Source: a virus. Taken from it: a stretch of DNA of 64,000 nt. The stretch is from positions 1 to 64,000 of the IMG/VR virus record IMGVR_UViG_3300040807_002082; one strand, given 5' to 3'. Positions within the stretch are counted from its first letter, which is position 1. Each line of letters begins with the position of its first letter. The notes below the pieces were generated by a model. That model had not been told where the DNA came from. It worked only from the letters and a program-made list of their open reading frames with translations, and ran no database searches. Positions 1 to 64,000 of this stretch are shown here, piece by piece. A program made the translations under genes and the position numbers.

Positions 1-113
1 TGTCTTGTCATATCGCTTGCGGCATGTTGAGCAATTGCTAAGTTTCCGCCATTTCCTATAATGGCAATGCGATTAGCTTGAGTAATACAATCAGCTATTC
101 TTTTGTCTATCAA
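1..113 (-). CDS. SIS-domain sugar-phosphate isomerase (GmhA-like), N-terminal part, runs off window
   Basis: Hand translation from TTG at 113: (M)IDKRIADCITQANRIAIIGNGGNLAIAQHAASDMTR; GNGG...AQH.A motif of GmhA; overlaps kdsB stop. Confidence 0.75.
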   Translation of the reverse strand, partial: MIDKRIADCITQANRIAIIGNGGNLAIAQHAASDMTR

Positions 114-789
114 GATACTTCTCCACTAATTTAATATCACTTGGAACGTCAACGGCCGGCGTACGTTCACTAATCATATATGGTATAACATCAACTATTC
201 CTATGAATGCTAATGTGTCTAGTCCTTTATGCGCATATACTAATTCTTGATCATATTCTGGAAAATTCATAATTACACCAAGATCATATACATATAAACC
301 ATTAATACCAACAAGATTTGGACTATACATTAGTTCCCGATCAGGAGTTCTTGTTAAGTAAATGATTTTGCCATTGTTGATAACGGCTTTAACAACATTT
401 ATATTACTACGTTCTTCTTCTGTTAATGGATAACAACACTGAACCATTTCAGCATTTGTTTCAAACATTTTACGAATGATTCCAGATATCATCTCAGGTG
501 TAACACACGGTTCATCACTTTGTAAATTTACAATATAATCAGCATCAGTTTGAATAACAGCCTCAGCAACTCGTGAAGTACAAGTGTTGTGAATCTTTTT
601 TGTTTTAATAAGATTAGGCGCCCAGATGCTGTCGTATTCGTCAGCAGCTACATATACTTTATTAATATCTGCACAAGCGTTCGCGTTATCAATGCAATGC
701 TGTAGCATTGATTTACCTTTTATTTCAGCAAATATTTTGTTTGGAAAGCGAGTTGATGCAGTTCTCGCTGGTATAATACATTCAATCAT
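91..789 (-). CDS. kdsB: 3-deoxy-manno-octulosonate (CMP-KDO) cytidylyltransferase
   Basis: IIPARTASTRFPNK N-terminal motif, NLQSDEP, VKAV, AVDVPSD. Confidence 0.85.
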   Translation of the reverse strand: MIECIIPARTASTRFPNKIFAEIKGKSMLQHCIDNANACADINKVYVAADEYDSIWAPNLIKTKKIHNTCTSRVAEAVIQTDADYIVNLQSDEPCVTPEMISGIIRKMFETNAEMVQCCYPLTEEERSNINVVKAVINNGKIIYLTRTPDRELMYSPNLVGINGLYVYDLGVIMNFPEYDQELVYAHKGLDTLAFIGIVDVIPYMISERTPAVDVPSDIKLVEKYLDRQKNS

Positions 790-1700
790 TTTTTTATCAT
801 TCCTATAAAAGCTTTTATCACTTCAATCTCGTCCACTATATGCCGTTGATCTTGATTTGGTTTTGTTATAACACAGTCTCTTTCCCAATCGTATTGTCTT
901 ATTTTTCCTATTGGGCTTGACATAGAACCCCAAGTTGCTCTTTGAACTTCGTGTTCTTCAAGAACTCCTTCTCTTGTTCTAACCTCGTGGGTTTCAATTG
1001 GTACTGCATCAAAATGATGCCAAGCAATAGCCGGTATTCCAACCATCGCCGCAGTAAAATATGTAGCACCCGAATAGCAAAAGTGATAATCAGAATATCT
1101 CATAGTTTCGTACATTTCTTGTGCTGTCATTTTATAATCAATATATTTAATATAATATCCATATTGGTTTGCGTATTTTTTGACGAGTGGTAGAATTCTT
1201 TCTTCTGCTTCAACGACTTTGTCTCGCCTGCGCGGAGACATTAATCTCTCGGCTTTATGCACGGTTATGTAATTGCCCTGAGGATCCCATTGCTTTTCAA
1301 ACGGCCAAATTTGAGAATGCCTCCATTGCGTTGATTGAGAAGGATACGCATCGTGTGCTCGGTATATACTGATTATTGCGCCGTTCTTTGGTGCCTTTAA
1401 ATTCTTTATGAAATATAATACTGATTCGTATGCGGTTTCAGCATTTTCAGGTTTTCTTTTCCAATGCTTTGCTATTGTCCAAAGAACCGTTATATGAAGA
1501 GGCTCGTTTGTTACATGCTCATCTGCTAATTGCTGCGCATCTAAAAAGGCAGGACTAAGCAAACTCATAATCGTTGCGTGAGAATGAGATGTATGGTTGC
1601 AGAATCTAATTATTCGGGATTTTGCCGGGTCAGTTTTTATACCCGAAGGATCGCATCCTTTATAAATAGTTTCAAGGTGGGTTATATTCACAGTATTCAT
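786..1700 (-). CDS. hypothetical protein, possible GT-B glycosyltransferase (GT9-like C-terminus)
   Basis: 304 aa; YSGATYFTAAMVGIP resembles the GT9 DSG..H.AAA.G.P motif; first gene of kdsB operon. Confidence 0.5.
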   Translation of the reverse strand: MNTVNITHLETIYKGCDPSGIKTDPAKSRIIRFCNHTSHSHATIMSLLSPAFLDAQQLADEHVTNEPLHITVLWTIAKHWKRKPENAETAYESVLYFIKNLKAPKNGAIISIYRAHDAYPSQSTQWRHSQIWPFEKQWDPQGNYITVHKAERLMSPRRRDKVVEAEERILPLVKKYANQYGYYIKYIDYKMTAQEMYETMRYSDYHFCYSGATYFTAAMVGIPAIAWHHFDAVPIETHEVRTREGVLEEHEVQRATWGSMSSPIGKIRQYDWERDCVITKPNQDQRHIVDEIEVIKAFIGMIKK

Positions 1701-1705
1701 ACTGT

Positions 1706-1713
1706 TATTTATA
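1706..1713 (-). promoter_or_regulatory. T4-type late promoter TATAAATA, 5 nt before ATG (leaderless mRNA candidate)
   Basis: TATTTATA on + strand; TATAAATA-ACAGT-ATG on - strand. Confidence 0.7.
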
Positions 1714-1725
1714 AGGAGACCTTAA

Positions 1726-1887
1726 ATGATATCAGAAGAAAGAACCTGCAATAAATGTGGGCACCGCTGCCATTGCTATGCACCCAATTGTAAAGAATGT
1801 GTTAATGATGTGTGTGGAACTTGCGACTGCAAAGAACCAGATAGAACAGGAACGGATGCTAGAAATTGGGATGGATATTTAAAATAA
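1726..1887 (+). CDS. small Cys-rich metallothionein-like protein (53 aa, 9 Cys)
   Basis: Hand translation MISEERTCNKCGHRCHCYAPNCKECVNDVCGTCDCKEPDRTGTDARNWDGYLK; SD AAGGAG; TATAAATA at 1661. Confidence 0.75.
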   Translation: MISEERTCNKCGHRCHCYAPNCKECVNDVCGTCDCKEPDRTGTDARNWDGYLK

Positions 1888-2132
1888 AGGAGCCAAATGA
1901 TGTCGAAGAATGGGGTCGTCACTATCAGCGACTTATCGAAATTCAGTCTATCAAAAGAAGAATTGAAAAACTCAGGAAAGAACTTCATCCTTCACGACCC
2001 AGAACTTTGGAACGAGCAGGAAGCTTGGAGGAAAGGCCACGACCTGTGGAACCAGTACACCAGGACAAAGAAAGCAAAAGAAACGCAGAGTTAGATGCAA
2101 TTAAAGCAAAATTAACAGGAGGAAAGTTATGA
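1866..2132 (+). CDS. hypothetical coiled-coil protein
   Basis: 88 aa ORF; stop overlaps lipase start (ATGA). Confidence 0.55.
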   Translation: MGWIFKIKEPNDVEEWGRHYQRLIEIQSIKRRIEKLRKELHPSRPRTLERAGSLEERPRPVEPVHQDKESKRNAELDAIKAKLTGGKL

Positions 2133-2833
2133 TCTGTAACAAAATGGCTAGGTTGGCTGAACTTGCATACCTAGACGGTAAAGAAGCAAAACCTAAAATG
2201 AAGGCCTTGGGGTATACAGGTCATAAGTTTTTTGAAAACGATGGTGCACAGTGCCACGCGGTATGGACTAAAGAAGAATATGTTCTTGCGTTCCGCGGCA
2301 CCGAACCGTCTGAACTTTCAGATGTACTTGCCGATTTAAATGCAATCCCACGTGGTGCTATGACCCACGGGTTGGTACATTCAGGTTTTAGAAACGAATG
2401 CGATAAAATATGGGATGATATTGTATTGCACCACGGCAAAGGCCATACAACTAAAAAGCTTTATATCACAGGACATTCGTTAGGTGCTGCAATGGCAACC
2501 ATTGCTACATCACGTTTCGAAGAAGATATGAAAGTCGAACAGTTAACAACGTTTGGATCACCAAGAGTTGGTACTCGTAAATTTGTTAAGAATATTGAAA
2601 CAAAGCATATGCGGTTTGTTAATAACAACGATATCGTTACAAAGGTTCCACTATTCATTATGGGTTACAAGCACCATGGTGAATTACAATATATTAACTT
2701 CTATGGCAACATTCGCAAAATGACTGGGTGGCAGTTAATCAAGGATAGATGGCGTGGTTGGAAATCTGGAATTTTAGATGGAGCAAAAGATCATGGTATG
2801 GACAATTATGTCCGTTGTACTGAAGGAAAGTAA
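2129..2833 (+). CDS. class 3 lipase
   Basis: AFRGT, GLVHSGF, ITGHSLGAA nucleophile elbow, TFGSPRVG, DIVTKVP, C-terminal His. Confidence 0.92.
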   Translation: MICNKMARLAELAYLDGKEAKPKMKALGYTGHKFFENDGAQCHAVWTKEEYVLAFRGTEPSELSDVLADLNAIPRGAMTHGLVHSGFRNECDKIWDDIVLHHGKGHTTKKLYITGHSLGAAMATIATSRFEEDMKVEQLTTFGSPRVGTRKFVKNIETKHMRFVNNNDIVTKVPLFIMGYKHHGELQYINFYGNIRKMTGWQLIKDRWRGWKSGILDGAKDHGMDNYVRCTEGK

Positions 2834-2836
2834 TAA

Positions 2837-3229
2837 ATGGAAATGCTAACAAGAATGTTTGGAGATACGCTGTGGATTTATACGGCTATAGGTGGCTCGT
2901 TAATAGGTGCAGCGTTTTTAGCATGGTTTAGAAACACACACGCTGCGTTATGGCTAATGAGTAAGTTTGATTTGTTTTTAGACTCATTAGTTGACAAGTT
3001 TGGCTGGGATTTTTTACAAGATGACCCAGAAGCTTGGCGCAAAAGATACCCAAAAGTAACCAAAAAGATTGATGAGCTTGAAGCTCGGATCAAGGAACTC
3101 GAAGCGATGGCACACCCATCAAGAGAGCTTGAAGAGTTTTCCGCGTGGCCTGAGCTTGATCTTCGTATCAAAAATTTAGAAGAAGGTCGTAAAGCAAAGA
3201 TCATTCGACAGAAAGGAGAAAAAAAATGA
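2837..3229 (+). CDS. hypothetical protein, N-terminal TM helix and coiled coil
   Basis: 130 aa ORF with SD; hydrophobic N-terminus. Confidence 0.75.
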   Translation: MEMLTRMFGDTLWIYTAIGGSLIGAAFLAWFRNTHAALWLMSKFDLFLDSLVDKFGWDFLQDDPEAWRKRYPKVTKKIDELEARIKELEAMAHPSRELEEFSAWPELDLRIKNLEEGRKAKIIRQKGEKK

Positions 3230-3384
3230 TGGGATGGATTAAAGGAAGATTAATGGAACGCACATCTTGGGATGGCGCAATGTTAATCGGTGTTGGTCTT
3301 GTCGGTTTAATGATGCCACTTGACCTAGTTTCTTATGCAGCAATTGCGTGGGGAGCAGTTACATTACTCAAATCAGAAGAGTAA
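3226..3384 (+). CDS. small 2-TM membrane protein (52 aa, holin-like)
   Basis: Hand translation MMGWIKGRLMERTSWDGAMLIGVGLVGLMMPLDLVSYAAIAWGAVTLLKSEE; SD AAGGAG; ATGA overlap. Confidence 0.75.
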   Translation: MMGWIKGRLMERTSWDGAMLIGVGLVGLMMPLDLVSYAAIAWGAVTLLKSEE

Positions 3385-3687
3385 TTATTTTTTAGGCTTG
3401 TAATACTTATCGTATATAAAGCCTATTTGTCTACGTTCAGGATGCTTATGTATCCACTGACCGGTTGATGGATCAAACTTGTTCTTAAAAAAGTTATCCA
3501 TCTTCCGGTTTCCAGTCTTAATAGACGGATCTACTTTCAAACACATTGCGTCAAATTCAGAATCAGGAATAAGCGATTCGTTTTCAAATTCATAAGCATA
3601 CGCATAAACGCTTAATTTAATACGTAAACGGATTTGTTCTGATTTTAAATCCTCGGGTGTTTTCTCAACAAAATCTAATAGCGACAT
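3385..3687 (-). CDS. stand-alone NAD-dependent DNA ligase subdomain Ia-like protein
   Basis: AYAYEFENESLIPDSEFD resembles the YY..D.P.ISD.EYD motif of LigA domain Ia. Confidence 0.65.
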   Translation of the reverse strand: MSLLDFVEKTPEDLKSEQIRLRIKLSVYAYAYEFENESLIPDSEFDAMCLKVDPSIKTGNRKMDNFFKNKFDPSTGQWIHKHPERRQIGFIYDKYYKPKK

Positions 3688-5024
3688 TTAATTCTCATCT
3701 GTATTTGATTTTTAGGGCAGGTGGTTAACCGATGAGCAGGTTCAACATGTTGATGACCGTGTAACTCAAAATCATAATTCATAATCATATTTGCCATAAC
3801 AACAAGTGCTTCAGTTTGAGCAAATGCTGAACCTGCACAAATATGAGGTCCACCGCCAAACGGAATATACGTACCTGGGATTATCTTGTCTTTATTTTCA
3901 GGCAAAAATCTGTCAGGAATAAAAGCATTTGGTTTAACCCAATACTTATTGTGTCTATGTATTGCGTATGGAATTACTAATATTGATCTATCAGCAATTA
4001 ACTTATAGCCTTCAATTTCAATGTCTTGGCTTGGGCAACGAGGAAACACTGTACTTGGCGGATATAGTCTCAATGTTTCCTGAAAGAAGGCTTTTGTAAA
4101 TTCAAGCTTATTCAAATTCTTTTGAGTTAATCCTTCTTTATAAATCTGTTTGATTTCGGTCCGCATACGGCTAATGTGTTGTGGTTGTTGCGTAAGGATA
4201 TAAAATATCCATGTTAGTACACTTGCCGTAGTTTCGTGGCCAGATAAAAAGAATACTGTAAGTTGGTCAATAATCTCTTCTTTGCTAAAGCCGTTACCAT
4301 CTTTATCTTTTGCGTTAATAACAAGATGAGCAATGTTATCCTTACTCGTATTGTTTACGTATTCATATCCGATTTGACTACGGATCCTACGGCAGGCGCG
4401 ATAAAAGATAGGTGGTTGTTTTTGTATCCGACTAGGATTTGTTATAAAGGTAGCAATATCTCTTGATGAAACCAATCTTTTAAACAATGACCAATCATCA
4501 AACATTTGTCTAGAAACATGGTCACTGATTGGTTTACCGAACATCAAACGATACATAACGTCTGACGTTAGATAATACATCATATAATCAAGAGAGAAAG
4601 TCCTTGGCAAATTCTCAATGAACTCATTAACAGTTTCAAGAATTGTGTCAAAGGACTTTTGGGATCTTAAAGAATAATAAGCAGGCGCAAGCATTTGTTT
4701 ATCCTTTGCCCACTTTTCTCCGGTTGTAATGAATAGACTTTTGCCGCCAAGTTCTTCTATAGAACTAACCAATAAATCGCTTTTATAAAATAATCCTTTT
4801 TCATCCTGAAGGATTTCTTTTGCGATTTTAGGATTGTTAACTAAAAGACTTCCTTGTCTTCCGAAAGGAACAACGTCGAGATTAAACGCAGTATCAGGTA
4901 ACAATTCTAAAAAGTTACCGTCGCCTTTGTATGCAGATCTTGCTAAAGACTGTAGTTGATTGAGCGCAATTGGCTTTGGCGGAATATAATCCACATTAGA
5001 ACTCCCGAAGCAAAGCTGACGCAA
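3675..5024 (-). CDS. cytochrome P450 (probable start GTG at 4994)
   Basis: I-helix SGHETT, K-helix ETLR, PDRF, heme motif FGGGPHICAG; N-terminal PPKP. Confidence 0.95.
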   Translation of the reverse strand: MRQLCFGSSNVDYIPPKPIALNQLQSLARSAYKGDGNFLELLPDTAFNLDVVPFGRQGSLLVNNPKIAKEILQDEKGLFYKSDLLVSSIEELGGKSLFITTGEKWAKDKQMLAPAYYSLRSQKSFDTILETVNEFIENLPRTFSLDYMMYYLTSDVMYRLMFGKPISDHVSRQMFDDWSLFKRLVSSRDIATFITNPSRIQKQPPIFYRACRRIRSQIGYEYVNNTSKDNIAHLVINAKDKDGNGFSKEEIIDQLTVFFLSGHETTASVLTWIFYILTQQPQHISRMRTEIKQIYKEGLTQKNLNKLEFTKAFFQETLRLYPPSTVFPRCPSQDIEIEGYKLIADRSILVIPYAIHRHNKYWVKPNAFIPDRFLPENKDKIIPGTYIPFGGGPHICAGSAFAQTEALVVMANMIMNYDFELHGHQHVEPAHRLTTCPKNQIQMRIKCRY

Positions 5025-5250
5025 GCATAATTGACATAACGCTATTCAATACAATAAGTGATCTGTCTTTCCACATAACCGAAACCCATAACCATAACAA
5101 GGTTCCAAACGTACCAACCGCAAGGTCAAGCATACGCCATTCAGGTCCTGCTTGTCGGAAAGTTACAGATACTAGGATAGCAACAGTTGCCGCCCATTTA
5201 ATGTACCAAGAAAAATTTTCACCATACCACTTGTCATCAGGTTTCATCAT
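4996..5250 (-). CDS. small 3-TM membrane protein
   Basis: 84 aa, three hydrophobic segments, W..KW.AT and WKDRSLIVLN. Confidence 0.75.
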   Translation of the reverse strand: MMKPDDKWYGENFSWYIKWAATVAILVSVTFRQAGPEWRMLDLAVGTFGTLLWLWVSVMWKDRSLIVLNSVMSIMLASALLREF

Positions 5251-5488
5251 TATCCCTTAAAGTTTTCGCCTGCATATCAACCATATCTTGTACACTTGCG
5301 ATTGCCAATTCTACAATATTTTCACTAATTGGCTGCAAGTTACCTGAATATAAACCAATTACAATATTATCTTCAATTTTATTACGGTTTACTTTGCCAT
5401 TATCTAACGGAAGGTGAAGACGCTGCGACAGAATATCTAACGCTAACGCACCTGCCTGTCTTACTTCATATTTTTCCTGTTTTGTCAT
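5237..5488 (-). CDS. hypothetical protein
   Basis: 83 aa; preceded by TTGACA-17-TAGTAT promoter. Confidence 0.7.
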   Translation of the reverse strand: MTKQEKYEVRQAGALALDILSQRLHLPLDNGKVNRNKIEDNIVIGLYSGNLQPISENIVELAIASVQDMVDMQAKTLRDNDET

Positions 5489-5528
5489 AAGAGATCCTTA
5501 ATTCAATATAGTAATACTATACTATTAT

Positions 5529-6245
5529 TTAGGAGATGTCAACCATTTTTTTCCATTTTTCAACAGGCGGCAATGTTCGTTGATATGACATTGAATGATT
5601 ACGAGTAATTAAGATATCACCTGAAACACAGAATCTTGTCTTATACAAATCTTCTTTTGTTTTAAAACCTTGAATACCTGTAGGTTGATCTCCGTCGCGT
5701 ACTTCAACGTCGTGCGACAGGTCAGATGGGAAGATATACAAAACACCTTCGTTAACTTGAAGGTACACAACATTAGAATTTACCGAATCCCAGTCTGTTA
5801 CGTTATCGTTAAAGAAAAGGCCATATGGTTCGTTTGCGTGTTTGCCGTTTTTAAACAGCATCAGATCTCTTTCTTTACCTTCTGCAATGTGTGGATAATA
5901 TACAAAAGAGATATGGTTTTCAGCATGATCGTGTTTACGAATACCTGCCTCATTCGTTACATTAAAGAATGACTTTGTGATATGCAGGTCAATATTTTTT
6001 CTATTGATATGTAACCCATCAAGGTATTCATGAACCGCAGGATTCAAAACGTGTTGATAGAAAAAGGAAACAGAATCATCAAGGTGTAATTCTTCAAATC
6101 CGAGCCAATCGTGAGATTCACCATTTTGATTTGAATGCTTTAGAAATAAATCAAACCACAGTTCTTTTTCTTCTTGTCTAACCGTGCGATCTAATTTTGT
6201 TACGACCGTCGGAAATAATAATATATGTTCCATTTTTAATCCCAA
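5529..6245 (-). CDS. 2OG-Fe(II) oxygenase, TIGR02466-like
   Basis: LFPT start, HDH..NHISFVYY, IFPSDLSH.V, R..VS. Confidence 0.8.
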   Translation of the reverse strand: MGLKMEHILLFPTVVTKLDRTVRQEEKELWFDLFLKHSNQNGESHDWLGFEELHLDDSVSFFYQHVLNPAVHEYLDGLHINRKNIDLHITKSFFNVTNEAGIRKHDHAENHISFVYYPHIAEGKERDLMLFKNGKHANEPYGLFFNDNVTDWDSVNSNVVYLQVNEGVLYIFPSDLSHDVEVRDGDQPTGIQGFKTKEDLYKTRFCVSGDILITRNHSMSYQRTLPPVEKWKKMVDIS

Positions 6246-6883
6246 AGGTTTTCATAATACTTTCCGAATAATCGGAATCCATTGTTCATTCTTTCTTGAT
6301 GTGCTTTTCGGCCTTCATCATCTGTCCATTCAAAGCGGCCGCCCATTATGCTGCCATCTTCACTTTGAATATACGGGCCGTAATAATCTTCTTCCCAAGA
6401 ATCGCGGCATTTTTGCTCAAATGCCCAAATCATTTCGTCCATAATCCAATCCCAACGATCAAAAAACTTTTCGTCAGTTTCGCCGTTTGACCGAAATGCT
6501 TTGCTTTCAGGATCATTAATTCGCAATTCTTCTGGCACATCAGTCATATCAACATTTGGAGCACCTTGCTTAGTTTCTTTTAATTGTTTGAGCATTGAAA
6601 GTATAATTGGAGCAAGAGTATGATCCATGCTCCAAGTGTCATACCGGTCAATACGAACTTTAACTTTTTGTTCTTTGCGATCAAGATACAAGTTGATTGA
6701 ACGGTTATAGATCCACTGTAACACATCTTCTGTTTTTTCTAAAAAGTTTTCAAAACGTGTCTGTGTTTCAGGCCAATCGGTGTAGACGTCATACTTTTTT
6801 TTCATGTAACGGTCGTGTACACAACTTACCCAACGGTTTACATATGGTCCAATATAAACTTTCATTATATAAACAACTCCCAA
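6236..6883 (-). CDS. conserved phage hypothetical protein
   Basis: 215 aa; DTWSMDHTLA, WDWIMDEMIWAF, GFRLFGKYY. Confidence 0.8.
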   Translation of the reverse strand: MGVVYIMKVYIGPYVNRWVSCVHDRYMKKKYDVYTDWPETQTRFENFLEKTEDVLQWIYNRSINLYLDRKEQKVKVRIDRYDTWSMDHTLAPIILSMLKQLKETKQGAPNVDMTDVPEELRINDPESKAFRSNGETDEKFFDRWDWIMDEMIWAFEQKCRDSWEEDYYGPYIQSEDGSIMGGRFEWTDDEGRKAHQERMNNGFRLFGKYYENLWD

Positions 6884-7374
6884 CTTGGATGCTTAATTGT
6901 AAATTCCATCTGTTTTCTTTTACGAACCAATTCCCAATATCCTGGGCGGTATGGTTTATATTTAGGCTTCCAATCCATTCGGTTGCCTTTCGTCGAGTTG
7001 CAAGGATTACATGCTGCAACAATATTAGTCCACTCGGTTTTACCACCCCTACTAATTGGAATCACGTGGTCCATAGTTAAGTGAGTACGGCCAAAGTCGT
7101 TTCCGCAGTATTGGCATTTATACTGATCGCGTAAATAAAGGTTAGATTTTGAAAACCTAACCTCTGTCTTTGATTTGATATATTGTTTCATCATAATCAC
7201 GGCGGGAACTTTGGTTTCCCAAGAGGGGCTCCGGACTAGCCAATCGTCGTACCATTCTAATACGTCACACTTATTGTGGTACATGTATCTGATAGCTTCT
7301 TTCCAATTAATAACACTGAGTGGTAAATAGTTGACGGGTTGAGCATTTGCGTTTAGAATCAAAACGTCGGACAA
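6865..7374 (-). CDS. HNH endonuclease (McrA-like)
   Basis: RD.Y.CQYCG...TMDHVIP.SRGG...W.N.VAAC..CN..K. Confidence 0.92.
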   Translation of the reverse strand: MSDVLILNANAQPVNYLPLSVINWKEAIRYMYHNKCDVLEWYDDWLVRSPSWETKVPAVIMMKQYIKSKTEVRFSKSNLYLRDQYKCQYCGNDFGRTHLTMDHVIPISRGGKTEWTNIVAACNPCNSTKGNRMDWKPKYKPYRPGYWELVRKRKQMEFTIKHPSWELFI

Positions 7375-7397
7375 CTTTAGACCTCCTTTTTTGCTAT

Positions 7398-8279
7398 CTA
7401 ATGGTATTTATTTAACTCCAACCTAAATTGATCTTTACACATTTGTTCTAAGCTTTTTGTTAAATTGCAATGTTCAGACAAATTATCCACGATACAACAT
7501 TCAGCATCTCCATCACGCCTAGGTGCTAATTTAATTGGTATCTCCTGCCCTGTAGTATTTCGCATTGCTGTAATTACATCAAGCACTGTATAGCCTTGTT
7601 TGGATCCAAGGCATTCGTATGGCGTATTTGTTGGACCTTTTAATATCGCACTTAATATTGAATTACATACATCAGTAACATGAATATAGTCACGGATACA
7701 AGTACCGTCACGAGTATTGTAGTCATCACCAAATATCTCAACGTGGGGAATCTTCCCACAAGCCACCATAGCAGCACGACGAATGAGATGGGTAGCAGGA
7801 CCAAGCTGGCGATGTATCCCATCGCTACCGCTAACATTAAAAAATCTAAAAATAGTATATCCATCTGACCTTTCCTTGATAATATCCTCGGCAGCTACCT
7901 TACTTCGAGCATATGGAGATTTCATTTCAAAAGCAGAACTTGTACTTGCAAATATAAAATGATTTGAGAAAACAGACCTAAGTAAATTGTCTGTTCCCAT
8001 TGTATTTACTCTATAATATTCAGAAGGTTCCTTTAAACTTTGTGGTACAACCGAACGACCAGCAAGGTGTACAACTGTATCGTATGCGTCAAACATTATT
8101 CTATCAGTAACATCATTAAATATACTAAAGCTTTCGTTTACATATTTGGTTATGTCATTATATTCGCCATGGAACCTAATATCCATAGTATCCATTTCAA
8201 AGCCACCCCATTCTGCCAACAGCTTAACAAGATGACTACCAATATAACCTTCGGCGCCTGTGATTAATACTTTTCTCAT
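7398..8279 (-). CDS. galE: UDP-glucose 4-epimerase
   Basis: ITGAEGYIGSH, SPYARSK, FRFFNV.G, DGTCIRDYIHV. Confidence 0.9.
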   Translation of the reverse strand: MRKVLITGAEGYIGSHLVKLLAEWGGFEMDTMDIRFHGEYNDITKYVNESFSIFNDVTDRIMFDAYDTVVHLAGRSVVPQSLKEPSEYYRVNTMGTDNLLRSVFSNHFIFASTSSAFEMKSPYARSKVAAEDIIKERSDGYTIFRFFNVSGSDGIHRQLGPATHLIRRAAMVACGKIPHVEIFGDDYNTRDGTCIRDYIHVTDVCNSILSAILKGPTNTPYECLGSKQGYTVLDVITAMRNTTGQEIPIKLAPRRDGDAECCIVDNLSEHCNLTKSLEQMCKDQFRLELNKYH

Positions 8280-8362
8280 ATTGTATACTTTATATTTAAG
8301 TAAATTACTATAGATACTACTATATCACACAGTACACATCGTGTCAACAAATAAATACTGTT

Positions 8363-8872
8363 ATGAAACATATTATTCTTCTTTTACTCGCTTTAGCTGT
8401 ATCTGCGTGTGATTTTAATGCGTCAGATAATATTTTTTCACGAGCATTACCTGCGCAAGAACAAACCTTAGCGCACAAAGCATATTATTATTTAGGTCTT
8501 GAAGAACAAAAAGATCGTAAACTCCTTAAAGATATAACAGGCGTAGACCCGGTTACAACTGAATGGTGCGCCGCGTTTGTTAATATGGTTCTTTTAGAAA
8601 ACGACATTCCTACCTCTGCCGATGTTAGCCATTACCCGTTGATGGCACGAAGCTTTTTACAATGGGGAAACGAAGTTGATGAACCTAAGAAGGGCGATAT
8701 AATTGTCTTTGAGAGGGGTGAAAGTGGTTGGCAAGGCCATGTTGGATTCTATGTAAATTCCAAGATTGTGAATGGCCAAAAAGTATACTACGTTCTCGGA
8801 GGGAACCAAAACGATAAAGTCTCCATTATGATATACCCAGCAGATAAGCTGTTAAGTATACGCAGGCTATGA
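8363..8872 (+). CDS. TIGR02594-type NlpC/P60/CHAP-like cell-wall peptidase, lipoprotein
   Basis: WCAAFV, GDIIVF, GHVGF, LGGNQ; signal with lipobox VSAC. Confidence 0.85.
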   Translation: MKHIILLLLALAVSACDFNASDNIFSRALPAQEQTLAHKAYYYLGLEEQKDRKLLKDITGVDPVTTEWCAAFVNMVLLENDIPTSADVSHYPLMARSFLQWGNEVDEPKKGDIIVFERGESGWQGHVGFYVNSKIVNGQKVYYVLGGNQNDKVSIMIYPADKLLSIRRL

Positions 8873-9082
8873 GTTTTCTTTAGAAGGCGGCACTACAGGA
8901 ATACATACTGCTTGAATGTTTGGTGGAAAATATCCTGAAGGCATTCCAAACAAAGCTGATGATAACGATTCTCTCGCTGCAAAACATTCTGAAAAACTTT
9001 CAAACGTTCCTACACTGCTTGCTGCTATTTTGATTTCGCCTGATACCTGTAAAGATACCACGATGGCGATTAAGGTAAACAT
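8867..9082 (-). CDS. small exported two-Cys protein
   Basis: MFTLIAIVVSL... with F..F.EC and AVC; SD AAGGA; the longer track ORF overlaps tRNA-Thr. Confidence 0.7.
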   Translation of the reverse strand: MFTLIAIVVSLQVSGEIKIAASSVGTFESFSECFAARESLSSALFGMPSGYFPPNIQAVCIPVVPPSKENS

Positions 9083-9100
9083 AACGTTCCTTTCTAAATA

Positions 9101-9176
9101 TGGTGCCGGCACCAAGATTCGAACTCGGGACCTTCTCATTACAAGTGAGCTGCTCTACCAACTGAGCTATGCCGGC
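9101..9176 (-). tRNA. tRNA-Thr(TGT)
   Basis: GCCGGCA...CT TGT AA...GTTCGAATC...TGCCGGC ACCA cloverleaf. Confidence 0.95.
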
Positions 9177-9178
9177 CT

Positions 9179-9255
9179 TGGTCTCGGTGGAGAGATTCGA
9201 ACTCCCGACCCTTTGGTCCCAAACCAAATGCGCTACCAGACTGCGCTACACCGAG
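9179..9255 (-). tRNA. tRNA-Pro(TGG)
   Basis: CTCGGTG...TT TGG GA...GTTCGAATC...CACCGAG ACCA. Confidence 0.95.
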
Positions 9256-9256
9256 G

Positions 9257-9451
9257 TTAATACAAACTATTTACACTGGGTATAGTATTACCAGTTTTTA
9301 AACAGAATGCTCTTTCATTATCAGTCGTAAACTTTTTCTCTAGTTCAACGACTGCATTATTACAATCCCATAATAAATCAAACTCTTGGTACATTGTAAA
9401 TTTTGCCTCATCAAATCCTAGAGGAAAACTGATAATAAAAAGAGTCCACAT
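9257..9451 (-). CDS. small exported two-Cys protein
   Basis: MWTLFIISF...WDC...AFC; SD AAAGGA. Confidence 0.7.
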   Translation of the reverse strand: MWTLFIISFPLGFDEAKFTMYQEFDLLWDCNNAVVELEKKFTTDNERAFCLKTGNTIPSVNSLY

Positions 9452-9466
9452 TATATTTCCTTTCAT

Positions 9467-9551
9467 TGGTGCCCGCACCCAGACTCGAACTGGGAAGCCA
9501 TACGGCGGGAGATTTTAAGTCTCCTGAGTTTACCAATTTCTCCATGCGGGC
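9467..9551 (-). tRNA. tRNA-Leu(TAA)
   Basis: GCCCGCA...CT TAA AA, long variable arm, GTTCGAGTC, CCA. Confidence 0.95.
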
Positions 9552-9556
9552 TTTAT

Positions 9557-9633
9557 TGGCCCGCCCACCAGGACTCGAACCTGGAACCTACAGCTTAGAA
9601 GGCTGTTGCACTATCCAATTGTGCTATGGACGG
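9557..9633 (-). tRNA. tRNA-Arg(TCT)
   Basis: CCGTCCA...CT TCT AA...GTTCGAGTC...TGGGCGG GCCA. Confidence 0.95.
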
Positions 9634-9635
9634 AA

Positions 9636-9749
9636 TTAATTTTTACCTTGACCTCGATACTTCTTATAACCGCGTTTCGCATGTTTGTTCATAGACGATT
9701 TTTTAATATTACGTCTTCCGATTGAAGTCTTCTTATTTCCGACTGCCAA
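9636..9749 (-). CDS. very basic 37-aa peptide
   Basis: Hand translation (TTG start, SD GGAGG) MAVGNKKTSIGRRNIKKSSMNKHAKRGYKKYRGQGKN. Confidence 0.7.
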   Translation of the reverse strand: MAVGNKKTSIGRRNIKKSSMNKHAKRGYKKYRGQGKN

Positions 9750-9751
9750 GT

Positions 9752-9856
9752 TTATTCCTCCACATTATCAATAAAGCTTTGCATTACGCGATAAGGCAAT
9801 GTGCATATAAAAATGTATACAGTCCAAAAGACAATGTTATACAAAATTATTTCCAT
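9752..9856 (-). CDS. 34-aa single-TM peptide
   Basis: Hand translation MEIILYNIVFWTVYIFICTLPYRVMQSFIDNVEE; fills the gap between neighbours. Confidence 0.55.
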   Translation of the reverse strand: MEIILYNIVFWTVYIFICTLPYRVMQSFIDNVEE

Positions 9857-10299
9857 GGCAGCACAACCTCAAGACGACGTTTACGTCCGTTTTCTGTAAA
9901 CCGCATAATGCTATGGCTATAAATTTTCTTATATTTGGTTTCGTATTCAGTAACAGTATCACACTGCTTTTCAACACGATACCCACCGTTACCTTGATTT
10001 TTGTCAGCAGTAATAATACCACCAAGTACAGCACCTGCTGCAGCACCTTGGTCATTACCTGATAGACCTTTACCTAACAACCCACCAAGGATCATACCAC
10101 CTAAAACGTCACCGCCTGATGCGCCAGATTTATTAGGCACTTTTACGTTGCGGCATTGTTCGTAATAGATAGGAGAACTAAATTCCTCATAAACATAAAC
10201 ATCTTCGTACGTCGCATCGCGCATTGTTTTACGACCATCAGCATAAGCAGGCAACGCAAACATAATTGCTGTTGTTGCTATAATGGTTTTCTTAAACAT
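9847..10299 (-). CDS. glycine-zipper 2TM exported protein
   Basis: Signal MFKKTIIATTAIMFALPAYA; GGMILGGLLG...GAAAGAVLGG zipper. Confidence 0.85.
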   Translation of the reverse strand: MFKKTIIATTAIMFALPAYADGRKTMRDATYEDVYVYEEFSSPIYYEQCRNVKVPNKSGASGGDVLGGMILGGLLGKGLSGNDQGAAAGAVLGGIITADKNQGNGGYRVEKQCDTVTEYETKYKKIYSHSIMRFTENGRKRRLEVVLPWK

Positions 10300-10444
10300 A
10301 AGGCTGTTCCTCTCCAAAGCTTTCGTATTCAAACGGCTCAGAGAAACCATCAATTGCCTCGAAACCATTGTACTCTGATTCTACTTCGATCTTGTCAACT
10401 ACCGTGTTGATGTCAATCCAATCAGTTGCGATATCGTTTTCCAT
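10292..10444 (-). CDS. highly acidic 50-aa early peptide
   Basis: Hand translation MENDIATDWIDINTVVDKIEVESEYNGFEAIDGFSEPFEYESFGEEQPYV; SD AAAGGA; TTGACA-17-TATATT upstream. Confidence 0.7.
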   Translation of the reverse strand: MENDIATDWIDINTVVDKIEVESEYNGFEAIDGFSEPFEYESFGEEQPYV

Positions 10445-10507
10445 ATTAGATCCTTTCATTTGATATATCTAATATAATTCAGAACTTGTACAATGTCAAT
10501 AGTTAAT

Positions 10508-10753
10508 TTAGAAATTTTTGTAACTTTTTGTATTTTTATTTATCGCGGTATGTATGATCTTCCACTTTACCCAGGATTCCATACAATGCTCATCATTTCT
10601 CGATATAAAATTGATAAGCCAACAAAGATGCCATTTGCGATTCCTCATCCGTTCGTGTTGAGTTGCCGAAAAGGTTTGATTGCTTTTGCCGCCTAACAAT
10701 ACGTTAACGAAAATTGAAAAGGCAACTCCTAATCTATGAAAGTAAGATCTCAT
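10508..10753 (-). CDS. hypothetical protein
   Basis: 81 aa; N.LLGG..NQTFSA, HC..SW; overlaps gp52 stop. Confidence 0.7.
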   Translation of the reverse strand: MRSYFHRLGVAFSIFVNVLLGGKSNQTFSATQHERMRNRKWHLCWLINFISRNDEHCMESWVKWKIIHTAINKNTKSYKNF

Positions 10754-12093
10754 AACTCATCCAAATCCTTAATGAATTGGTTTTTTGGAGTTTCTTTTTC
10801 CCAGAATTTCAATTCCTTTTGTGCGGCCTTGATTTCTTTTGCAAGCTCCTTAACCATTTCGTCTGTTAAACTCATAATGTTAATCCGAAGCAAACGGTCT
10901 ACGTCTTCAACAAGCGCCGATGTTTTACCAAGGATGTCTTTACCGACTTCATTCTTTTTACGATTCTTAAACGTAATTTCTTCATCAAGAATTCTTTGAA
11001 TGAATTCCATTTTGACATTCAACCATCGAGCTTCTTCGGCCCATTCTTGTTGGCGTTTAGCAATACGCTCTGACAGAATACCTAAACGGTAATCACAGAA
11101 ATCTTTAATGAGATCTCGTTCGTCGGTGTATTCCCGTAGTTTACCATTGAAGTCAATCACCGTTAGGTTTTCAGTCAATGGTTTACTAAGCTTGAACTTC
11201 GAAACGATTTTATCGTGGTTCCAATTTGCAGATGTATTTTGCTTTAGCTTTACTTCGAACCTGAAACCTGATTTATCGCAAAGATCATCATAAGATACTA
11301 TGTCACCATCGTCTTCAAGTTTATCGAGTACCTTTACGTATGCTTCACGATCATATCCATAAGGTACCTCGGTAATTTCAAGTACGGTTTTGCTTTTCTT
11401 ATCAAACATACCTAGAACGGTATACTTGTTTTCTTCTGATTCGTACTGAACCGCACCTTTGAAATCTGGGAAACACACTGGAAGCTTGTTGGCAATATTA
11501 CCATTCAGCATGTATTCACGACAAGCACTAGAAAGTGCATTAGGGTCTCGCGGAAGTATGTTTGTAGCAAAACCAGTGGCAATACCTTTAGTTCCGTTTG
11601 CCAAAACCAAAGGAATCACTGGTAAATAAAATGCTGGCGGTTCGTGTTCAGGATCACTATGCGCAGGGGCGAGGTCAGCATCACGAATATATTTTTTAAA
11701 GTTTTCGTGGAGGCGCGTATAGACATAACGTGGTGCACCTGCTTCTTGAACGAGTCGAGTACCAAAGGAACCACGGCCTTCGACTAAACAGATATTATTA
11801 TTCCACGTTGCGGCCATAAGCTGACCTGCCCCTGCGGCCGACGTCTCACCGTGGTTGTACCCATAGTCTGATATGATACCTGCAACAGCGCTTACCTTTT
11901 TAAAGTCGCTTTTGGAGTTGAGGATCGAGCTATATAAGTAAAACCTTTGCACGGGCTTCAAACCGTCAATCATATTAGGGATTGCACGGGATTCAACCGT
12001 ATACATAGCAAAGGACAACCATTCGTGAGATGCAACCTTAGAGATTGGATACTCATTTGCTTCAGTAGTAAATTCAAGTACGCTCATTAGCAA
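10750..12093 (-). CDS. 52: DNA topoisomerase II medium subunit (gp52)
   Basis: RAIPNMIDGLKPVQR, Y.HGE.S, GAPRY catalytic Tyr, NGTKGIATGF. Confidence 0.95.
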   Translation of the reverse strand: MLMSVLEFTTEANEYPISKVASHEWLSFAMYTVESRAIPNMIDGLKPVQRFYLYSSILNSKSDFKKVSAVAGIISDYGYNHGETSAAGAGQLMAATWNNNICLVEGRGSFGTRLVQEAGAPRYVYTRLHENFKKYIRDADLAPAHSDPEHEPPAFYLPVIPLVLANGTKGIATGFATNILPRDPNALSSACREYMLNGNIANKLPVCFPDFKGAVQYESEENKYTVLGMFDKKSKTVLEITEVPYGYDREAYVKVLDKLEDDGDIVSYDDLCDKSGFRFEVKLKQNTSANWNHDKIVSKFKLSKPLTENLTVIDFNGKLREYTDERDLIKDFCDYRLGILSERIAKRQQEWAEEARWLNVKMEFIQRILDEEITFKNRKKNEVGKDILGKTSALVEDVDRLLRINIMSLTDEMVKELAKEIKAAQKELKFWEKETPKNQFIKDLDEL

Positions 12094-12139
12094 ACCTTTT
12101 CAAATTATAGTACTATTCTATCAAAGAACTTTCGGAATG

Positions 12140-12343
12140 TCAACCATTATTTTTAAGTTTTTCTTGATGGGCTTCAATCCGTTTCTTTTCCCATTTGTGC
12201 AATGGACATTTTGCTGCAGCAAATTTTACCTTAGCAGGAATAAGACAACCGCACTTACGGCACATCTTTGTCATTGCGAAATACTCATCGCAAGTCAAAC
12301 AAAGATTCATACGTTCCTGTTGTATTGCTTTTGCTATAATCAT
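12140..12343 (-). CDS. small Zn-finger-like protein
   Basis: R...C..C......C..CGC....K......CP..KW. Confidence 0.75.
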   Translation of the reverse strand: MIIAKAIQQERMNLCLTCDEYFAMTKMCRKCGCLIPAKVKFAAAKCPLHKWEKKRIEAHQEKLKNNG

Positions 12344-12549
12344 TGAAAGTATTTGTCCAACATATCGAGCACGTCTTGATATTTTGCCATTTCAAGGATT
12401 TCGGTTTCCATTGCTTCAAACACATCTGGGTGTTCGCCAATACCTGCAGGATTATTAAGGTATACCTCAACATTAAGCTTGTGCTTTTGGATATGACCGT
12501 GAGCGTGTGCACGCATTGCTTTAATAATCACTTCTTGATCTAATGCCAT
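12340..12549 (-). CDS. conserved phage hypothetical protein
   Basis: NVEVYLNNPAGIGEHPDV. Confidence 0.8.
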   Translation of the reverse strand: MALDQEVIIKAMRAHAHGHIQKHKLNVEVYLNNPAGIGEHPDVFEAMETEILEMAKYQDVLDMLDKYFQ

Positions 12550-12561
12550 TTTCTTTTCCTT

Positions 12562-14382
12562 CTATTGAAACATAAAGTCTTTACGTAGTTGAGAGTCGCG
12601 CCCAAACATCATTTGGAAAATACTTGCGTCATCAACAGTAACGGTATCGTATTGTGGTTTGTTGATAATCGTATCATACTCGTCTTCAGTAAGTGAACCC
12701 AAGCCTTTGATGTAACGGTGCTTCCATCCACCTTGTTCTGATTTAAATTGCGATGCGTCTTCATAATTATAGAACCACTTGACTTCTTTACCTTTAACGG
12801 AAATCATAATCGGTGTACGAGTAATCTTTACACGTTTTTCGGTAAGTAGCCGTGGCCAGAATTTGTAAAAGAACGCAATCAGTAGCGGAGAAATATGACC
12901 AATGCCATCATGGTCGGCGTCGGTTAACGTTGCAATGTTTTCGTACGTCATATTATCAACGCTATTGGGATTATTTATATCCAAGCCAAGTACAGCGACA
13001 AGTTCAGACAATTCCTTGTTCTTCAATACGTCGGCAGGTTTCATATCCCAGGTATTCATAATCACACCACGCAAAGGATATGCTCCTACCTTGTTGGCAT
13101 CTCGAACCTTTAATAGGAAACCCATTGCCGAATCACCTTCGACGATTTTCAGTGTTGCGTCAGATTGATTGGCGGCAATGTGTTTTGCTACCTTGACCTT
13201 ACGCAAACTCTTTTGTGCCAAGGTTGCGGCACGTTTATCAGCGGCGATTTTCTTTGCAAGCTGAGCTTCAATAATTGGGTCAATAATTGACGGTGTATTG
13301 AGAATCTTACGAGCAAAGAACAGCGCATCCTTAATACCAGACGCAACAGCATGGTCACGTACGTTTGTCATAGGATTGGTCAAACGCTCTTTTGTTTGAG
13401 AGTCAAACTTTGGATTCATGAAGTTTCGAGCAAACATGACGAAAGTTAAACCATTCTTGATGGTTGATTTGACAACTTCGATTTTATGCTTACGTTTAAT
13501 CATAGTGACAAGTTCGTCAACGATGCCGTTCACAATAAAATCGACGTATGTACCACCTTGCCGCGTATTCACGCCATTAATAAAGGAGTTGGTACGGAAC
13601 CCATCCTCAGACGATCCAATAAAGAATGATAGGTCTTCGGTCTTTTCAATAATTGCGTCTTCAGCAAACAGCTCAGAATATTTCTTGAGGTTGTTGACCT
13701 TAATGCGTTTACGGTTAAACGAAAAAGCAATTTCAGGAAATGCCATTTGAAGACTGATAAGGCGATCTTCAATCAAAGAAACAGTATCAAGTTCTGAAAG
13801 ACTATCAACTTCAAACAAATCAAAGTCAGGAGTAAACCAAACCTCAGTGCCGTTACCTTCTTTAGGAGTATTCTTTTCTCGAATATCCTCAGCGCCATTT
13901 TTACATTCAACCGTAAGCATTGTTCCATTTGACCAAGTCTTACCTACAAATTTTGCCGACAAGAAATTAGTTGCCGCAGAACCGACACCGTTGGTACCAA
14001 TTGTTACGCGGTTATCATCAAAGCTTGTGCCTGCGTTTACTCTTGTCCATGCAGCAGTTGCTCGTGCAATCTTGCTGTCGGTTGTTTCATCATAAACTAA
14101 TTCTTGCGGAATGCCACGACCGTTGTCGGATATGGTTACCTTATTATTATCTACGGAAACATTAATCTTGTTTGCGTATTTGAAATTAGTGCGGATTGCC
14201 TCGTCAATTGAGTTATCAAGGATTTCGTCAATCATTTTTGACAAAGCAGGCACATACGTTGCGTTTGTCCAAGTACCTAAGACAAACCGCTCAACCTGCT
14301 CTCGAGCACTTGAACCCATATACATGCCGATACGCTCACGAACGTGTTGGCGTGCTGTTAAAATTTTGAAATCTTCACTCAA
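12562..14382 (-). CDS. 39: DNA topoisomerase II large subunit (fused gp39+gp60)
   Basis: GHKL EILDNSIDE, DNGRGIP, GTNGVG; TOPRIM EGDSA, PLRG, TDADHDG; YIKGLGS. Confidence 0.95.
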   Translation of the reverse strand: MSEDFKILTARQHVRERIGMYMGSSAREQVERFVLGTWTNATYVPALSKMIDEILDNSIDEAIRTNFKYANKINVSVDNNKVTISDNGRGIPQELVYDETTDSKIARATAAWTRVNAGTSFDDNRVTIGTNGVGSAATNFLSAKFVGKTWSNGTMLTVECKNGAEDIREKNTPKEGNGTEVWFTPDFDLFEVDSLSELDTVSLIEDRLISLQMAFPEIAFSFNRKRIKVNNLKKYSELFAEDAIIEKTEDLSFFIGSSEDGFRTNSFINGVNTRQGGTYVDFIVNGIVDELVTMIKRKHKIEVVKSTIKNGLTFVMFARNFMNPKFDSQTKERLTNPMTNVRDHAVASGIKDALFFARKILNTPSIIDPIIEAQLAKKIAADKRAATLAQKSLRKVKVAKHIAANQSDATLKIVEGDSAMGFLLKVRDANKVGAYPLRGVIMNTWDMKPADVLKNKELSELVAVLGLDINNPNSVDNMTYENIATLTDADHDGIGHISPLLIAFFYKFWPRLLTEKRVKITRTPIMISVKGKEVKWFYNYEDASQFKSEQGGWKHRYIKGLGSLTEDEYDTIINKPQYDTVTVDDASIFQMMFGRDSQLRKDFMFQ

Positions 14383-14446
14383 GGTATCTTCTCCATTTGA
14401 GATATTACTAAACCATTCTATACCACTTTTGCGGATATGTCAATAG

Positions 14447-14521
14447 TTAAATGAAACCTATCCAATGTGTGCAGTCGTCGCAAGGATCATCGAATTGATA
14501 ACATCGATAATCTTCTGTCAT
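14447..14521 (-). CDS. 24-aa micropeptide
   Basis: Hand translation MTEDYRCYQFDDPCDDCTHWIGFI; SD GAGAGG; late promoter about 30 nt upstream. Confidence 0.55.
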   Translation of the reverse strand: MTEDYRCYQFDDPCDDCTHWIGFI

Positions 14522-14550
14522 TGTACTGACCTCTCGGTATTGTTGTCTCT

Positions 14551-14562
14551 TATTTATAAATA
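14551..14562. promoter_or_regulatory. palindromic bidirectional late promoter TATTTATAAATA
   Basis: TATAAATA on + (14555-14562) and - (14558-14551). Confidence 0.7.
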
Positions 14563-14605
14563 GATACTATAACAGATTTAAAAGATTGTCAATAGGAAAT
14601 ATGCA

Positions 14606-15091
14606 ATGATTACAAATTATTTAGCGCCTACGTCGTTTATCGTCACGGTGTCAAGACTGCCAAAGGTTGAGTTTTTTACTCAAACCACGTCAATTCCTAG
14701 CATCTCAATTAGCCCAGTAACAAACAACACTCCAATCCAAAATTTTTACTCGTCTGGTGACCGTATTGAGTATTCTGATTTTGACCTTGGGTTTATTGTA
14801 GACGAGCGCATGGATAATTATATTGAGGTCCTACGTTGGATGGAAGGACTAGGTTCTCCTGAAACAACTGACCAATACAAGGACATCGAGAACAGCAAAG
14901 ATGGCATCACATCAGATATCACAATAACAATTCACAATAGCCACAAGAACCCAAATATTCGAGTTATCTATAAAAATTGTTTCCCAACTGCACTATCGCA
15001 AGTTGACCTCAGCGTCACTTCAACAGACGTAGCATATCCACAGGCAACAGTCACATTTAGGTACGATACGTTCGTAATAGAACAAATTTAA
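14606..15091 (+). CDS. 3: tail completion/sheath stabilizer (gp3-like)
   Basis: NYLAPTSF..RLPKVEFF.Q...IP, F.VDE.M.NY, F.Y; position before uvsY-uvsW. Confidence 0.8.
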   Translation: MITNYLAPTSFIVTVSRLPKVEFFTQTTSIPSISISPVTNNTPIQNFYSSGDRIEYSDFDLGFIVDERMDNYIEVLRWMEGLGSPETTDQYKDIENSKDGITSDITITIHNSHKNPNIRVIYKNCFPTALSQVDLSVTSTDVAYPQATVTFRYDTFVIEQI

Positions 15092-15154
15092 CCATTGACA
15101 TTTTTGTTAAACTGTTGTAGAATAGATTATAAAATGATTTAGTGGAGCTACTTA

Positions 15155-15592
15155 ATGAGCACAGATGACATTAGTGAATTGTGGTCAAAAGACTGTAAGA
15201 TTGATGAAACAAACCTTGGGCGCGAATCACAACGTATTCCTGAGTTGCACGCAAAGTATTATACCTTATTTTATAGGGAAGCACTCAAGGTTAAGAAACT
15301 TCTACACGATTATAAAGAGCTTGAACACGCAAAGCGTGAGTGGTATGATGGCAGCATGGCTGAAGAAGATTTGAGAGATCGTGGGTGGAAACCGTTTCAA
15401 AAGAAAGTCCTTCGCAACGATCTTGATAAGTATATCCAACAAGATCAAGAAATCATTAACCTAAGTCTTAAAATTGACTATCACAAAACAAGAGCAAGTT
15501 TTCTTGAAGATATTGTTAAGACAATCCATTCCCGCAATTTCATCATCAAGAACATGATTGATGTGATGAAATTCCAAGCTGGTGAGTATTAG
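15155..15592 (+). CDS. uvsY: recombination mediator UvsY
   Basis: W.KD.KID, IP.LH.KY, R.F.IKN.I...KF.AG. Confidence 0.9.
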   Translation: MSTDDISELWSKDCKIDETNLGRESQRIPELHAKYYTLFYREALKVKKLLHDYKELEHAKREWYDGSMAEEDLRDRGWKPFQKKVLRNDLDKYIQQDQEIINLSLKIDYHKTRASFLEDIVKTIHSRNFIIKNMIDVMKFQAGEY

Positions 15593-15632
15593 ATAAATAA
15601 ACAGTATATAATGCTATACTGGAGACTTTGTC

Positions 15633-17120
15633 ATGGACGTTATCAATGTAGAACCACTTAACGCAGTACATATGAAAATTGATACTGAATCTGGCGTTAA
15701 GATGGAGCTACAAGAATATTTCTCATTTAGACCAACAGGATACCAATTTGTACCTGCATACAAGAATCGTGTGTGGGATGGTTGGGTACGTTTGTTTTCT
15801 CCGTTAAGACCTGTCTTATATGTTGGGTTACTACCGTACTTACGCAAATTTTGCGAGAGTCGAGGATACGAACTAAACGTCGGTGGCGAAATGTATGCTG
15901 AAGAAAACGTGCCTGACAATTATGGATACGAAATTGCAGAAGAAATCAATTGCAAGTTTAAACCTCGCGATTATCAAAACGAGTACGTTGTTAATGCAAT
16001 TCGTAAAAATCGCTCGCTTTCTTTATCTCCAACGTCTTCAGGTAAATCATTAATCATATATTTAATTCAGCAACATTATTATCAGGCATATGGACATAGA
16101 ACACTTATTATTGTGCCAACGATATCATTGGTACATCAAATGGCTGGAGACTTTGTTGATTACGGCTGCACCGACGAGATCTACAAGATTCAGGGTGGTG
16201 TTGACAAGAATACGAATGCGCCTATTGTTATCTCAACTTGGCAGTCCTTGATTAAACAACCAAAGCAATGGTTTGACCAATTCCGCGTTGTCTTAGGGGA
16301 TGAGGCGCATCAGTTCCAAGCAAAGTCGCTTCAGAAGATTATGGATTCGTTAGTTAATTGTCAATATCGCCACGGGTTTACAGGTACCTTGAAGTCAGAC
16401 GAAAGCAAAACACACCGTCTTGTTCTTGAAGGTTGTTTTGGCGAAGTAAAAAGATACGTCAGTACGAAGGATCTAATGGACTCAGGTACAGTTGCCGATT
16501 TCAAAGTAAAAGCAATTGTGTTAGGATATGACGACGCAATCAAAAAAGAATTCAGAACAGCATTCCGCAAGATTGCCGAACCATCAAAGAAATATCCTGC
16601 TGAACGCGAGTTCTTAATCAACAACCATAAACGAAACGTTTTCATTCGTAATTTATTGTGGTCTCTTGAAGGTCAAAACAATCTTGTCTTGTTTGATTTG
16701 GTTGAGAAACATGGTAAGGTATTGGAACCTCTCCTTCGGAGAGACGATCGTCAATTACATTTTATATATGGTGGAACAAAAGGTGATGAACGTGAAAGGA
16801 TTAGAAATTTGATTGAGAACGACCCTGTTAAACAACACAACATTCTTGCGTCTTATGGCGTTTTCTCAACTGGCGTCAACCTTAAGAAATTGGATAACGT
16901 AATCTTTGCTTCAGGTTCTAAATCTGAAATTAAGGTTCTGCAATCAATAGGACGTACCTTGAGGAAAGGTAATGATGCAGACAAAGCGACCCTTTATGAT
17001 ATTACCGATGACTTATCTCACGGGTCTTTTGAAAATTATACTTTAAAGCATTTTAAGAAACGCATTGAAATCTATGGGAATGAACAGTTTCCATTCAAGA
17101 TCTACAATGTTTCAATCTAG
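15633..17120 (+). CDS. uvsW: DNA helicase UvsW
   Basis: PRDYQ, SPTSSGKS, DEAH, GFTGT, LQSIGR. Confidence 0.95.
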   Translation: MDVINVEPLNAVHMKIDTESGVKMELQEYFSFRPTGYQFVPAYKNRVWDGWVRLFSPLRPVLYVGLLPYLRKFCESRGYELNVGGEMYAEENVPDNYGYEIAEEINCKFKPRDYQNEYVVNAIRKNRSLSLSPTSSGKSLIIYLIQQHYYQAYGHRTLIIVPTISLVHQMAGDFVDYGCTDEIYKIQGGVDKNTNAPIVISTWQSLIKQPKQWFDQFRVVLGDEAHQFQAKSLQKIMDSLVNCQYRHGFTGTLKSDESKTHRLVLEGCFGEVKRYVSTKDLMDSGTVADFKVKAIVLGYDDAIKKEFRTAFRKIAEPSKKYPAEREFLINNHKRNVFIRNLLWSLEGQNNLVLFDLVEKHGKVLEPLLRRDDRQLHFIYGGTKGDERERIRNLIENDPVKQHNILASYGVFSTGVNLKKLDNVIFASGSKSEIKVLQSIGRTLRKGNDADKATLYDITDDLSHGSFENYTLKHFKKRIEIYGNEQFPFKIYNVSI

Positions 17121-17145
17121 TATTGTTTTGTTCTCGATAAATCGA

Positions 17146-17173
17146 ATTATAACCTAGTTGAAAGAAATGTCAA
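17146..17173 (-). promoter_or_regulatory. sigma70-type promoter antisense to uvsW
   Basis: TTGACA-16-TATAAT on - strand. Confidence 0.6.
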
Positions 17174-17201
17174 CAACTTTTTTCAGTTAAAGGCAAAAAA
17201 A

Positions 17202-17807
17202 TTGTTTATAGACTTTGGGGCAGGATATGATCTGCCAGTAATTGCTAATAAATTCAAACACATACCAGAATTCGAGCAAATGGTCGCTATTGATAGAAGA
17301 CCTGATTTTAGAGATCGATATCCTGAATTCTTTGACCTTATGGACAAGCATTATACAAAGGTTGATAATATGTGGATCAAGAAGTCAGATCCAGGATTCA
17401 AGTTCTATGACTGTTACATACAAGACGATATACGCAATGACATTGACGTCCTTGAGCCGGCTGATGTGTGGAGATGTGTATCAACTCTTGAACATGTGTA
17501 CGATGAGGAAGTTGAAGACTTTATGAAAGGCCTGTTAGCAAAAATTCAACCGTGGTCAAATGGGTATATACATATTGATCTGACCGATCACCGCAAATAC
17601 CCACCAGATCCTGATGATTGTTTTTATCATTATGAAAATGAAGAATGGGGTAGAAACAAAGGAAAATACTATACTGGATTGTATTTAAATAGAATTCGTA
17701 AAGAAGAATGGGTTGACATGCTAAGTCAGTGGTTTACATACAGACCCGCGCCAGCTGATAATCACATGTCGCTATCCTGGGCCAACGTTCGATTAAAAAA
17801 TGGTTGA
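17202..17807 (+). CDS. SAM-dependent methyltransferase-like protein
   Basis: FIDFGAG motif I, STLEHV, IDL.DH, LNRIR. Confidence 0.6.
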   Translation: MFIDFGAGYDLPVIANKFKHIPEFEQMVAIDRRPDFRDRYPEFFDLMDKHYTKVDNMWIKKSDPGFKFYDCYIQDDIRNDIDVLEPADVWRCVSTLEHVYDEEVEDFMKGLLAKIQPWSNGYIHIDLTDHRKYPPDPDDCFYHYENEEWGRNKGKYYTGLYLNRIRKEEWVDMLSQWFTYRPAPADNHMSLSWANVRLKNG

Positions 17808-17852
17808 CATTTGAAGAAAATTGGTTATTATTAATTATAGGAGGTACTTTAT

Positions 17853-18359
17853 ATGGCACGCAAACGTAACTATGTTAACAACAAAGACTTCCTGGACGCA
17901 CTAATCGTATACCAAGCCGCTTGTAGGGAGGCAGAAGATCAAGGAGAAAGAACTCCTCGAGTCCCTGACTACATCGGCGAATGTATTTACAAGATTGCAA
18001 CCAGGTTAGCAACTAAACCAAATTTTTCAGGTTATTCGTACAAAGAAGATATGATTAGTGACGGCATTGAAAACTGTCTACAATATATTAACAACTTTAA
18101 TCCTGAAAAATCACAAAACCCATTTGCTTACTTTACTCAAATCATTTGGTACGCATTCCTGCGCCGAATTGCTAAAGAGAAAAAGCAAATGTACATCCGA
18201 TACAAGTCATCCCAAAATATGATTGCCCAAGGTAATACATATGATACGATGGCAGGAGAAGAAATTCAGCTTAACCTTTCTTTAAACGCAGATTATATCA
18301 ATGACTTTATTAAGGACTTTGAAAATAAACTTGCTAAGGATAAAGAAAAGTCAAAATGA
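17853..18359 (+). CDS. 55: late-transcription sigma factor gp55
   Basis: YVNNKDF, PNFSGY.Y..DMI.DG.EN, NPFAYFTQI...AF.RRI.KEK. Confidence 0.95.
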   Translation: MARKRNYVNNKDFLDALIVYQAACREAEDQGERTPRVPDYIGECIYKIATRLATKPNFSGYSYKEDMISDGIENCLQYINNFNPEKSQNPFAYFTQIIWYAFLRRIAKEKKQMYIRYKSSQNMIAQGNTYDTMAGEEIQLNLSLNADYINDFIKDFENKLAKDKEKSK

Positions 18360-19417
18360 AAATAGCAATTGTAACCGACATGCATATAGGAGTGCGCGGT
18401 GATTCGAAGATATTTGCCGACCATCAAGAAAGATTCTTTTCAGAAGTATTTTTCCCTCATTTGGACAAACACAATATTAAAACTGTATTTGATCTCGGTG
18501 ACACTTTTGATCGTCGTAAGTATGTTAACTTCGTTTCTTTAAAACGCGGCAAGGAATTCTTCTTTGACCAAATGGAGAAACGCGGTATTGAATACCACGC
18601 ATTAGTTGGAAATCATACAACTTATTATACAAACACAAATGAAGTTAACAGCATGGATCTGTTACTTCGTGAGTACTCAAACTTCCACATTTATGAGGAT
18701 GAAGCAAAAGAGTTGACATTTGGGTCAACTAAGTTTATAATGGTACCATGGATTAACAAAAGCAATGCTGAGAAGATCTTTGAACAGATTGACTCGTCGG
18801 ATGCAAATGTTCTTGCAGGACACCTCGAGGTCAAAGGCTTTGAGATGATGAAAGGACAATTGTGTACTCACGGCGTTGATATGAAAAAGTTTGGACAATT
18901 TGAACAGGTTTGGTCTGGTCATTTTCACCATCCTTCTCATCACGGCAACATTCGTTATCTTGGCGCACCTTATGAAATGACTTGGTCAGACTATCAAGGA
19001 CGCCGAGGATTCCACGTATTTGATACAGAAACAAGAGAACTTGAAAGAATTGAAAATCCTTTTCAGGTTTTCCATAAAATTGAATATGACGACAGTGATA
19101 TGACTATTGATGACGTAGCAAATCTTGATACCTCAAACATCAGAGATGCGTACATCAAGGTAATTGTAAAGAATCGCACAAATCCATACATCCATGATTT
19201 GTTCCTAAATCGTTTGGCAAATGAAGGTGCAGCTGACGTGAAATCAATTGAGGATACTCTTAACTTTGAAAGCGAAGGCGTTGAAGATATTCTTGATGAA
19301 ACTAAGGATACAAAAGAGATCCTACATGGTTACATCGACTCTCTTGAGACCAAGGCAAACAAAGTAAGTATCAAAACAGTAATTGACGATTTATATAATG
19401 AGGCACTAAGCGTATAG
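18356..19417 (+). CDS. 47: recombination endonuclease gp47 (Mre11-like)
   Basis: TDMHIG, GDTFDRR, GNH, GHFH. Confidence 0.95.
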   Translation: MKIAIVTDMHIGVRGDSKIFADHQERFFSEVFFPHLDKHNIKTVFDLGDTFDRRKYVNFVSLKRGKEFFFDQMEKRGIEYHALVGNHTTYYTNTNEVNSMDLLLREYSNFHIYEDEAKELTFGSTKFIMVPWINKSNAEKIFEQIDSSDANVLAGHLEVKGFEMMKGQLCTHGVDMKKFGQFEQVWSGHFHHPSHHGNIRYLGAPYEMTWSDYQGRRGFHVFDTETRELERIENPFQVFHKIEYDDSDMTIDDVANLDTSNIRDAYIKVIVKNRTNPYIHDLFLNRLANEGAADVKSIEDTLNFESEGVEDILDETKDTKEILHGYIDSLETKANKVSIKTVIDDLYNEALSV

Positions 19418-21130
19418 ATGAAAATTGTTTTTAAGAAACTGAGTTATAAGAACATCCTGTCCACGGGTAACGCATTTACCGAAATTGAATTGAACCGCAG
19501 GTCAACAACCTTGATTAGTGGAACGAACGGTAGCGGAAAGTCAACTGTACTTGATGCTATCGTATTTGCATTATACGGTAAAGCATTTCGCAAAATCAAT
19601 AAGAACCAACTTATTAATTCTATTAATAATAAAGGATTACTTGTTGAAATTGAATTTTCAATTGCTCAAACCGAATACCTTGTGCGGCGTGGAATTAAAC
19701 CCAACGTGTTTGAGATTTTTCGTAATGGCACTTTAGTTAATCAAGATGCTGCGGCACGAGACTATCAATCTTATCTTGAACAAAACATTCTGAATTTAAA
19801 TTATAAATCATTTAATCAGATTGTGGTTTTAGGATCGGCAACCTACGTTCCGTTTATGGAATTGCCTGCTCATACGAGACGTGAAATCATTGAAGATCTT
19901 TTAGATATTCAGGTTTTTAGTACAATGAATACTTTACTTAAAGATAAGGTATCAATGAACAAAGAACAGATATCCGAAAATAGTTATCAGCGTGATTTGA
20001 CTGAAAACAAGATTGAGTCTGCAGAACAACATAACGCGTCAATCCGAAAAATTCGACAGGATGAAGTTGATAAAATTAAGGAGAAGATGAGTGAGCACAT
20101 ATCAAAGATTGAAACTGAGAAAGCAGAAATTGAAAGCGCTCAGGATGCTATCCAAGAAAAACTCACAACTATTAAAGATAAAGCGGAAGTTAAAGCAAAA
20201 CTAGATAAGGCTAAACACCTTCATTCTGAAATCAATGCAACACTTCGCAACTATATGAAGGAACTTGCATTTTACCATGATAACGATAACTGTCCTACTT
20301 GTAAGCAAGGTATTGAGCATGATTTCAAACAGGCAAAGATTGAAACTGGAGACCAAAAGGTAGCGGAACTTGAGAAAGGTATTGCTGACTTGTTGTTGAA
20401 AGTAAATGGTTATGATTCAAGACTTGAAGAAATCTCAGCAGTTGAAGATGAGATTGCAGCACTTAACCTGCAAATTAGCGAGCATAGAGCAACAATTAAA
20501 ATCTCAAAGAATGCTCTTGTTTCATACAAGGCTGAACTTGATAAGGCTGAAGAAGAAGTCGAGGCTGTTGACCAAACGGCTCTTAATAAGCTAAAAGAAG
20601 CAATGACAAGTTTAAACAAAGATCAGACTGAACTGTTTGACTTTAAAGAAGTACTTGGCGTTGTCTCAACAATCCTTCGAGATGGCGGTATCAAATCTAA
20701 AATCATTGCGCAATATATTCCTGTAATGAATAAGCTTATTAACAAGTATCTGACGGCGTTTGATTTGTTTGTAGATTTCCAATTGGATGAGAATTTCAAT
20801 GAGCAAATCAAGTCTAGGTTTCGTGACACATTTTCTTATGCCTCATTCTCTGAAGGTGAAAAGCTACGGATCACATTGAGCATTATGCTTGCTTGGCGTA
20901 CTGTTGCTAAATTACGTAATTCAGTATCAACAAACTTGCTTATCCTTGACGAAACACTTGACGGCGCATTGGATGGCGTCGGTATTGATAACCTAATCGA
21001 CACGTTGCATAATTTGAATGCTGACGATAACATTTTCGTTATCAGTCACAGAGGAGATCAGTTCGGTGAGAAATTCCACAGTCACATCCGATTCCAAAAG
21101 GTCAAGAACTTTTCAGAAATGGCCGCATAA
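19418..21130 (+). CDS. 46: recombination ATPase gp46 (Rad50-like)
   Basis: GTNGSGKS, CPTC hook, FSEGEK, LILDE. Confidence 0.95.
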   Translation: MKIVFKKLSYKNILSTGNAFTEIELNRRSTTLISGTNGSGKSTVLDAIVFALYGKAFRKINKNQLINSINNKGLLVEIEFSIAQTEYLVRRGIKPNVFEIFRNGTLVNQDAAARDYQSYLEQNILNLNYKSFNQIVVLGSATYVPFMELPAHTRREIIEDLLDIQVFSTMNTLLKDKVSMNKEQISENSYQRDLTENKIESAEQHNASIRKIRQDEVDKIKEKMSEHISKIETEKAEIESAQDAIQEKLTTIKDKAEVKAKLDKAKHLHSEINATLRNYMKELAFYHDNDNCPTCKQGIEHDFKQAKIETGDQKVAELEKGIADLLLKVNGYDSRLEEISAVEDEIAALNLQISEHRATIKISKNALVSYKAELDKAEEEVEAVDQTALNKLKEAMTSLNKDQTELFDFKEVLGVVSTILRDGGIKSKIIAQYIPVMNKLINKYLTAFDLFVDFQLDENFNEQIKSRFRDTFSYASFSEGEKLRITLSIMLAWRTVAKLRNSVSTNLLILDETLDGALDGVGIDNLIDTLHNLNADDNIFVISHRGDQFGEKFHSHIRFQKVKNFSEMAA

Positions 21131-21195
21131 ATCGGTTGACATTTTGTTTCTTTTAGTATACAATGGTCTATATATGATACAGTTAAAGGATATCC

Positions 21196-23730
21196 ATGTC
21201 TAAATTCTATACATCGGTTGAACGCTTTATGAATGAGATCCGTTGGCGCGGATATGATAACGGTCGGCCGTTTCAACGTAAGGTTCGGTTCAAACCAACT
21301 TTGTTTGTTCGTGCTCGTGAAAACGCAACGCACAAATCATTGCTAGGCAATATTCCTTTAGGTTCGGTCAAGTTTGATACTATGTCCGAAGCAAAGCAAT
21401 ACATTGACCAATACAAAGATGTCCATGGATTTGAGGTTTGCGGCACAAGCAATTACGTGACGCAGTTCATTCAAGAAAACTATCCTGACGATATTAAGTT
21501 TGATATTACGCAAATCAATATTGCTTCATTTGACATTGAGGTTGACATCAGTAACGGTTATGCCGATATTGATACTGCTGATAAAGAAATCACATCAATT
21601 GCTTACAAATCTTCAAAGTCTGATACTTATCATCTACTTGGCCGCAAGGATTACGACAAGACGCAAACGGTTACAAGTATCAATCCTGAAGATATTCAGT
21701 TTATGAAATTTGACACCGAGGAGGCATTACTTCGTCGGTTTATTGATATATGGGTTTACGATTACCCGGATGTTGTTACAGGATGGAACGTTGAATACTT
21801 TGACATTCAGTATATTGTAACTCGTATCATTCGTTTGCTCGGTGAAGAAGCGGCTAAGAAGCTGTCTCCTTGGGGTCAAATCACGCAACGATCAAGAACG
21901 TTTTTCGGTAAAGAACAGTCAACATATCAGATTTCAGGTATGTCGGTAATTGACTATATGGATGCGTTCAAGAAGTTTGGTTATAAGTACGGTCCTCAAG
22001 AATCGTATAAACTCGACCACATTGCTCACGTTGTCCTTGGTGAAAAGAAATTGGATTACTCTGAATATGGAAACCTTACTCAGTTGTATGAACAAAATCC
22101 TCAGTTATATTTGGACTATAACCTCAAAGATACCCAGCTCATCCAACGCATGGAAGATGAGTCTGGTCTGCTTTCTCTTGTGCTTACTGTTGCTTACGGC
22201 GGAGGTGTTAACTATAATGATGCGTTCGGTACCGTAGGTATTTGGGAAACAACAATCTATCGTCGGTTAATGAAAGATAAGGTTGTTCCTCACTTAAAAG
22301 GTGGTCCTGGTGCTCGAGCTGGTGATCTTGTTGGCGGTTATGTTAAGGATCCTAAGGTTGGTATGCACCCTTGGGTTGTTTCGTTTGACCTTAACTCACT
22401 GTATCCGCACTTGATGTTACAATATAATCTGTCGCCTGAAACGTATGTTGAAAACGAACGTGAATACGTATCCCAAGATATGGTACTTGACGGCAAATAC
22501 CAAAACAACACCGAGTACGCAGTATGTGCTAATGGTGCCTGCTTCAGTAAGGCCAAGGTCGGTATTATTCCTGAAATCATTGACGAATACTATAACCGCC
22601 GTTCTCTGATTAAGAAAGATATGCTTCGAGTTGAACAAGAAATTGAAAATGAAACCAACCCAATGCGTAAGAAGGCGTTACAGGCGCAGCAGGTTCAATT
22701 ACATAACAACCAAATGGCTATCAAGATTTCTATGAACAGCCTTTACGGTGCAACTGCTAATATTTACTTCTTATACTATATTAACGATATGGCTGAAGCG
22801 ATTACTACTTCAGGTCAGTTATCAATTCGTTATGCTCAAAAATCAGTAAACGCATATCTTAACAAAATCCTTAAGACTGATAACAAAGATTACATTATCT
22901 ATATTGATACTGACTCTATCTATGTTGACTTCGGTCCGTTGGTTGAGGCATCTTTCGGTACTGTTGATATTGACCGTAAGAAAGGTGAAGAATTCCTTGA
23001 TAAGGTTTGCTCAACTAAGATTGAAGAAGTAATTGAAAAAGGTTATGTTGAACTTGCTGAACGTATGGGTGCTTATCGCCAAGCGATGGTAATGAAACGT
23101 GAAAAGATTACTGACAAATCTGTATTCATTGCTAAAAAGCGGTACATTATGAATACGCTGAACTCTGAAGGTGTTCATTATGAGGTTCCTAAGATTTCGG
23201 TAACAGGTCTTGAATCTGTTCGGTCTTCGACTCCTGAGGTTTGCCGTGACAAACTCAAAGAAGCGTTCAAAATTATTATGAACGAAGGTGAAGACGCAAC
23301 TCAGGCATTCATTGCTGATTTCAAAAAGGAATTCCGTAATCTTAATCCTGAAGACATCGGTCGTAACAGTGGCACTGACAATATTGAAAAGTATCAGAAC
23401 AAAGGTACGATCTATAAGAAAGGTTGTCCGATGCACGTTCGTGGCGCATTGCTATACAACCATTACCTAAAAGAAAACGGTTTGGATTCAAGATACGAAA
23501 CAGTCAAATCTGGTGACAAGATCAAGTTCGTATATTTGAAGGTACCAAATCCGATTCGTGAAAACATTGTCTCGTTTCCTGGCGCATTGCCAAAAGAAAT
23601 GAACTTGAATGATTATGTTGACGTTGACTTGCAGTTTGAAAAGGTATTCCTATCTCCACTCGAGTCAATCCTTGAAGCAATTGGATGGTCTGCTGAAAAG
23701 CAAATGACGTTGGAAGGATTCTTTGGATGA
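21196..23730 (+). CDS. 43: family B DNA polymerase gp43
   Basis: DIE exo [23 protein letters not shown]. Confidence 0.97.
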
Positions 23731-23984
23731 TTATGAATAACCGTGAAATACTTGAAATTCTAACAATCACAATGGAGGAATGCTCTGAGGTGATAAAAGA
23801 ATGCGCAAAAATCCAAAGATTTGGATTGACAAAAAATCAAGATATGTTAGAATTAGAAATAGGTGATCTAATGTGTATGATTGAGATCCTTGAAGAATAT
23901 GGTCTGATTGATCATGAACAAGTCAAAATGGCCTCAAAAGGTAAAAGAGAAAAACTTAAACAATGGAGTACTTTGAATGTCTGA
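23727..23984 (+). CDS. MazG-like NTP pyrophosphohydrolase
   Basis: EECSEV...K..RFG, EIGDL. Confidence 0.75.
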
Positions 23985-24387
23985 TTGGGCAAATGATATT
24001 ATGATGATGCACAACAAGTACGGCGTGCGCGAATGGTTTGAAGCAAATAAAGATAATAAAGAGCTTATGGACAAATACTTACGATTCCGCTTGTCTATGT
24101 GTAAGGAAGAACTGTATGAAACTATGGATGCAATTGATAACAAAGATCCTGAAGAGGTCGTTGATGGTCTTATTGACCTTTGCGTTTTTGCTATTGGCAC
24201 TCTTGATGTATTCGGTGTTGACGCTAATAGTGCTTGGGATCGTGTGTATAGTGCAAATATGGCTAAAAGTCCTGGAGTTAAAGAAGGCCGTCCTAATCCG
24301 TTTGGGTTACCTGACTTAATTAAACCTGAAGGTTGGGAGGCTCCTAATCACGAAGGTAATCATGGCGATATTGCGAAAGCATTCTAA
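23977..24387 (+). CDS. MazG/PRA-PH-like nucleotide pyrophosphohydrolase
   Basis: EEL.E, EVVDGLID, V..ANM.K, KPEGW..P. Confidence 0.85.
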   Translation: MSDWANDIMMMHNKYGVREWFEANKDNKELMDKYLRFRLSMCKEELYETMDAIDNKDPEEVVDGLIDLCVFAIGTLDVFGVDANSAWDRVYSANMAKSPGVKEGRPNPFGLPDLIKPEGWEAPNHEGNHGDIAKAF

Positions 24388-24615
24388 ATGGCAGGGCTTA
24401 TTCGGATAACCGATATTATCGAGACTAAGCTCCGCAAAGAAAAAGAACTGGAGTATTATCAGCAGGAACTTGATAAACTCCAGCAAAAAATGTTCTTTAT
24501 TAAAAAGGAAATTGATATAACTAATCTTATAATAAATATGATTGAGAAAGAGCAAGTTTACGATATTAAACAACAAATGATTGAGAGAAAAGATGAAACA
24601 GACCGAAATGTTTAA
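24388..24615 (+). CDS. hypothetical coiled-coil protein
   Basis: 75 aa, directly follows upstream stop. Confidence 0.7.
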   Translation: MAGLIRITDIIETKLRKEKELEYYQQELDKLQQKMFFIKKEIDITNLIINMIEKEQVYDIKQQMIERKDETDRNV

Positions 24616-24814
24616 CGAGGATGAGATGGGTTCTGGAAAGGCTCCAGAAGCCTTAAGTGATGAAGCCATTATCAATATCCTTATTACGCAGGCTCACTGG
24701 ACGACCCGTCAGCCCTGGATTCAGATAGCTCGTAGATTTGCTGAATTGTCTGATATAACAAAAAGTTCTAACCATATAAAAAAATTGTATAACAAATACG
24801 AAAAAAATGGTTGA
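24581..24814 (+). CDS. hypothetical protein
   Basis: 77 aa ORF in operon. Confidence 0.6.
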   Translation: MREKMKQTEMFNEDEMGSGKAPEALSDEAIINILITQAHWTTRQPWIQIARRFAELSDITKSSNHIKKLYNKYEKNG

Positions 24815-24864
24815 CACGGCGGTCAAACTACGATAGAATAGCTCTATCAAATAGGAGATAGCCA

Positions 24865-25290
24865 ATGGCAAAGAAAGATATCTTTATCTGCGTTTCTGGT
24901 GGCACCCGCCGCGAAAAGGAGTTAATTACTGAAGTTGCTTATTTAGCTCAAAAGAAATTAATGCCTCGTATTCGTAAATTAGAACTTGTCATTAACGTCA
25001 AAAAGCTTGATGTATACGCTGACGTATTAAACCTTGAAGAACGCTTATTTGAAATGAGAATTTGTCGTGGTATGAATCTATATGATATTATTACTACTGT
25101 ATGCCATGAAATGGTGCATATTAAACAATACGTCCGTGGCGAACTTAATGCCTGTGGTACTCGTTGGAAAAGCCGTAAGATATCGGATAAAACTCAATAT
25201 ATGGATTTACCTTGGGAAAAGGAAGCATTTAAATTAGAAGAAAAGCTTGCCTTAGAAGTATTCAAGGAAATCAAGTTTATACCAAAATAA
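24865..25290 (+). CDS. zincin-like metallopeptidase
   Basis: HEMVH..QY and PWEKEA; own early promoter. Confidence 0.8.
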   Translation: MAKKDIFICVSGGTRREKELITEVAYLAQKKLMPRIRKLELVINVKKLDVYADVLNLEERLFEMRICRGMNLYDIITTVCHEMVHIKQYVRGELNACGTRWKSRKISDKTQYMDLPWEKEAFKLEEKLALEVFKEIKFIPK

Positions 25291-25386
25291 AGGTAACAAA
25301 TAGTAACAATTAATGTTGTTACCGTTAACATTATTACATATCTGTTATATATATCATTATAGGAATATATAACAGGAGGTCCCACC

Positions 25387-25635
25387 ATGTGCAGTCCATT
25401 TGTGCGTAAAGAAGCCAACCGAATGAATTGGATTATCAAAGGCAAGTTAATTGATAGATCCTGGTCTGATAAAGATATTGAAGCAACCTACAATTCATAT
25501 ATGAAACGACTGTGGGGCAACAACGAAAATTACATCCATGAAGATGGATTCCAACAAGCATGGAAAGCTCGTGAAGCTGAAATCTATAATGAGGAAAACG
25601 ATCTTCAAGGAATTGCTGTTTTAGGTTACGACTAA
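25387..25635 (+). CDS. conserved hypothetical protein
   Basis: Strong SD AGGAGG; MCSPFVRKEANR, Y.SY.KRLWGN.E. Confidence 0.75.
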   Translation: MCSPFVRKEANRMNWIIKGKLIDRSWSDKDIEATYNSYMKRLWGNNENYIHEDGFQQAWKAREAEIYNEENDLQGIAVLGYD

Positions 25636-25734
25636 AACTTTTTTCATTTTATTTCATATTTTCTTAATTTTCCTATTGACATTTGGTTCCGAATAGTATA
25701 GATTGTTTATATAAGGTAAACAAAGGAACAAAAC

Positions 25735-26007
25735 ATGTCACGTATTATTCACCTAGATAACGGTTCAACAATCAAAGCTGACGTAGTTGAGTCATTCGAC
25801 CGCGCAGTTGCAAATCCTGAAAACATAAACAACGATGGTTCTATCAATTGGAACTTTGTTGATGCGGATATGAACCTTGACTGTGGTTACTGGTCAGCAT
25901 CATATATTGCTGAATGTTTTGATAAGTTGGCTGATGAGTACGATCTTAGCGTAGCCTGGGATCGTTTGCAAGTTCTTAAAACTGATTTTCTTGGTATGGA
26001 GGCGTAA
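25735..26007 (+). CDS. early hypothetical protein
   Basis: 90 aa, INWNFVDAD; TTGACA promoter at 25676. Confidence 0.75.
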   Translation: MSRIIHLDNGSTIKADVVESFDRAVANPENINNDGSINWNFVDADMNLDCGYWSASYIAECFDKLADEYDLSVAWDRLQVLKTDFLGMEA

Positions 26008-26009
26008 GT

Positions 26010-26198
26010 ATGAAAAAGCAACAGTGGATCATGGTGATGTCAAAAGCACCAGCTCAAGACGAGTTTGGTATGACTATAAGCTATAGCATCGATGAACTTG
26101 GTGCTGAGAAGGCGATGGAAAAAGCTCAATCATATATAACAGAGCAATCCAAAGTTTTTCGTCAAGTTGAATTTAAACTCCAAGGAGGTGCTTGGTAA
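26010..26198 (+). CDS. early hypothetical protein
   Basis: SD GGAGG; 62 aa. Confidence 0.7.
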   Translation: MKKQQWIMVMSKAPAQDEFGMTISYSIDELGAEKAMEKAQSYITEQSKVFRQVEFKLQGGAW

Positions 26199-26446
26199 TG
26201 AGCGATCTTAAATTTACAACTTGTGGTGATTATATGTCTCAATATGATGAACGTCACGGCGGCCCTTACGATCGCGGATCTGCCGATAGCTACTATGGCC
26301 GTGGCTACAACCCTCATTATTACACCGGTGATACGTACCGATCTGTTCGTGTTGAGCTAGCTGATATGACTCCTGCAGAAATTGTTGAATACACGAAGGG
26401 TTATAATGATAATGAAGAAGATGGTAACTTCAAAGACTGGGGTTAA
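26192..26446 (+). CDS. early conserved hypothetical protein
   Basis: RHGGPYDRGSADSYYGR...Y.KGY...KDWG. Confidence 0.8.
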   Translation: MVMSDLKFTTCGDYMSQYDERHGGPYDRGSADSYYGRGYNPHYYTGDTYRSVRVELADMTPAEIVEYTKGYNDNEEDGNFKDWG

Positions 26447-26543
26447 AGTCAACGGTAAACTATTCACTTGTATTTTAGATGCAATTGAATATCGTGACTA
26501 TTTAGATGCTCATTATGTAAAGGTTGTGTGGGAATATGTCTGA
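26412..26543 (+). CDS. 43-aa hypothetical protein
   Basis: Hand translation MKKMVTSKTGVKVNGKLFTCILDAIEYRDYLDAHYVKVVWEYV. Confidence 0.45.
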   Translation: MKKMVTSKTGVKVNGKLFTCILDAIEYRDYLDAHYVKVVWEYV

Positions 26544-26673
26544 TTTCAATCCCACGTTTACTCCATATGAAATAATTTCACATTTTGTGAAAAAAGTTGT
26601 TGACATATCTTTTAATTTAGATTATTATAGTTATATCAAATGGAAAAACACATACACACTAGGAGAATTCCAA

Positions 26674-27033
26674 ATGGCTAAAATCAAATCTTTCGACAAA
26701 GCAACTCTTCGCGCACTTCGTACTGAAATGGACGCATTGCTTGAAAAGTACGGTAAGAAAACCGGCCTTGATTTTGAAGTAGGTAATATGCGTTTCAGTG
26801 ATACTGAAGTTGACATTAAGGTTAAAGCAAAAGTTAGTGGCGTAAAAACTCGTACTGACTCAAACCTTGAACTGTTTGCTAAAATGGCAGGCATTACAAA
26901 TCTTACCAACAGATCTGGAGACCGTTTGGTTGAGTACAAGACTCGTTCTCCCGTGTATCCGTTTGTCTTCGAGCGTGGCGGTAAGCGTTACAAGTGTTCA
27001 GAAGCACAGGCTCGTTCGTTGTTCGCAGCATAA
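26674..27033 (+). CDS. early hypothetical protein
   Basis: SD AGGAG then MAKIKSFDK; TTGACA promoter at 26600. Confidence 0.8.
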   Translation: MAKIKSFDKATLRALRTEMDALLEKYGKKTGLDFEVGNMRFSDTEVDIKVKAKVSGVKTRTDSNLELFAKMAGITNLTNRSGDRLVEYKTRSPVYPFVFERGGKRYKCSEAQARSLFAA

Positions 27034-27212
27034 TGCTTCTACACCTTTTCGTTTCTCCCATGGCTGCCTACTTCATGACTTTGGTGTGGGCAGCCATTTT
27101 TGGTAATACTGCAGGTACATCTGAGCTTATGATAGAAGAATGGATCATATGTATACAGTTATACCTTGGTGTTGCACTTATGATACAATTTAAGAAATCT
27201 TCAAAAGAATAG
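27033..27212 (+). CDS. small membrane protein
   Basis: TAATG coupling; two hydrophobic segments. Confidence 0.55.
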   Translation: MLLHLFVSPMAAYFMTLVWAAIFGNTAGTSELMIEEWIICIQLYLGVALMIQFKKSSKE

Positions 27213-27247
27213 TTGACATTTCCGTGTTTTTGTATTATATATAGACT

Positions 27248-27550
27248 GTGGACGTTGAAACAAAATAAAGACGGATCGGACTCGGGTGCGATTCCCGACG
27301 CCTCCACCAAAAGCACACAGTCTACTGGTGAATGAGATAACAATGCTCATAATAAAAGTCCAAACTGTGTGTTTTTGATGGGGGCGAATTAGGATCGACG
27401 GACGTAATAGTTGAGTGGAGTTCACCGTGTTGACCTACGTTATTCGGTCAAACAAACTAAATGCAAACGATAACTTTGCACCATCTGAATCATTTGCTCT
27501 AGCAGCATGATCACAGGGGGCTGGCCACTTGCCTAGCAACAGAAAAGTGG
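27248..27550 (+). ncRNA. ssrA: two-piece (circularly permuted) tmRNA, alphaproteobacterial type
   Basis: Acceptor 3' end GACTCGGGTGCGATTCCCGACGCCTCCACCA (to 27309) precedes the 5' end GGGGGCGAATTAGGATCGAC (27380); tag frame 27463-27510 ANDNFAPSESFALAA*; GCAACAGAA 3' hairpin; TTGACA promoter at 27213. Confidence 0.93.
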
Positions 27551-27583
27551 TTTTTTATGCACATAAAAAAGAAAGGACAAAAG

Positions 27584-28372
27584 ATGCGTAAACTACTAGT
27601 AACAACAGCACTTGTTTTTACCGCGGGTTCAGCAATGGCCGCAGAATTGGGTGGAGAAATTTCCGTAGATATCGCAGAGACAGCTGCAGGAGATTGGGGT
27701 GCAACCACATCTTTTGACTTAGGTATTGCGTCAATGGGTTCAGCTGTTCCAGCATTTGGAGCGATTGAACTTGATATGGACGAAGAAGGAGATATTACTC
27801 TTGACGAATGGAAAATCGGTACTGTCATTAATGGCGATGCTGTAATTTCAATCGGTGACCAAGGTAATATTTGGTTGGATCGCGAATCAGATGCTGCACA
27901 CGCAACAACCGCGGATCCAGCAATGAAGGAATCAGTACAAGTAACGGCTTTAGGAGCGTCTATGGCAATTGGCTTTACTGATGTCGAAGCGGACGTAACT
28001 GATATTGAAAACGTCCAAGGCAAATACGAAATGGGAGTAGGTGCGAATATTAATGTTGCCGCAGCAGGCGATTACAATATGAACTCTGAAGAATGGACAA
28101 TCGGCGGCCGCGCAGAAGTAGGTGTTAACGATATGTTCGCTATCGGTCAAATGGTAACATACGGCTCAGCTGATGAGAAAATCGGTTATGAATCCGATAT
28201 CTCAGCATTTGGTGTTACTGCATATTTGAACGGTGATGCTGATGAGCTTGCACAAAACGTTGGTGGTTCATATACATATGATCTAAACGGTATTGAACTA
28301 GGTGCTGGTGTTAACTATAACATTGACACTGAAGCAACTACACCATCTGTATCTGCATCATTTGCTTTTTAA
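27584..28372 (+). CDS. outer-membrane porin-like beta-barrel
   Basis: Signal peptide MRKLLVTTALVFTAGSAMA, amphipathic beta strands, very acidic, C-terminal SASFAF. Confidence 0.85.
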   Translation: MRKLLVTTALVFTAGSAMAAELGGEISVDIAETAAGDWGATTSFDLGIASMGSAVPAFGAIELDMDEEGDITLDEWKIGTVINGDAVISIGDQGNIWLDRESDAAHATTADPAMKESVQVTALGASMAIGFTDVEADVTDIENVQGKYEMGVGANINVAAAGDYNMNSEEWTIGGRAEVGVNDMFAIGQMVTYGSADEKIGYESDISAFGVTAYLNGDADELAQNVGGSYTYDLNGIELGAGVNYNIDTEATTPSVSASFAF

Positions 28373-28402
28373 GCAAGATATACTTATAGAAAAATCTAAG
28401 TT

Positions 28403-28428
28403 GAGGGGCGGTCTTGTACTGCCCCTTT
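28403..28428 (+). terminator. intrinsic terminator after porin
   Basis: GAGGGGCGGT-loop-ACTGCCCCTTT. Confidence 0.65.
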
Positions 28429-28458
28429 GGTCTTCTGTATAAATAAAACTGATTACGT

Positions 28459-29022
28459 ATGGAGGATGACATGTCTTTGAAATTAAAAGAACTTACGTGG
28501 GCTCATCACCAAGCAGCAGAAAGAAGAGCGTTTGCTAAACAGCTTTTAAGTGGTAAAATTGAACCAAAGCTGTATCATAAGTTCTTGTGTTGCCAATATT
28601 TGAATTATCAAATTCTTGAGTCATACACAGAAGTACCATCGCATTTATTACCGATAAGAAGAGAATCACGTATCTGGACAGACATCCGTGAGCTTGAGGT
28701 AGAATACGATTTAACACCCGATGGAAATTACCCTCAATCCGTCGAGGATTATAACAAACATATTAAGAGTCTTGCTGAAAAAGGAGATCAACACGGTCTT
28801 CTTGCGCATATGTATGTACGTCATTTTGGCGATTTACATGGCGGTCAGATGATTAAAAAACGAGTTCCTGGTTCTGGTAAAATGTATGAGTTTGAACTCG
28901 AAAAAGAATATCTCATTGAGGAATTTCGTAAATATCTTGATGACGATATGGCTGAGGAAGCGAAAATATGTTTTGATTTTGCATCTCAGCTTTTTGATGA
29001 ATTGTCTAAAGAAATAGATTGA
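28459..29022 (+). CDS. hemO: heme oxygenase (HemO type; probable start 28471)
   Basis: LKELTWAHHQAAE proximal His helix, YVRHFGDLHGGQMI distal helix, EA..CF; TATAAATA at 28438. Confidence 0.92.
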   Translation: MEDDMSLKLKELTWAHHQAAERRAFAKQLLSGKIEPKLYHKFLCCQYLNYQILESYTEVPSHLLPIRRESRIWTDIRELEVEYDLTPDGNYPQSVEDYNKHIKSLAEKGDQHGLLAHMYVRHFGDLHGGQMIKKRVPGSGKMYEFELEKEYLIEEFRKYLDDDMAEEAKICFDFASQLFDELSKEID

Positions 29023-29075
29023 CATTTCATTAAACTGTTATATTATTAAATTGTAGCAAACAAACGGAGGGTAAC

Positions 29076-29249
29076 ATGGAACAAGCAATTCCTGTATACG
29101 AAGATGTTGAAGTTAAACCTGTAGTACGCGGAGAGCGTATGCTACGTAGTGAAGCTGCACGAACTAGGCGACGAGAATTGAAGACCGTTCGTGAGAATCG
29201 AGTCATTAACGAATGGGCACGTGCTCGGCGCGCAAAGAAGAAGAAATAA
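29076..29249 (+). CDS. Arg-rich 57-aa protein
   Basis: Hand translation MEQAIPVYEDVEVKPVVRGERMLRSEAARTRRRELKTVRENRVINEWARARRAKKKK; SD GGAGG. Confidence 0.7.
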   Translation: MEQAIPVYEDVEVKPVVRGERMLRSEAARTRRRELKTVRENRVINEWARARRAKKKK

Positions 29250-29452
29250 TGACAAGTTATTTGACAGAAGTAAAGGAGGATCCCCTTAACGGGGACCTCT
29301 ACATCGAGTTCCCACCAGAATTTTTAGAAGAATTAGGATGGGGAGAAAACGACGAACTGATTTGGGAACAAACCGATCTTGGTTGGTCAATAAGGAAAAA
29401 TGAAGATGCATCCATTATGGATCAGGCTCGAAAAACTGGCGACCAATCTTAG
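29249..29452 (+). CDS. AbrB/MazE/SpoVT-like small DNA-binding protein
   Basis: DLYIEFPPEFLEELGWGENDELIW. Confidence 0.75.
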   Translation: MTSYLTEVKEDPLNGDLYIEFPPEFLEELGWGENDELIWEQTDLGWSIRKNEDASIMDQARKTGDQS

Positions 29453-30089
29453 CAAAAAATTTGACGAGCATTTTACAAAATGGGATAATCCAAAATACGA
29501 TGATAGTCTAAAGTTTCCTGGATGGAAAGACGATTTTTGGTTATCTCCTTTAATTCGTAAAGCGCATTTAAAAACAATCGTACCTGAGGACGGTAAAGGA
29601 TTGTGGCTAATGCATGTGAATGTATTTCCACGCGAAGGTATTGAATTGCCAATCCTTGGGTTTGATATTGTAGCAGGTCCTAAAAAGATTACAGGATCTT
29701 TTATGGATTTTAGCCCATTACACGGTCATCCACATCCGTACCATGATTATATGGAAATGGTAGTTAAAAATCTTGAATGGGTTAAAGCAAGAGAATTACC
29801 ACCTTGGGCAAAAGAAATCTTTTCAGAGGATATGATTGCAGTTGGTAACATTAATACAGACGAAGAATTAAATCAATTCATTGACGTCACGACAGATCTT
29901 ACAGATTATTATTTAGATAACATTGTAAAAAATGCGTTCAGGTCAAATCGCGATACAAAACCAATTCTAAACAAATATTGCTTTAATCAAAAAATGAATC
30001 CACATTTACATCGTTCAATTGAAGCAATGGGCATCTCAAAACAAGATAAGAATCGTTACGTTGATACTATTTTATTTGAGGAGATATAA
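29400..30089 (+). CDS. pcyX: ferredoxin-dependent bilin reductase (PcyX/PcyA type)
   Basis: IRKAHL, LWLMHV.VFP, PILGFDIVAGPKKITG.F.DFSP, LPPWAKEIFS, YC.NQK.NPH. Confidence 0.88.
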   Translation: MKMHPLWIRLEKLATNLSKKFDEHFTKWDNPKYDDSLKFPGWKDDFWLSPLIRKAHLKTIVPEDGKGLWLMHVNVFPREGIELPILGFDIVAGPKKITGSFMDFSPLHGHPHPYHDYMEMVVKNLEWVKARELPPWAKEIFSEDMIAVGNINTDEELNQFIDVTTDLTDYYLDNIVKNAFRSNRDTKPILNKYCFNQKMNPHLHRSIEAMGISKQDKNRYVDTILFEEI

Positions 30090-30766
30090 TGGCATTTCTT
30101 GTACACCCTTTGCCGCCAGTGAGTGTATACGTACGTAAAGAATATTTGTATGATTTGGAAAAAGGACATGGTGAATTCACTCCAGGTATTTGGATAAGCC
30201 TTAAGAGCACTAAATATAAAGCTCTTTATTTTGAAACCTTGTTAACCGATTATGGTGCACTCTATGATAAACTTCCTATCTCGGCTTTCGTTTGGAAAAC
30301 AGATCATGGCGAGCTTCTTCCTCTTGATGTGCTTCAGCTATGGGATTGCTTTGACTATGACATCACTGTCGTACAAAAACCACTCTTGTCACGCTGTGAA
30401 TTTTTCGGAAAGGATCGAAGAATGCATGCAGGAGAATACGAATTCACAGTGGATAATTGTCACCGCGATACTTCCATCATTGACACCAACTTCAGTGAAC
30501 ACGATCCCGAACACAAATCCTTCAACGTCATTAGGCTTGACAACGGTCAATTCGCTGCTCAGCCTAACAATCGGGTTATCTGGCGTGATAGCTCCTTAAC
30601 TCCTGATAAATTACTACAGCCTGACTTTAAAGTATGTACTCAAAACTACGCAGTAGAAACAGAACCTAAATGGTCTGTTGGCCACACTGACGAATGGCAA
30701 TATAAGACAGAAGAAGAGTACGAAATTTACCAATCAAAAGAATTGAAGAAAGGAAAAAACAGTTGA
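30089..30766 (+). CDS. conserved hypothetical protein
   Basis: VRKEYLYD...GHGEF, LQLWDCF, EHKSFN, NGQFAAQPNNR. Confidence 0.85.
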   Translation: MAFLVHPLPPVSVYVRKEYLYDLEKGHGEFTPGIWISLKSTKYKALYFETLLTDYGALYDKLPISAFVWKTDHGELLPLDVLQLWDCFDYDITVVQKPLLSRCEFFGKDRRMHAGEYEFTVDNCHRDTSIIDTNFSEHDPEHKSFNVIRLDNGQFAAQPNNRVIWRDSSLTPDKLLQPDFKVCTQNYAVETEPKWSVGHTDEWQYKTEEEYEIYQSKELKKGKNS

Positions 30767-30981
30767 CAGTATTGCATTGCTGTGATAATATTAATATAAC
30801 TAATGGCACTACAAGCGTTATGTTTGGTCGCCATCGTTATGAAGTAAATGTGGTATTCTGTAAAGAGTGTGGATCACAAAAAGCAACTTCACATATTAAA
30901 CATATAAAGGAGGGTACGTATAATGACGACGTTCGTCAACCAATTCCTGGGAGAACGGGACGGGCAACAGCTACGAGCTGA
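30763..30981 (+). CDS. possible Zn-ribbon hypothetical protein
   Basis: HCC...CKECG; TTG start overlaps upstream TGA. Confidence 0.5.
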   Translation: MTVLHCCDNINITNGTTSVMFGRHRYEVNVVFCKECGSQKATSHIKHIKEGTYNDDVRQPIPGRTGRATATS

Positions 30982-31129
30982 AATCCACTCGGCAGGGCAA
31001 GGCTACACAATTAACTATTACATTAATGGAAACTTTATTAAAGAAGAAGCTATTATTGGTCGCAGCGTACATTACGTTGAAGATGCAGCGAATAATTGGA
31101 TTAGCGGGATTAAGGTGTTAAACGGATAA
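30923..31129 (+). CDS. hypothetical protein
   Basis: SD AAGGAGG; SVHYVEDAANNW. Confidence 0.75.
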   Translation: MTTFVNQFLGERDGQQLRAEIHSAGQGYTINYYINGNFIKEEAIIGRSVHYVEDAANNWISGIKVLNG

Positions 31130-31368
31130 TGATTACGCCGCCTCGATCCCCTGAAAAAATACATCATGAAATTTCTCATATGCTTGCAGCAGGTATTAAC
31201 TATATTGATGCTTTGTGTGAATACGCACGAGCAAACGATTTAGAAATTGAAACTGTTGCAGACATTGTGAAAAAGTCTTCAATCCTTAAAGAGAAAGTAA
31301 GGAGTGAAGCGGTTGACTTGAAAATGGTAAAACGAGATGAGCCTGATATCACACGGATATGCGACTGA
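31129..31368 (+). CDS. 33: late-promoter coactivator gp33
   Basis: NYIDAL.EY...N.LE.E....L.EK...EA; precedes gp59. Confidence 0.8.
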   Translation: MITPPRSPEKIHHEISHMLAAGINYIDALCEYARANDLEIETVADIVKKSSILKEKVRSEAVDLKMVKRDEPDITRICD

Positions 31369-31939
31369 GGAATCTTTCCGTCTGTATGTAAATTACCTTG
31401 CTATGAAAAAGCATTTTACTACAGACGGATATGATTATCAAAAATATAACGGTAAAGTACGAGCAACATACGAAAAGTATATGACTCGGCCTGACGTTTA
31501 TTTCTTTCACAAACTGTCAAAGATGGACGATCCTCAAGGGGTTATGCTTTCTAATATGATTGTGAAACCTGATATATGGATCCGTGATATTGTTGAAGAA
31601 ACAGGAGAATCTCGTTATCTTGAGTGGCGCAAACGCATTGAGTCGTTATCATATCTTTTTAAAAATGACTTAAACAAACTCGACGATAACTATCAAGCCA
31701 ACTTTGCTGTTCATGACGGACAGCACCCACATATCATGTCGCTTTATTTGCAGCGGCAAATCAGTTTGGAGACATTGTCTATTATCGCATCGGCATCAAA
31801 AATATTTGCCTATTGGGAGAAAGAAATTGTTGACAAATTCGTTGCACGTGATATAATTAGATTATCAAAGAAGTACAGACCCTTCCTAGATATTTCAGAA
31901 AAAAAGTTTAAAGATCTGATCCGTGAACGGTTTTTCTGA
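31337..31939 (+). CDS. 59: helicase loader gp59
   Basis: YLAMKKHF...YDY.KY.GK, D..FF.KL, ISLETL, KY.PFL. Confidence 0.9.
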   Translation: MSLISHGYATEESFRLYVNYLAMKKHFTTDGYDYQKYNGKVRATYEKYMTRPDVYFFHKLSKMDDPQGVMLSNMIVKPDIWIRDIVEETGESRYLEWRKRIESLSYLFKNDLNKLDDNYQANFAVHDGQHPHIMSLYLQRQISLETLSIIASASKIFAYWEKEIVDKFVARDIIRLSKKYRPFLDISEKKFKDLIRERFF

Positions 31940-32016
31940 TATAAATATATGGTCGGTTAATCCGATACATATTATTGCATACTACGAAAATATAACGCTA
32001 TACAAGGAGAATACAT

Positions 32017-32943
32017 ATGGCAATGTCATTTGACGCACTTAAAAAATCTCGTTCATCTTCGCTTGACAAGTTGAACGCGCAGCTCGAAAAAGTATCACAA
32101 AAGAGCTACTCTGATCCCAACGAAGGCAAATTCTGGAAACCAACCCGCGATAAGGCAGGTAATGGTTTTGCTATTATTCGTTTCTTACCTGCATCTGAAG
32201 GTGAAGAAATGCCTTTCGTACGCATTTGGGATCACGGCTTCCAAGGTCCAACAGGATTGTGGTATATCGAGAATTCTCTTACAACCCTCAACCAGGATGA
32301 CCCGGTTTCAGAGTATAACTCTAAACTATGGAACTCAGGTATTGATTCCGACAAAGAACAAGCACGCAAACAAAAGCGCCGCTTGAAGTACGTTGCGAAT
32401 ATCCAGGTTATTAAGGATGGGGCAAATCCTGAAAATGATGGTAAGGTATTCCTTTACCAATTTGGCAAGAAAATCTTTGATAAGCTGAACGATTTGATGA
32501 ATCCTCAGTTTGAAGATGAAACGCCAGTCAACCCATTTGATCTATGGGAAGGCGCAAACTTCCGTCTAAAAATTCGCCAATTTGAAGGTTACCCAAACTA
32601 CGACAAGTCTGAGTTTGATTCTCCTTCTGCATTGTCCGATGATGATGCTGAGCTCGAACGTATTTGGAAACAGCAGCATTCGCTACAAGAATTGCTTGAT
32701 CCAAAGAACTTCAAGTCTTATGCTGAATTGAAGGCAAAGCTGTACCGTGTATTGGCAATGGATGAAGAACCATCCACGCCGACTCAGGCAACAGACGATT
32801 CCGATGATTTGGATCTCAGCTCAATGGGTAATACTCAACAAGCTGCTCCTGCACCATCGGCGCCTGCAGCACCTGCGGCAGCAATGTCAATGGATGATGA
32901 CGATGACGATCTCTCAATCTTTAAGGAACTAGCGAATGGATAA
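32017..32943 (+). CDS. 32: single-stranded DNA-binding protein gp32
   Basis: DKAGNG.A.IRFLP, WYIENS, GANF.LK, NYDKSEF, acidic tail. Confidence 0.96.
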   Translation: MAMSFDALKKSRSSSLDKLNAQLEKVSQKSYSDPNEGKFWKPTRDKAGNGFAIIRFLPASEGEEMPFVRIWDHGFQGPTGLWYIENSLTTLNQDDPVSEYNSKLWNSGIDSDKEQARKQKRRLKYVANIQVIKDGANPENDGKVFLYQFGKKIFDKLNDLMNPQFEDETPVNPFDLWEGANFRLKIRQFEGYPNYDKSEFDSPSALSDDDAELERIWKQQHSLQELLDPKNFKSYAELKAKLYRVLAMDEEPSTPTQATDDSDDLDLSSMGNTQQAAPAPSAPAAPAAAMSMDDDDDDLSIFKELANG

Positions 32944-33262
32944 GAAGGTCTACGAAGAAGTCTTGGATTTTGACTTTGGTTTTAGTTTTATTGATGAAGA
33001 AATTCAGGAAAAAGAACAACAAGCCAATGAGCAAATCGAGGCGGAACGTAGAGCTAAAGAGGAGCTTGAAGACAAGGTAACTCAAGCCAAAGTATCGGCT
33101 GAAGAATATGAATACCGTCTTGAGCTCCTCTATAAATCCATTTCGCCATTTTTGGATAATCTTTGTAAAAACCCGGACAAGTCAACAATTTATTGGCCTG
33201 ACCGGGTCGCAAAGATTGAAGCATATAAAAGCAAGTTGCTTAGGATTGTAGAGGGGACCTAA
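32936..33262 (+). CDS. conserved hypothetical protein
   Basis: DFDFGFS, P.L.NL..NP.K..IYWPDR. Confidence 0.8.
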   Translation: MDKKVYEEVLDFDFGFSFIDEEIQEKEQQANEQIEAERRAKEELEDKVTQAKVSAEEYEYRLELLYKSISPFLDNLCKNPDKSTIYWPDRVAKIEAYKSKLLRIVEGT

Positions 33263-34327
33263 ATGAGTCTATTAGATAAATTAGTTAAAAACAGTACCAT
33301 CAAGATGACTGCTCCTATCACGGAGTCGAAGGTTTATGGTAAAAAGGATATGGCACCTACGCCTGTTCCGATGGTAAACGTTGCATTATCCGGTCGTGTT
33401 GACGGTGGGGTAACGCCAGGACTACTTGTACTCGCAGGTCCGTCCAAACACTTCAAGTCTGCATTCGCATTACTTATGGCGGCGGCATACATGAAGAAAA
33501 ACAAAGATGCAGTTTGTTTGTTCTATGATTCTGAATTTGGTACGCCGCAGGCATACTTTGAATCATTTGGTATTGATATGGAACGTACTGTTCATACACC
33601 GATTACCAACGTTGAAGAACTTAAGTTTGATATTGCTCAGCAGCTTGACCAAATCGACAAGAGTGATGATGTGATTATTGTTATTGACTCGGTTGGTAAC
33701 CTTGCTTCTAAAAAGGAAGTTGAGGATGCCCTTGATGGTAAATCAGTTGCTGATATGTCTCGAGCTAAAGCACTCAAATCTTTGTTCCGCATTGTAACAC
33801 CACACTTGAACCTAAAGGATATTCCGTTGATTGCGGTTAACCATACTTACCAAGAAATTGGTTTGTTTCCTAAGGCAATTGTTTCTGGTGGTACAGGCAT
33901 TTACTATTCAGCCGATGCGATTTGGATTATCGGCCGCCAACAGGATAAGGTTGGTACTGAAATCCAAGGTTATCACTTTGTTATCAACATTGAGAAATCT
34001 CGCCATGTTAAAGAGAAATCCAAAATCCCGATTTCAGTATCTTGGGATGGAGGAATGGTCAAATGGTCAGGTCTCATGGATGTTGCTGAAAAAGGTGGTT
34101 ACATTCGTAAGCCAAAGGTTGGATGGTATGAAGCTGTTAATCCAGCCACCGGCGAAATCATCTCTGAAAAACTACTTCGAGCAAAAGAAATTGTTGACAA
34201 TTCCGAGTTTTGGGATATAATGTTTAAACAAACAGATTTTGAAGATTTCATCAAAAACGCTTTCTCTGTTGGTGGCAATGCCATCTTGAAAGATGATGAA
34301 GAAGTAGCAGAGGTTGATGCCGTATAA
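33263..34327 (+). CDS. uvsX: RecA-like recombinase UvsX
   Basis: AGPSKHFKS, YDSEFG, DS.GNLASKKE. Confidence 0.96.
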   Translation: MSLLDKLVKNSTIKMTAPITESKVYGKKDMAPTPVPMVNVALSGRVDGGVTPGLLVLAGPSKHFKSAFALLMAAAYMKKNKDAVCLFYDSEFGTPQAYFESFGIDMERTVHTPITNVEELKFDIAQQLDQIDKSDDVIIVIDSVGNLASKKEVEDALDGKSVADMSRAKALKSLFRIVTPHLNLKDIPLIAVNHTYQEIGLFPKAIVSGGTGIYYSADAIWIIGRQQDKVGTEIQGYHFVINIEKSRHVKEKSKIPISVSWDGGMVKWSGLMDVAEKGGYIRKPKVGWYEAVNPATGEIISEKLLRAKEIVDNSEFWDIMFKQTDFEDFIKNAFSVGGNAILKDDEEVAEVDAV

Positions 34328-35745
34328 TGATTGAGAAAACAGTTTTAACTAACCTTATATTTAATGAAGATTATTATCGTCGAGTGTATCCATACATTAA
34401 GTCTGAATACTTTGATGATATTAGTCATAAGAAAATCTTTGATACTTATTCACATTATGTTGAAGAATTTAAGGAGCCTCCGTCAATTGAGGCTCTGAAA
34501 ATTTCTATTGATAAACGCAAAGATTTGAATGAAGATGCCTATAAGAATGTAATGGATCAAGTTTCCGAAATGAAACGAGATCCTGATACTAATCTTGATT
34601 GGCTGGTTAGTGAAACTGAAAAGTTCTGTCAAGACAAGGATTTGTTTAATGCTATTCGCAAAGCAATCCTTGTTATTGATGGAGAAGATAAAGAACTGGA
34701 TAAAGGTTCATTACCTGAGCTTTTATCTAATTCGCTCTCAATTAGTTTTGATACTTCTATTGGTCATGATTATCTTGAAGATTATGAAGGCCGATATGAT
34801 TTCTATCACAAGAAAGAAGAACGCCTTCCGTTTGATATTGACCTTCTAAACAAGGTCACTAAAGGCGGCTTACCACGCAAGTCAATGTCTGTGCTCCTTG
34901 CAACAACCGGCGGTGGTAAGTCGCTCGTCAAATGTCATATGGCTGCAAGCTATTTGATGCACGGTAAGAATGTTCTTTACATTACAATGGAAATGGCCGA
35001 AGAACGTATTGCTGAACGTATTGACGCCAATATGATGGATGTTACCATTGACGAATTAAAAGAACTCCCCAGAGATGTTTACGAAAAAAGAATTGGTCGT
35101 ATTCAATCAAAAACAACGGGCAAGCTTGTCGTTAAGGAATATCCAACAGGTTCGGCACACGTCGGCCATTTCCGCCATTTATTAAATGAACTACGTATGA
35201 AACGTGGTTTTACCCCTGATGTTGTCTTTATTGACTATCTAAATATTTGTGCAAGCGCTCGAGTAAAAGGTGCCGCTGCAGCTAATTCATATACACTTGT
35301 AAAATCAATTGCGGAGGAAGTTCGTGGCCTTGCTATGGAGTATAATTGCGCTGTCGTTACTAGTTCTCAGTTTAACCGCGACGGCTACGGGAACTCAGAC
35401 GTTGACCTTACTAACACTTCTGAGTCTATGGGGATCACTCATACTGCTGACTGTATCCTCGGCTTAATTACATCAGAAGATCTTGATAATCTTGGTCAAC
35501 TTATGATTAAGCAACTTAAAAATCGTTGGGGCGACTTGAGTTATTACCGTCGGTTTGTTGTCGGTATTGACCGAGCAAAAATGAAAATCTATGACCTTGA
35601 AGATTCAGCTCAGAACGGAGTTTCTCAAGACGGACCGCAGGCAGGCAAATTGCCAAAGCCTGATAACGATGCTCCGATATTTGACAAAGGTTCATTTGGT
35701 ACAAAAAGTAAGAAAGGACTGTTTTCTGCAGGAGATTTAATGTGA
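34327..35745 (+). CDS. 41: replicative DNA helicase gp41
   Basis: Walker [30 protein letters not shown]. Confidence 0.95.
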
Positions 35746-36086
35746 CGTATTTAGTTACGGACAACTGTATAAAATGTAAACATACCGATTGTGTTGCAGT
35801 TTGTCCGGTTGATTGTTTTTATGAAGGTGACGATATGCTTGTAATTGATCCAGACGAATGTATTGATTGCGGTGTGTGCGTTCCTGAATGTCCTGTTGAT
35901 GCTATCATTGCAGATGTAGATTTGCCCGAACCTGATAGATCTAAATGGATTGAAATTAATACTGTGTATAGCGACAAGTGGCGCTATAACAATATTACCG
36001 AGCAAAAAGATCCGTTACCCGATGCTGAAGATTGGGACGGAGTACCAAATAAGTATGAAGCGTTCATGGATAAGGAGATAAAATGA
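35742..36086 (+). CDS. fdxA: ferredoxin, FdxA family (7Fe/8Fe)
   Basis: [21 protein letters not shown]...[16 protein letters not shown]. Confidence 0.93.
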
Positions 36087-36322
36087 GCTACGTTGTTGTT
36101 GACGATAATTACATTCTTGAAAAAGAATCAAATCATAAGCTTTATTTCAACGAGACAAAGCACCAGCTTAACAAAATTACACGTAAGTTAAACCTTGGGG
36201 CAGGATTTCAAGGATTTACTCCACTCTTTATGTGCAGCCCTCTCAGATCAACTTTTATAAATAACTGTAAAGAAACACAGTTAGAATCAGGGTTAACATG
36301 CAAACGTTTAAGCAGCACCTAA
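36083..36322 (+). CDS. hypothetical protein
   Basis: SD AAGGAG; LN.G.GF.G.TP.F. Confidence 0.65.
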
Positions 36323-37404
36323 ATGAAGCCACTGGCGGCTATATACATTTTCCTAAATCAGATGATGAGGTTGATGCTCTCGACTTTATACCTGACGAAA
36401 AGAAAGATGCCTTAAAAGATCTTCTCAAAACAATTCAAACAAACAAGTCAGGAGTTAAAGATCCTATTGCGTTGGATGCTTCAAATCCAAACAACGTAAA
36501 GGTAATGAGAACACTTGCTCTCGACTTTGATCTTAAAGCTCTATCAACAAATTACGGGTTTAAGGTATCGGCAGGTAACGGATCCCGTGGAGGTGGTGGT
36601 TCTAAATCAAAAGGTTTTGCATTTGAAGATCAAATCATTCAAGACGTTGAAAAGTATATTGCGCAAGGTCCTGATGCTGATTTCCAATTCCCAGACATGA
36701 TGTCAGCAATGCATAATTCCTTTCTAAAGGATGCGCAATCAATTAGTGTACGATCTGACGGCGCAGCAAATACAAAACGTCCATTGCAGGTTACAGACGC
36801 TTCATTACTAATCGGCGGAAGAGATTTAAACGTTGGTCCACGAGTTACTGATGTAACTGTTACGGCTGACGGTGTTCCATATTATCTATCAGCAAAATTT
36901 GGTGGTACGGTTACTTTCTTTAACGTAGGAGTAACGAAGGTATTCCCTGCATCTGAATTTGAAGCAGGCAAATTCAAATCGCGTGAAGCACTTAGTATTT
37001 TAAAGGCATTCGGAATTGACGAGAAAGAGTTTATTAATATCTTTACGTCATACGATCCTAGAGCGGCAAAGCGCGGCGGCAAGAAAACACGCATTGACGT
37101 AACAAAGAAAATCAATAAAAGAATGCTGCAGCAAATGCTGTTAACTGGTGTTGGATACGGTTATTGGATGGTGCACCAAAAAGGCAAGAAGGTTGAGTTT
37201 TACGAAATGACTAAACGTAAAATGATGCAGTCTGCAAAAATACAAAAGGTCACAATCTTATATCCTGAACCAGGCTCTGCAAAGCGTTTGGATATTGAAG
37301 TATTAACTCCTCGTTATGAATTTAAAATAAATATTCGTAATAAGCAAGGTGGATTATATCCATCTCATATTATGGCAGACTATAAATATAGAAGTAATGA
37401 TTAA
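36298..37404 (+). CDS. putative internal head protein with PD-(D/E)xK-like nuclease fold
   Basis: N-terminus [10 protein letters not shown]; G..FE...TDV.......YLSAK; late promoter at 36256. Confidence 0.6.
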   Translation: MQTFKQHLNEATGGYIHFPKSDDEVDALDFIPDEKKDALKDLLKTIQTNKSGVKDPIALDASNPNNVKVMRTLALDFDLKALSTNYGFKVSAGNGSRGGGGSKSKGFAFEDQIIQDVEKYIAQGPDADFQFPDMMSAMHNSFLKDAQSISVRSDGAANTKRPLQVTDASLLIGGRDLNVGPRVTDVTVTADGVPYYLSAKFGGTVTFFNVGVTKVFPASEFEAGKFKSREALSILKAFGIDEKEFINIFTSYDPRAAKRGGKKTRIDVTKKINKRMLQQMLLTGVGYGYWMVHQKGKKVEFYEMTKRKMMQSAKIQKVTILYPEPGSAKRLDIEVLTPRYEFKINIRNKQGGLYPSHIMADYKYRSND

Positions 37405-37690
37405 TTTTCGCAAATATCTTTCTGAAGGCATTAAGCTCAAATTGATTCGTGGTAAGGATCAAGATGTTTTAAAGATGTGGGATACGAAAGAAAAGAGTTG
37501 GGTAGAACTAAGAGGAAAACCAGATTTTGAGCGAAGATACGATCCAAAAGATCCATTACACAAAGCAATTGCTGCTATTGGCAAGTCGGCTAACATTTCT
37601 GATTTTGTTAATGGAGACGAGGTCAGCATTAATCCGAACCATCCAGATGGTAAAAAGGCATTACAGACAATTAAAAAGTTGATGAAATGA
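37397..37690 (+). CDS. putative internal head protein
   Basis: MINFRKYLSE N-terminus; TATAAATA at 37381. Confidence 0.7.
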   Translation: MINFRKYLSEGIKLKLIRGKDQDVLKMWDTKEKSWVELRGKPDFERRYDPKDPLHKAIAAIGKSANISDFVNGDEVSINPNHPDGKKALQTIKKLMK

Positions 37691-38916
37691 AACGATTTAA
37701 GCAATACATAGCCGAAGAAAAGAATCTTCATATGACTCACGCCGAGGACGCAATCATCGACGGCGGGGTAACTGGTACACGTAATGTAATTAACCATTTA
37801 CGTGATCTACGCGATATGCTAAAGGGTAATTCAAAATCCTCAGTAAACGTTAGTGTTAAATGGGACGGTGCTCCTGCGGTATTCTGTGGTATAGACCCAA
37901 GCGATGGTGAATTCTTTGTAGCCAAGAAAGGCATCTTTAATAAAAATCCCAAGGTATATAAAACATATGCCGATATTGATGCCGACACTAAAGGGGATTT
38001 AAATGCAAAATTGAAAGTTGCCTTGGACGAGTTTAGCAAACTTGGAATCCAAGGTGTAGTTCAGGGTGATTTTTTATATGAAAGAAGTGATATTAAAGAG
38101 GATACAATTGACGGGGAACCGCATATTACTTTCCATCCTAATACGATTGTTTACGCGGTACCTAAAAACTCAGACCTCGGTAAGGAAATACTCGGATCCA
38201 AGGTCGGAGTGGTCTGGCATACAGTATACCGAGGACCAAGCTTTGAAGAAATGTCTGCAAGTTTTGGAGAGGAGATATTACCTAATCTCAAAAAAGTAAG
38301 CTCGGTATGGCAAGTAGATGCTGTCTTTAAAGATCAGTCAGGTACAGCAACAATGACTGCTAAAGAAACCGCAAAGCTTCAAGGTATTTTATCAAAGGCA
38401 GGTAAATTATTTCGTTCTATTCCAGCACAAGTATTAAACGATATGGGCAAGAACGAAGATCTTAATATGAGAATCAATACTTATATTAATAAAAAGGTTC
38501 GTGCTGGAGAACGTGTTGGTAAGCCAACGGTATTTGTTAATGGATTGGAAAAATATCTTAACGATTATTTTGCTGCTGAAATTGCCGCAAAGAAATCAGC
38601 AAAAGGTAAAGCCAATTGGACAAAGAAACAAGACGAAGCAATGGAATTCTTTAAAAGAAATAAGAAGGCTGATATTGCTCGAGCATTTGAAATGTATAAC
38701 CTCATCGTTGACGCAAAGCATATGATTGTTCGTCAACTCGAAAAGGTCGGTGGCCTAAAAACATTATTGAAAACGGCAGACGGTTATGAAGTAACCGGGC
38801 AAGAAGGATTCGTTGCTATTGACCGTTATGGAAAGAATGCTCTTAAATTGGTAGATCGTTTACAGTTTTCTGCTGCAAACTTTTCAGATACATATATCAA
38901 AGGATGGCAACGATAA
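37687..38916 (+). CDS. DUF6267-like protein, ligase/covalent nucleotidyltransferase-like
   Basis: MKRFKQYIAE; KWDG (motif I), QGDF, EGFV, K.VDR. Confidence 0.7.
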   Translation: MKRFKQYIAEEKNLHMTHAEDAIIDGGVTGTRNVINHLRDLRDMLKGNSKSSVNVSVKWDGAPAVFCGIDPSDGEFFVAKKGIFNKNPKVYKTYADIDADTKGDLNAKLKVALDEFSKLGIQGVVQGDFLYERSDIKEDTIDGEPHITFHPNTIVYAVPKNSDLGKEILGSKVGVVWHTVYRGPSFEEMSASFGEEILPNLKKVSSVWQVDAVFKDQSGTATMTAKETAKLQGILSKAGKLFRSIPAQVLNDMGKNEDLNMRINTYINKKVRAGERVGKPTVFVNGLEKYLNDYFAAEIAAKKSAKGKANWTKKQDEAMEFFKRNKKADIARAFEMYNLIVDAKHMIVRQLEKVGGLKTLLKTADGYEVTGQEGFVAIDRYGKNALKLVDRLQFSAANFSDTYIKGWQR

Positions 38917-39194
38917 TGGCTTGGGTAGTAGTACCGGGATCAAACGGTGTATGGGAATACGATAACGCGCCTACACTGGAAACATTAGCTCCTGGCGCAA
39001 AAGTACATCCTGACGACCAATATTACCGCGAGGCTAACGGCACGGTAACTGCTGGAATTAGATCATTTACTCCTTCGGGCGGTAATACACAAGAAACATA
39101 CGTCAAATGTCGTAAAGTTGGAAATGACTATCCAACTAGAACAGTTGGCCCTTGGGGCGAACTAAATAAAAACTATTACGACGAGAGGATTTAA
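38904..39194 (+). CDS. hypothetical protein
   Basis: 96 aa ORF. Confidence 0.7.
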   Translation: MATIMAWVVVPGSNGVWEYDNAPTLETLAPGAKVHPDDQYYREANGTVTAGIRSFTPSGGNTQETYVKCRKVGNDYPTRTVGPWGELNKNYYDERI

Positions 39195-39197
39195 TAA

Positions 39198-40505
39198 ATG
39201 GCACAGTTTAATACCAGCACAGGCGAACTACTAAACAACAATAAAACACTTTACGAAGTTGTTATGACATCTGGGCAGGCAGGCCCTTCCACATATGTTC
39301 CTGCTGGTAATCTAAACTCTGGTTCGGACGCATTTGGTAGAACCAGAATTTCGCAACCACTAACACTGTTTGATAGTTCACATAGATATGCTGATAACGA
39401 TTTGTGGGCAGAGGGTACTACTGGAACTGCAAGTAGCACATTTAACTCAAATGCTGGTTTGGTTGAACTTGATGTTGGCAGTGCAAGTGGTGATGAGATC
39501 ATTCGTGAAACAACAAAGGTTTTCGCATATCAACCAGGCAAATCATTGTTGATTATGAATACATTTGCTTTTGATGCACCCAAAACAAACCTAAGACAAC
39601 GTGTGGGGTATTTTGGCACAGATAATGGTATTTACTTAGAACAAGATGGAACTGATGTTAATATTGTTGAAAGAAGTCTTGTCACTGGTTCTGTAACCGA
39701 AACTAGAATTGCACAATCTAATTGGAATGTTGATACAATGGATGGAACTGGACGTTCCAACTTAACACTAGACTTAACTAAAGCACAAATCCTTTGGATG
39801 GATTTGGAATGGTTAGGACTTGGTAGTGTAAGAGTAGGATTCGTTATCAATGGACAATTTGTTTGTTGTCATATCTTCCATCACGCAAATTTGGTTGACT
39901 CAACGTATATCACAACTGCATCTCTTCCTCTAAGACAAGAGATTACGAATACTGGATTAACCTCTGGTGCGAGTCAAGCGAAACAAGTTTGTGCTACTGT
40001 TATATCTGAGGGTGGTTATGAACTAAGAGGTAGACAACACGCAGTTGGAACTCCAATTACAGCCGCATATGAAATGGCATCTGCTGGAACATATTATCCT
40101 ATAGTCTCATTGAGATTGAAGTCTGCTAGACTAGATGCTATTGTTATTCTTACAGCAGTATCAATGTTGGGAGTTGGTAATGGAGTGAACTTCTCTTGGA
40201 GAATTGTTGCTGGTGGAAATGTTACTACTGCATCTTGGACTAGTGCTGGAACAAATTCATCTGTTGAATATACAACATCTGGAACAGCACATGATGGTGG
40301 TGGTAGAGTTCTTGCACAAGGTTACTTGAACTCATCTAATCAAGGTTCGCCATCAATGGATATTCTCAAAGAAGCGTTGTTCAAATTTCAGTTAGAAAGA
40401 GACACATTCACATCAACAGCAGAACCTATAACATTCTTGGTTGCTCCAGGCACTGCCGATGAAGATGTATTTGCATCAATGGATTGGGAAGAGATTACTC
40501 GCTGA
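39198..40505 (+). CDS. probable virion structural beta-rich protein
   Basis: DAFGR.R.S.P.TLFDS, YQPGKS, EWLG.GSVR.G; Ser/Thr/Gly rich. Confidence 0.75.
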   Translation: MAQFNTSTGELLNNNKTLYEVVMTSGQAGPSTYVPAGNLNSGSDAFGRTRISQPLTLFDSSHRYADNDLWAEGTTGTASSTFNSNAGLVELDVGSASGDEIIRETTKVFAYQPGKSLLIMNTFAFDAPKTNLRQRVGYFGTDNGIYLEQDGTDVNIVERSLVTGSVTETRIAQSNWNVDTMDGTGRSNLTLDLTKAQILWMDLEWLGLGSVRVGFVINGQFVCCHIFHHANLVDSTYITTASLPLRQEITNTGLTSGASQAKQVCATVISEGGYELRGRQHAVGTPITAAYEMASAGTYYPIVSLRLKSARLDAIVILTAVSMLGVGNGVNFSWRIVAGGNVTTASWTSAGTNSSVEYTTSGTAHDGGGRVLAQGYLNSSNQGSPSMDILKEALFKFQLERDTFTSTAEPITFLVAPGTADEDVFASMDWEEITR

Positions 40506-40659
40506 CATAATGTCACTGTTGCATTATAAGCAATCCGGCTATATCAAATTGGTAAGGCTTATTTACCTATTTTCCTAATAAATATGATTGTAAAAGGGTT
40601 AATCTTTAGAATAGACTAAAGACCGGATCACATACATACATATACATTAGGAGAGTAAA

Positions 40660-40914
40660 ATGACACAAGTAATTCTTGCAGCAACTGATGCGTTGCACAT
40701 TCCAGCGGTACTAGACTTCTTCCGCGATTTAAAAAGAAGTTATAAAAAAAGACAAGATCGAAAAGAAACAATCAAACAATTATCAGCACTTTCAAATAGA
40801 GAACTCAATGATATGGGTATTTCTAGAGGTGATATTTGGGCAATTGCAAATGGTGATCCTTCATATAATCGCAGAAAAGTTTCAGAAAATGATAACTTGA
40901 AGGGTTGGGTGTAA
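40660..40914 (+). CDS. DUF1127 (YjiS-like) small protein
   Basis: R..T...L..LS.REL.D.GI.R.DI signature. Confidence 0.88.
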   Translation: MTQVILAATDALHIPAVLDFFRDLKRSYKKRQDRKETIKQLSALSNRELNDMGISRGDIWAIANGDPSYNRRKVSENDNLKGWV

Positions 40915-41090
40915 TGGATACGGTAATGAAATACACATTCGCGCCATTGTCCGGTTTCTGGGATCGCTTTATGAAAGTTACAGAAATCATGGGTTATAGT
41001 AGAGCAGCAGCTCATCTTGCTTCAATGGGTTTACACGAAGAAGCAAAAAACTGTATGATGCAAATCAAAGAACTCAAAAATAACCATTGA
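40914..41090 (+). CDS. small protein coupled to DUF1127 gene
   Basis: TAATG coupling; G..RAA..L...G..EEAK. Confidence 0.7.
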   Translation: MDTVMKYTFAPLSGFWDRFMKVTEIMGYSRAAAHLASMGLHEEAKNCMMQIKELKNNH

Positions 41091-41163
41091 CATTTTGGTT
41101 ATAACCTGATATAAATAATAGGGTAGGAGTAATTCTGCCCTTTATTTATGAACAGGTGAGGTT

Positions 41164-41775
41164 ATGCATATACACAACTTATTCCCAACTCCAATTGGAG
41201 AATTTTCTTACGGGGAAGATATGGCCCCGTTTTCAGAAATTGTAAAATCTGAAGGTTATCAAAAACATATTAAAAACGGTAGCGGTAATAGATATTCTGA
41301 CCACAACGTATTATCGTATGATTCATTTGGCCCATTAAGGGAATGGATTGATAAATGCCTTCAAGAATATTATCAACACACCTTTGTCCCTCTCGAACAG
41401 CAACACCCACAAGAACTGTACATTACAGAGTCTTGGGTTAATTATGCAAATAACTCTGAATCGCACGAGTGGCACAATCATACTAACTCTATAATATCAG
41501 GTGTGTTTTATATTGAAGCAACTGATGATGCAATTGAGTTCAAATCACCAAAGCCTTATAATCAAATCATGCCCGAGCCAGATTACTTTAACGAGTATAA
41601 CTCGTCTCAATGGTGGCTGCCTGCAAGAACAGCAACTTTATATTTGTTCCCATCTTGGCTACATCACGGCGTTCCTGTATTTGAAAACCGAGAAGAAGAT
41701 AGGATCAGTATTGCATTTAATACATTCTTAAAGGGCATCGTCAGTCGAAGATTGTCTTCAAGATTAGAGATATAA
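41164..41775 (+). CDS. 2OG-Fe(II) oxygenase, TIGR02466-like
   Basis: LFPTP, H.H.NS.ISGVFY, LFPSWL.H.V, RISIAFN. Confidence 0.88.
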   Translation: MHIHNLFPTPIGEFSYGEDMAPFSEIVKSEGYQKHIKNGSGNRYSDHNVLSYDSFGPLREWIDKCLQEYYQHTFVPLEQQHPQELYITESWVNYANNSESHEWHNHTNSIISGVFYIEATDDAIEFKSPKPYNQIMPEPDYFNEYNSSQWWLPARTATLYLFPSWLHHGVPVFENREEDRISIAFNTFLKGIVSRRLSSRLEI

Positions 41776-41796
41776 ATAGTTTTAAAGGAGTATATA

Positions 41797-42372
41797 ATGG
41801 ATTTATCATGGTTACCTGATGATGGTGGAACTGGGCATATGCCACCTTCCGATGAAGTTATCAGTTTTTGGCAAACAGTCAAACAAAAGACAGGCTTTAA
41901 AAAATTAGTAGAAATTGGATTTAATGCTGGTCATAGCAGTTCTATTCTATTAACCTTGTTTGATGATATCACAATTCAATCGTTTGACATTGGACAGTTT
42001 GACATCACGCACTCGAACGGAAAGCTGGTAAAAGAAAGATTTGGCGACCGCTTTAATCTTACAATCAAACCATCAGAACAAATTACATACGGAGAAGTAA
42101 ATGGATCTGACATTCTGTTTATTGATGGCGGACACGATTATCCTATCGTATCTGGAGACGTAGACTTGTGGGAAAACTCAAACATCCCTTACGTCATCAT
42201 TGACGACCTCCAAATCAACGGAGTTAAAAGAGCGCATCGTGAGCTTGTTTCGCGGAATAAGGTAGAAGCAATTTATAAACATTATTATACCGCGGTGCTT
42301 CCATCTTGGATGAGAGACAATCCAAACAACCGTCCAGTTAATGTACCAATTGAGGTTTTGATGAGAAAATGA
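41797..42372 (+). CDS. class I SAM methyltransferase (Methyltransf_24-like)
   Basis: EIGFNAGHS, FIDGGH, IIDD. Confidence 0.85.
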   Translation: MDLSWLPDDGGTGHMPPSDEVISFWQTVKQKTGFKKLVEIGFNAGHSSSILLTLFDDITIQSFDIGQFDITHSNGKLVKERFGDRFNLTIKPSEQITYGEVNGSDILFIDGGHDYPIVSGDVDLWENSNIPYVIIDDLQINGVKRAHRELVSRNKVEAIYKHYYTAVLPSWMRDNPNNRPVNVPIEVLMRK

Positions 42373-43064
42373 AAACGCTAATATATCAGTACTATTATTC
42401 CTTACCACAGAATAAACGTACGCATCATATTATGGATGACAGTAACAATTACCACGAACTATCTGCGCACAGCATTAGGCGTTACGCGTTAGAACATGGA
42501 CACGATTATAAATTCTTAGATCAAGAACATCCCGTGTCACCTTTTTATGGTATTTTCTTACCATTTACCGAAGGTTGGTGTCACGATTATGACGCGATTT
42601 GTTGGATGGACGCTGATATATTAGCAACAACTCACGCAAAAGATGTGTTTTCAAAATACAACGCAGGTAAGATATCGGCATACTTCATGGAAACACAAAA
42701 TCGTTGGAAAGGTAAACCTGACGATAGTCCTTGGGGATGGTTTAAAGATAAAGGCCATATTAATTCTGGCGTTGTTATATTTCCAAAATCAACGTATCAT
42801 TATATAACTAACTTTGTATCAGACTTACAGCATTTGCATGATACGAGAACAGAACTTGAAACATCGCTTGGGAATTTTGACCAGGCAATTGTAAATAAGA
42901 TCGTTCGTAACTTAGATTCATATCAAGAATTAAAGCGTGAATGGAATTATCATTTAGGACGGTATCCACAAGAGGATAGATTTGACGCAAACCTTATTCA
43001 CTATTGGCGTCAATTCAAAGGACAGATGAGAAAAGACTTTGAGGATGAAAGAATTTTAAAATGA
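42369..43064 (+). CDS. GT-A glycosyltransferase
   Basis: WMDAD, INSGV, DQ...N, EWN, IHY. Confidence 0.8.
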   Translation: MKTLIYQYYYSLPQNKRTHHIMDDSNNYHELSAHSIRRYALEHGHDYKFLDQEHPVSPFYGIFLPFTEGWCHDYDAICWMDADILATTHAKDVFSKYNAGKISAYFMETQNRWKGKPDDSPWGWFKDKGHINSGVVIFPKSTYHYITNFVSDLQHLHDTRTELETSLGNFDQAIVNKIVRNLDSYQELKREWNYHLGRYPQEDRFDANLIHYWRQFKGQMRKDFEDERILK

Positions 43065-43678
43065 AAAAAGTGATATGTATGGGATCAGGCAAGAATATGG
43101 TCCTTATAAACGATTGGGATACAGATGGGATTAAAATTTGCGGGGTTAACAACACTTGGCGTGGCACTGATAAATGGGATGTGCTATTACATGCTGGCGA
43201 CTATCCCCATAAACGAGAAGTTCAAGCCGCTAGAAAAAGACAAGAACAGTTAATTGTTTCTCGAGAAGGTGTAATGGGATTTAAGCAATCCTATATGGGA
43301 ATGTCAAATATGCCTTGGGAACAGGCAAGAATCTTTTTAGGTTTGCCTATTTACTTTACTATGACGTATTGGGCTCTATGGCATTTAAAACCTGACGCAA
43401 TTGGTTTCATTGGTTTTGACATGAATTATACCGCAGGTCCTAATGGTGAAACCGCATTTTATGGCGAAGGCTATGATATGAAAACGCGTGGAGTACCTGA
43501 TCCTTTATATCAATTCCGAACCGTTCCTGAATATAAAAAGGAAGGTGAGAATATGATTAACATTCTTTTTGATAGATTAAAAGAACGCACCACCGCTCGC
43601 TTAGTCAATCTTTCAGACGATCCTACCAGTATTCTACCTTGGGATCAAGTAACCTTTGAGGAATTTAAATCATGGTAA
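43061..43678 (+). CDS. putative glycosyltransferase-like protein
   Basis: I.MGSG, GVNN.W, GFIGFD..Y, FYG; within glycan cluster. Confidence 0.55.
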   Translation: MKKVICMGSGKNMVLINDWDTDGIKICGVNNTWRGTDKWDVLLHAGDYPHKREVQAARKRQEQLIVSREGVMGFKQSYMGMSNMPWEQARIFLGLPIYFTMTYWALWHLKPDAIGFIGFDMNYTAGPNGETAFYGEGYDMKTRGVPDPLYQFRTVPEYKKEGENMINILFDRLKERTTARLVNLSDDPTSILPWDQVTFEEFKSW

Positions 43679-44343
43679 TTTGTGAAAAGCATAACTTCTT
43701 ATATTTGCGTATTCCTAAAAACGCAAGCTCAAGTTTAGCAGCATTCTTTATTAAAAACTTTTGTGCAATGTCTGATCGTTGGACGGAAGTAAATGATGCC
43801 GCAATCCGAGATCATAAAGTTGACGTTAATGTAATTAACAAATATAGACACCAATACCGTTGGATTCATTTAACGTTGCAAGAACTTGTTGATAATAAGA
43901 TCGTTACCACATATGATGCTCATAATAAAGATGTAATATCTGTTTTGCGCAATCCTTATATGCGTCAGCTATCTTTATACTTTTTTCTAAAACGCGGTAT
44001 GAGCAAATCAGCTGATGAGTTTCGGCATATCTTTAGAGAAGGCAAACATGAGTCTGATGTGTCAAACGCAATCCTTCAAACAGAATATTCTTTATTAAAT
44101 GGTGTTGACTGTGGTACTTGGTGGTTGTATAATAAATTAGATACACACGTTAAAAACTTTTGTAACGTAAAAGGCGTTAATAGTTCTTTAGAATTGCCAA
44201 AGTATAAAGGCACATGGACTCCTAAAGACCAAGACTTGTTTGATGAATATTACGATCAGAAAACAATTGATGCTGTTCAGAAGTATTATGAAAAGGATTT
44301 TGAGAAATTATTTGAATTAGAAACAGGACTACAGGTGGCATGA
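43672..44343 (+). CDS. sulfotransferase family 2
   Basis: RIPKNASSS (5'-PSB), LRNPY.R..S.Y (3'-PB), YYEKDF. Confidence 0.85.
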   Translation: MVICEKHNFLYLRIPKNASSSLAAFFIKNFCAMSDRWTEVNDAAIRDHKVDVNVINKYRHQYRWIHLTLQELVDNKIVTTYDAHNKDVISVLRNPYMRQLSLYFFLKRGMSKSADEFRHIFREGKHESDVSNAILQTEYSLLNGVDCGTWWLYNKLDTHVKNFCNVKGVNSSLELPKYKGTWTPKDQDLFDEYYDQKTIDAVQKYYEKDFEKLFELETGLQVA

Positions 44344-45014
44344 AAGTTTACATCTTATATCATAACGACCCTTTATCAAAACAATATGCGGACTTTGCGG
44401 CAAAATCGTGCCAGCAAACAAATATGAATTATGAATTGGTTGAAGGTTTTTCTGAACCAATGAATCCTAATGATGCTTGGAACAGTATTGGATTAAAGCG
44501 AAAAATTGAAAGAAACAACTTTGTTCCTAAAGCACAATTATGTTCAGCAGGTCACGCAAAAATTTGGAAAATGATTTCAGAAAGTGATGAGGAAGGCATT
44601 GTATTTGAACACGATGCCGTTATGTTACACGATATTAATGAGATTGAATTTCCAGATAATATGATTGTGGTCCTAGGCTATAAAGTAAAAGATGCCAACA
44701 AATATTTACATGACCAGGCAGGTCCTCCTCAATATATTCGAGATTTGAAAGGACACGAAGGTGCACACGCATATGGGATGACGCCAGCAACTGCAAGAAA
44801 ACTACTCGATGAGATTGAAGAAATTGGAGTATGGTCTGCAGTTGATAACCAATTCTTTTTAGCAGATCAACGTAAAAGCAAGGTTCCTTTAGGCATTCTT
44901 GATCCAACACCAGCAATCGGTTGGTTGCGCCAATCAACAATTTGGGGTAACTCATCAGAAAAGAATTACGAATTTATAGATTCATTTAAAAATAACTATT
45001 ATGGAGACCAATAA
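44340..45014 (+). CDS. GT25-like glycosyltransferase
   Basis: C..GH...WK, FEHDA, GAHAY..TP..A.KL. Confidence 0.8.
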   Translation: MKVYILYHNDPLSKQYADFAAKSCQQTNMNYELVEGFSEPMNPNDAWNSIGLKRKIERNNFVPKAQLCSAGHAKIWKMISESDEEGIVFEHDAVMLHDINEIEFPDNMIVVLGYKVKDANKYLHDQAGPPQYIRDLKGHEGAHAYGMTPATARKLLDEIEEIGVWSAVDNQFFLADQRKSKVPLGILDPTPAIGWLRQSTIWGNSSEKNYEFIDSFKNNYYGDQ

Positions 45015-45016
45015 CA

Positions 45017-45769
45017 ATGTGGCAGCTAACCGACTCGACTCCACGCGAATTTAGATATTATCAGTTTGGGCTACAAAGAACAGGCACGACAATTATTGAC
45101 CGAATCATTAGGGATAATTGGAACTATTGGAAAGCAAATGATGCAGAACAAAATTTGCCAAAGCCTTTTACTTTGCAGCCTCAACCAGATACCGTTTGGA
45201 AACACGCGATTGATATTCCACCAAACTATGACCAAAACGCGCCGACAATTTTAGTATATAAAAGCCCATATACTTGGGCTGAAAGTATGGCATTCCGTAG
45301 AGGTTTGGGCAATGGCGCCTGGAACCAAAGTTGGGGTCACGAGCATTTGAATCTTTATCCTCAACCAAAGCCAGGTTGGAATAACGTCACAATGCCAGGT
45401 CAAGGTACAGTTAACATTGGTCAGATTATGTACGTTTATAAACACTGGTTTAATACTTGGCTTCCATTTGTTGAAGAACATCCTGACAATACAGTCTTGA
45501 TTAAATATGAAGATTTGCTTGTTGATGAGAAACGCAATGAGATCTTTAAGGATATTACTACCAAATTTGGTTGGGATATTATTGAAAATCCAACAATGCC
45601 AAAACACGTAGGTTCATCTCAGCCTATGGATCAAGAACGTATTGACTACTACCTAAAAGGCAGACCAACGCAAGAAATGTTCTATCAACACGGTAGAAGG
45701 TACTTAAATTCTATTAATGACATCCTTGGGCACGAATTAATTACACGCCTGGGATACGAATTCTTATAA
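45017..45769 (+). CDS. sulfotransferase-like protein
   Basis: GLQRTGT, WKH, K.PY.W..S, KYEDL, LGY. Confidence 0.8.
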   Translation: MWQLTDSTPREFRYYQFGLQRTGTTIIDRIIRDNWNYWKANDAEQNLPKPFTLQPQPDTVWKHAIDIPPNYDQNAPTILVYKSPYTWAESMAFRRGLGNGAWNQSWGHEHLNLYPQPKPGWNNVTMPGQGTVNIGQIMYVYKHWFNTWLPFVEEHPDNTVLIKYEDLLVDEKRNEIFKDITTKFGWDIIENPTMPKHVGSSQPMDQERIDYYLKGRPTQEMFYQHGRRYLNSINDILGHELITRLGYEFL

Positions 45770-45809
45770 ATAGAATTAAATGTTTCCAAGTTAAAAGCAC
45801 AGGATTTTC

Positions 45810-48248
45810 TTGATGTCAGAAGATGAGAAAAAAGAAAAAGAAAAGCGTAAAAGCTTCAAAGAATTTGATCCAACTAAGTATGTGGATGTTGAGCCTACAT
45901 TAGATGAGGCCGCAAAAGGAACTGCGGTTATTAGTTTTGGCCGAATGAATCCTGTTACTTCAGGACACGAAAGGCTTGTCAATAAAGTATTGGCGGTGGC
46001 TGCTCAAGCAAAAGGTACTCCACTCATTTATCTTTCTCATTCTGAAGATACAAGAAAGAATCCTTTATCATATAACGATAAAATCAAATTTGCCAAACAA
46101 GCGTTTGGTAGCGTTATTCAAAAATCCAAATCAAGAACAATTATTGAAGTAGCAAAAGAGCTATCTGGAAAATACGCAAACCTTATCGTTGTTGTAGGTT
46201 CAGACAGAGTTGCTGAATTTAATTCGCTTTTAAGTAAGTATAATGGTAAAGAATATAACTTTCAAGTAATTGATATACAGACCGCAGGTGCGCGCGATCC
46301 TGATTCTGAAGGCGTAGAAGGTATATCAGCATCTAAAATGCGTTCTTATGCCGCGGATAATGATCTTAATCAATTTAAAAAAGGTTTGCCAAAACGGCTG
46401 CAAAGAAATGCAGATGAAGTTATGAATGCAGTTAGACAAGGCATGAACATAAACGAGACACTAGAGATGGATGACTCAGAATTAAATGAAGTATTAGATA
46501 GACAACAACGTCGTGCAAAAGCAATTGCTATGCGTCGTGTTAAGCATAAGTTAAAACGCGGCCGTGAAAAAATGAAACGCAAAAAGGCAACAACCGAGAT
46601 CCTTAAGAAGCGTGCTACAAAGAAAGCCATAGCAACATTTAAAGATAAGTTTTCAAAGAATAAGCGTTATGCTGATATGGACGTTGCGCAAAAGATTCAA
46701 ATTGACAAAAAGATTGAGAAATTAGGCAAGGCTCGTATTGAACGCATCGCAAAGAAATTACTTCCAAAAGTTAAAGCGGCTGAAAGAGATAAGTTTAAGA
46801 AAAAGGCCATCGACAATCCTTTAACGCAAAAACAAGAATCTTATGAGATTAACGAAAAGATTAAGGTTGCGCAGGATAGAGATATTGATGATATGCCAGG
46901 TTCTCAGCCTGCAGGATATTACAAAGGTGTAGATAAAGATAAGAAAGATGATCGCGCCCGTCACTTTGCTCGTAAAGCAAAAATGGATGACGATAATCCT
47001 AAAGCATATACACCAGCACCCGGCGATAAAGAAGCAAAGACAAAACCATCAACATTTACGAAAAAATACAAAGCAATGTATGGAGAAATGAACGAATGGG
47101 TTTGCGGTCAATGCAATTGCGATCCTTGTACATGTGATAGCGATTTACTTGAGATGTGGGGATCATACGTAACAAAACGTCCTCATATGCTAATGGATCG
47201 GAATAATAAAGTCAAATACGATAAAAGATTCAAGATGTATAAGCCTGCGCATAAACCTGAAGACGATGCTGCAATTGAGGATGATACAATTGAAGAATCC
47301 GTATTCAGCGAGATTTCAAACCTAGAAGAGTTATTAGATTTAGTAGAATCTACTGAAGAAATGTTTGGCAATCTTGAAGAGAAACAGATTGAAGGTCTAA
47401 AGAATAAAGCTGACAAATCAGGAATGCCATATGGTATTTTGAAAAAGGTTTACGACCGAGGAATGGCAGCTTGGAGAACAGGACATCGACCAGGAACAAC
47501 TCCACAACAATGGGGTATGGCTCGAGTTAACTCATTCGTAACAAAGTCAAAAGGCACGTGGGGTAAAGCAGATTCTGACCTTGCGGCAAAAATTCGTAAA
47601 GAAGGAATAGAAGAAATGAATGAAGCAGCAACACCTCAGATGAAAAAGGCGGCCTCTGAAATTGAAGCATATGCAAAGAAAAGCGGTGGCATTGATAAAG
47701 CAGACTTTATGAAAGCAGCAAAGATGCTATCAACTGGCAAAGCAGGTTCAAGCTTTATTAAATTTGTAATGGATCTTGATACAGAACCACGTGAATGGTT
47801 AATCGTTACTCTTGCTAAACATATGGGCAAGGAAACTGTTGAAAAAATGTTCAGAATTAAAATTCGCGAAGAAGTTGAGCTTGATGAAACTTTATCACCA
47901 TCTGAAAAGAAACTTGTCAATCAAATGTATGATAAGAAAGGTAACCTTACTGCGATTGGTAAAAAGGTTATGAACCACGGTAAAAAGCCTGGTGATAAAG
48001 GTTATGTTGAATCAATTGACGAAATGTTTCCTGCGGTTGCAGCAATCGCTGGCCGTGCAGTTGCAGGCGCTGCGGCAAGAGCGATTGCCAAAAAGAAAAA
48101 AGATGAAGCTTCTGAATACGAGAAAACACGCCGTAAGACAATTAAATCTGTTGAGAGCTTTAAGCAATTCAGAGAAGAAGGCGGTGCTGGCGAAGAAGGT
48201 ACTGACGAGCTTGTAAAGAATTTCAAAAAGGACACGCCAAATGCCTAA
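45810..48248 (+). CDS. HIGH-superfamily (cytidyltransferase-like) nucleotidyltransferase fused to many small modules
   Basis: FGRMNP.TSGH, KNPL, VGSDRV, SASKMR; later VYDRG.AAW..GHRPG....W..ARVNSF module. Confidence 0.85.
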   Translation: MMSEDEKKEKEKRKSFKEFDPTKYVDVEPTLDEAAKGTAVISFGRMNPVTSGHERLVNKVLAVAAQAKGTPLIYLSHSEDTRKNPLSYNDKIKFAKQAFGSVIQKSKSRTIIEVAKELSGKYANLIVVVGSDRVAEFNSLLSKYNGKEYNFQVIDIQTAGARDPDSEGVEGISASKMRSYAADNDLNQFKKGLPKRLQRNADEVMNAVRQGMNINETLEMDDSELNEVLDRQQRRAKAIAMRRVKHKLKRGREKMKRKKATTEILKKRATKKAIATFKDKFSKNKRYADMDVAQKIQIDKKIEKLGKARIERIAKKLLPKVKAAERDKFKKKAIDNPLTQKQESYEINEKIKVAQDRDIDDMPGSQPAGYYKGVDKDKKDDRARHFARKAKMDDDNPKAYTPAPGDKEAKTKPSTFTKKYKAMYGEMNEWVCGQCNCDPCTCDSDLLEMWGSYVTKRPHMLMDRNNKVKYDKRFKMYKPAHKPEDDAAIEDDTIEESVFSEISNLEELLDLVESTEEMFGNLEEKQIEGLKNKADKSGMPYGILKKVYDRGMAAWRTGHRPGTTPQQWGMARVNSFVTKSKGTWGKADSDLAAKIRKEGIEEMNEAATPQMKKAASEIEAYAKKSGGIDKADFMKAAKMLSTGKAGSSFIKFVMDLDTEPREWLIVTLAKHMGKETVEKMFRIKIREEVELDETLSPSEKKLVNQMYDKKGNLTAIGKKVMNHGKKPGDKGYVESIDEMFPAVAAIAGRAVAGAAARAIAKKKKDEASEYEKTRRKTIKSVESFKQFREEGGAGEEGTDELVKNFKKDTPNA

Positions 48249-48342
48249 GAAGCCTTTAAAGGAAGCAATTAAAGAAGCTACCGAAAAAGGTAAGTATGCG
48301 CCTCCTAGGCCAAAGAAAGTAACTGGCAGGAAAAAGAAATGA
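48241..48342 (+). CDS. 33-aa basic peptide
   Basis: Hand translation MPKKPLKEAIKEATEKGKYAPPRPKKVTGRKKK; overlaps both neighbours. Confidence 0.55.
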   Translation: MPKKPLKEAIKEATEKGKYAPPRPKKVTGRKKK

Positions 48343-48662
48343 AACGTTTTAAACAATACCTAGATGAAGATTGTTGGTCAGGATATAAACAGGTCGGCAT
48401 GAAAAAGAAAGGTGACAAGATGGTACCTAACTGTGTACCTGAAGAAGCGGAGATTGAAGAAGGTTCTGAAACTTGGGAGCAAGGTTATAAACGCCGTGTT
48501 GTAAAAACAACTAAACCTGAACATAAAGAAAAAGGTTATAATTGGCGTATTAAAGGTAAAGATCGTCCTGAAATTTCAATTAAACTTTATAAAGAAAAGC
48601 CATCTCAACAAGAGTTTAACAAACAAATGAAAAGAGTAGCGGGGCACGAGTTCGGTGGATAA
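48339..48662 (+). CDS. putative internal head protein
   Basis: MKRFKQYLDE; CW.GYKQVGMK.K....VPNCVP module. Confidence 0.8.
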   Translation: MKRFKQYLDEDCWSGYKQVGMKKKGDKMVPNCVPEEAEIEEGSETWEQGYKRRVVKTTKPEHKEKGYNWRIKGKDRPEISIKLYKEKPSQQEFNKQMKRVAGHEFGG

Positions 48663-49011
48663 GTTTAGTAAATATACAGAAGATCGTATTGATGCCATTT
48701 GTGAAGAATGCAGCATCTACGATGATTTGATTATTGAGGCGGCCGAATACGAAGGCAAGAAAGTAGAATTGAATAATCCTATTCGTACCTCTGAGGTTCC
48801 TTCAAAGAAATTTAAAGTATACGTCAAAAATGAAAAGGGTAATGTTGTTGTTGTCCGTTTTGGCGATCCGAAAATGGAAATTAAAAGAGATGATCCTGCG
48901 CGTAGAAAAAGCTTTAGAGCAAGACATAATTGTGCAGATCCAGGTCCTAAGTGGAAAGCAAGATACTGGAGTTGCTATCAATGGCGTGCAGGCGCCAATG
49001 TAGATAATTAA
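48655..49011 (+). CDS. putative internal head protein
   Basis: KKFKVYV, FGD..M, RKSFRARH.C, ARYWSC. Confidence 0.8.
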   Translation: MDKFSKYTEDRIDAICEECSIYDDLIIEAAEYEGKKVELNNPIRTSEVPSKKFKVYVKNEKGNVVVVRFGDPKMEIKRDDPARRKSFRARHNCADPGPKWKARYWSCYQWRAGANVDN

Positions 49012-49055
49012 ATAAATATAGTCGGATATTGATTAAACCTTAAAGGAAACAAACA

Positions 49056-49217
49056 ATGAAACGCTTTAAAGCACACCTCGAGGAAAAAGAGCCTGATACT
49101 CTTGCTATGTTAGCCGCCAAAGAAAAAGGCAAAAAAGACGCTGAGAAAAAGGACGACGAGGAAGAAAAAGAATCTCAACCTAAAAAAGATAAAGAGGAAA
49201 AACCAAATGAAGATTAA
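49056..49217 (+). CDS. 53-aa charged protein with capsid-targeting-like N-terminus
   Basis: Hand translation MKRFKAHLEEKEPDTLAMLAAKEKGKKD...; SD AAAGGA. Confidence 0.7.
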   Translation: MKRFKAHLEEKEPDTLAMLAAKEKGKKDAEKKDDEEEKESQPKKDKEEKPNED

Positions 49218-49815
49218 TGTAGCAAAGGCATTCATCGAAAGACTTGATGAGGCAAAAGTTTTTATTCAAGTAACCGACCCTAAAGATGCTATTGCTGCAT
49301 TGAAAAAGGCTGGGGTCCGTGCCACACCTGATAAGAAAATGGACGACGAAATTGTTGTTGATTCCAAAGATAAGAAAAAGGTTGTCGCATGGATGCTGAA
49401 GAGCGGTTGGGAAAAACAAGATATCGAAGATCTTTATCCTAAGTTGATGGAAGACAACACAAACGATGTTTCCGATGACGGCGACGAAATGGACAAAGTT
49501 CAGCCTAAAGCATTAAAGAAAAAATTCAAAGATCGTAAAGATAAAGATATTGATAACGATGGCAAGGTTGATGACTCAGACGAGTATTTACACAACCGCC
49601 GCAAAGCAGTATCAAAGGCAGTTAAAGAAGAGACTGTAACTGAAGCCACTGATCTTTACGACAAAGGCGGCATCCAAATGACTCGTTTCTCAATGGGAAA
49701 AGGAGCAATGGGTTTGCAGATTAATTATGGTGGTAAGTATATTCAAGTACCAGAAAAAGATATCAAGACTCTTGCAGGCGCTTTATCTAAATTGAAATTC
49801 CGCCAAGGAATGTAA
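49207..49815 (+). CDS. putative prohead core/internal protein
   Basis: DKDIDNDGKVDDSDEYLHNRRKAV EF-hand-like module; LDE/A, LME/D, VTE/A. Confidence 0.75.
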   Translation: MKINVAKAFIERLDEAKVFIQVTDPKDAIAALKKAGVRATPDKKMDDEIVVDSKDKKKVVAWMLKSGWEKQDIEDLYPKLMEDNTNDVSDDGDEMDKVQPKALKKKFKDRKDKDIDNDGKVDDSDEYLHNRRKAVSKAVKEETVTEATDLYDKGGIQMTRFSMGKGAMGLQINYGGKYIQVPEKDIKTLAGALSKLKFRQGM

Positions 49816-49854
49816 TAAATATAACTATAATAAACCCAAACAAGGAGAAAAGCA

Positions 49855-50172
49855 ATGGCACTTTGGGGAAAAACCGACGCAGTAGGATCAGTTCCAAAAT
49901 ATTTGGAAGACGATGCGAATAACACAAACAAGTCACACGACAAAGACAACGCAATCTTTGTAGACTTAACAGAGGCAGGCGTAGCAGCTAACCGTGCAAA
50001 AGGTATTAAAACACCTGGTTGGAACCTGTATAATACTTACACAACAGCTGACGGCCGTACACGTCACATTGTAGAACCATTGGTAACAATGAAAGTATCA
50101 CAGGCTGATGCAGGTGACTTAGGTGTAACAGGTAATACAGCGATTGAAGATACTATCGTGGCTGACAGCTAA
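49855..50172 (+). CDS. putative virion protein
   Basis: MALWGKTD, G..TPGW..Y......G..R...E.LV; late promoter upstream. Confidence 0.75.
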   Translation: MALWGKTDAVGSVPKYLEDDANNTNKSHDKDNAIFVDLTEAGVAANRAKGIKTPGWNLYNTYTTADGRTRHIVEPLVTMKVSQADAGDLGVTGNTAIEDTIVADS

Positions 50173-50189
50173 TACTTGGTTGATATATA

Positions 50190-50564
50190 ATGAAATTAAC
50201 GGAAGCAACCTTTCTGTTATATGCTGCCCAACATTATGATAATCCTCAATGTTCAGACGTAACTGAGTTTGAAGAGGATCTGAAAAGATTTCAGTATTTG
50301 AGAAAATTGTTCGGTCGATATAGACAAGACAAGGATCTTAAAGAAAGGTTGATTCTGAACCACTTGATTATCATATATAATGTATTTGGGCCTGATGCAA
50401 CGAACCTACTTTTTATGAAGTTAGGCGAATACCATGAATACTTAAAACCATTTGTTGAATATTTGAACTTTATGCCATTGGAAATTCGTTATGATGATGT
50501 TGTTTTAAGTAAACATAATATTGTGTCAGACAAGCATATAGTGGAAAAACTTAAAGGAATTTGA
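50190..50564 (+). CDS. conserved T4-like hypothetical protein
   Basis: YDNPQC....F.EDL.RF.Y, RLILNH.I..YNVFG. Confidence 0.85.
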   Translation: MKLTEATFLLYAAQHYDNPQCSDVTEFEEDLKRFQYLRKLFGRYRQDKDLKERLILNHLIIIYNVFGPDATNLLFMKLGEYHEYLKPFVEYLNFMPLEIRYDDVVLSKHNIVSDKHIVEKLKGI

Positions 50565-51337
50565 CGATGGTCGTCGACTTATTTTTAGTATATCAATTTA
50601 TTCGTCGATTGGCAACACCTTTCGAGAACTGGGATGCCTACAAGTTAGGTATTATTGATAAAGACGGCAAAGTCTTAAAACCTCGTAAAACACTCAAAAC
50701 CAAAAAGGAAGAACAGGCGTGGGGTCTTTATGACATTATGCTTGCTAACATCAAAAAGTTGTTAGCCAAGGTTCCTGGTGGTAGTACAAAGTTGGCATCT
50801 TATGCTGCAGCGTTATTTCTAATTAAGGAATATAAACATTTTACAGATGAATCTTTAATTACAGAAGATATGGATGAATCTGATATTGACAATGTTCTAT
50901 TAGAATTTCAAAACCGATATGGTTATTATAACACACTCGCAGAGAATGTCAATGGATTTAGTGAATTAAATGAGGCAAAAGTACGGTGGAAAAAAGCAGG
51001 ATCTAACGGCGAAATCGAAGCAACCATCGGCGGAAAAAAATATCAAATTGAAAAGGCTTTAGATCATAACGAACGTCACAAAGGTGAATGGAAGGTTATG
51101 GTCTGGGATAAGCGTCGAGAAAGTTGGGAATGGGAAACTACCGAATACGGTAAGGCAAATGCTAAAGCATGGATTATGGACAGAATGGAAGAAGATGTTT
51201 CTGTCGGAAGTGGTGCAATTGCAGGTTTAGGTGTAGGTCCTGATGGAGAACCTGGGGTAACTCCTGCTCAAGCCAAAAAATACAAGAAAAAGAATAAGTC
51301 AAAAATGTTAAGCTTTAAGGAGAAAATGAAAAAATGA
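50561..51337 (+). CDS. conserved T4-like hypothetical protein
   Basis: L.TPF..W.AY.LGIID..G, YAAAL.LIKE. Confidence 0.8.
   Translation: MTMVVDLFLVYQFIRRLATPFENWDAYKLGIIDKDGKVLKPRKTLKTKKEEQAWGLYDIMLANIKKLLAKVPGGSTKLASYAAALFLIKEYKHFTDESLITEDMDESDIDNVLLEFQNRYGYYNTLAENVNGFSELNEAKVRWKKAGSNGEIEATIGGKKYQIEKALDHNERHKGEWKVMVWDKRRESWEWETTEYGKANAKAWIMDRMEEDVSVGSGAIAGLGVGPDGEPGVTPAQAKKYKKKNKSKMLSFKEKMKK
50925..50952 (-). promoter_or_regulatory. intragenic antisense sigma70-type promoter
   Basis: TTGACA-16-TATAAT with extended TGn on - strand. Confidence 0.55.
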
Positions 51338-52191
51338 TTAGTTTGGAACAGTTTAGCGCAATGATTCCAAAGAACCGTAACCCAGAAGAATGGTATGAGG
51401 CTGCGGTTCCTTTATTTGAGCAATATGAAATCAATACAGTAAATCGTATTGCTGGATTTATGGCACAATGTGCTCACGAGTCTATGGACTTTACACGTTT
51501 GGAAGAAAATCTAAACTATAGTGAAAAAGCATTGAATTCTGTATTTGGACGTTACTTTGGCGAAGGAAAAAGAGATGCCGCAGAATACGCAAGAAACCCA
51601 GAAAAAATCGCAAACTACGTATACCAAGACGAGTTCAGATCTAAGCGAGGACAGATGGGTAACACAGAACCTGGCGATGGCTGGTTATTTAGAGGTCGAG
51701 GTATCAAACAGCTTACGGGCCGAAATAACTACACTGCCTTCGGCAAAACCGTCGGTATGTCAGCCGAAGAAGCTGCTGAATATGTAGCAACACCGCAAGG
51801 TGCTATTGAATCTGCTTGCTGGTTTTGGAAAACAAACAAATTAGAAAAATGGGCAGACGCTGGTGATAACGTAGGTCTTACTAAAAAGATCAACGGTGGT
51901 ACAATTGGATTAGACGATCGTAACCGTCGTTGGGAAGAAGCATTGGGCATTCTAGGTGGTGAATATACTCCTCCTGCTCCAAAAGCTGCACCGAAACCTG
52001 CCGGTAAAAGAACTCTTCGCCGTGGTATGAAAGGCGATGATGTTGCTGCAATGCAAAAGGTATTAGGAGTTGCTGCTGATGGCGATTTCGGATTTGGTAC
52101 ATTAACTGCTGTTAAAAAATGGCAAAAAACAAACGGTTTGGCTGCCGATGGGATTGTTGGTCCTGCAACCCAAGCCAAAATGTTCGGATAA
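51334..52191 (+). CDS. endolysin: GH19 domain plus C-terminal peptidoglycan-binding domain
   Basis: AQCAHES, EENLNYS, FRGRG.KQLTGR.NY, INGG..G; DGDFG...DGIVGP.T. Confidence 0.92.
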   Translation: MISLEQFSAMIPKNRNPEEWYEAAVPLFEQYEINTVNRIAGFMAQCAHESMDFTRLEENLNYSEKALNSVFGRYFGEGKRDAAEYARNPEKIANYVYQDEFRSKRGQMGNTEPGDGWLFRGRGIKQLTGRNNYTAFGKTVGMSAEEAAEYVATPQGAIESACWFWKTNKLEKWADAGDNVGLTKKINGGTIGLDDRNRRWEEALGILGGEYTPPAPKAAPKPAGKRTLRRGMKGDDVAAMQKVLGVAADGDFGFGTLTAVKKWQKTNGLAADGIVGPATQAKMFG

Positions 52192-52233
52192 TATAAATAC
52201 AATATCCAAACCATTAAACAAAGGAGAAAGACA

Positions 52234-52434
52234 ATGTCTTTAGAAAAAATCATCGCTGAAGCGATTGACGGAAACCCTCTTAACGTAAAAGAGTTGTTTG
52301 AAGAAGAAATGCAAAAGCGCGTCGCCGCTGCCTTGGAAGAAAAGTACAAAAAAGCCAAGATGGACGAAGAAGACGACGAAGATGAAGATGATGATGACGA
52401 AGATGAAGATGATGAGGATGAAGACGAGGAATAA
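52234..52434 (+). CDS. small acidic prohead core protein (gp67-like)
   Basis: 66 aa, D/E tail; late promoter at 52192. Confidence 0.65.
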   Translation: MSLEKIIAEAIDGNPLNVKELFEEEMQKRVAAALEEKYKKAKMDEEDDEDEDDDDEDEDDEDEDEE

Positions 52435-52450
52435 ACTCGTTTTTTAAATC

Positions 52451-52951
52451 ATGCTTGCGTACATCAAAATTGGAATTGTTGTAGTAATTTTAGCAACCGG
52501 CGGTGTCGGCTATCTATACGTCCAAAAGCTGCAATCTGATTTGCAGACAGCCCGAGCAAACGTGGCAAAAATGGAAGTAGCAGTAGCGACCGCCGAAGCT
52601 AGTATTGCGACATTACAACAAGATGCCGCAAAGATGGCTGAACTCAACAATAAATTGTCTTCTGATTTACAAAAAGCTGAAGCGTACGGCGACGATTTGC
52701 GTGGTAAACTTCAAAGACATAATTTAACGGCTTTGGCTCTTAAAGAACCTGGCCAACTTGAAGGAAAGATGAATGGCGCGACTGCAAAGTTATGGCGTTC
52801 GCTCGAGCAAGATACTGGCGGTGCTGGCGATGATCCTCTTCCTTCCTGGTTGCAGCGCTCTCCTCCTCGGGAAGCCGGAACCGGAAGTGAAAGTGGTGAC
52901 ACAGATCCAGAAAACGACAGTACCGACGGTAGCTCGGCCGAAACCAATTAA
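52451..52951 (+). CDS. inner-membrane spanin (Rz-like)
   Basis: N-terminal TM, long periplasmic coiled coil. Confidence 0.75.
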   Translation: MLAYIKIGIVVVILATGGVGYLYVQKLQSDLQTARANVAKMEVAVATAEASIATLQQDAAKMAELNNKLSSDLQKAEAYGDDLRGKLQRHNLTALALKEPGQLEGKMNGATAKLWRSLEQDTGGAGDDPLPSWLQRSPPREAGTGSESGDTDPENDSTDGSSAETN

Positions 52952-53171
52952 TTTAACAGACACACGTTTATACGTTGTCAATACTGGTAATCTTGAAGAA
53001 TTCTTAACGGAATTTGAAGAGGTCAATGGCAACCGAGCGTTTATCGCGTTTAGTGTTAAAGATTATGAAAATCTTTCTCTAAACATTGCTGAATTACGTA
53101 GATACATTAAACAGCAAGGCGAGATAATTATTTACTACGAAGAGGCGGTTAAACCCGAAGAACCTGAATAA
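52773..53171 (+). CDS. outer-membrane lipoprotein spanin (Rz1-like), overlapping
   Basis: Lipobox LPGC after hydrophobic core; Pro-rich; overlaps i-spanin by 179 nt. Confidence 0.78.
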   Translation: MARLQSYGVRSSKILAVLAMILFLPGCSALLLGKPEPEVKVVTQIQKTTVPTVARPKPINLTDTRLYVVNTGNLEEFLTEFEEVNGNRAFIAFSVKDYENLSLNIAELRRYIKQQGEIIIYYEEAVKPEEPE

Positions 53172-53211
53172 ATAGTTATATAAAATAACAAGCTTTAGAC
53201 TATGAGAAAGT

Positions 53212-53237
53212 GGCCGCCTTATAAGTGGCCTTTTTTT
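53212..53237 (+). terminator. intrinsic terminator
   Basis: GGCCGC-loop-GTGGCC followed by T-run. Confidence 0.7.
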
Positions 53238-53257
53238 ATATACAAGGTAGCAAATAG

Positions 53258-53752
53258 ATGGAAGACCAAATAGTAGAAATGAAGACAGACATAGCTCTTA
53301 TTAAAGCCGATGTGCAAAACATTCAAAGGTTTTTCACAAAGGTAGAAGCGTCTTTAGATATGATGGCCGAATTGTCTAAAAAAGTTGCTGTTCAGGATGA
53401 AATAATCAAAAATACGGTTGACAAACTCGAAGATCTTGATACAATGGTACAAGAGCATAGGGTTGAAGACCAAGAACGTGCTCAGCGTATGATGGATCGC
53501 TTAGATGAATACCGCGCCGCGGCATATCAAGACCATCAACGTTTGGCAGATCATACTGCTACAAAAAGAGAAGCTCATAATCGCATTATCATTGATGAGC
53601 TGCGTGAAATGAAACAAATGATGGAAGACAGGTTTGATGAACAAGATGAAAAGATTCAAGATCTTCAGCGTTGGAAGTATTACGCAATGGGTGCGATTGG
53701 TGTAGCTATGTTTGTGATGGTAGAAATGAATTGGCAATTAATGTTTGGATAA
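53258..53752 (+). CDS. coiled-coil protein with C-terminal TM helix
   Basis: 164 aa; L..WKY...GA.....hydrophobic tail. Confidence 0.75.
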   Translation: MEDQIVEMKTDIALIKADVQNIQRFFTKVEASLDMMAELSKKVAVQDEIIKNTVDKLEDLDTMVQEHRVEDQERAQRMMDRLDEYRAAAYQDHQRLADHTATKREAHNRIIIDELREMKQMMEDRFDEQDEKIQDLQRWKYYAMGAIGVAMFVMVEMNWQLMFG

Positions 53753-53827
53753 AGGAAATTAACCATTGACATTTGGCCCTGATCCGATTATAATCTAACA
53801 ATAAGATTATAGATTGAGTTTTACATT

Positions 53828-54841
53828 ATGGTTGACTTTACAGATTTGAAGTATGCGCAGATGATGTCTGGCAGGTTGGAAAACTTCCGCATACGAAATC
53901 GCTCACCTTACAAAATTAACTTCAGATGTCCTATCTGTGGTGATTCCCAAAAATCAAGGTCTAAGGCCCGTGGATGGCTGTTAGAAAAGAAAGATAGTTT
54001 CCATTACTATTGCCATAACTGTGGTGCCAGTCAATCCTTCCAGTTCTTTCTGAAGTCCCAGGATCCTATGACGTATAATGATTACGTCGCCGAAAAGTTT
54101 GTGAACAAAGCAAATAACTCAATTAAAACAACAGAGTCAGATGTTACACAGTTCCAAACAAAGCAACCAGTGTTCCAAAAAAATCCACTAAAAAAATTGA
54201 AAAAGGTAAGTCAATTACCCCATAATCATGCGATAGTGAGATATATAAAACAAAGGAGAATTCCAACTCATCATCATTATAGGCTGTACTTTGCGCCAAA
54301 ATTCAAAACCTGGATCAACGAAATCTTGCCAGGTAAATTTGAAAATGTTGGCAAAGATGAAGCTCGTTTGGTTATACCATTCCTTGATGAAAAAGGTAAA
54401 GTCTTTGGCGTTTCAGCGCGTGGGTTTGACCCTAATGGCATACGTTATATAACGATTATGTTTGATGAAAGGCCAAAGATTTTTGGTCTTGATAAAGTAA
54501 ACTTCAGCCATCCATATTATATTGTGGAAGGTGCAATTGATAGTTTCTTTTTAGAAAATGCAGTAGCAATGGCAGGAGCCGAAGGAACAACGAAAGGAGT
54601 TCAACAACCCGAGAATGCGATTTTTGTATTTGATGCCGAACCTCGTAACAGAGAAATCCATAAGCGTATGGAAAAGGTTATCAAAAATGGTTACAAGATC
54701 TGCATTTGGCCTAATGATTTACCAGGCAAAGATATAAATGAAATGTACCTCGCAGGTTTAAATCCTGAAAAGATTATTGAAGAAAATACACACAAAGGCT
54801 TACAAGCCGAATTGAAATTTGCCGAATGGCGAAAAGTTTAA
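53828..54841 (+). CDS. 61: DNA primase gp61
   Basis: RCPICGDS....KAR, CHNCG, VEG.IDS.F, D.EPRN, KDINEM. Confidence 0.95.
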   Translation: MVDFTDLKYAQMMSGRLENFRIRNRSPYKINFRCPICGDSQKSRSKARGWLLEKKDSFHYYCHNCGASQSFQFFLKSQDPMTYNDYVAEKFVNKANNSIKTTESDVTQFQTKQPVFQKNPLKKLKKVSQLPHNHAIVRYIKQRRIPTHHHYRLYFAPKFKTWINEILPGKFENVGKDEARLVIPFLDEKGKVFGVSARGFDPNGIRYITIMFDERPKIFGLDKVNFSHPYYIVEGAIDSFFLENAVAMAGAEGTTKGVQQPENAIFVFDAEPRNREIHKRMEKVIKNGYKICIWPNDLPGKDINEMYLAGLNPEKIIEENTHKGLQAELKFAEWRKV

Positions 54842-54854
54842 GGAGCAATATAAA

Positions 54855-55541
54855 TTGAATGCACGTCTCATCTCACATAGTCAACCCTCAAATCGAATCC
54901 ACGCTGGCGAACTTGCAGCGCAGGGGCTTGACAACATCCAAGACCTCATCGCCTACGCAGCCCGTGTCTCCAATCCAGCCAATCAGGCTAACACCAAAAC
55001 AACAGCAAAACTACTTGACTATCTCATCAAGCACAAGCACTGGAGCCCCTTCGAAATGGCAAGCGCCTGCATCGAAGTTGACACAACCCGAGACATTGCA
55101 AGACAACTCCTCAGACACCGTTCGTTTTCATTTCAAGAGTTTTCTCAGCGGTATGCTGATGTGCGCGATCTTGATGATTCTGTTGTAATTCGTAAGGCAC
55201 GGTTGCAAGATCCAAAGAATCGCCAAAACAGCGTAATGACTGATGACGTAAGTCTACACCAATCGTGGGAAACACATCAGCGCTTAGTATGGAATGCTGC
55301 GATGAAAGCATATAGCTGGGCAATTGAAAATGGTATTGCCAAAGAACAGGCACGATCTGTTTTGCCCGAAGGAAATACCCCTTCACGTCTATACGTCAAT
55401 GGTACTATTCGTTCTTGGATTCATTATATTGAATTGCGTTCAGCAAATGGAACACAACAGGAACATATGGATTTGGCAATTGCTGTAGCTGAGGCTATAT
55501 CCAAAATTTACCCAGATGTAACTAAATTTATTTCGGAATAA
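54855..55541 (+). CDS. thyX: flavin-dependent thymidylate synthase
   Basis: HWSPFE, RHRSFSFQEFSQRY, AKEQAR.VLP, TQ.EH; TTG start after SD AAGGAG. Confidence 0.95.
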   Translation: MNARLISHSQPSNRIHAGELAAQGLDNIQDLIAYAARVSNPANQANTKTTAKLLDYLIKHKHWSPFEMASACIEVDTTRDIARQLLRHRSFSFQEFSQRYADVRDLDDSVVIRKARLQDPKNRQNSVMTDDVSLHQSWETHQRLVWNAAMKAYSWAIENGIAKEQARSVLPEGNTPSRLYVNGTIRSWIHYIELRSANGTQQEHMDLAIAVAEAISKIYPDVTKFISE

Positions 55542-55585
55542 GACATATATTGATGATGTGTACCAATAAATACAATATGTTGTCT
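55540..55585. promoter_or_regulatory. tandem NrdR-box-like operators flanking a late promoter before nrdA
   Basis: ATACAATATGTTGTCT (55570) and AAGACATATATTGATG (55540) versus consensus acaCwAtATaTwGtgt; AATAAATA at 55565. Confidence 0.6.
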
Positions 55586-55612
55586 TAATAGATTATTAGA
55601 AAAGGAAAACCT

Positions 55613-57910
55613 ATGATTCAGGTAGTAAAACGTGATGGGCGTAAAGAAACACTAGATATCGAGAAATTTCACAAAGTTGTATTCCATGCTTGTGAAGATG
55701 TCACTGGTGTTAGCCCATCGGAAGTGGAAATCAAAAGCCAAATCCAATTTTTCAATGGAATGTCAACAAAAGAAATTCAGGAAACATTGATTAAAGCTGC
55801 GTCTGATCTGATTTCTGAAGAGACTCCAAATTATCAATTTGTTGGCGGCCGTTTGATTAATTACGCTTTACGAAAAGAAGTCTATGGATCCTTTGAACCG
55901 ATCCACGTTAAGGAATTGGTTGAACGTAATACTGAGCATGGCTTTTACGATCCTGAATTAATTACTTATTACAATGATGAAGAATGGGACAAGATCAATG
56001 GTTTCATTAAGCATCAGCGTGATGAACAACTAACATATGTTGCCATGGAACAATTGCGTGGCAAATATCTGTGCCAAAACAGAGTTACAGGAGAAATCTT
56101 TGAAACACCGCAAATGTGTTATATCTTGATTGCTGCAACTCTTTTCAATAACTACCCAAAAGAAACCCGTTTGAAATGGGTTAAGGACTATTATGACGCC
56201 ATCTCTCTTCACGATATCAGCCTTCCTACTCCTGTCATGGCAGGTGTACGTACTCCTCAACGTCAGTTCTCGTCGTGCGTACTTATCGAAACAGGTGATT
56301 CCCTTGACAGCATTAATGCTACTTCTAGTAGCATCGTTAAGTACGTATCCCAAAAAGCAGGAATTGGAATTGGGGCTGGTTCAATCCGCGCTATCGGTTC
56401 ACCTATTAGGAAAGGAGACGCGTACCACACAGGAGTAATTCCTTTCTATAAGCACTTCCAATCTGCAACTAAATCTTGTTCTCAAGGTGGTGTTCGTGGC
56501 GGTGCTGCAACTTTGTATTATCCTATTTGGCATTATGAAGTTGAAGATTTGGTTGTCTTAAAAAACAACAAAGGTACCGAAGACAACCGCGTACGCCATA
56601 TGGACTACGGTGTTCAATTCAACAAACTAATGTATGAACGTTTAATCAAAGGTGAAGAAATTACATTGTTCTCTCCTAAAGATGTCCCAGGTTTGTATGA
56701 TGCGTTCTTTGCGGATCAAGACAAGTTTCGTGAGCTATATGAAAAAGCTGAACGCGCCACGAGTATTCGCAAGAAGAAAATTCCTGCGGCTCAGCTGTTC
56801 AGTATGTTTATGGAAGAACGCAAAAATACTGGTCGCATTTATCTACAAAACGTTGATAACGCAAATGATCATGGCGCGTTTTGGCCTGAGGTTGCGCCGA
56901 TTCGTCAATCAAACCTTTGCGCTGAAATTGATTTGCCAACCAAACCATTGAATGATATTAATGATCCTGAAGGTGAAATCTCTCTATGTACTCTAAGTGC
57001 TATTAACTGGGGTAACGTTAAATCGCCGGCAGATTTTGAAAAGGCATGTACACTTGCTGTTCGTGGTCTAGATGCTCTACTTTCATACCAAAATTATCCT
57101 ATTTTGGCTGCACAGCTTTCTACTGAAAAGCGTCGTCCTATTGGTGTTGGTATTATTAACTTTGCATATTGGTTGGCTAAGCAAGATTTGACATATCAAG
57201 ATATTACTCCTGAAGGTCTTGAGCTGATTGACGAATATGCCGAAGCATGGTCCTATTATCTGATTAAGGCATCAGCCGATCTCGCGGTTGAGCAAGGCGC
57301 CATTCCCGGTGTAATGGAAACTAAATACGGTAACGGTATTACGCCAAACCAAACATACAAGAAGGATCTCGACGATCTTGTTCCTCACAAAGAGCGTATG
57401 GATTGGAATGGTTTGCGCCGTCAACTTAAAGATACAGGCATTCGTAATTCTACCTTAATGGCATTGATGCCTTCAGAAACAAGTGCACAAGTTGCCAACG
57501 CTACGAACGGTATTGAACCACCTCGGTCGTTGATTTCCGTTAAGCAATCAAAGCACGGTGTACTCAAGCAGGTGGTTCCACAATTCCACCATTTGAAAAA
57601 TAAGTATGATTTGCTGTGGGATCAAAAATCTCCGCAAGGATACTTAAAGATTATGGCTGTTCTTCAGAAATACATTGACCAAGGTATCTCTGTCAATACA
57701 AGTTATAATCCGCAATTCTTTGAAGATGAAAAGATTCCAATGAGCGTGTTACTACAAGACCTTCTTATGTTCTATAAGTATGGAGGTAAGCAATTGTATT
57801 ACTTCAATACATATGATGGTCAAGGCGAACTTGATATTGATAAGATGACTGAAGAACCCCTTGCTCAAGGCGAAGTTGACGATGACGATTGCGAGTCTTG
57901 TAAAATCTAA
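55613..57910 (+). CDS. nrdA: class Ia ribonucleotide reductase alpha subunit with ATP cone
   Basis: VVKRDG, QFSSC, QSNLCAEI, YYFNT, C-terminal CESC. Confidence 0.97.
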   Translation: MIQVVKRDGRKETLDIEKFHKVVFHACEDVTGVSPSEVEIKSQIQFFNGMSTKEIQETLIKAASDLISEETPNYQFVGGRLINYALRKEVYGSFEPIHVKELVERNTEHGFYDPELITYYNDEEWDKINGFIKHQRDEQLTYVAMEQLRGKYLCQNRVTGEIFETPQMCYILIAATLFNNYPKETRLKWVKDYYDAISLHDISLPTPVMAGVRTPQRQFSSCVLIETGDSLDSINATSSSIVKYVSQKAGIGIGAGSIRAIGSPIRKGDAYHTGVIPFYKHFQSATKSCSQGGVRGGAATLYYPIWHYEVEDLVVLKNNKGTEDNRVRHMDYGVQFNKLMYERLIKGEEITLFSPKDVPGLYDAFFADQDKFRELYEKAERATSIRKKKIPAAQLFSMFMEERKNTGRIYLQNVDNANDHGAFWPEVAPIRQSNLCAEIDLPTKPLNDINDPEGEISLCTLSAINWGNVKSPADFEKACTLAVRGLDALLSYQNYPILAAQLSTEKRRPIGVGIINFAYWLAKQDLTYQDITPEGLELIDEYAEAWSYYLIKASADLAVEQGAIPGVMETKYGNGITPNQTYKKDLDDLVPHKERMDWNGLRRQLKDTGIRNSTLMALMPSETSAQVANATNGIEPPRSLISVKQSKHGVLKQVVPQFHHLKNKYDLLWDQKSPQGYLKIMAVLQKYIDQGISVNTSYNPQFFEDEKIPMSVLLQDLLMFYKYGGKQLYYFNTYDGQGELDIDKMTEEPLAQGEVDDDDCESCKI

Positions 57911-57973
57911 TTGACATTTATTTAATTTGTGATATATTTGAAAATATATTAATCAAAAAAAGAAGGAAAACGA

Positions 57974-59101
57974 ATGAGTGTATTCGACGTACAAAACCGT
58001 GTTGACCATACAGCTGTTGCGGCATTTTTGGATCCTAGCGGTGGTCCTACAATTCAACGCTATGATACACTAAAGTATAAGCAATTTGACCAATTGACTG
58101 ATAAGCAATTAGGTTTCTTTTGGCGTCCTGAAGAAGTTGATATTTACAAAGATGCAAAAGATTTCAAAAATTTAACTGAGCACGAACAGCATATCTTTAC
58201 TTCCAATCTAAAGCGCCAAATCCTTCTTGATTCTGTTCAAGGCCGTGCACCTGCTGAAAGCTTTGGTTCTATTGTTTCGTTACCTGAACTTGAAAATTGG
58301 ATTATCACTTGGACGTTTTCTGAAACAATCCACAGCCGTTCTTATACGCATATTATTCGTAACGTATATTCAAATCCGTCTAAGATCTTTGATGAAATGA
58401 TGGATATTCAAGAAATCGTTGATTGTGCTGATTCCATTTCAGGCTATTATGATGAGCTCATTAAAATGGCAGGTTACTACAATTTGTTGGGTGAAGGCCG
58501 TCACGCTATCAACGGCGACATTGTTGCTGTAGATCTATATGAAATGAAAAAGCTTTTATACCTTACGCTGATGAGCGTAAACATTTTAGAAGGAGTTCGT
58601 TTCTATGTATCATTTGCGTGCTCGTGGGCGTTTGCCGAGCTCAAGAAAATGGAAGGTAACGCTAAGATTATTAAGCTTATTGCTCGTGATGAGAATCTCC
58701 ATTTGGCTTCAACGCAAATGATGTTAAAATTGCTTCGTAAAGAAGATCCTGACTTTGAAAAGATTGCGACTGAAACTGAAGAAGCATGTATTCAAATGTT
58801 TGTAGACGCAGTTGACCAAGAAAAAGCTTGGGCTGAATACCTATTCAAAGATGGGAGTATGATTGGATTAAATACTGAGCTGTTGAGTCAATACATTGAG
58901 TATATTGCCAATCGCCGTATGACCAATGTTAAATTAAAATCTCCTTACAATATTAAAAACAATCCATTACCGTGGACACAAAAATGGATTTCAGGCGCAG
59001 AGGTGCAGGTTGCTCCTCAAGAAACTGAAATTACTAGTTATGTACAAGGTGGAACTAAACAAGACGTATCAACTGACACATTTAAAGGATTCTCACTATG
59101 A
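57974..59101 (+). CDS. nrdB: class Ia ribonucleotide reductase beta subunit
   Basis: FFWRPEEV, ETIHSRSY, EGVRFY.SF, DENLH. Confidence 0.97.
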   Translation: MSVFDVQNRVDHTAVAAFLDPSGGPTIQRYDTLKYKQFDQLTDKQLGFFWRPEEVDIYKDAKDFKNLTEHEQHIFTSNLKRQILLDSVQGRAPAESFGSIVSLPELENWIITWTFSETIHSRSYTHIIRNVYSNPSKIFDEMMDIQEIVDCADSISGYYDELIKMAGYYNLLGEGRHAINGDIVAVDLYEMKKLLYLTLMSVNILEGVRFYVSFACSWAFAELKKMEGNAKIIKLIARDENLHLASTQMMLKLLRKEDPDFEKIATETEEACIQMFVDAVDQEKAWAEYLFKDGSMIGLNTELLSQYIEYIANRRMTNVKLKSPYNIKNNPLPWTQKWISGAEVQVAPQETEITSYVQGGTKQDVSTDTFKGFSL

Positions 59102-59352
59102 CCGTAGAAATTTGGGGTAAGGAAGCTTGCCCATCATGTAAATCAGCAAGACAGTTTTGTAGATCTCGAAACCTAGATTTTGATTATAAAATTCTAGGAA
59201 CGGATTTTACTCGTGAAGAAGTGTTTGAAAACTTTCCTGAAGCAAAAACTTTTCCACAGATTAAAGTTAATGGTAGTATCGTTGGTGGTTATGAGGCATT
59301 TGTAAAATACGTTGAGGACACGGGATACACAGGAACTGGTCACTCATTATAA
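59098..59352 (+). CDS. glutaredoxin
   Basis: CPSC, TFPQI, VGGY. Confidence 0.92.
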   Translation: MTVEIWGKEACPSCKSARQFCRSRNLDFDYKILGTDFTREEVFENFPEAKTFPQIKVNGSIVGGYEAFVKYVEDTGYTGTGHSL

Positions 59353-59373
59353 ATAATTCGTAATAATAATTAA

Positions 59374-60582
59374 GTGAGTTATATTATGGATTACTTGCAA
59401 TATTTTGAGGATACGATAAAAGACTTTAAATCCGATGGACGATATAGAGTCTTTAACGATATCATTCGAGAAAAAGGAAATTTTCCTAAAGCAATATGGT
59501 ATGGTAAGTATGCTCCAAAAAATATTGTAAATTGGTGCTCTAATGATTATCTAGGTATGGGTCAAAACCAATATGTTATTGATGCCATGCACACTGCGTT
59601 AGACCAAACAGGCGCAGGTTCTGGCGGTACTCGTAACATCGGCGGGACATCCCAATATCACGTTACCCTTGAGCGGGAACTTGCGCTGCTTCACAACAAA
59701 GAGGCGGCGCTTCTTTTTTCTTCGGCATATGTAGCAAATGAATGGTCGATTATTGCTCTTAGCCGTATTATACCAAATATTTGTTATATTTCGGATACAA
59801 AGAATCATGCTTCTATTATTATGGGTGTTAAGCATAGCCGAGCACCGAAGCATTTGTTTGAACATAACAATATGCAAGACTTGGAAGAAAAACTCGAAAC
59901 CGCAGTTAAGAATAACCAAATCCCTTGTATTCTATTTGAGTCAGTTTATTCCATGGACGGTGATGTATCACCCATCAAAGACATCTGTGATTTAGCAGAT
60001 AAATATGGGGCAATAACTTATATTGATGAAGTTCATGCAGTTGGTTTGTATGGAGACACCGGCGCAGGTTATTGCGAACAGTTAGGTCTCCAAGATAGGA
60101 TAACAATTATAAATGGAACATTGGGAAAAGCCTTTGGGGTTCAAGGTGGGTATATTGCTGGCGATCGCATTGTTACTGACGCTATTCGGTCCGTGGCTTC
60201 TGGGTTCATCTTTACAACAAGTATCTCGCCCGCAATCTGCGCAGGTGCTATTGCCTCCATCAAATATCTCCGTGACCATCCTTCCCTCCGCAGAAGACAT
60301 CAGAAAAAAGCAGAACAATTAAAGTATCTGCTCGGCCACGAAGATATTCATATTCATCAAAACGCGTGCACACATATCGTACCCGTGATGGTTAACGATG
60401 CGTTTAAATGTAAAGCCGCGAGTGACCGTCTATTGAATGATTATGGAATTTATATTCAACCAATTAACAGTCCTACAGTTGATCCTGGTACTGAAAGATT
60501 ACGTATTGCGCCAACCCCTTATCACGACGATATAATGGTTATTGAATTGGTTACTGCATTGAAAGAAGTACTATGTGGGTGA
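59374..60582 (+). CDS. hemA: 5-aminolevulinate synthase (Shemin/C4 pathway)
   Basis: [64 protein letters not shown]. Confidence 0.95.
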
Positions 60583-60749
60583 TAAGAAATAAAGAAGGCG
60601 AATTGATTGGTATGTCTCCACGTAAAGAAGAAGCAATTAATATGGCTGAAAGAAACTATAAACGTGATGAATATATAATTGAAGAAGCGTTAGATCAGAT
60701 TGAGTTGTTTCAAATCTATCGTTCTTATTATAAAACGAGGTCAATATGA
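60573..60749 (+). CDS. 58-aa hypothetical protein
   Basis: Hand translation [28 protein letters not shown]...; overlaps both neighbours. Confidence 0.6.
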
Positions 60750-61222
60750 ATCAACTTGAAGCCGCATTTTTCGGCAAAACAATATGGAAGAAAGAGAATA
60801 AGATGACTAAATTGAAAAAAGCATTCTGGTTTGTACTTGGTATTTTGTGTTTGGGTATTGCATACCTAGGCGTAATTCTACCAGGTATTCCGTGGAGTAC
60901 CCCGATCCTTGGCGCAGCATTTTGCTTTGCTAAGTCGAGCGAAAAGTTCCACAATTGGATTATGAACCATAAACTGTTTGGACCATTCATTACCGAATGG
61001 CAAACGTATAAAGTATATCCACAAAAAGGCAAGTATATTATGATGGCGGTTATGTCAACATCACTTGCCGTAATGTGGTTTGGTACAGGCAATCCGATGG
61101 CAACGTTATACTTGTTTATCTTGTTTGCTTTGATTGTTACGTGGGCATGGAGATTTCCAGGTTCGAAAGAAGAAGCACAGCGTCGTATTGATGCAGGAGA
61201 GAAGCTTGGCTGGTTTAAATAA
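60746..61222 (+). CDS. ybaN: YbaN/DUF454 inner-membrane protein
   Basis: G..LPG.P...P...AA.CF.KSS..FH.W..NH..FGP.I..W. Confidence 0.88.
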   Translation: MNQLEAAFFGKTIWKKENKMTKLKKAFWFVLGILCLGIAYLGVILPGIPWSTPILGAAFCFAKSSEKFHNWIMNHKLFGPFITEWQTYKVYPQKGKYIMMAVMSTSLAVMWFGTGNPMATLYLFILFALIVTWAWRFPGSKEEAQRRIDAGEKLGWFK

Positions 61223-61307
61223 AGAAGAACATAAGGATTGGTGCGCTAGCTTAAATACACTACTTTTAAGCCATCCACCAAAACCTGCACCTTGTAATTG
61301 TAGATAA
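61206..61307 (+). CDS. 33-aa His/Cys peptide
   Basis: Hand translation (TTG, SD GGAG) MAGLNKEEHKDWCASLNTLLLSHPPKPAPCNCR. Confidence 0.45.
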   Translation: MAGLNKEEHKDWCASLNTLLLSHPPKPAPCNCR

Positions 61308-61393
61308 ATAAAGATAATAACGCCCCTCAGGCCACGTATATCAGCTCTAACCGAGGGGTCACTTTTCACAATGATTTTGATGACGGAGACATT

Positions 61394-62419
61394 ATGGCAA
61401 AACGAATTCTTATCACCGGTGGCGGTGGTTTCATTGCGCATCACTTAATTAATCAAGTACTTATCCGAACAGATTGGGAAATTGTAACGCTTGATCGCTT
61501 AGATTACAGTGGCAACCTTAATCGCTTACACGATTTGCTACAAGACAGGACACCTGCTGAACGCAAAAGAGTACGAACAATCTTTCATGATTTAAAAGCA
61601 GAAATCAACCCAATGCTCGAAGCAGACATTGGTCCTGTTGATATTATTGCCCATCTTGCAGCAGGTTCTCACGTTGACCGTTCTATTGAGCGCCCAATGG
61701 AATTTGTAATGGACAATGTTGTTGGTACTTGTAACCTATTAGAATATGCTCGACGTCAGGACAATCTTGAAAGATTCCTTTATTTCTCAACAGATGAAGT
61801 ATTCGGCCCAGCACCTGAAGGAGTAAAATACGATGAGTATGATCGTTATAATTCAACTAATCCGTACTCTGCGTCAAAGGCGGGCGGCGAAGAACTTGCG
61901 GTAGCATTCCAAAATACTTATAATATGCCAATCTATATTACGCATACTATGAACGTATTTGGCCAACGCCAGCATCCTGAGAAATTTATTCCTTTATGTA
62001 TCCGTAAAGCTCGCGATGGTGAAACGGTAACAATTCACAGTGATGAAACAAAAACAATTCCAGGAAGCCGTCATTATATCCATGCCGAAGACGTGGCTGA
62101 TGCTACACTCTTTTTGTTAGAACATAACAATACTTTGGATATGACAAATAACACAGGAATCAAATGTCCTAAGTTTAATATTTGTGGTGCAACCGAATTG
62201 AATAATCTTGAGCTTGCACAAATGATTGCTGATGCACAAGGAAAGGAATTGAAATATGAGTTTATGGACTTCCATAGCAGTCGTCCTGGTCACGATTTGC
62301 GTTATGCTCTTAGTGGGGATCGCATGTTACGTATGGGCTGGGGCCCACAACCAGTTGAACGACGAATTGAAGAAGTTGTTAGATGGACTTTAGATAACAC
62401 AAGGTGGCTTGATATATGA
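61394..62419 (+). CDS. rmlB: dTDP-glucose 4,6-dehydratase-like SDR
   Basis: TGGGGFI, HLAA.SHVDRSI, STDEVFG, NPYSASK, RPGHDLRY. Confidence 0.88.
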   Translation: MAKRILITGGGGFIAHHLINQVLIRTDWEIVTLDRLDYSGNLNRLHDLLQDRTPAERKRVRTIFHDLKAEINPMLEADIGPVDIIAHLAAGSHVDRSIERPMEFVMDNVVGTCNLLEYARRQDNLERFLYFSTDEVFGPAPEGVKYDEYDRYNSTNPYSASKAGGEELAVAFQNTYNMPIYITHTMNVFGQRQHPEKFIPLCIRKARDGETVTIHSDETKTIPGSRHYIHAEDVADATLFLLEHNNTLDMTNNTGIKCPKFNICGATELNNLELAQMIADAQGKELKYEFMDFHSSRPGHDLRYALSGDRMLRMGWGPQPVERRIEEVVRWTLDNTRWLDI

Positions 62420-62982
62420 AATGGGAAGAATACATTCAACGAGAATATGAAAAATCGTTGTATGCTGAACGATCTGATATTAATGAACACTTGCCTATCT
62501 TGGCAAGCCTAGCTATTGAATGCGATCACGTCACTGAGATGGGAAGCCGTTTCGGTGACAGTACTCGAGCATTCTTAACAACAAACGCAAAGTTTGTTGC
62601 ATACGATTTAGAATTAGTTGATTCGGTTCAAGTTTTGTTTGATAAAGCAAAGGCTGCAGGTAAAGATGTATCATACATCAAAGCGGATACAAGACAACTT
62701 GAGATTGAAGAAACTGATATGTTGTTTATTGATACTTGGCACAGCGGTGTTCAACTTCAGCAAGAGTTGAAATTGCATGGAAATAAAGCACGCAAATACC
62801 TTGCATTCCACGATACTCAAACTTATGGGTTAATGGATGAAAGTTGGGACAAGCAACGCCAAATTCACCACGGTGAAGGATTGCTACCTGCAATTATTAA
62901 CTTTATGATTGTTAATCCGCACTGGCGGTTTAAACTTCACCGAACAAATAATAATGGATTGACTGTTTTAGAAAGAGGATAA
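62416..62982 (+). CDS. class I SAM methyltransferase-like protein
   Basis: SDINEHL, TEMG.R.G.ST, FIDTWH, FHDT, NNNGLTVL. Confidence 0.78.
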   Translation: MKWEEYIQREYEKSLYAERSDINEHLPILASLAIECDHVTEMGSRFGDSTRAFLTTNAKFVAYDLELVDSVQVLFDKAKAAGKDVSYIKADTRQLEIEETDMLFIDTWHSGVQLQQELKLHGNKARKYLAFHDTQTYGLMDESWDKQRQIHHGEGLLPAIINFMIVNPHWRFKLHRTNNNGLTVLERG

Positions 62983-62983
62983 T

Positions 62984-64000
62984 ATGGCGGGAAAAGTTAT
63001 TGACGTATTTCCATTTTTTGCACCTTACAACGAAGAGTTACTTTATCTTCGAGTAAACTTGCTAAAGGATCACGTTGACCACTTCATTATTGTTGAAAGC
63101 AATAAGACTCATTCTGGGTTGCCTGTTGAGCGAAAGTTTGAAGAGATTGCTCGTAAGCAAGGTCTTCCGATGGAAAAGATCATTTATATTCCACATGATA
63201 TTCCTGAAACTGAAGATCTTGAAATTCGTAACATTGACCGTAAGAACGCGGGTGAGAACGGACGTAATGAAGAATCGGTACAAGCACGTTGCCGTGAACG
63301 TCTACAAAAAGATGCGGCAATGTCTGTTATTGACCAATTTGATAATGATGACGTTTTCATTTATGGCGATATGGATGAGATCATCAATCCTCGTCACATT
63401 AAATGGGTAGCAAATATTGCACGTAATAATGAAGATTGGATTCTAAAGATTCCTCTTGTATATTTACAAGGACGTGCTGATTTGCGCATTCATCATCGCA
63501 ATGGTAAGCCTGTTGTTTGGTGGCGTGCTATGTTCTTTGTAACACGAAATCAATTAAGAGAAACAACGTTTAACAATATCCGCTGTGGATATATTCCATT
63601 GAAGATTACTTGGCCTGCACAGAATGGCCAAATCATTCAAGATATGGGTTGGCACTTTGCTTGGATGGGTAATAACGAACAGCGTAAAATTAAAGCTGAC
63701 TCGTTTGCTCACGCACACGATAAATTCAAGTGGATGGCTGAAGGTGAAGGATACAATTCAGACGCATATCAAGCATATGTTTCAACAACCCAACCTGCAG
63801 AAGGTAAGGTTGCGCCAGATGGAAATGAAGATCATATTTTAAAACGGTATCCTATTGCCGAATTGCCTGATCTTATTTTTGAAACACCTATGGTTAAAGA
63901 TTTCCTATTGCCTGAAACTAAAGTCGGTCAAGAGTTTGCCTTTAACGATTGCGGTTGTTATTGGTGCCAAAAACTTGAATGGCCGTTAATGTACGATCTT
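62984..64000 (+). CDS. GT17-like glycosyltransferase, runs off window
   Basis: Hand translation MAGKVIDVFPFF...E.LL.LR..L...VD.F..VESN.THSG; GDMDEI, GWHFAW. Confidence 0.8.
   Translation, partial: MAGKVIDVFPFFAPYNEELLYLRVNLLKDHVDHFIIVESNKTHSGLPVERKFEEIARKQGLPMEKIIYIPHDIPETEDLEIRNIDRKNAGENGRNEESVQARCRERLQKDAAMSVIDQFDNDDVFIYGDMDEIINPRHIKWVANIARNNEDWILKIPLVYLQGRADLRIHHRNGKPVVWWRAMFFVTRNQLRETTFNNIRCGYIPLKITWPAQNGQIIQDMGWHFAWMGNNEQRKIKADSFAHAHDKFKWMAEGEGYNSDAYQAYVSTTQPAEGKVAPDGNEDHILKRYPIAELPDLIFETPMVKDFLLPETKVGQEFAFNDCGCYWCQKLEWPLMYDL

Follow-up and report, generated by a model that had tools for sequence, protein, structure and literature searches.

Viral heme-synthesis and bilin genes with a recurrent DUF454 partner in an uncultured estuarine T4-like phage

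The window analysed here, a 64,000-nt stretch of viral DNA (IMGVR_UViG_3300040807_002082:1-64000), likely derives from a T4-like phage, uncultured and estuarine, that is related to pelagimyophages, has a complete genome of about 210 kb, probably infects an alphaproteobacterium, belongs to a lineage with the known viral tetrapyrrole genes arranged as a “broken cassette”, and carries a proposed route from 5-aminolevulinate (ALA) to bilin together with a DUF454 protein. Heme oxygenase (hemO) with a PcyX-like ferredoxin-dependent bilin reductase (FDBR), and viral ALA synthase (valaS, or hemA) with YbaN/DUF454, recur jointly in related phage contigs. All four of these core genes are present in G131, a 221-kb genome rated 100% complete. 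A sequence-only reading of the window had assigned them, together with a ferredoxin (FdxA) and a cytochrome P450, to one heme supply-and-use system. The six genes are real and intact, with all ORFs open and all family matches confirmed (Table 1), but they do not form a single conserved six-gene system. What holds from that reading is that one phage carries genes for the first step of heme synthesis as well as for a branch from heme to bilin, and the two co-occur across relatives. The set of valaS, hemO and pcyA/X, including its “broken cassette” layout, has already been published (Wegner et al. 2024, PMC11480375).

Table 1 Features of the window discussed in the text.
Feature	Position	Strand	Basis and remarks
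Accessory cassette of about 2.1 kb: 83-aa ORF, DUF6552 membrane protein, P450, Nlig-Ia-like ORF	3385..5488	-	Pfam matches
Cytochrome P450, CYP3/4/97/102-like E-class	3675..5024	-	PF00067, E 3e-68, 231 bits
Sigma70-like site before P450 operon	5542-5514	-	Sequence match
T4-type late-promoter motif TATAAATA	28438..28445	+	33 nt before probable hemO start
hemO, short phage heme oxygenase	28459..29022	+	PF01126, E 5e-20; probable start 28471
Sigma70-like site TTGACA-16-TATTAT between hemO and pcyX	29019..29046	+	11/12 positions
PcyX-like ferredoxin-dependent bilin reductase (FDBR), Lys58 variant	29400..30089	+	PF05996
7Fe ferredoxin FdxA	35742..36086	+	NF045490, 156 bits vs cut-off 135
TATAAATA within 3′ end of grx	59348..59355	+	31 nt before probable hemA start
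valaS/hemA, viral 5-aminolevulinate synthase	59374..60582	+	TIGR01821; probable start ATG 59386
YbaN/DUF454 inner-membrane protein	60746..61222	+	PF04304, E 7e-29; conserved valaS partner

In the proposed route, valaS would convert glycine and succinyl-CoA to ALA, host enzymes would carry ALA on to heme, HemO would open heme to biliverdin, Fe and CO, and the adjacent PcyX-like reductase would turn biliverdin into a phycobilin. DUF454, the fourth conserved member, would serve in heme or tetrapyrrole handling at the inner membrane. Since making heme and then opening it only recycles iron, we prefer to read the set as leading from central metabolites to bilin, with extra heme besides, rather than as an iron-release device. 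Iron release had been offered as a possible aim of the genes; an ALA synthase would not help to free iron, because heme made de novo would use up the iron that HemO releases.

The T4-like (myovirus) backbone of the phage is evident from a gp59-like loader, a UvsX-like gene and a DnaB-type helicase. Two indirect clues in the sequence suggest that the host is probably an alphaproteobacterium. The first is an alphaproteobacterial two-piece tmRNA at 27209-27553, and the second is that viral ALA synthases (ALAS) form a clade sister to Pelagibacteraceae. The GC content (38%) would be high for a cultured pelagiphage, which counts against this host assignment.

The ALA synthase scored 557 bits against TIGR01821 (cut-off 339), compared with 305 bits for KBL and 304 bits for BioF, and matched the solved structures 7X98 (E 5e-131) and 2BWN (E 7e-123). 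Its PLP lysine, K252, aligns with K248 of the R. capsulatus enzyme (2BWN) and does not vary among 10 viral sequences. The heme-feedback site of R. capsulatus, His342, is Lys345 in the phage enzyme. Loss of His342 has been noted for many vAlaS (PMC11480375), and the phage valaS probably escapes heme feedback. The gene has 70 viral relatives at 65-85% identity. Phylogenetic placement, proposed earlier as a check, put it in a viral ALAS clade: in a quick maximum-likelihood tree the window ALAS paired with one relative (L003) inside a viral clade of 60 rows (SH-aLRT 97), which was sister to Pelagibacteraceae and separate from cellular ALAS. The genes nrdA, nrdB and grx lie immediately upstream of hemA, confirming the gene order given by the sequence-only reading.

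HemO scored 72.5 bits against PF01126 (cut-off 23), and both its proximal His17 and its distal-helix GDLHGGQ are shared by the window and nine relatives. Its true start is likely the ATG at 28471, judging by the start position in relatives. The gene lies upstream of the FDBR gene in all 62 relatives with enough upstream sequence and is adjacent to it in 62/62 loci. The FDBR scored 56 bits against PF05996 (cut-off 31), and its best match among solved structures was phage PcyX (5OWG, E 1e-35), with PcyA at E 4e-15. His72 and Asp89, invariant in 80/80 relatives, correspond to His88/Asp105 of PcyA and His86/Asp103 of PcyX (equivalences tabulated in PMC13446030). Lys58 replaces PcyA Glu76 and PcyX Asp72 both in the window and in 80/80 close relatives; an Asp at the PcyX-Asp72 position was found only in a distant clade (L079 and L080) and in the Pelagibacter phage Mosig. 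Since the Asp is missing at the position of PcyA Glu76, we class the reductase as PcyX-like and not as PcyX. It belongs to a viral clade with Lys at the product-setting position and, with this Lys, its product may be neither phycoerythrobilin nor phycocyanobilin. No description of the Lys-type clade was found in the searchable literature. In the FDBR set of Wegner et al., the Asp-type motif occurs 26 times and the four Lys-type motifs do not occur. Therefore, the clade of the window's reductase seems unsampled there. Near-identical contigs of pcyX and fdxA are present in estuary metatranscriptomes, whose RNA-library contigs may include carried-over DNA.

Neither the phage nor its complete relative showed a phycobiliprotein-type or PHY domain, which extends to a whole genome the earlier remark that no bilin-binding apoprotein is recognisable. 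A bilin acceptor is not known from the phage or its presumed host, which counts against a bilin-making route. The ORF at 30089-30766, directly after pcyX, had been put forward for bilin-binding assays. It proved to be a common cyanophage “PurM-like” core gene, is thus a poor apoprotein candidate, and was rejected.

The DUF454 protein matched PF04304 with 100.7 bits (cut-off 35.1) over profile positions 1-114 of 115, and its predicted structure consists of membrane helical hairpins (pLDDT 80). His69 is invariant; Cys60 and His75, in a CFAKSS..FH.W motif, are nearly so. DUF454 adjoins hemA in 56 of 70 viral loci, or in 56 of 61 once those truncated on the downstream side are set aside; in the reverse direction, hemA stands beside DUF454 in 29/30 loci. 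A profile search found DUF454 beside none of the cellular hemA genes (0/71 loci), and none of 81 Pelagibacteraceae genomes searched had a DUF454 gene. As a partner of valaS, DUF454 is near-obligate, a pairing for which no description was found in the searchable literature. It is not strictly an ALAS partner, since G132 keeps DUF454 and lacks valaS. Elsewhere, a DUF454 gene directly follows hemO in an Acinetobacter heme-uptake cluster. In a published survey of T11SS neighbours, DUF454 (118/1111) and heme oxygenase (137/1111) were among the commonest neighbouring domains, so that DUF454 co-occurs with these hemophore-secretion loci. In E. coli, ybaN is under the direct control of Fur. These three connections bear out the tie of YbaN to heme and iron loci that had been claimed, and the most likely role of DUF454 is in the handling of heme or another tetrapyrrole in the inner membrane.

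The hemO-FDBR pair and valaS are 30 kb apart, with valaS downstream, and hemO (28459) and the FDBR gene (29400) are 0.4 kb apart, as in a “broken cassette”. This distance, with the different promoter-like motifs of the two loci, would agree with two independent modules related by common descent only, in which valaS and DUF454 sustain heme for respiration and cytochromes, and hemO and the reductase use host heme for iron or as a bilin signal. For valaS, Wegner et al. suggest that it supplies heme for respiration (PMC11480375). Each half is also found without the other: hemO and FDBR without valaS in G132 (91% complete) and in the cultured pelagiphage Mosig, and valaS without FDBR in G028, G031 and G032 within the available sequence. 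Therefore, the halves may serve separate ends. However, HemO and FDBR were present in all eight close-clade contigs that are informative, i.e. that reach at least 25.6 kb upstream of hemA. Three-gene cassettes with all the enzymes adjacent also occur in other phages and in Bradyrhizobium ORS278. Furthermore, DUF454 stays with hemO and FDBR in the valaS-less G132 and adjoins hemO in Acinetobacter, which ties the two halves together. We consider independent modules unlikely, and prefer the reading of the four core genes as an ALA-to-bilin route with DUF454.

The promoter-like motifs themselves are present as the sequence-only reading had described them, with TATAAATA before hemO and hemA and sigma70-like sites before pcyX and the P450. 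TATAAATA occurs more often in the window than expected (14 matches against 6.2; 0/100 shuffles reached 14), and most of its matches lie a short way upstream of an ORF start. At hemA, however, the late promoter was not shared by relatives (0/69). Contigs from three estuary metatranscriptomes start at 29065-29078, after the sigma70-like site, a weak hint that this site, at 29019-29046, is used. The staged expression that had been suggested from the promoter types is weakly hinted at most.

The two remaining genes are differently distributed. The P450 has an intact Cys loop (FGGGPHICAG), ExxR motif (ETLR) and I-helix motif (SGHETT), and no second P450 loop was found in the 77.7-kb contig. In G131, the genes flanking the accessory cassette (3226-3384 and a 2OG oxygenase) are adjacent and the cassette is missing. 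The P450 is likewise missing in G038, G004 and G132, as in G131, despite the presence of the flanking genes. Searches of IMG/VR and a metagenome scan gave no relatives of the P450, and only three close protein clusters were found (91, 74 and 59% identity), followed by P450s of Halieaceae at about 42%. The P450 is a strain-specific accessory gene. FdxA has the full 7Fe [3Fe-4S][4Fe-4S] cysteine pattern of Azotobacter-type FdI, with a CxxCxxCxxxCP motif, and a DUF3470 tail (PF11953, E 2e-16). Only contig L208 shares FdxA in this slot, and the gene is missing from the slot in G038, G004, G018, G019, G009, G003, G041, G131 and G132. The set in which the P450 and FdxA are absent comprises G131 (100% complete), G132 (91%), G041 (63%) and six syntenic fragments. 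No plant-type 2Fe-2S motif was found in the 77.7-kb contig, and FdxA may be an electron donor; published FDBR assays used a 2Fe-2S ferredoxin, whereas FdxA is of the 7Fe type. FdxA is an accessory gene of one strain and not part of a shared system.

These distributions bear on the original proposal that all six genes form one supply-and-use system, in which HemO, the reductase and the P450 would draw electrons from the phage ferredoxin, with the P450 as a hemoprotein sink for the extra heme. Its attraction is that a single genome holds all six genes intact and that HemO, the reductase and the P450 belong to classes established as taking electrons from ferredoxin. L208 has FDBR and FdxA in the same arrangement as the window, and contigs of fdxA and of pcyX come from the same metatranscriptomes. 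However, the co-occurrence among relatives that it implies held for the four core genes and failed for the P450 and FdxA, which were missing from every syntenic relative examined, including the complete genome. The P450 is without viral relatives, its nearest cellular relatives being gammaproteobacterial, and FdxA is widespread in other viral contexts (at least 598 contigs, most of them lacking heme genes within 10 kb of it) and is a 7Fe protein not known to be tied to FDBRs. The six-gene reading is thus largely refuted by this lack of co-occurrence, and we regard it as improbable. A reading of the heme genes as decaying or neutral cargo without function in the phage is hardly credible: the patchiness of the P450 and FdxA would fit it, with nothing direct in its favour, but catalytic residues are invariant across relatives 36-85% identical, every frame is open, hundreds of contigs carry the genes, and related viral AlaS, HemO and PcyA from freshwater phage are active in vitro (Wegner et al. 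2024, Nat Commun 15:8783, PMC11480375).

Among known systems, virus-encoded P450s occur in Mycobacterium phage Adler and in giant viruses. The window P450 is related to them only at the family level, its nearest relatives being those of marine Halieaceae, and its only matches in phage collections were Adler (23% identity), a Pseudomonas phage fragment and Mollyvirus. The Acinetobacter hemO cluster (T11SS/Slam outer-membrane protein, TonB, heme oxygenase and ybaN) shares with the phage lineage an association of DUF454 with heme oxygenase; it differs in serving cellular heme import, in the 29% identity of its DUF454 to that of the phage, and in having neither ALA synthase nor bilin reductase. 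Ledermann et al. 2016 and 2018 reportedly described phage PcyX with phage HemO from marine metagenomes, with the structure 5OWG. As in that system and in Mosig, the window pairs the reductase with a short heme oxygenase and keeps the equivalents of His88/Asp105; it differs in identity (about 35-38%) and in having Lys58 in place of PcyX Asp72. The best match of the reductase in a cultured phage is that of Pelagibacter phage Mosig EXVC030M (34.5% identity), in which no ALA synthase, DUF454, FdxA or P450 was found. The hemO-pcyA-alaS-bphP island of Bradyrhizobium sp. ORS278, described in Wegner et al. 2024 (PMC11480375), likewise combines ALA synthase, heme oxygenase and FDBR for de novo bilin. 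There, however, an adjacent phytochrome accepts the bilin, a component of which no domain was detected in the phage and its complete relative. The Wegner et al. 2024 paper and its accessible supplements (PMC11480375) make no mention of DUF454/YbaN, a P450 or a phage ferredoxin. The viral Shemin-pathway loci reported by these authors agree with the window in an ALAS of a separate viral clade nearest Pelagibacteraceae, in the aquatic habitat and in the loss of the His342 feedback residue, and their “broken cassette” has the same layout, with hemO and FDBR adjacent and valaS elsewhere on a T4-like contig.

The six heme-linked genes that the sequence-only reading joined into one heme supply-and-use system are all present and open in the window, and family matches identify each as a good member of its family. 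The ALA synthase scored far above its paralogues and keeps the PLP lysine, and it carries Lys where the R. capsulatus enzyme has His342, the heme-feedback residue. HemO retains its proximal His as well as the GDLHGGQ helix on the distal side. The bilin reductase (FDBR), nearest to the phage PcyX of known structure (5OWG, E 1e-35), retains both catalytic residues, His and Asp. FdxA belongs to the classical 7Fe ferredoxins, the P450 has kept the motifs of the Cys loop, ExxR and the I-helix, and YbaN is a full DUF454 domain. Judged by relatives and by alignments to solved structures, hemO and hemA probably start at 28471 and 59386, respectively.

Features of the window discussed in the text
Feature	Coordinates	Strand	Remarks
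P450	3675-5024	-	
DUF6552 membrane protein	4996-5250	-	same orientation as P450
2OG-Fe(II) oxygenase	5529-6245	-	upstream of P450 operon
two-piece tmRNA, alphaproteobacterial type	27209-27553	+	RF01849 110 bits, RF04321 126 bits
porin-like protein	27557-28372	+	signal peptide, C-terminal Phe; directly upstream of hemO
hemO	28459-29022		
pcyX-like FDBR	29400-30089		
phrog_3704 ORF	30089-30766	+	translationally coupled to pcyX
FdxA	35742-36086		
hemA (valaS)	59374-60582		
ybaN (DUF454)	60746-61222		

The core of this finding, a phage that supplies the heme pool and also draws on it, has been published before, and the window contributes little to that claim. Viral alaS is known from marine and freshwater phage contigs, where valaS stands alone, joins hemO and pcyA/X in a cassette of three genes, or belongs to a "broken cassette" in which hemO and pcyA/X stay together and valaS lies nearby, on pelagimyophage-related contigs (Wegner et al. 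2024, PMC11480375). The same study demonstrated activity for AlaS, HemO and PcyA of a freshwater phage and reported that heme-feedback residues are lost in many viral AlaS (PMC11480375). The HemO/PcyX pair had also been described before and is present in the cultured Pelagibacter phage Mosig.

To define the gene set, 70 viral loci with an ALA synthase at 65-85% identity were compared, together with several whole contigs searched against every ORF of the source contig. In the close ALAS clade, FDBR was found 25-30 kb upstream of hemA in all eight contigs spanning both loci. In the distant ALAS clade, Asp-type FDBRs were seen in G034 and G037, and none was seen in the available sequence of G028, G031 and G032. 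HemO, FDBR, valaS and DUF454 thus form a conserved core, whereas FdxA and P450 are absent from the relatives compared for them and are strain-specific extras. Lack of co-occurrence among relatives had been named in the sequence-only reading as what would refute it, and because P450 and FdxA do not co-occur with the other genes, the six-gene system fails its own test for these two. One useful output of the comparison is a four-gene core told apart from strain-level extras.

Occurrence of the heme-linked genes in related phages
Relative	Completeness	HemO+FDBR	valaS	DUF454	FdxA	P450
Close ALAS clade (G003, G004, G009, G018, G019, G038, G041, G043)	fragments	8/8 (G019 starts at FDBR, its HemO not visible)	yes	yes (seven of eight contigs; G043 examined for FDBR alone)	no (same seven)	no (same seven)
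G131 (221 kb)	100%	yes	yes	yes	no	no
G132 (183 kb)	91%	yes	no	yes	no	no
Mosig (cultured)	complete	yes	no	no	no	no

Compared with the complete relative G131, the stretch of the P450 cassette (3385-5488) is an insertion. No close relative of the P450 was found in IMG/VR viral contigs or in the metagenome-contig scan. The protein database held three close clusters (91, 74 and 59%) on short contigs, followed by Halieaceae P450s at about 42% identity. Together with the 2OG-Fe(II) oxygenase and the DUF6552 protein, the P450 suggests a small oxidative tailoring cassette, and it may be a user of heme. FdxA occupies a slot that it shares only with contig L208. FdxA itself occurs in at least 598 viral contigs, where the flanks of ±10 kb mostly carry further genes typical of such phages but none linked to heme. 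It may serve as an electron donor.

The late-promoter motif TATAAATA is enriched and precedes many ORFs, including hemO and hemA, for which it had been noted. Staged expression, which had been proposed from the promoters, is not a conserved feature, since the late motif before hemA is missing in 69 of 69 relatives. The best sigma70-like site of the region (29019-29046) follows hemO, and contigs of three estuary metatranscriptomes start 10-30 nt beyond it, at 29065-29078. At most, this hints weakly at a separate early or middle transcript for pcyX. These contig starts may mark a transcript 5′ end for small ORFs and pcyX. The RNA-library contigs hardly cover hemO, but a gap in contig cover is no evidence.

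Two neighbours of the bilin genes had been put forward for co-expression with HemO and the reductase. The ORF that follows pcyX was rejected as a bilin apoprotein, being a common cyanophage and pelagiphage gene (phrog_3704, E 5e-102). Nor is it a specific partner of the reductase, as the gene is 76-80% identical in 114 cyanophage and pelagiphage records, among them cyanophages S-SSM5 and Syn2. Such high identity suggests an exchange with cyanophages. A protein atlas search gave no usable match for this ORF, and the "PurM" and "ferredoxin" annotations of phrog_3704 look unfounded. The porin-like ORF is kept before hemO in four relatives (G131, G038, G018 and G003) at 44-49% identity. It had no Pfam or PHROG match, and in the protein atlas it gave purely viral clusters with weak porin leads only. 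The earlier statement that no bilin apoprotein is recognisable also holds beyond the window: no PHY domain, and no phycobiliprotein above the cut-off, was found in the source contig, G131, G132, G041 or G038. A sub-threshold PF00502 match (14.5 bits) in a 3674-aa ORF of G131 was taken as chance. Positions 35177-35464 of G131 belong to that single open frame, which encodes a giant protein.

The source contig, whose first 64 kb make up the window, is an IMG/VR viral contig with 77,680 bases and a CheckV completeness of 37%, from which a genome of roughly 210 kb follows. Its T4-like backbone includes a UvsX-like recombinase, a gp59-like helicase loader, a DnaB-type helicase and NrdAB. The window has a GC content of 37-40% and encodes four tRNAs. 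It also encodes a tmRNA, missed by ARAGORN, whose alphaproteobacterial type supports an alphaproteobacterial host. Near-identical DNA was found in more than a dozen estuary metagenomes and in estuary metatranscriptomes.

The reductase differs from PcyA and PcyX at a position tied to the bilin product. The residue corresponding to PcyA Glu76 and PcyX Asp72 is needed in PcyA for reduction of the D-ring vinyl group and differs between phycocyanobilin and phycoerythrobilin makers (PMC13446030). The window has Lys (Lys58) at this position, as does each of the 80 viral relatives closest to it, and at least 126 contigs in IMG/VR carry Lys-type reductases. Asp-type enzymes are present in Mosig and in the distant clade. 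Four Lys-type motifs were absent from the FDBR sequences of the PMC11480375 supplement, where the Asp-type motif occurs 26 times. Judged by these residues, the reductase of the window is classed here as PcyX-like, not PcyX proper. Of the reductase clades in these phages, the most common one differs at the residue deciding which bilin results. Together with the four-gene core and the DUF454 lead, this bears on the question of why bilins are made by phages whose bacterial hosts are not photosynthetic.

DUF454 lies within 10 kb of the ALA synthase in 56 of the 70 viral loci, usually directly downstream. Nine of the 14 loci without it are cut short downstream and the other five belong to one distant sub-clade, in a member of which (G028) DUF454 is 30 kb away. 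In the reverse direction, hemA was immediately upstream of DUF454 in 29 of 30 viral contigs, the 30th being cut at the gene. With a profile built from viral proteins, no DUF454 was detected within 10 kb of hemA in 71 cellular-looking loci; near hemA, the same profile matched only in eight MAG-filed contigs with phage genes and an ALA synthase nested among viral ones. Neither PF04304 nor heme oxygenase was found in 81 Pelagibacteraceae genomes. DUF454 is not strictly tied to valaS, as G132 keeps it without an ALA synthase; in this 91% complete relative (locus L422, 7487-12953), hemO, a Lys-type reductase and DUF454 follow the RNR genes. A distant valaS phage (L049, 3012-7549) has one operon that comprises a grx-nrdB fusion, hemA, an alternative oxidase (PF01786), a 289-aa ORF, Cpn10 and DUF454.

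ALA synthases of the viral clade were also observed in bacterial records. Nine MAG-filed contigs (L119-L127) of unrelated taxa (Rhodobacteraceae Water_Bin34, Saprospiraceae, Crocinitomicaceae, Vibrio, an unclassified alphaproteobacterium, Polynucleobacter, Neomarinimicrobiota and Flavobacteriales) resemble phage DNA placed in the wrong bins. DUF454 is also present in eight of the nine (L123 spans just 1.3 kb); L125, another of the nine, is 335 kb long. In a quick tree with long branches, the ALA synthases of two Neisseriaceae genomes and a Francisella MAG (L128-L130; contigs of 96-500 kb, 59-66% identity to the window) nest in the viral clade. These may stem from a transfer from phage to bacteria of lineages that ordinarily rely on the C5 pathway.

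As a working mechanism, the phage most likely drives glycine and succinyl-CoA to ALA, which host enzymes would turn into heme; the HemO and reductase of the phage would convert heme to bilin, and DUF454 would act on a tetrapyrrole at the membrane. As the iron freed by HemO would already have been taken up by de novo heme, we infer that the useful product is bilin or extra heme rather than a net gain of iron.

Viral DUF454 proteins share one invariant His, and a Cys and a His are nearly invariant, in a CFAKSS..FH.W motif by the first hairpin. An AlphaFold model (pLDDT 80) had no Foldseek match in the PDB at E ≤ 0.001, and a wide VIA-align search gave generic helical hairpins only (best Z 6.1), so that the fold comparison is uninformative as to function. 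We propose, tentatively and with the balance leaning against it, that DUF454/YbaN, a membrane protein widespread in bacteria, is a tetrapyrrole handler (a transporter of heme, porphyrin or ALA, or a membrane chaperone) co-opted by phages with ALA synthase and heme oxygenase and, separately, that reductases of the Lys-type clade yield a bilin unlike that of PcyA or PcyX. Either one, if true, would be a new biochemical step for this phage lineage, and with the former a large DUF would gain a function.

DUF454 was not found in the Wegner paper or in the supplements searched with it (PMC11480375). The association found here provides a strong guilt-by-association lead on the function of DUF454/YbaN, a family known from cellular iron and heme systems: Fur regulates ybaN directly in E. 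coli, heme oxygenase and DUF454 were both ranked in a survey with the domains that co-occur most with T11SS loci, and in an Acinetobacter heme-uptake cluster a DUF454 gene follows heme oxygenase.

What the first reader, a model, noticed from the sequence alone, without database searches (positions are those of the whole stretch)
3675..5024. Intact cytochrome P450 in a bacteriophage, converging on a lipase operon
Seen: all P450 signatures intact and AT-rich codon usage like the rest of the genome, so it appears ameliorated. It is co-transcribed with a 3-TM protein and a ligase-Ia-like gene from a TTGACA promoter near 5540. It abuts tail-to-tail a late operon with a class 3 lipase and membrane proteins. 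Established: viral P450s are known mostly from giant eukaryotic viruses and are very rare in phages. Inference: it may oxidise fatty acids or lipids released by the lipase, or destroy a host signal or antiphage metabolite.
Basis: partly seen in the sequence, partly recalled or inferred. Interest (0 to 1): 0.78.

Follow-up and report, generated by a model that had tools for sequence, protein, structure and literature searches.

The report
Phototroph-derived cytochrome P450 in estuarine phage
An uncultured T4-like estuarine phage carries an intact, selected cytochrome P450 as an optional cargo gene; its nearest cellular relatives sit in the photosynthesis gene clusters of aerobic anoxygenic phototrophic bacteria, so it more likely acts on a host pigment or isoprenoid lipid than on products of the neighbouring lipase.

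Summary
The window encodes an intact cytochrome P450 on the minus strand (Pfam 231 bits, all four signature motifs, confident P450 fold). The likely start is GTG 4994, giving 439 aa, not TTG 5024.

The record is a 77.7-kb fragment of a T4-like phage. Independent metagenome contigs bridge both gene junctions, so the locus is not chimeric. Listed differences between two co-occurring alleles give a rough pN/pS of about 0.13. Metatranscriptome contigs cover the operon.

The lipase link is not supported. More than 40 related phage contigs keep the lipase operon without a P450. The closest relatives hold a glycosyltransferase-like or methyltransferase gene in the same slot, so the P450 is exchangeable cargo.

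Its only close cellular relatives (36-44% identity) form an uncharacterised family. That family lies beside a CrtD-type carotenoid desaturase, a 250-aa membrane protein and an ATP-grasp gene. All 10 bacterial genomes tested also carry pufLM reaction-centre genes. The tree nests the phage clade inside Halieaceae, but the AU test does not exclude a sister position (p = 0.07).

The phage also encodes an FdxA ferredoxin, ALA synthase, heme oxygenase and a bilin reductase.

Best reading: a host-derived auxiliary monooxygenase acting on a pigment or isoprenoid lipid. The substrate is unproven. It is a new member of a known kind.

The parts
3675..4994 (-). Cytochrome P450 coding sequence, 439 aa, GTG start. 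The longest ORF runs to TTG 5024.
   Evidence: Pfam PF00067, 231 bits. Motifs invariant in alignment A1. SD GGGAG 7 nt upstream of GTG 4994. 439-aa products throughout the 90% cluster. P450 fold with pTM 0.88.
4996..5250 (-). 84-aa three-TM protein (DUF6552), directly upstream and translationally close to the P450. It is independent small cargo, not a P450 partner.
   Evidence: PF20189, 49.9 bits. Found in 18 IMG/VR contigs with no P450 nearby. No profile similarity to the bacterial 250-aa membrane partner (hhalign probability 0.3%).
5237..5488 (-). 83-aa backbone gene, first gene behind the promoter-like site.
   Evidence: Homologues at 39-46% identity in syntenic relatives that lack the P450.
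5514..5542 (-). Sigma-70-like promoter candidate TTGACA-17-TAGTAT.
   Evidence: Best match in 1500-6500 at 10 of 12. This is a consensus match only; the number of such sites in the region is not above chance.
3385..3687 (-). 100-aa Nlig-Ia-like protein. Its start overlaps the P450 stop by 13 nt. It is a backbone gene.
   Evidence: PF22745, 37.3 bits. Conserved in 16 or more IMG/VR contigs and in syntenic relatives without the P450.
5529..6245 (-). 2OG-Fe(II) oxygenase, separate cargo in the next slot (between p83 and p215).
   Evidence: PF13759 and phrog_81. Absent between the p83 and p215 homologues of relatives L118, L119, L124, L125 and L151.
1661..3384 (+). Late-type promoter TATAAATA plus the Cys-rich 53-aa, 88-aa, class-3 lipase, 130-aa and 52-aa genes. 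This is a convergent neighbour that is NOT functionally tied to the P450.
   Evidence: TATAAATA at 1661. Lipase_3, 79 bits. Operon conserved without the P450 in 40 contigs.
35742..36086 (+). 7Fe FdxA-type ferredoxin, candidate electron donor for the P450 (inference).
   Evidence: NF045490 FdxA, 156 bits against a cut-off of 135. Fer4 plus DUF3470.
59374..60582 (+). 5-aminolevulinate synthase, a possible supply of heme precursor (inference).
   Evidence: TIGR01821, 557 bits against a cut-off of 338.55. 53% identical to an ORF lying next to the P450 orthologue in locus L053.

Best explanation
The gene is a functional heme-thiolate monooxygenase carried as exchangeable cargo (an auxiliary metabolic gene) in a hypervariable slot of the early region of a T4-like estuarine phage.

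It descends from, or is the sister of, an uncharacterised bacterial P450 family. That family is embedded in the photosynthesis and carotenoid gene clusters of aerobic anoxygenic phototrophs. On the maximum-likelihood tree it sits closest to Halieaceae (OM60/NOR5).

Proposed working, all inferred:
- It is transcribed early, together with p83, DUF6552 and the Nlig-Ia-like gene.
- It takes electrons from the phage FdxA ferredoxin or a host ferredoxin, with heme supply supported by the phage ALA synthase.
- It hydroxylates or oxidises a long hydrophobic host isoprenoid. The most likely target is an acyclic carotenoid of the spirilloxanthin type, or another pigment of the photosynthetic membrane. 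This would keep or alter that membrane's function during infection.

Confidence by layer:
- Real, intact, selected cargo P450: about 0.95.
- Origin in the photosynthesis-cluster-linked family: about 0.8.
- Pigment or isoprenoid substrate: about 0.4.
For: Shown:
- P450 identity and fold.
- Phage backbone of the record: topoisomerase II, gp43 polymerase, gp41 helicase, RNR.
- Independent DNA contigs from two other samples bridge 2215-3878, 3031-3788, 4943-6500 and 4943-6492.
- Two alleles co-occur. Of 30 listed differences, 20 are synonymous and 10 non-synonymous, giving pN/pS about 0.13.
- Four diverged phage-type lineages (91, 74 and 59% identity) keep every motif.
- Metatranscriptome contigs cover the P450-DUF6552 and P450-NligIa junctions.
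- Cargo status is shown by synteny with relatives.

The bacterial family:
- The top cellular hits are all 36-44% identical and come from Halieaceae and other phototroph lineages.
- Among 81 loci, a 250-aa membrane protein is adjacent in 76, a CrtD-type desaturase in 65, an ATP-grasp gene in 62, and BchI/BchD in about 21. The CrtD call rests on NF045637, 636 bits against a cut-off of 580.
- pufL and pufM are present in 10 of 10 genomes tested, against 1 of 14 control genomes. They lie within about 15 kb of the P450 in several.

Placement: the careful tree nests the phage clade in Halieaceae with 98/85 to 100/99 support.

The best PDB sequence hits are the carotene hydroxylases CYP97A3 and CYP97C1.

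The phage FdxA, ALA synthase, heme oxygenase and bilin reductase are confirmed.
Against: - No substrate evidence exists for the bacterial family. I found no paper on it.
- The phage fragment carries none of the bacterial partner genes: CrtD, the membrane protein or the ATP-grasp gene.
- The stem leading to the phage clade is very long (1.8-2.9 substitutions per site) and its composition is skewed, so the function may have shifted.
- The AU test does not reject the phage clade lying outside the whole bacterial family (p = 0.0695).
- Structural neighbours include fatty-acid hydroxylases as much as carotenoid hydroxylases.
- Host signals conflict. The phage has an alphaproteobacterial-type permuted tmRNA and ALA synthase, whereas the P450 points to gammaproteobacterial Halieaceae.
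- Only about 37% of the genome is in hand.
- RNA-library contigs do not prove transcription.
Confidence: 0.45

Rival explanations
1. Fatty-acid or lipid hydroxylase that works on products of the neighbouring class-3 lipase.
For: The genes are adjacent, stop-to-stop. The closest solved folds include CYP184A1 with oleic acid and the fatty-acid hydroxylase P450 BM3. CYP4B1 is among the sequence hits.
Against: The lipase operon is conserved in 40 related contigs without the P450. The P450 slot holds unrelated cargo in the closest relatives. The orientation is convergent and the promoter types differ. The bacterial orthologues sit in photosynthesis and carotenoid clusters, not lipid-catabolic ones. 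Identity to CYP102 and CYP4 is only about 20-30%.
Confidence: 0.15
2. The link to photosynthesis gene clusters is real, but the substrate is another pigment-pathway molecule (a bacteriochlorophyll or tetrapyrrole intermediate, a quinone or a prenyl chain) rather than a carotenoid.
For: The family lies near bchI/bchD and pufLM. The phage carries ALA synthase, heme oxygenase and a bilin reductase, all of them tetrapyrrole enzymes. An ALA synthase sits next to the P450 in L053.
Against: The tightest conserved enzyme neighbour is a CrtD-type carotenoid desaturase, in 65 of 81 loci. The best sequence matches in the PDB are carotene hydroxylases.
Confidence: 0.15
3. Counter-defence or signal destruction: the P450 oxidises a host signalling molecule or an antiphage small metabolite.
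For: It is placed among early genes in a hypervariable cargo slot, where phages often keep host-takeover genes. The long stem branch is compatible with a change of function.
Against: There is no positive evidence. No defence-related neighbours are present, and the nearest relatives are biosynthetic-cluster enzymes.
Confidence: 0.1
4. Assembly chimera, bacterial contamination, or a decaying passenger gene.
For: Contigs inside the gene are fragmented in the Logan assemblies.
Against: The fragmentation is explained by two co-occurring alleles. Contigs from independent samples bridge both junctions with 0-7 differences. GC is phage-like. pN/pS is about 0.13. All catalytic motifs are kept down to 59% identity.
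Confidence: 0.02

Closest known systems
Uncharacterised P450 family of aerobic anoxygenic phototrophs (for example Congregibacter litoralis, Luminiphilus syltensis NOR5-1B and HTCC2080; annotated only as 'cytochrome P450', once as 'putative cytochrome P450 4V3')
   Same: 36-44% identity over the full length. The N-terminal YIPPKP...GDGN(L/F)LELLP block and all catalytic motifs are shared. The phage clade falls inside or next to this family on the tree.
   Different: The phage copy lacks the conserved neighbours: the 250-aa membrane protein, the CrtD-type desaturase and the ATP-grasp gene. It has several short deletions, AT-rich composition and a very long stem branch.
P450 of Mycobacterium phage Adler, the bacteriophage P450 named in the literature I read (PMC9405906). 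Earlier notes of this scan call it CYP102L1, a name I did not verify.
   Same: A cytochrome P450 encoded by a tailed phage.
   Different: Only 23% identity. It is from an actinobacterial siphovirus. No co-encoded redox partner was reported for viral P450s (PMC9405906), whereas this phage also encodes an FdxA ferredoxin.
CYP97A3 / CYP97C1 plant carotene ring hydroxylases (PDB 6L8I, 6J94, 6L8H)
   Same: Best sequence matches among solved structures (E 2.5e-35). CYP97C1 is among the top fold matches. They act on C40 carotenoids.
   Different: Only the C-terminal half aligns well, at about 30% identity. They are plastid enzymes acting on ionone rings, and identity is below the 40% convention for a CYP family.
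CYP184A1 (Streptomyces avermitilis, PDB 7WZL/7WZM) and CYP102A1 P450 BM3 heme domain
   Same: Best structural matches, TM about 0.8. Same E-class AGHETT I-helix type.
   Different: 18-22% identity. They are fatty-acid hydroxylases. BM3 is fused to its reductase, whereas the phage protein is a stand-alone heme domain.
Cyanophage pigment and photosynthesis auxiliary genes (psbA, ho1, pebS/pcyA) and CrtA spheroidene monooxygenase. This comparison is from general knowledge and PMC10604819.
   Same: The concept of a phage carrying a host photosynthesis-linked gene. CrtA is an O2- and ferredoxin-dependent heme carotenoid oxygenase encoded beside bchI/bchD.
   Different: No sequence relation. CrtA is not a P450. 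An anoxygenic-phototroph host is inferred here, not shown.

Membership tests
Cytochrome P450 superfamily (PF00067) | Profile match above the curated cut-off | tested here: met
   231 bits against 22.8, covering positions 41-448 of 462.
Cytochrome P450 superfamily (PF00067) | Cys-ligand loop FxxGxxxCxG, ExxR, PxRF, and I-helix (A/G)Gx(D/E)T(T/S) | tested here: met
   FGGGPHICAG (C386), ETLR, PDRF and SGHETT are all invariant in A1.
Cytochrome P450 superfamily (PF00067) | P450 fold | tested here: met
   AF2 pTM 0.88. Foldseek E about 1e-20 and TM about 0.8 to CYP184A1, BM3 and CYP97C1.
Cytochrome P450 superfamily (PF00067) | Heme binding with a 450-nm CO-difference spectrum | not testable with these tools
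   Needs purified protein.
Photosynthesis-gene-cluster-linked P450 family of aerobic anoxygenic phototrophs (unnamed) | At least 40% identity (the CYP family convention) | tested here: met
   43.8% to L003 (Luminiphilus) over 452 columns. 41-44% to Halieaceae members and 36-40% to others. The match is marginal.
Photosynthesis-gene-cluster-linked P450 family of aerobic anoxygenic phototrophs (unnamed) | Phylogenetic placement inside the family | tested here: inconclusive
   The ML tree nests it in Halieaceae (98/85, 100/99). The AU test does not reject a placement outside all bacterial rows (p = 0.0695).
Photosynthesis-gene-cluster-linked P450 family of aerobic anoxygenic phototrophs (unnamed) | Adjacent 250-aa DUF2306-like membrane protein, CrtD-type desaturase and ATP-grasp gene | tested here: not met
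   tblastn of these proteins against the 77.7-kb phage record gives nothing below E = 0.28. The DUF6552 neighbour is unrelated. Only about 37% of the phage genome is in hand.
CYP102 / CYP4 / CYP97 families | At least 40% identity to members | tested here: not met
   18-30% identity to BM3, CYP4B1, CYP97A3 and CYP97C1.
Phage auxiliary metabolic gene | A metabolic gene of cellular origin, flanked on both sides by phage genes, variable among related phages, and under purifying selection | tested here: met
   Synteny and slot variability. Junction-bridging contigs. pN/pS about 0.13. Cellular relatives.

The most novel reading that the evidence does not exclude
This would be a phage of an aerobic anoxygenic phototroph that reprograms its host's anoxygenic photosynthetic pigment apparatus. 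It would use:
- a P450 captured from the host photosynthesis gene cluster (carotenoid or pigment oxidation);
- ALA synthase (tetrapyrrole flux);
- heme oxygenase plus a PcyX-type bilin reductase (a chromophore for bacteriophytochrome-type regulators of the cluster);
- its own FdxA ferredoxin to drive all three redox enzymes.

That would make it the anoxygenic counterpart of the cyanophage photosynthesis gene sets. It would also be the first virus known to co-encode a P450 with a redox partner.
Probability: 0.2. Interest if true: 0.85.

Novelty: new member of a known kind. Interest (0 to 1): 0.55.

Why it matters
Published viral P450s are almost all from giant viruses, and none has a known substrate or a virus-encoded redox partner (PMC9405906). 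This P450 has four features that make it tractable:
- It is demonstrably maintained by selection.
- It recurs in many estuarine metagenomes.
- It is present in metatranscriptome assemblies.
- It sits in a genome that also supplies a ferredoxin and a heme-precursor enzyme.

Its cellular relatives also reveal a conserved, unstudied four-gene module in the photosynthesis gene clusters of aerobic anoxygenic phototrophs from three phyla: a CrtD-type desaturase, a membrane protein, the P450 and an ATP-grasp gene.

Solving the bacterial function would likely fill a gap in carotenoid or pigment biosynthesis. It would also show what the phage gains. If the host is a phototroph, this would extend the idea of phages carrying photosynthesis genes from cyanobacteria to anoxygenic phototrophs.

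Tried and rejected
The contexts of the phage-type relatives could therefore not be read. These are P0002, P0003 and P0004, including a 209-kb ENA contig that holds P0403.
2. Two metagenome-contig scans and two IMG/VR scans for P450 relatives found nothing apart from one unrelated 28%-identical P450 (L002).
3. I tested whether the DUF6552 neighbour is a remnant of the bacterial 250-aa membrane partner. It is not: blastp gave nothing and hhalign gave probability 0.3%.
4. I looked for other photosynthesis-cluster genes in the phage. blastp of all 265 phage ORFs against the ORFs of the 81 bacterial loci hit only the P450, the ALA synthase (one locus, L053) and weakly the DUF454 protein.
5. I tried to infer the host from the tmRNA. 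A DNA search of 401 alphaproteobacterial genomes matched only short conserved segments and was uninformative.
6. The literature searches I ran for a P450 in photosynthesis gene clusters or Halieaceae carotenoid pathways found nothing relevant. One search was wasted by a loose term setting.
7. My first ORF-clustering of the bacterial neighbourhoods was confounded by antisense shadow ORFs in high-GC DNA. I replaced it with reference-protein mapping.
8. RNA-run contigs give almost no cover of the lipase operon (2000-2750). I do not use this as evidence that it is silent.
9. The joint 2591>5956 in run X12 (side 27) is too short to count as a P450-less variant.
Full report
**What is there**

The minus-strand ORF 3675-5024 is a cytochrome P450. 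It scores 231 bits against Pfam PF00067, E 3e-68. The four signature elements are present and invariant in an alignment with phage-type and bacterial relatives:
- I-helix SGHETT
- ETLR
- PDRF
- heme loop FGGGPHICAG, with Cys386

An AlphaFold2 model (pLDDT 83.6, pTM 0.88) superposes on solved P450s at TM about 0.8.

The longest ORF starts at TTG 5024, but the real start is most probably GTG 4994.
- It lies one base after the TAA stop of the upstream gene and 7 nt after a GGGAG.
- It gives the 439-aa length and the MDYIPPKP start shared by all members of the 90% cluster. That cluster includes the product called on the 77,680-bp contig itself.

**The genome**

The window is the first 64 kb of a 77.7-kb IMG/VR virus record that CheckV estimates to be about 37% complete. 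It is T4-like:
- both topoisomerase II subunits, gp43 polymerase, gp41-type helicase, an SbcC-like nuclease and RNR;
- the polymerase is about 45% identical to those of cyanomyoviruses;
- four tRNAs;
- an alphaproteobacterial-type permuted tmRNA (RF01849, 110 bits).

**Is it an artefact?**

No. At least 14 estuary metagenome runs hold 90% or more of the sampled words of 2800-6300.

In two runs not flagged as possible sources, contigs bridge both ends of the gene into its phage neighbours, with 0-7 differences. The bridging spans are 2215-3878 and 4943-6500 in X12, and 3031-3788 and 4943-6492 in X8.

Inside the gene the assemblies split into two alleles about 8% apart. Of the 30 differences the tool listed inside the gene, 20 are synonymous and 10 are not, so pN/pS is about 0.13. 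The list was truncated, so this is a rough figure. The second allele carries the substitutions of P0002, which is 91% identical.

Gene GC is 36.1% against 38.6% for the window.

Two metatranscriptome assemblies contain pieces that span the DUF6552/P450 and P450/Nlig-Ia junctions. This is compatible with an early polycistronic RNA but does not prove it.

**Local anatomy**

On the minus strand the order is:
1. 2OG-Fe(II) oxygenase (6245-5529)
2. the best sigma-70-like site of the region, TTGACA-17-TAGTAT (5542-5514)
3. an 83-aa gene
4. the 3-TM DUF6552 protein
5. the P450
6. a 100-aa Nlig-Ia-like protein whose start overlaps the P450 stop

The plus-strand operon behind TATAAATA at 1661 ends at 3384, one base from the end of the minus-strand unit. 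It holds a Cys-rich 53-aa gene, an 88-aa gene, the class-3 lipase, a 130-aa gene and a 52-aa gene.

**The lipase link fails**

The lipase has 40 relatives at 72-92% identity in IMG/VR. None of those contigs encodes a relative of the P450.

The seven closest relatives (L117-L120, L124, L125, L151) share this gene order: lipase, p130, p52, then on the opposite strand Nlig-Ia, p83, p215, HNH, epimerase, CHAP, p173 and topoisomerase.

In those relatives the slot just upstream of Nlig-Ia holds different genes:
- a 274-aa GT25-like gene, or
- a CMAS-like methyltransferase.

The 2OG oxygenase is also missing from them.

DUF6552 occurs in 18 other viral contigs without a P450. The P450 is therefore exchangeable cargo in a hypervariable slot, and its position beside the lipase operon carries no functional weight.

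**Where it came from**

Three metagenomic clusters (91, 74 and 59% identity) form a tight clade with the window protein. Their members lie on contigs of up to 77 kb and 209 kb.

All other close relatives are bacterial, at 36-44% identity. Halieaceae (Luminiphilus, Congregibacter, Chromatocurvus, HTCC2080) rank highest. At 50% clustering the next P450 families drop to about 34% or less.

I mapped reference proteins from HTCC2080 onto 81 bacterial loci. The neighbours of the P450 are:

| Neighbour | Loci (of 81) |
|---|---|
| 250-aa DUF2306-like membrane protein, directly adjacent | 76 |
| CrtD-type desaturase | 65 |
| ATP-grasp gene | 62 |
| Magnesium chelatase bchI/bchD, within 8 kb | about 21 |

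- The membrane protein is divergent from the P450 in Proteobacteria and co-directional and overlapping in Gemmatimonas. It is annotated only as hypothetical.
- The CrtD assignment rests on NCBIfam NF045637, 636 bits against a cut-off of 580.

All 10 bacterial genomes I tested carry both reaction-centre genes pufL and pufM, often within about 15 kb of the P450. Only 1 of 14 control genomes does. The ten were a Novosphingobium, a Brevundimonas, a Gemmatimonadaceae MAG, a Roseomonas, Phycosocius, Luminiphilus syltensis, a Roseibium, a Burkholderiales MAG and two Gammaproteobacteria MAGs.

So the family belongs to the photosynthesis gene clusters of aerobic anoxygenic phototrophs. The searches I ran found no paper describing it.

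**Phylogeny**

A careful LG+C20 tree with nine outgroup P450s places the phage clade inside Halieaceae. With it goes another long-branch metagenomic protein, P0243.
- The clade is sister to a Luminiphilus sequence, with 98/85 support.
- The Halieaceae-plus-phage set has 100/99 support.

There are caveats. The stem is very long, the phage rows have deviant composition, and an AU test does not reject a tree with all bacterial rows together (p = 0.0695, delta lnL 18.9). I therefore treat a Halieaceae donor as favoured, not shown.

**Mechanism**

The enzyme class is shown. The rest is inferred.

The bacterial context points to a long hydrophobic isoprenoid, most simply an acyclic carotenoid. The best PDB sequence hits agree, being the carotene hydroxylases CYP97A3 and CYP97C1. 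The best fold hits are the fatty-acid hydroxylases CYP184A1 and BM3, so chain-like lipids in general remain possible.

The phage took only the P450 and none of its cluster partners. This fits an auxiliary gene that acts on a host-made substrate.

The same phage encodes:
- an FdxA 7Fe ferredoxin (NF045490);
- ALA synthase (TIGR01821);
- a heme oxygenase;
- a ferredoxin-dependent bilin reductase.

These are a plausible electron donor and heme supply. The one paper I read on viral P450s states that no viral genome with a P450 had a known redox partner (PMC9405906).

The phage ALA synthase is 53% identical to a gene that lies next to the P450 orthologue in one Geminicoccaceae locus. This is a single case.

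**Host**

The host is unresolved. The tmRNA type and ALA synthase suggest an alphaproteobacterium, while the P450 suggests Halieaceae. A tmRNA search was uninformative.

**Novelty**

In the literature phage P450s are nearly unknown. In this scan, however, 55 earlier notes in at least 40 genomes report other phage P450s, of CYP153-type, CYP203A-like and other kinds. None resembles this sequence.

The new points are:
- the family of origin and its link to anoxygenic phototrophy;
- the clean demonstration that the gene is cargo;
- the co-encoded ferredoxin and heme genes.

I rate it a new member of a known kind, of moderate interest.

Noticed in passing
L003-L082 (for example L011:5654-10548): A conserved, apparently unstudied module occurs in bacteria of three phyla: a CrtD-type desaturase, a 250-aa DUF2306-like membrane protein, a P450 and an ATP-grasp gene. 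All 10 genomes tested also carry pufLM, often within about 15 kb. It may be a missing step of pigment biosynthesis in aerobic anoxygenic phototrophs.
   Followed up: partly
window 27209-27553 (+): The phage encodes an alphaproteobacterial-type circularly permuted tmRNA (Rfam RF01849 110 bits, RF04321 126 bits). ARAGORN did not report it.
   Followed up: partly
window 59374-60582, 60746-61222, 28459-29022, 29400-30089, 35742-36086: ALA synthase (TIGR01821, 557 bits), a DUF454/YbaN protein, heme oxygenase, a ferredoxin-dependent bilin reductase and an FdxA ferredoxin are all confirmed by profile searches. This is a tetrapyrrole gene set of the kind described for aquatic phages in PMC11480375.
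   Followed up: partly
window 6865-7374 (-) and L118:10440-10949: The HNH endonuclease is 93% identical to that of related phages, while the flanking genes are only 64-67% identical. This suggests a recently spread homing endonuclease.
   Followed up: no
L118:8870-9694, L117:6199-6879, L120:2262-2954: The slot that holds the P450 in this phage holds a GT25-like glycosyltransferase or a CMAS-like methyltransferase in the closest relatives. It is a hotspot for swapping enzyme cargo.
   Followed up: partly
L053:9448-10677 (-): In a Geminicoccaceae MAG, an ALA synthase 53% identical to the phage's lies directly next to, and convergent with, the P450 orthologue.
   Followed up: no
protein P0243 (cluster of 5, contigs of 7-14 kb): A very long-branch metagenomic P450, 39% identical and with skewed composition, groups with the phage clade at 100/99 support. 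It may be a further viral lineage, but its context could not be read.
   Followed up: no
window 3849-4942: Two P450 alleles about 8% apart in DNA co-occur in the same estuary samples. The second corresponds to P0002.
   Followed up: partly
L002:22-1371: An 11.3-kb IMG/VR contig encodes an unrelated P450, 28% identical. It was the only other hit in 2.9 million viral contigs with the family patterns.
   Followed up: no
L011:7935-9341 (-): A 468-aa antisense ORF exactly shadows the bacterial P450 gene and appears to sit in operon-like register with the minus-strand neighbours. It has no Pfam match and is probably a high-GC shadow ORF.
   Followed up: partly

Follow-up and report, generated by a model that had tools for sequence, protein, structure and literature searches.

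Our results show that a cluster of genes in this phage encodes proteins that share a ten-residue N-terminal tag and are otherwise unrelated. With a probability of roughly three in four, we read this tag, M-x-x-F-[KR]-x-[YHF]-[LIV]-x-E, as the lineage's counterpart of the T4 capsid targeting sequence, together with its mechanism of loading, cleavage and ejection. By analogy, the tagged proteins are probably carried in the virion.

A recurrent tag on unrelated proteins

The window (the whole stretch of 64,000 nucleotides that was analysed) comes from an uncultured marine T4-like phage, Kyanoviridae-like. It is part of a 77.7-kb contig that is only about 37% complete and from which the head protease and capsid genes are absent.

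The strict start M-x-x-F-[KR]-x-[YH]-[LI]-x-E stands on five ORFs, and a sixth (48655) carries a weak copy; each of the six N-termini listed in an earlier note on this DNA was confirmed (Table 1). A motif scan, which that note had suggested, was run in six frames over the whole contig with the pattern M..[FYW][KRSQ].[YHFW][LIVT].[ED], and its five matches all lie at tagged ORF starts. Among 126 ORF starts one would expect 0.014 tagged ones, and five strict ones were observed (Poisson P ~4e-12). The tag hence recurs far above chance level. The mature parts of the proteins fall into separate BLAST clusters or PHROGs, and therefore the tagged proteins are unrelated, as had been claimed.

Table 1. 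Features of the tagged cluster and its surroundings (window positions).
Feature	Position	Strand	Basis or remark
T4-type late-promoter-like box TATAAATA	36256..36263	+	exact; 42 nt upstream of first tagged gene
368-aa tagged protein, predicted restriction-endonuclease-like (HinP1I/MspI-type PD-(D/E)xK) fold	36298..37404	+	phrog_8438, AF2, Foldseek
Tag of nuclease-like protein	36298-36327	+	[10 protein letters not shown]
TATAAATA box within end of nuclease-like gene	37381..37388	+	exact; 9 nt before ATG 37397
97-aa protein, tag MINFRKYLSE	37397..37690	+	motif scan; homologues
409-aa DUF6267 protein, tag MKRFKQYIAE, predicted RNA-ligase-like covalent nucleotidyltransferase fold	37687..38916	+	Pfam, AF2
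Untagged virion structural protein	39198..40505	+	phrog_1645 'virion structural protein', E 5e-150
TATAAATA box	45765..45772	+	exact; 48 nt upstream of ATG 45813
811/812-aa TxGH nucleotidyltransferase ('cytidyltransferase'), then string of small modules	45813..48248	+	phrog_3041, phrog_395, Pfam
Extended leader before catalytic domain: Lys-rich residues, SFKEF, EPTLDE	45813-45908	+	sequence
107-aa Cys-containing module protein, tag MKRFKQYLDE	48339..48662	+	motif scan
118-aa protein, weak tag (GTG)DKFSKYTED	48655..49011	+	phrog_7595
Near-match late box AATAAATA	49011..49018	+	one mismatch to TATAAATA; 38 nt upstream of 49056
53-aa Lys/Glu/Asp-rich peptide, tag MKRFKAHLEE	49056..49217	+	motif scan
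Untagged 202-aa protein with DIDNDG-type module	49207..49815	+	PHROG matches
Untagged conserved late genes: head protein (phrog_613), DUF7207, 258-aa protein	49855..51337	+	PHROG, Pfam; context

The same tag is widespread in relatives. A set of 80 related loci (1.06 Mb) contains 123 matches, all on the gene strand and 115 of them at most 30 aa from an upstream stop; 25 or more unrelated protein families carry it. Different codons encode the same tag residues, and where relatives vary the exchanges are conservative (F/Y, L/I/V, K/R).

One could also argue that what the ORF starts have in common is a feature of the nucleic acid, either a translation-initiation region or a patch of homology for swapping cassettes, and that the likeness of the peptides is a by-product. 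The three MKRFK tags do have 21 to 25 of 30 nucleotides in common, and tagged genes sit in variable regions, with families exchanged among relatives. But other pairs of tags share only 13 to 20 of 30 nucleotides and still keep Phe 4, the aromatic residue 7, Leu or Ile 8 and Glu 10, with different codons for identical residues. The ribosome-binding regions upstream of the tags are dissimilar, and the pattern persists in T4 and in S-CREM2, a phage whose codon usage differs (MKDFDSFLEE, MKNFSSFLTE). Protein targeting and cassette exchange can also coexist. Hence a by-product of this kind seems hardly probable at all.

The T4 capsid targeting sequence

T4 internal proteins also share a ten-residue N-terminal leader, with aromatic residues at positions 4 and 7, Leu or Ile at 8 and Glu at 10. 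As in the window phage, one leader stands on unrelated proteins, in variable loci and in a late setting. IPII and IPIII of T4 begin MKTYQEFIAE and IPI begins MKTFKEFTSTTTPVSTITE; when 20 kb of T4 were scanned with the pattern used on the contig, only ipII and ipIII matched. In the T4 sequence targeting depends above all on positions 4 and 7, and processing on positions 8 and 10 (PMC9026906). The same four positions are conserved in our phage's tag, and it is here that the likeness to T4 drawn in the earlier note holds.

The window phage, a Kyanoviridae-like marine phage, belongs to a different family from T4. Its complete relative G001 (194.6 kb) encodes a counterpart of T4 gp21, a gp21-type Peptidase_S77 protease (125.6 bits), and compared with T4 it has about eight tagged genes per genome (eight tagged long ORFs, in clusters). 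Giant phages such as Salmonella phage SPN3US also load many head-internal proteins with propeptides; the prohead protease matures these ejection proteins, which are then delivered into the cell. Giant phages of this type are unrelated and have a different leader and cleavage consensus, whereas the window tag is of the T4 type.

The late setting is visible in the neighbourhood, which includes genes for virion, head, endolysin and spanin proteins. Late promoters had been placed at 36256, 37381, 45765 and near 49010; the first three are exact boxes, but near 49010 there is only the one-mismatch AATAAATA. The box at 37381..37388 may serve the genes downstream. In the window TATAAATA has 14 matches (6.2 expected), and in the related loci the scan's tag matches are enriched for late boxes: a TATAAATA-type box lies within 100 nt of 33% of tagged ORFs and 11% of other ORFs (P = 3e-8).

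Tagged relatives in virions

Tagged proteins of two cultured relatives appear in published virion proteomes. In a whole-genome scan the tag starts five annotated S-CREM2 genes, four of whose products are in the 52-protein proteome (hypergeometric P = 0.012): the gp6 SAM hydrolase, gp13, the gp14 kinase and the gp154 cytidylyltransferase. The fifth, gp175 (55 aa), was not detected in that proteome; nor were the untagged neighbours gp7-gp11. ORF91 of S-SCSM1, which is NMNAT-like and in that phage's published virion proteome, starts with MKSFLQFLKE; the 50 kb of S-SCSM1 scanned hold no other tagged ORF start.

In both the S-CREM2 and the S-SCSM1 paper the authors caution that late proteins present in abundance may have been co-purified with the virions. 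This caveat would also suit a leader that is an amphipathic helix with another role (membrane or nucleoid association, a degradation signal, a chaperone handle), with virion detection as contamination, and AF2 does predict that residues 4-10 or 4-11 form a short helix set apart from the fold. Yet four of five tagged proteins in S-CREM2 and the single one in S-SCSM1 were detected while gp7-gp11 were not, the tag matches an experimentally dissected T4 sequence position by position, and tag and gp21-type protease co-occur in a complete relative genome. We regard such a role as quite improbable.

The tagged proteins

The 368-aa protein (AF2 pLDDT 93.6) bears out the earlier suggestion of a PD-(D/E)xK-like nuclease by structure prediction and Foldseek. 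The closest folds to its predicted structure are the monomeric type II enzymes HinP1I (E 6e-4, prob 0.99) and MspI (E 2e-3, prob 0.92), although with low TM-scores (0.29-0.45) and 8-10% identity. E110, R161, D185, S198 and K200 are invariant, and the invariant acidic residues and Ser-x-Lys are placed as in PD-(D/E)xK variants. Most of 61 diverse relatives have no tag and open with MAYxFIPKS just where that of the window protein stops; the tag or a variant is present in 2 by strict pattern and in about 9 by eye. Hence the tag is a portable N-terminal add-on. The nuclease-like gene adjoins the ligase-like gene in the late cluster, a pairing also seen in S-CAM1.

The 37397 ORF has a GTG at 37349 as its first listed start. 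Five homologues of exactly 97 aa all begin with the tag and thereby support the ATG at 37397 as the start. This ATG overlaps the stop codon of the upstream nuclease-like gene (ATGATTAA), which suggests translational coupling.

A Pfam DUF6267 match (E 4e-109) covers the 409-aa protein from residue 13, just past the tag. The AF2 model (pLDDT 83) leaves the tag region disordered, and its closest folds are those of ATP-dependent RNA ligases: VIA-align gave Z 8.5 for Naegleria NgrRnl, 7.4 for T4 Rnl2 and 7.0 for T4 Rnl1, with a range of 8.5-6.9 over 175-195 residues when fungal Trl1 is included. These Z values are in the grey zone and identity is only 9-13%; the DUF6267 protein also differs from RNA ligases by a large helical insert (residues 225-353), and a sequence search against solved structures gave no match. 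The lysine motif KxDG (K58-W-D-G61) is invariant, in line with the KxDG ligase-like protein of the earlier note. The relaxed tag pattern is matched by 24 of 28 close relatives. In Syn9, S-PM2 and S-CAM1 the DUF6267 proteins are untagged, as are the nuclease-like proteins of Syn9 and S-CAM1. Hence neither enzyme depends on head delivery for its function (in S-PM2, this concerns the ligase-like one only).

The module of the 107-aa protein, which is 86% identical to a tagged ORF of G001, also occurs inside relatives' polyproteins, after ...LKE, ...KSE or ...LDE. The 48655 copy, with its GTG start, Thr 8, Glu 9 and Asp 10, is off the cleavage consensus; its G001 homologue lies within a 183-aa ORF that starts with the canonical tag MKAFKQYMHE. 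A comparison with the tagged ORFs of related loci yielded no homologue of the 53-aa peptide.

The untagged 202-aa protein matches internal parts of phrog_22379, phrog_4359 and phrog_764. Its DIDNDG-type module also occurs inside 'cytidyltransferase' polyproteins, and the N-terminus of Syn9 gp185 has a similar segment; it is possible that the protein belongs to the tagged proteins' module pool. At the DNA level, the gene at 39198..40505 matches genes annotated as virion proteins in cyanophages and in phage HMO-2011. The gene order of 49855..51337 is syntenic in G001, a match to the DUF7207 gene occupies the syntenic position in both S-CREM2 and S-SCSM1, and the S-SCSM1 gene before that match starts like the 49855 protein.

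The polyprotein and the question of cleavage

The 812-aa protein has SFKEF at residues 15-19 and SFKQFREE near residue 784, close to its C-terminus, as had been noticed. Both phrog_3041 and phrog_395 ('cytidyltransferase') match it, and Pfam gives CTP_transf_like at 20.6 bits, slightly below the cut-off, and DUF5824; these matches support the proposed HIGH nucleotidyltransferase as a TxGH nucleotidyltransferase. Its leader, ...[GS]FKEFD...EPT[LI]xE-A, is conserved in homologues, and its SFKEF ... LDE-A resembles the longer leader of T4 IPI, MKTFKEF...ITE. Some cytidylyltransferase homologues begin directly at the catalytic domain, and homologues of the 812-aa protein have internal tag-like junctions. 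Alignments of stand-alone tagged modules to modules inside polyproteins begin at the first residue after the tag, and [L/I]-x-E precedes the polyprotein module at that point; for a stand-alone tagged protein of phage C48C1 this residue aligns to residue 228 of the 812-aa protein, directly after SELNE. From these alignments, the polyprotein probably undergoes additional cuts at its internal [L/I/M]-x-E junctions.

It could be that the leader targets the prohead or a common partner such as the scaffold, stays uncleaved and does not lead to ejection. In that case the proteins would have a function within the head as it assembles, such as DNA processing or maturation, or would be minor components of its structure. 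Tagged relatives are documented in virions only, not as processed or ejected; Asp at position 10 permits targeting without processing in T4 (PMC9026906); and the 48655 copy and the SFKEFDP leader have no L-x-E at positions 8-10. Against this, more than 100 tags have a near-invariant Glu 10 and Leu, Ile or Val at 8, for which there is no obvious reason if they are uncut. Stand-alone and fused versions of a module share the [L/I]-x-E boundary, and EPT[LI]xE-A is kept just ahead of the catalytic domain in the extended leader. We consider an uncleaved leader unlikely.

A probable packaged set of enzymes

Under the preferred T4-type reading, the late-expressed tagged proteins would bind the prohead scaffolding core through the aromatic residues 4 and 7 and so end up inside the head. 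Cleavage by a gp21-type prohead protease would follow, after the Glu of [L/I]-x-E, and the freed mature proteins would stay with the DNA and exit with it at infection. The predicted cargo comprises the HinP1I/MspI-like nuclease-fold protein, the RNA-ligase-like DUF6267 enzyme, four small proteins and, by its longer IPI-like leader (SFKEF ... EPTLDE-A), the TxGH nucleotidyltransferase polyprotein. We infer core binding, cleavage, ejection and the enzyme roles, whereas the motif with its statistics and portability, the folds and the detection of tagged relatives in virions are results.

The T4 internal proteins IPI, IPII and IPIII are small and basic, whereas the predicted cargo of the window phage includes three enzyme folds and multi-module polyproteins. 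The earlier note concluded that enzymes rather than small inhibitors are tagged, but there is no clean contrast: four of the six tagged ORFs are 53-118 aa, and T4 also packages an enzyme, Alt, an ADP-ribosyltransferase processed at both ends. Alt enters the head, undergoes cleavage by gp21 and is injected together with the DNA (PMC9026906), and the 812-aa protein too has tag-like sequences near both ends. Unlike Alt, the window phage's predicted cargo is without an ADP-ribosyltransferase, its folds being nuclease, ligase and TxGH nucleotidyltransferase.

About a role in nucleic-acid repair or in nucleotide or NAD counter-defence, as proposed earlier, we can only speculate. A restriction-like nuclease packed beside the phage's own DNA would require that the DNA be protected or the enzyme be held in an inactive state.

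The N-terminal leader in the window

The window covers the first 64 kb of a 77.7-kb contig, about 37% complete, of an uncultured T4-like phage. Its closest isolate is phage C48C1 (Kyanoviridae), with about 52% identity at the DUF6267 protein. Genes resembling UvsX and gp41 lie upstream of the tagged region, and late genes adjoin the tagged ORFs: a virion structural protein (phrog_1645), a head protein (phrog_613), an endolysin and a spanin. The structural protein gene shares about 67–69% DNA identity with genes of T4-like cyanophages and of Puniceispirillum phage HMO-2011.

An earlier note had described six ORFs in this region that begin with a similar decapeptide. All six N-termini are present where they were claimed. 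The copy at 48655, said to be the weakest, indeed has a GTG start, reads DKFSKYTED and carries T-E-D at positions 8–10. Position 4 is F and position 7 is Y or H in every one of the six, L/I-x-E fills positions 8–10 in five, and the mature proteins that follow the tag show no mutual relationship. When the contig was scanned in six frames with M..[FYW][KRSQ].[YHFW][LIVT].[ED], there were five matches, all at the starts of these ORFs; the contig's own amino-acid composition predicts 0.014 among 126 ORF starts (P about 4e-12). Within the contig's genes there is no excess of internal copies (5 non-N-terminal matches against about 2.7 expected). The earlier note also placed late promoters at four positions. 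An exact T4-type late-promoter-like box is found at three of them, whereas the fourth has only AATAAATA (see table).

The box at 37381 stops 9 nt short of the ATG of the 97-aa gene, and this ATG overlaps the upstream stop (ATGATTAA). Translational coupling is the likelier route to the 97-aa product; should the box be active, its target may be the DUF6267 gene. Elsewhere on the contig, a 56-aa ORF contains SFKKFRE, which is similar to the SFKQFREE close to the end of the 812-aa protein and may be a second leader variant.

Coordinates of the features discussed, and S-CREM2 genes that begin with the tag
Genome	Feature	Position	Sequence	Remark
Window	Late-promoter-like boxes	36256; 37381; 45765	TATAAATA	exact
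Window	Fourth claimed late promoter	near 49010	AATAAATA	
Window	368-aa nuclease-like protein	36298		tagged
Window	97-aa protein	37397		tagged
Window	409-aa DUF6267 protein	37687		tagged
Window	Virion structural protein gene	39198-40505		phrog_1645
Window	812-aa protein	45813-48248		own leader type
Window	Small tagged genes	48339; 48655; 49056		48655 weak
Window	202-aa protein	49207-49815	DIDNDGKVDDSDEY	untagged
Window's contig (G000:C1), outside window	56-aa ORF	75570-75740	MAKSFKKFRESKWDDDWGDDDDY	start of ORF
G001:C1 (L089)	353-aa ORF	37744	MKSFKSYIKE	tagged
S-CAM1 (NC_020837.1)	Unannotated gap after DUF6267 gene	L103:6030-6831	YFTFGRFQPPTTGH...	open frame
S-CREM2 (OR473000; L083)	gp12	7704-10313	PLRFASFMAE	residues 16-25; virion protein
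S-CREM2	gp6		MKDFDSFLEE	in virion proteome
S-CREM2	gp13		MKDLHSFLTE	in virion proteome
S-CREM2	gp14		(GTG)KRFDAFLTE	in virion proteome
S-CREM2	gp154		MKNFSSFLTE	in virion proteome
S-CREM2	gp175, 55 aa		MNWLKNYLIE	absent from virion proteome

The leader in related phages

We collected 80 related viral contigs via the DUF6267 protein and read 1.06 Mb in six frames. The strict tag occurs 123 times, always on the gene strand. For 115 of these matches an upstream stop is no more than 30 codons away, and in 122 the frame stays open for at least 40 further codons. Once the tag is removed, sorting the proteins gives at least 25 families without mutual match at E 1e-5. The match statistics in the contig and in the relatives lead us to reject a chance origin of the pattern. 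One could also argue that the shared element acts purely at the nucleotide level. This is unlikely, since the same residues are written with different codons in the window tags. Together with the conservative variation in the relatives (MLSFKNYLAE, MKSFKSFIGE, MKKFRNFVTE and others), the differing codons argue for conservation at the protein level. The late-promoter-like box is three times as frequent ahead of tagged ORFs as ahead of other ORFs: TATAAATA lies within 100 nt upstream of 34 of 104 tagged ORFs, compared with 149 of 1329 other ORFs (P = 3e-8, a generous value because the sequences are related). We regard the decapeptide as a real and strongly non-random leader, probably for head loading as in T4, which is borne by enzymes and small proteins of this marine T4-like phage.

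A search of the full library with the 368-aa protein gave 454 cluster representatives, of which 61 were aligned. Most of these 61 start with MAYxFIPKS, at the point where the tag of the window protein ends, and are untagged. A minority have leaders similar to that tag ahead of the same point, so tagged and untagged members coexist in this family. In the DUF6267 protein, the Pfam model begins at residue 13, directly past the tag, E10 is invariant among relatives, and the AF2 model gives residues 1–15 low confidence and shows a short detached helix there. Judged from such alignments, the tag is a portable add-on module.

In T4, the leader is removed by the prohead protease gp21. The window's own contig, which is incomplete (about 37%), has no Peptidase_S77 match. 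The complete relative G001 (194.6 kb, 71% identity at the DUF6267 protein) has one at 125.6 bits, and a gp21-type prohead protease is annotated in S-CREM2. G001 has eight tagged long ORFs, in clusters at 23–25 kb, 37–41 kb and 180 kb. Its tagged 353-aa ORF has a P-loop (GGPGSGKS) and echoes the kinases of cyanophage virion proteomes.

Tagged proteins in published virion proteomes

The virion proteome of S-CREM2 comprises 52 proteins, among which a SAM hydrolase, a kinase and a cytidylyltransferase were noted with surprise (PMC10665884). We scanned the whole S-CREM2 genome in six frames with a relaxed tag pattern. Five annotated genes start with the tag and four of the five are in the proteome (hypergeometric P = 0.012; see table). 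The untagged neighbours gp7–gp11 of the tagged genes are undetected in the virion. The DUF6267 homologue of S-CREM2, gp87, has no tag and is missing among the listed virion proteins, which fits, as weak evidence, a rule that leads from tag to virion. In virion protein gp12, annotated as a CRISPR-associated endonuclease, a tag-like stretch is offset from residue 1. The NMNAT-like ORF91 of S-SCSM1, detected in virions (PMC9602691), starts MKSFLQFLKE and is the sole matching ORF start in the 50 kb scanned. Syn9 gp184, annotated as a cytidyltransferase, starts MKKFSAFLSE.

Unexpected enzymes in virions of cultured cyanophages could be cargo or contamination, and the authors of both studies left this undecided; both cautioned that abundant late proteins may co-purify, and neither paper mentions the leader (PMC10665884, PMC9602691). 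A T4-type leader on exactly those enzymes (SAM hydrolase, kinases, NMNAT-like/cytidylyltransferase) offers a mechanism for their presence. As a probable head-loading signal, the tag is well supported by comparative evidence and by published proteomes of relatives.

Comparison with T4

The earlier note had stated that T4 internal proteins use the leader MKTYQEFIAE. In the T4 record, IPII and IPIII begin with this sequence and IPI begins MKTFKEFTSTTTPVSTITE. The pattern derived from the window, applied to 20 kb of T4, finds the starts of ipII and ipIII and no other match. IPII and IPIII have Y4 and F7, and the window tags have F4 and Y/H7. According to a review of the T4 work, capsid targeting depends most on positions 4 and 7 of the leader, and processing most on 8 and 10; with Asp at position 10, targeting persists and processing is blocked (PMC9026906). 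The positions conserved in this phage group are the same four.

By analogy with T4, the leader would bind the scaffold core of the prohead and be cleaved after Glu-10. The freed proteins would then reside with the DNA in the head and be ejected with it. Our literature search, which covered sources other than subscription journals, found nothing that joins "capsid targeting" with cyanophages except one T4 review naming cyanophages in passing, and a review of T4-like cyanophage genes makes no mention of internal proteins or a prohead protease. Our results suggest that the head-loading system of T4 is older and in wider use than the T-even phages.

The 812-aa protein as a candidate polyprotein

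The 812-aa protein has a strong match to a PHROG "cytidyltransferase" (E 8e-100), and T-x-G-H followed by S-x-x-K-x-R is invariant in its alignment. Scores against Pfam CTP_transf_like (20.6 bits) and TIGR00125 (20.2 bits) are below cut-offs. An NCBIfam search of the nucleotidyltransferase domain gave nothing useful, and a profile of this domain finds only weak, sub-threshold matches among PDB sequences (MJ0951, E 0.004; PPAT, E 0.5).

Homologues of the 812-aa protein have the canonical tag, no leader or a window-type leader. The canonical tag stands directly ahead of the catalytic FGR motif in C48C1, S-CREM2 and the related loci L062, L068 and L069. The window-type leader has a Lys-rich start, [GS]FKEFD and a conserved EPT[LI]xE-A eight residues before the domain. 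It resembles the leader of T4 IPI, which has MKTFKEF and later an ITE site.

Internal modules of the long 812-aa-type proteins have homologues in relatives that exist as separate tagged proteins. The first post-tag residue of such a separate protein maps to a polyprotein position preceded by LKE, LDE or IEE. For example, mature residue 1 of the C48C1 protein L001_13254 aligns to residue 228 of the 812-aa protein, directly past SELNE. Complete internal tags occur at polyprotein junctions of relatives (MRSFSQFIKE-DWVCGQC, RFRDFVKE-SEDEG), and SFKQFREE in the window is of this kind. These alignments fit a putative cargo polyprotein with cleavage at [L/I/M]-x-E. For the 812-aa protein, the predicted cuts come after residues 33, 227, 349, about 460, about 513, 605 and 693. 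The genes for small tagged proteins at 48339, 48655 and 49056 would then belong, as separate genes, to one common pool of modules. That module boundaries in relatives coincide with [L/I]-x-E also counts as indirect support for removal of the leader. The untagged 202-aa protein contains a segment resembling a calcium-binding loop. This segment also opens Syn9 gp185 and is found within several "cytidyltransferase" PHROG families.

The predicted enzymes and their association

The earlier proposal of a PD-(D/E)xK-like nuclease agrees with the predicted structure of the 368-aa protein (AF2, pLDDT 93.6). Foldseek ranks HinP1I (E 6e-4, prob 0.99) and MspI (E 2.3e-3, prob 0.92) ahead of the RecU and Hjc resolvases, with low TM-scores of 0.29–0.45. 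E110, R161, D185, S198 and K200 are invariant in the 61 aligned homologues; of these, E110, D185, S198 and K200 are candidates for the catalytic acids and x-K.

The DUF6267 protein had been called ligase-like because of a KxDG motif. K58, W59, D60 and G61 are invariant in all 28 sequences, and VIA-align assigns the model (AF2, pLDDT 83) a ligase-type nucleotidyltransferase fold. The best matches are NgrRnl (Z 8.5), T4 Rnl2 (Z 7.4 and 7.3), T4 Rnl1 (Z 7.0) and Trl1 (Z 6.9), where values below about 8 are a grey zone. Of the top ten (Z 8.5–6.3), nine belong to RNA ligases or to a tRNA ligase's ligase domain; the other is a DNA ligase. VIA-align was needed for this assignment, because Foldseek gave only weak ligase matches amid noise (LigIV, E 0.045); neither the DUF6267 protein nor the 812-aa protein had a sequence match among solved structures. 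Q126-G-D128, E373-G-x-V376 and K387-L-x-x-R391 are also invariant, in an order fitting motifs III, IV and V, to which they are assigned by order only.

The PHROG family phrog_455 includes both DUF6267 and cytidyltransferase segments, a sign of fused forms. In S-CAM1, an open frame in the unannotated gap directly after the DUF6267 gene bears a nucleotidyltransferase signature. Hence, the nuclease-like, DUF6267 and nucleotidyltransferase genes are consecutive there, all untagged. From the sign of fusion and this untagged row, the trio looks like a conserved unit whose tagging depends on lineage. In Syn9 and S-CAM1, neither the ligase-like nor the nuclease-like protein is tagged, and the ligase-like protein of S-PM2 is untagged too. 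Hence, head delivery seems to be an option of this lineage and no requirement of the enzymes. The predicted folds fit a role of the trio in nucleic-acid cutting and rejoining or in the supply of a nucleotide cofactor.

Implications for marine T4-like phages

Marine T4-like phages (Kyanoviridae and relatives) might bring along ready-made proteins for injection that are recognisable from the genome sequence: a ten-residue leader, or a place behind an [L/I]-x-E junction in a cargo polyprotein, would mean head loading and delivery with the DNA, and the trio would act in the first moments of infection, before phage gene expression. We consider this full scenario tentative, with a probability of roughly 30%. 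If it is true, possible actions of the trio are to cut and rejoin or to modify nucleic acid of the host or the phage, or to replenish a nucleotide cofactor as a counter to host defences. With the leader, head cargo could be predicted by a simple sequence criterion from genomes and metagenomes of some of the most abundant ocean phages. Therefore, the question of which phage enzymes precede phage transcription becomes directly testable. The leader is also a pointer to a natural protein-delivery tag for phages of cyanobacteria and marine heterotrophs.
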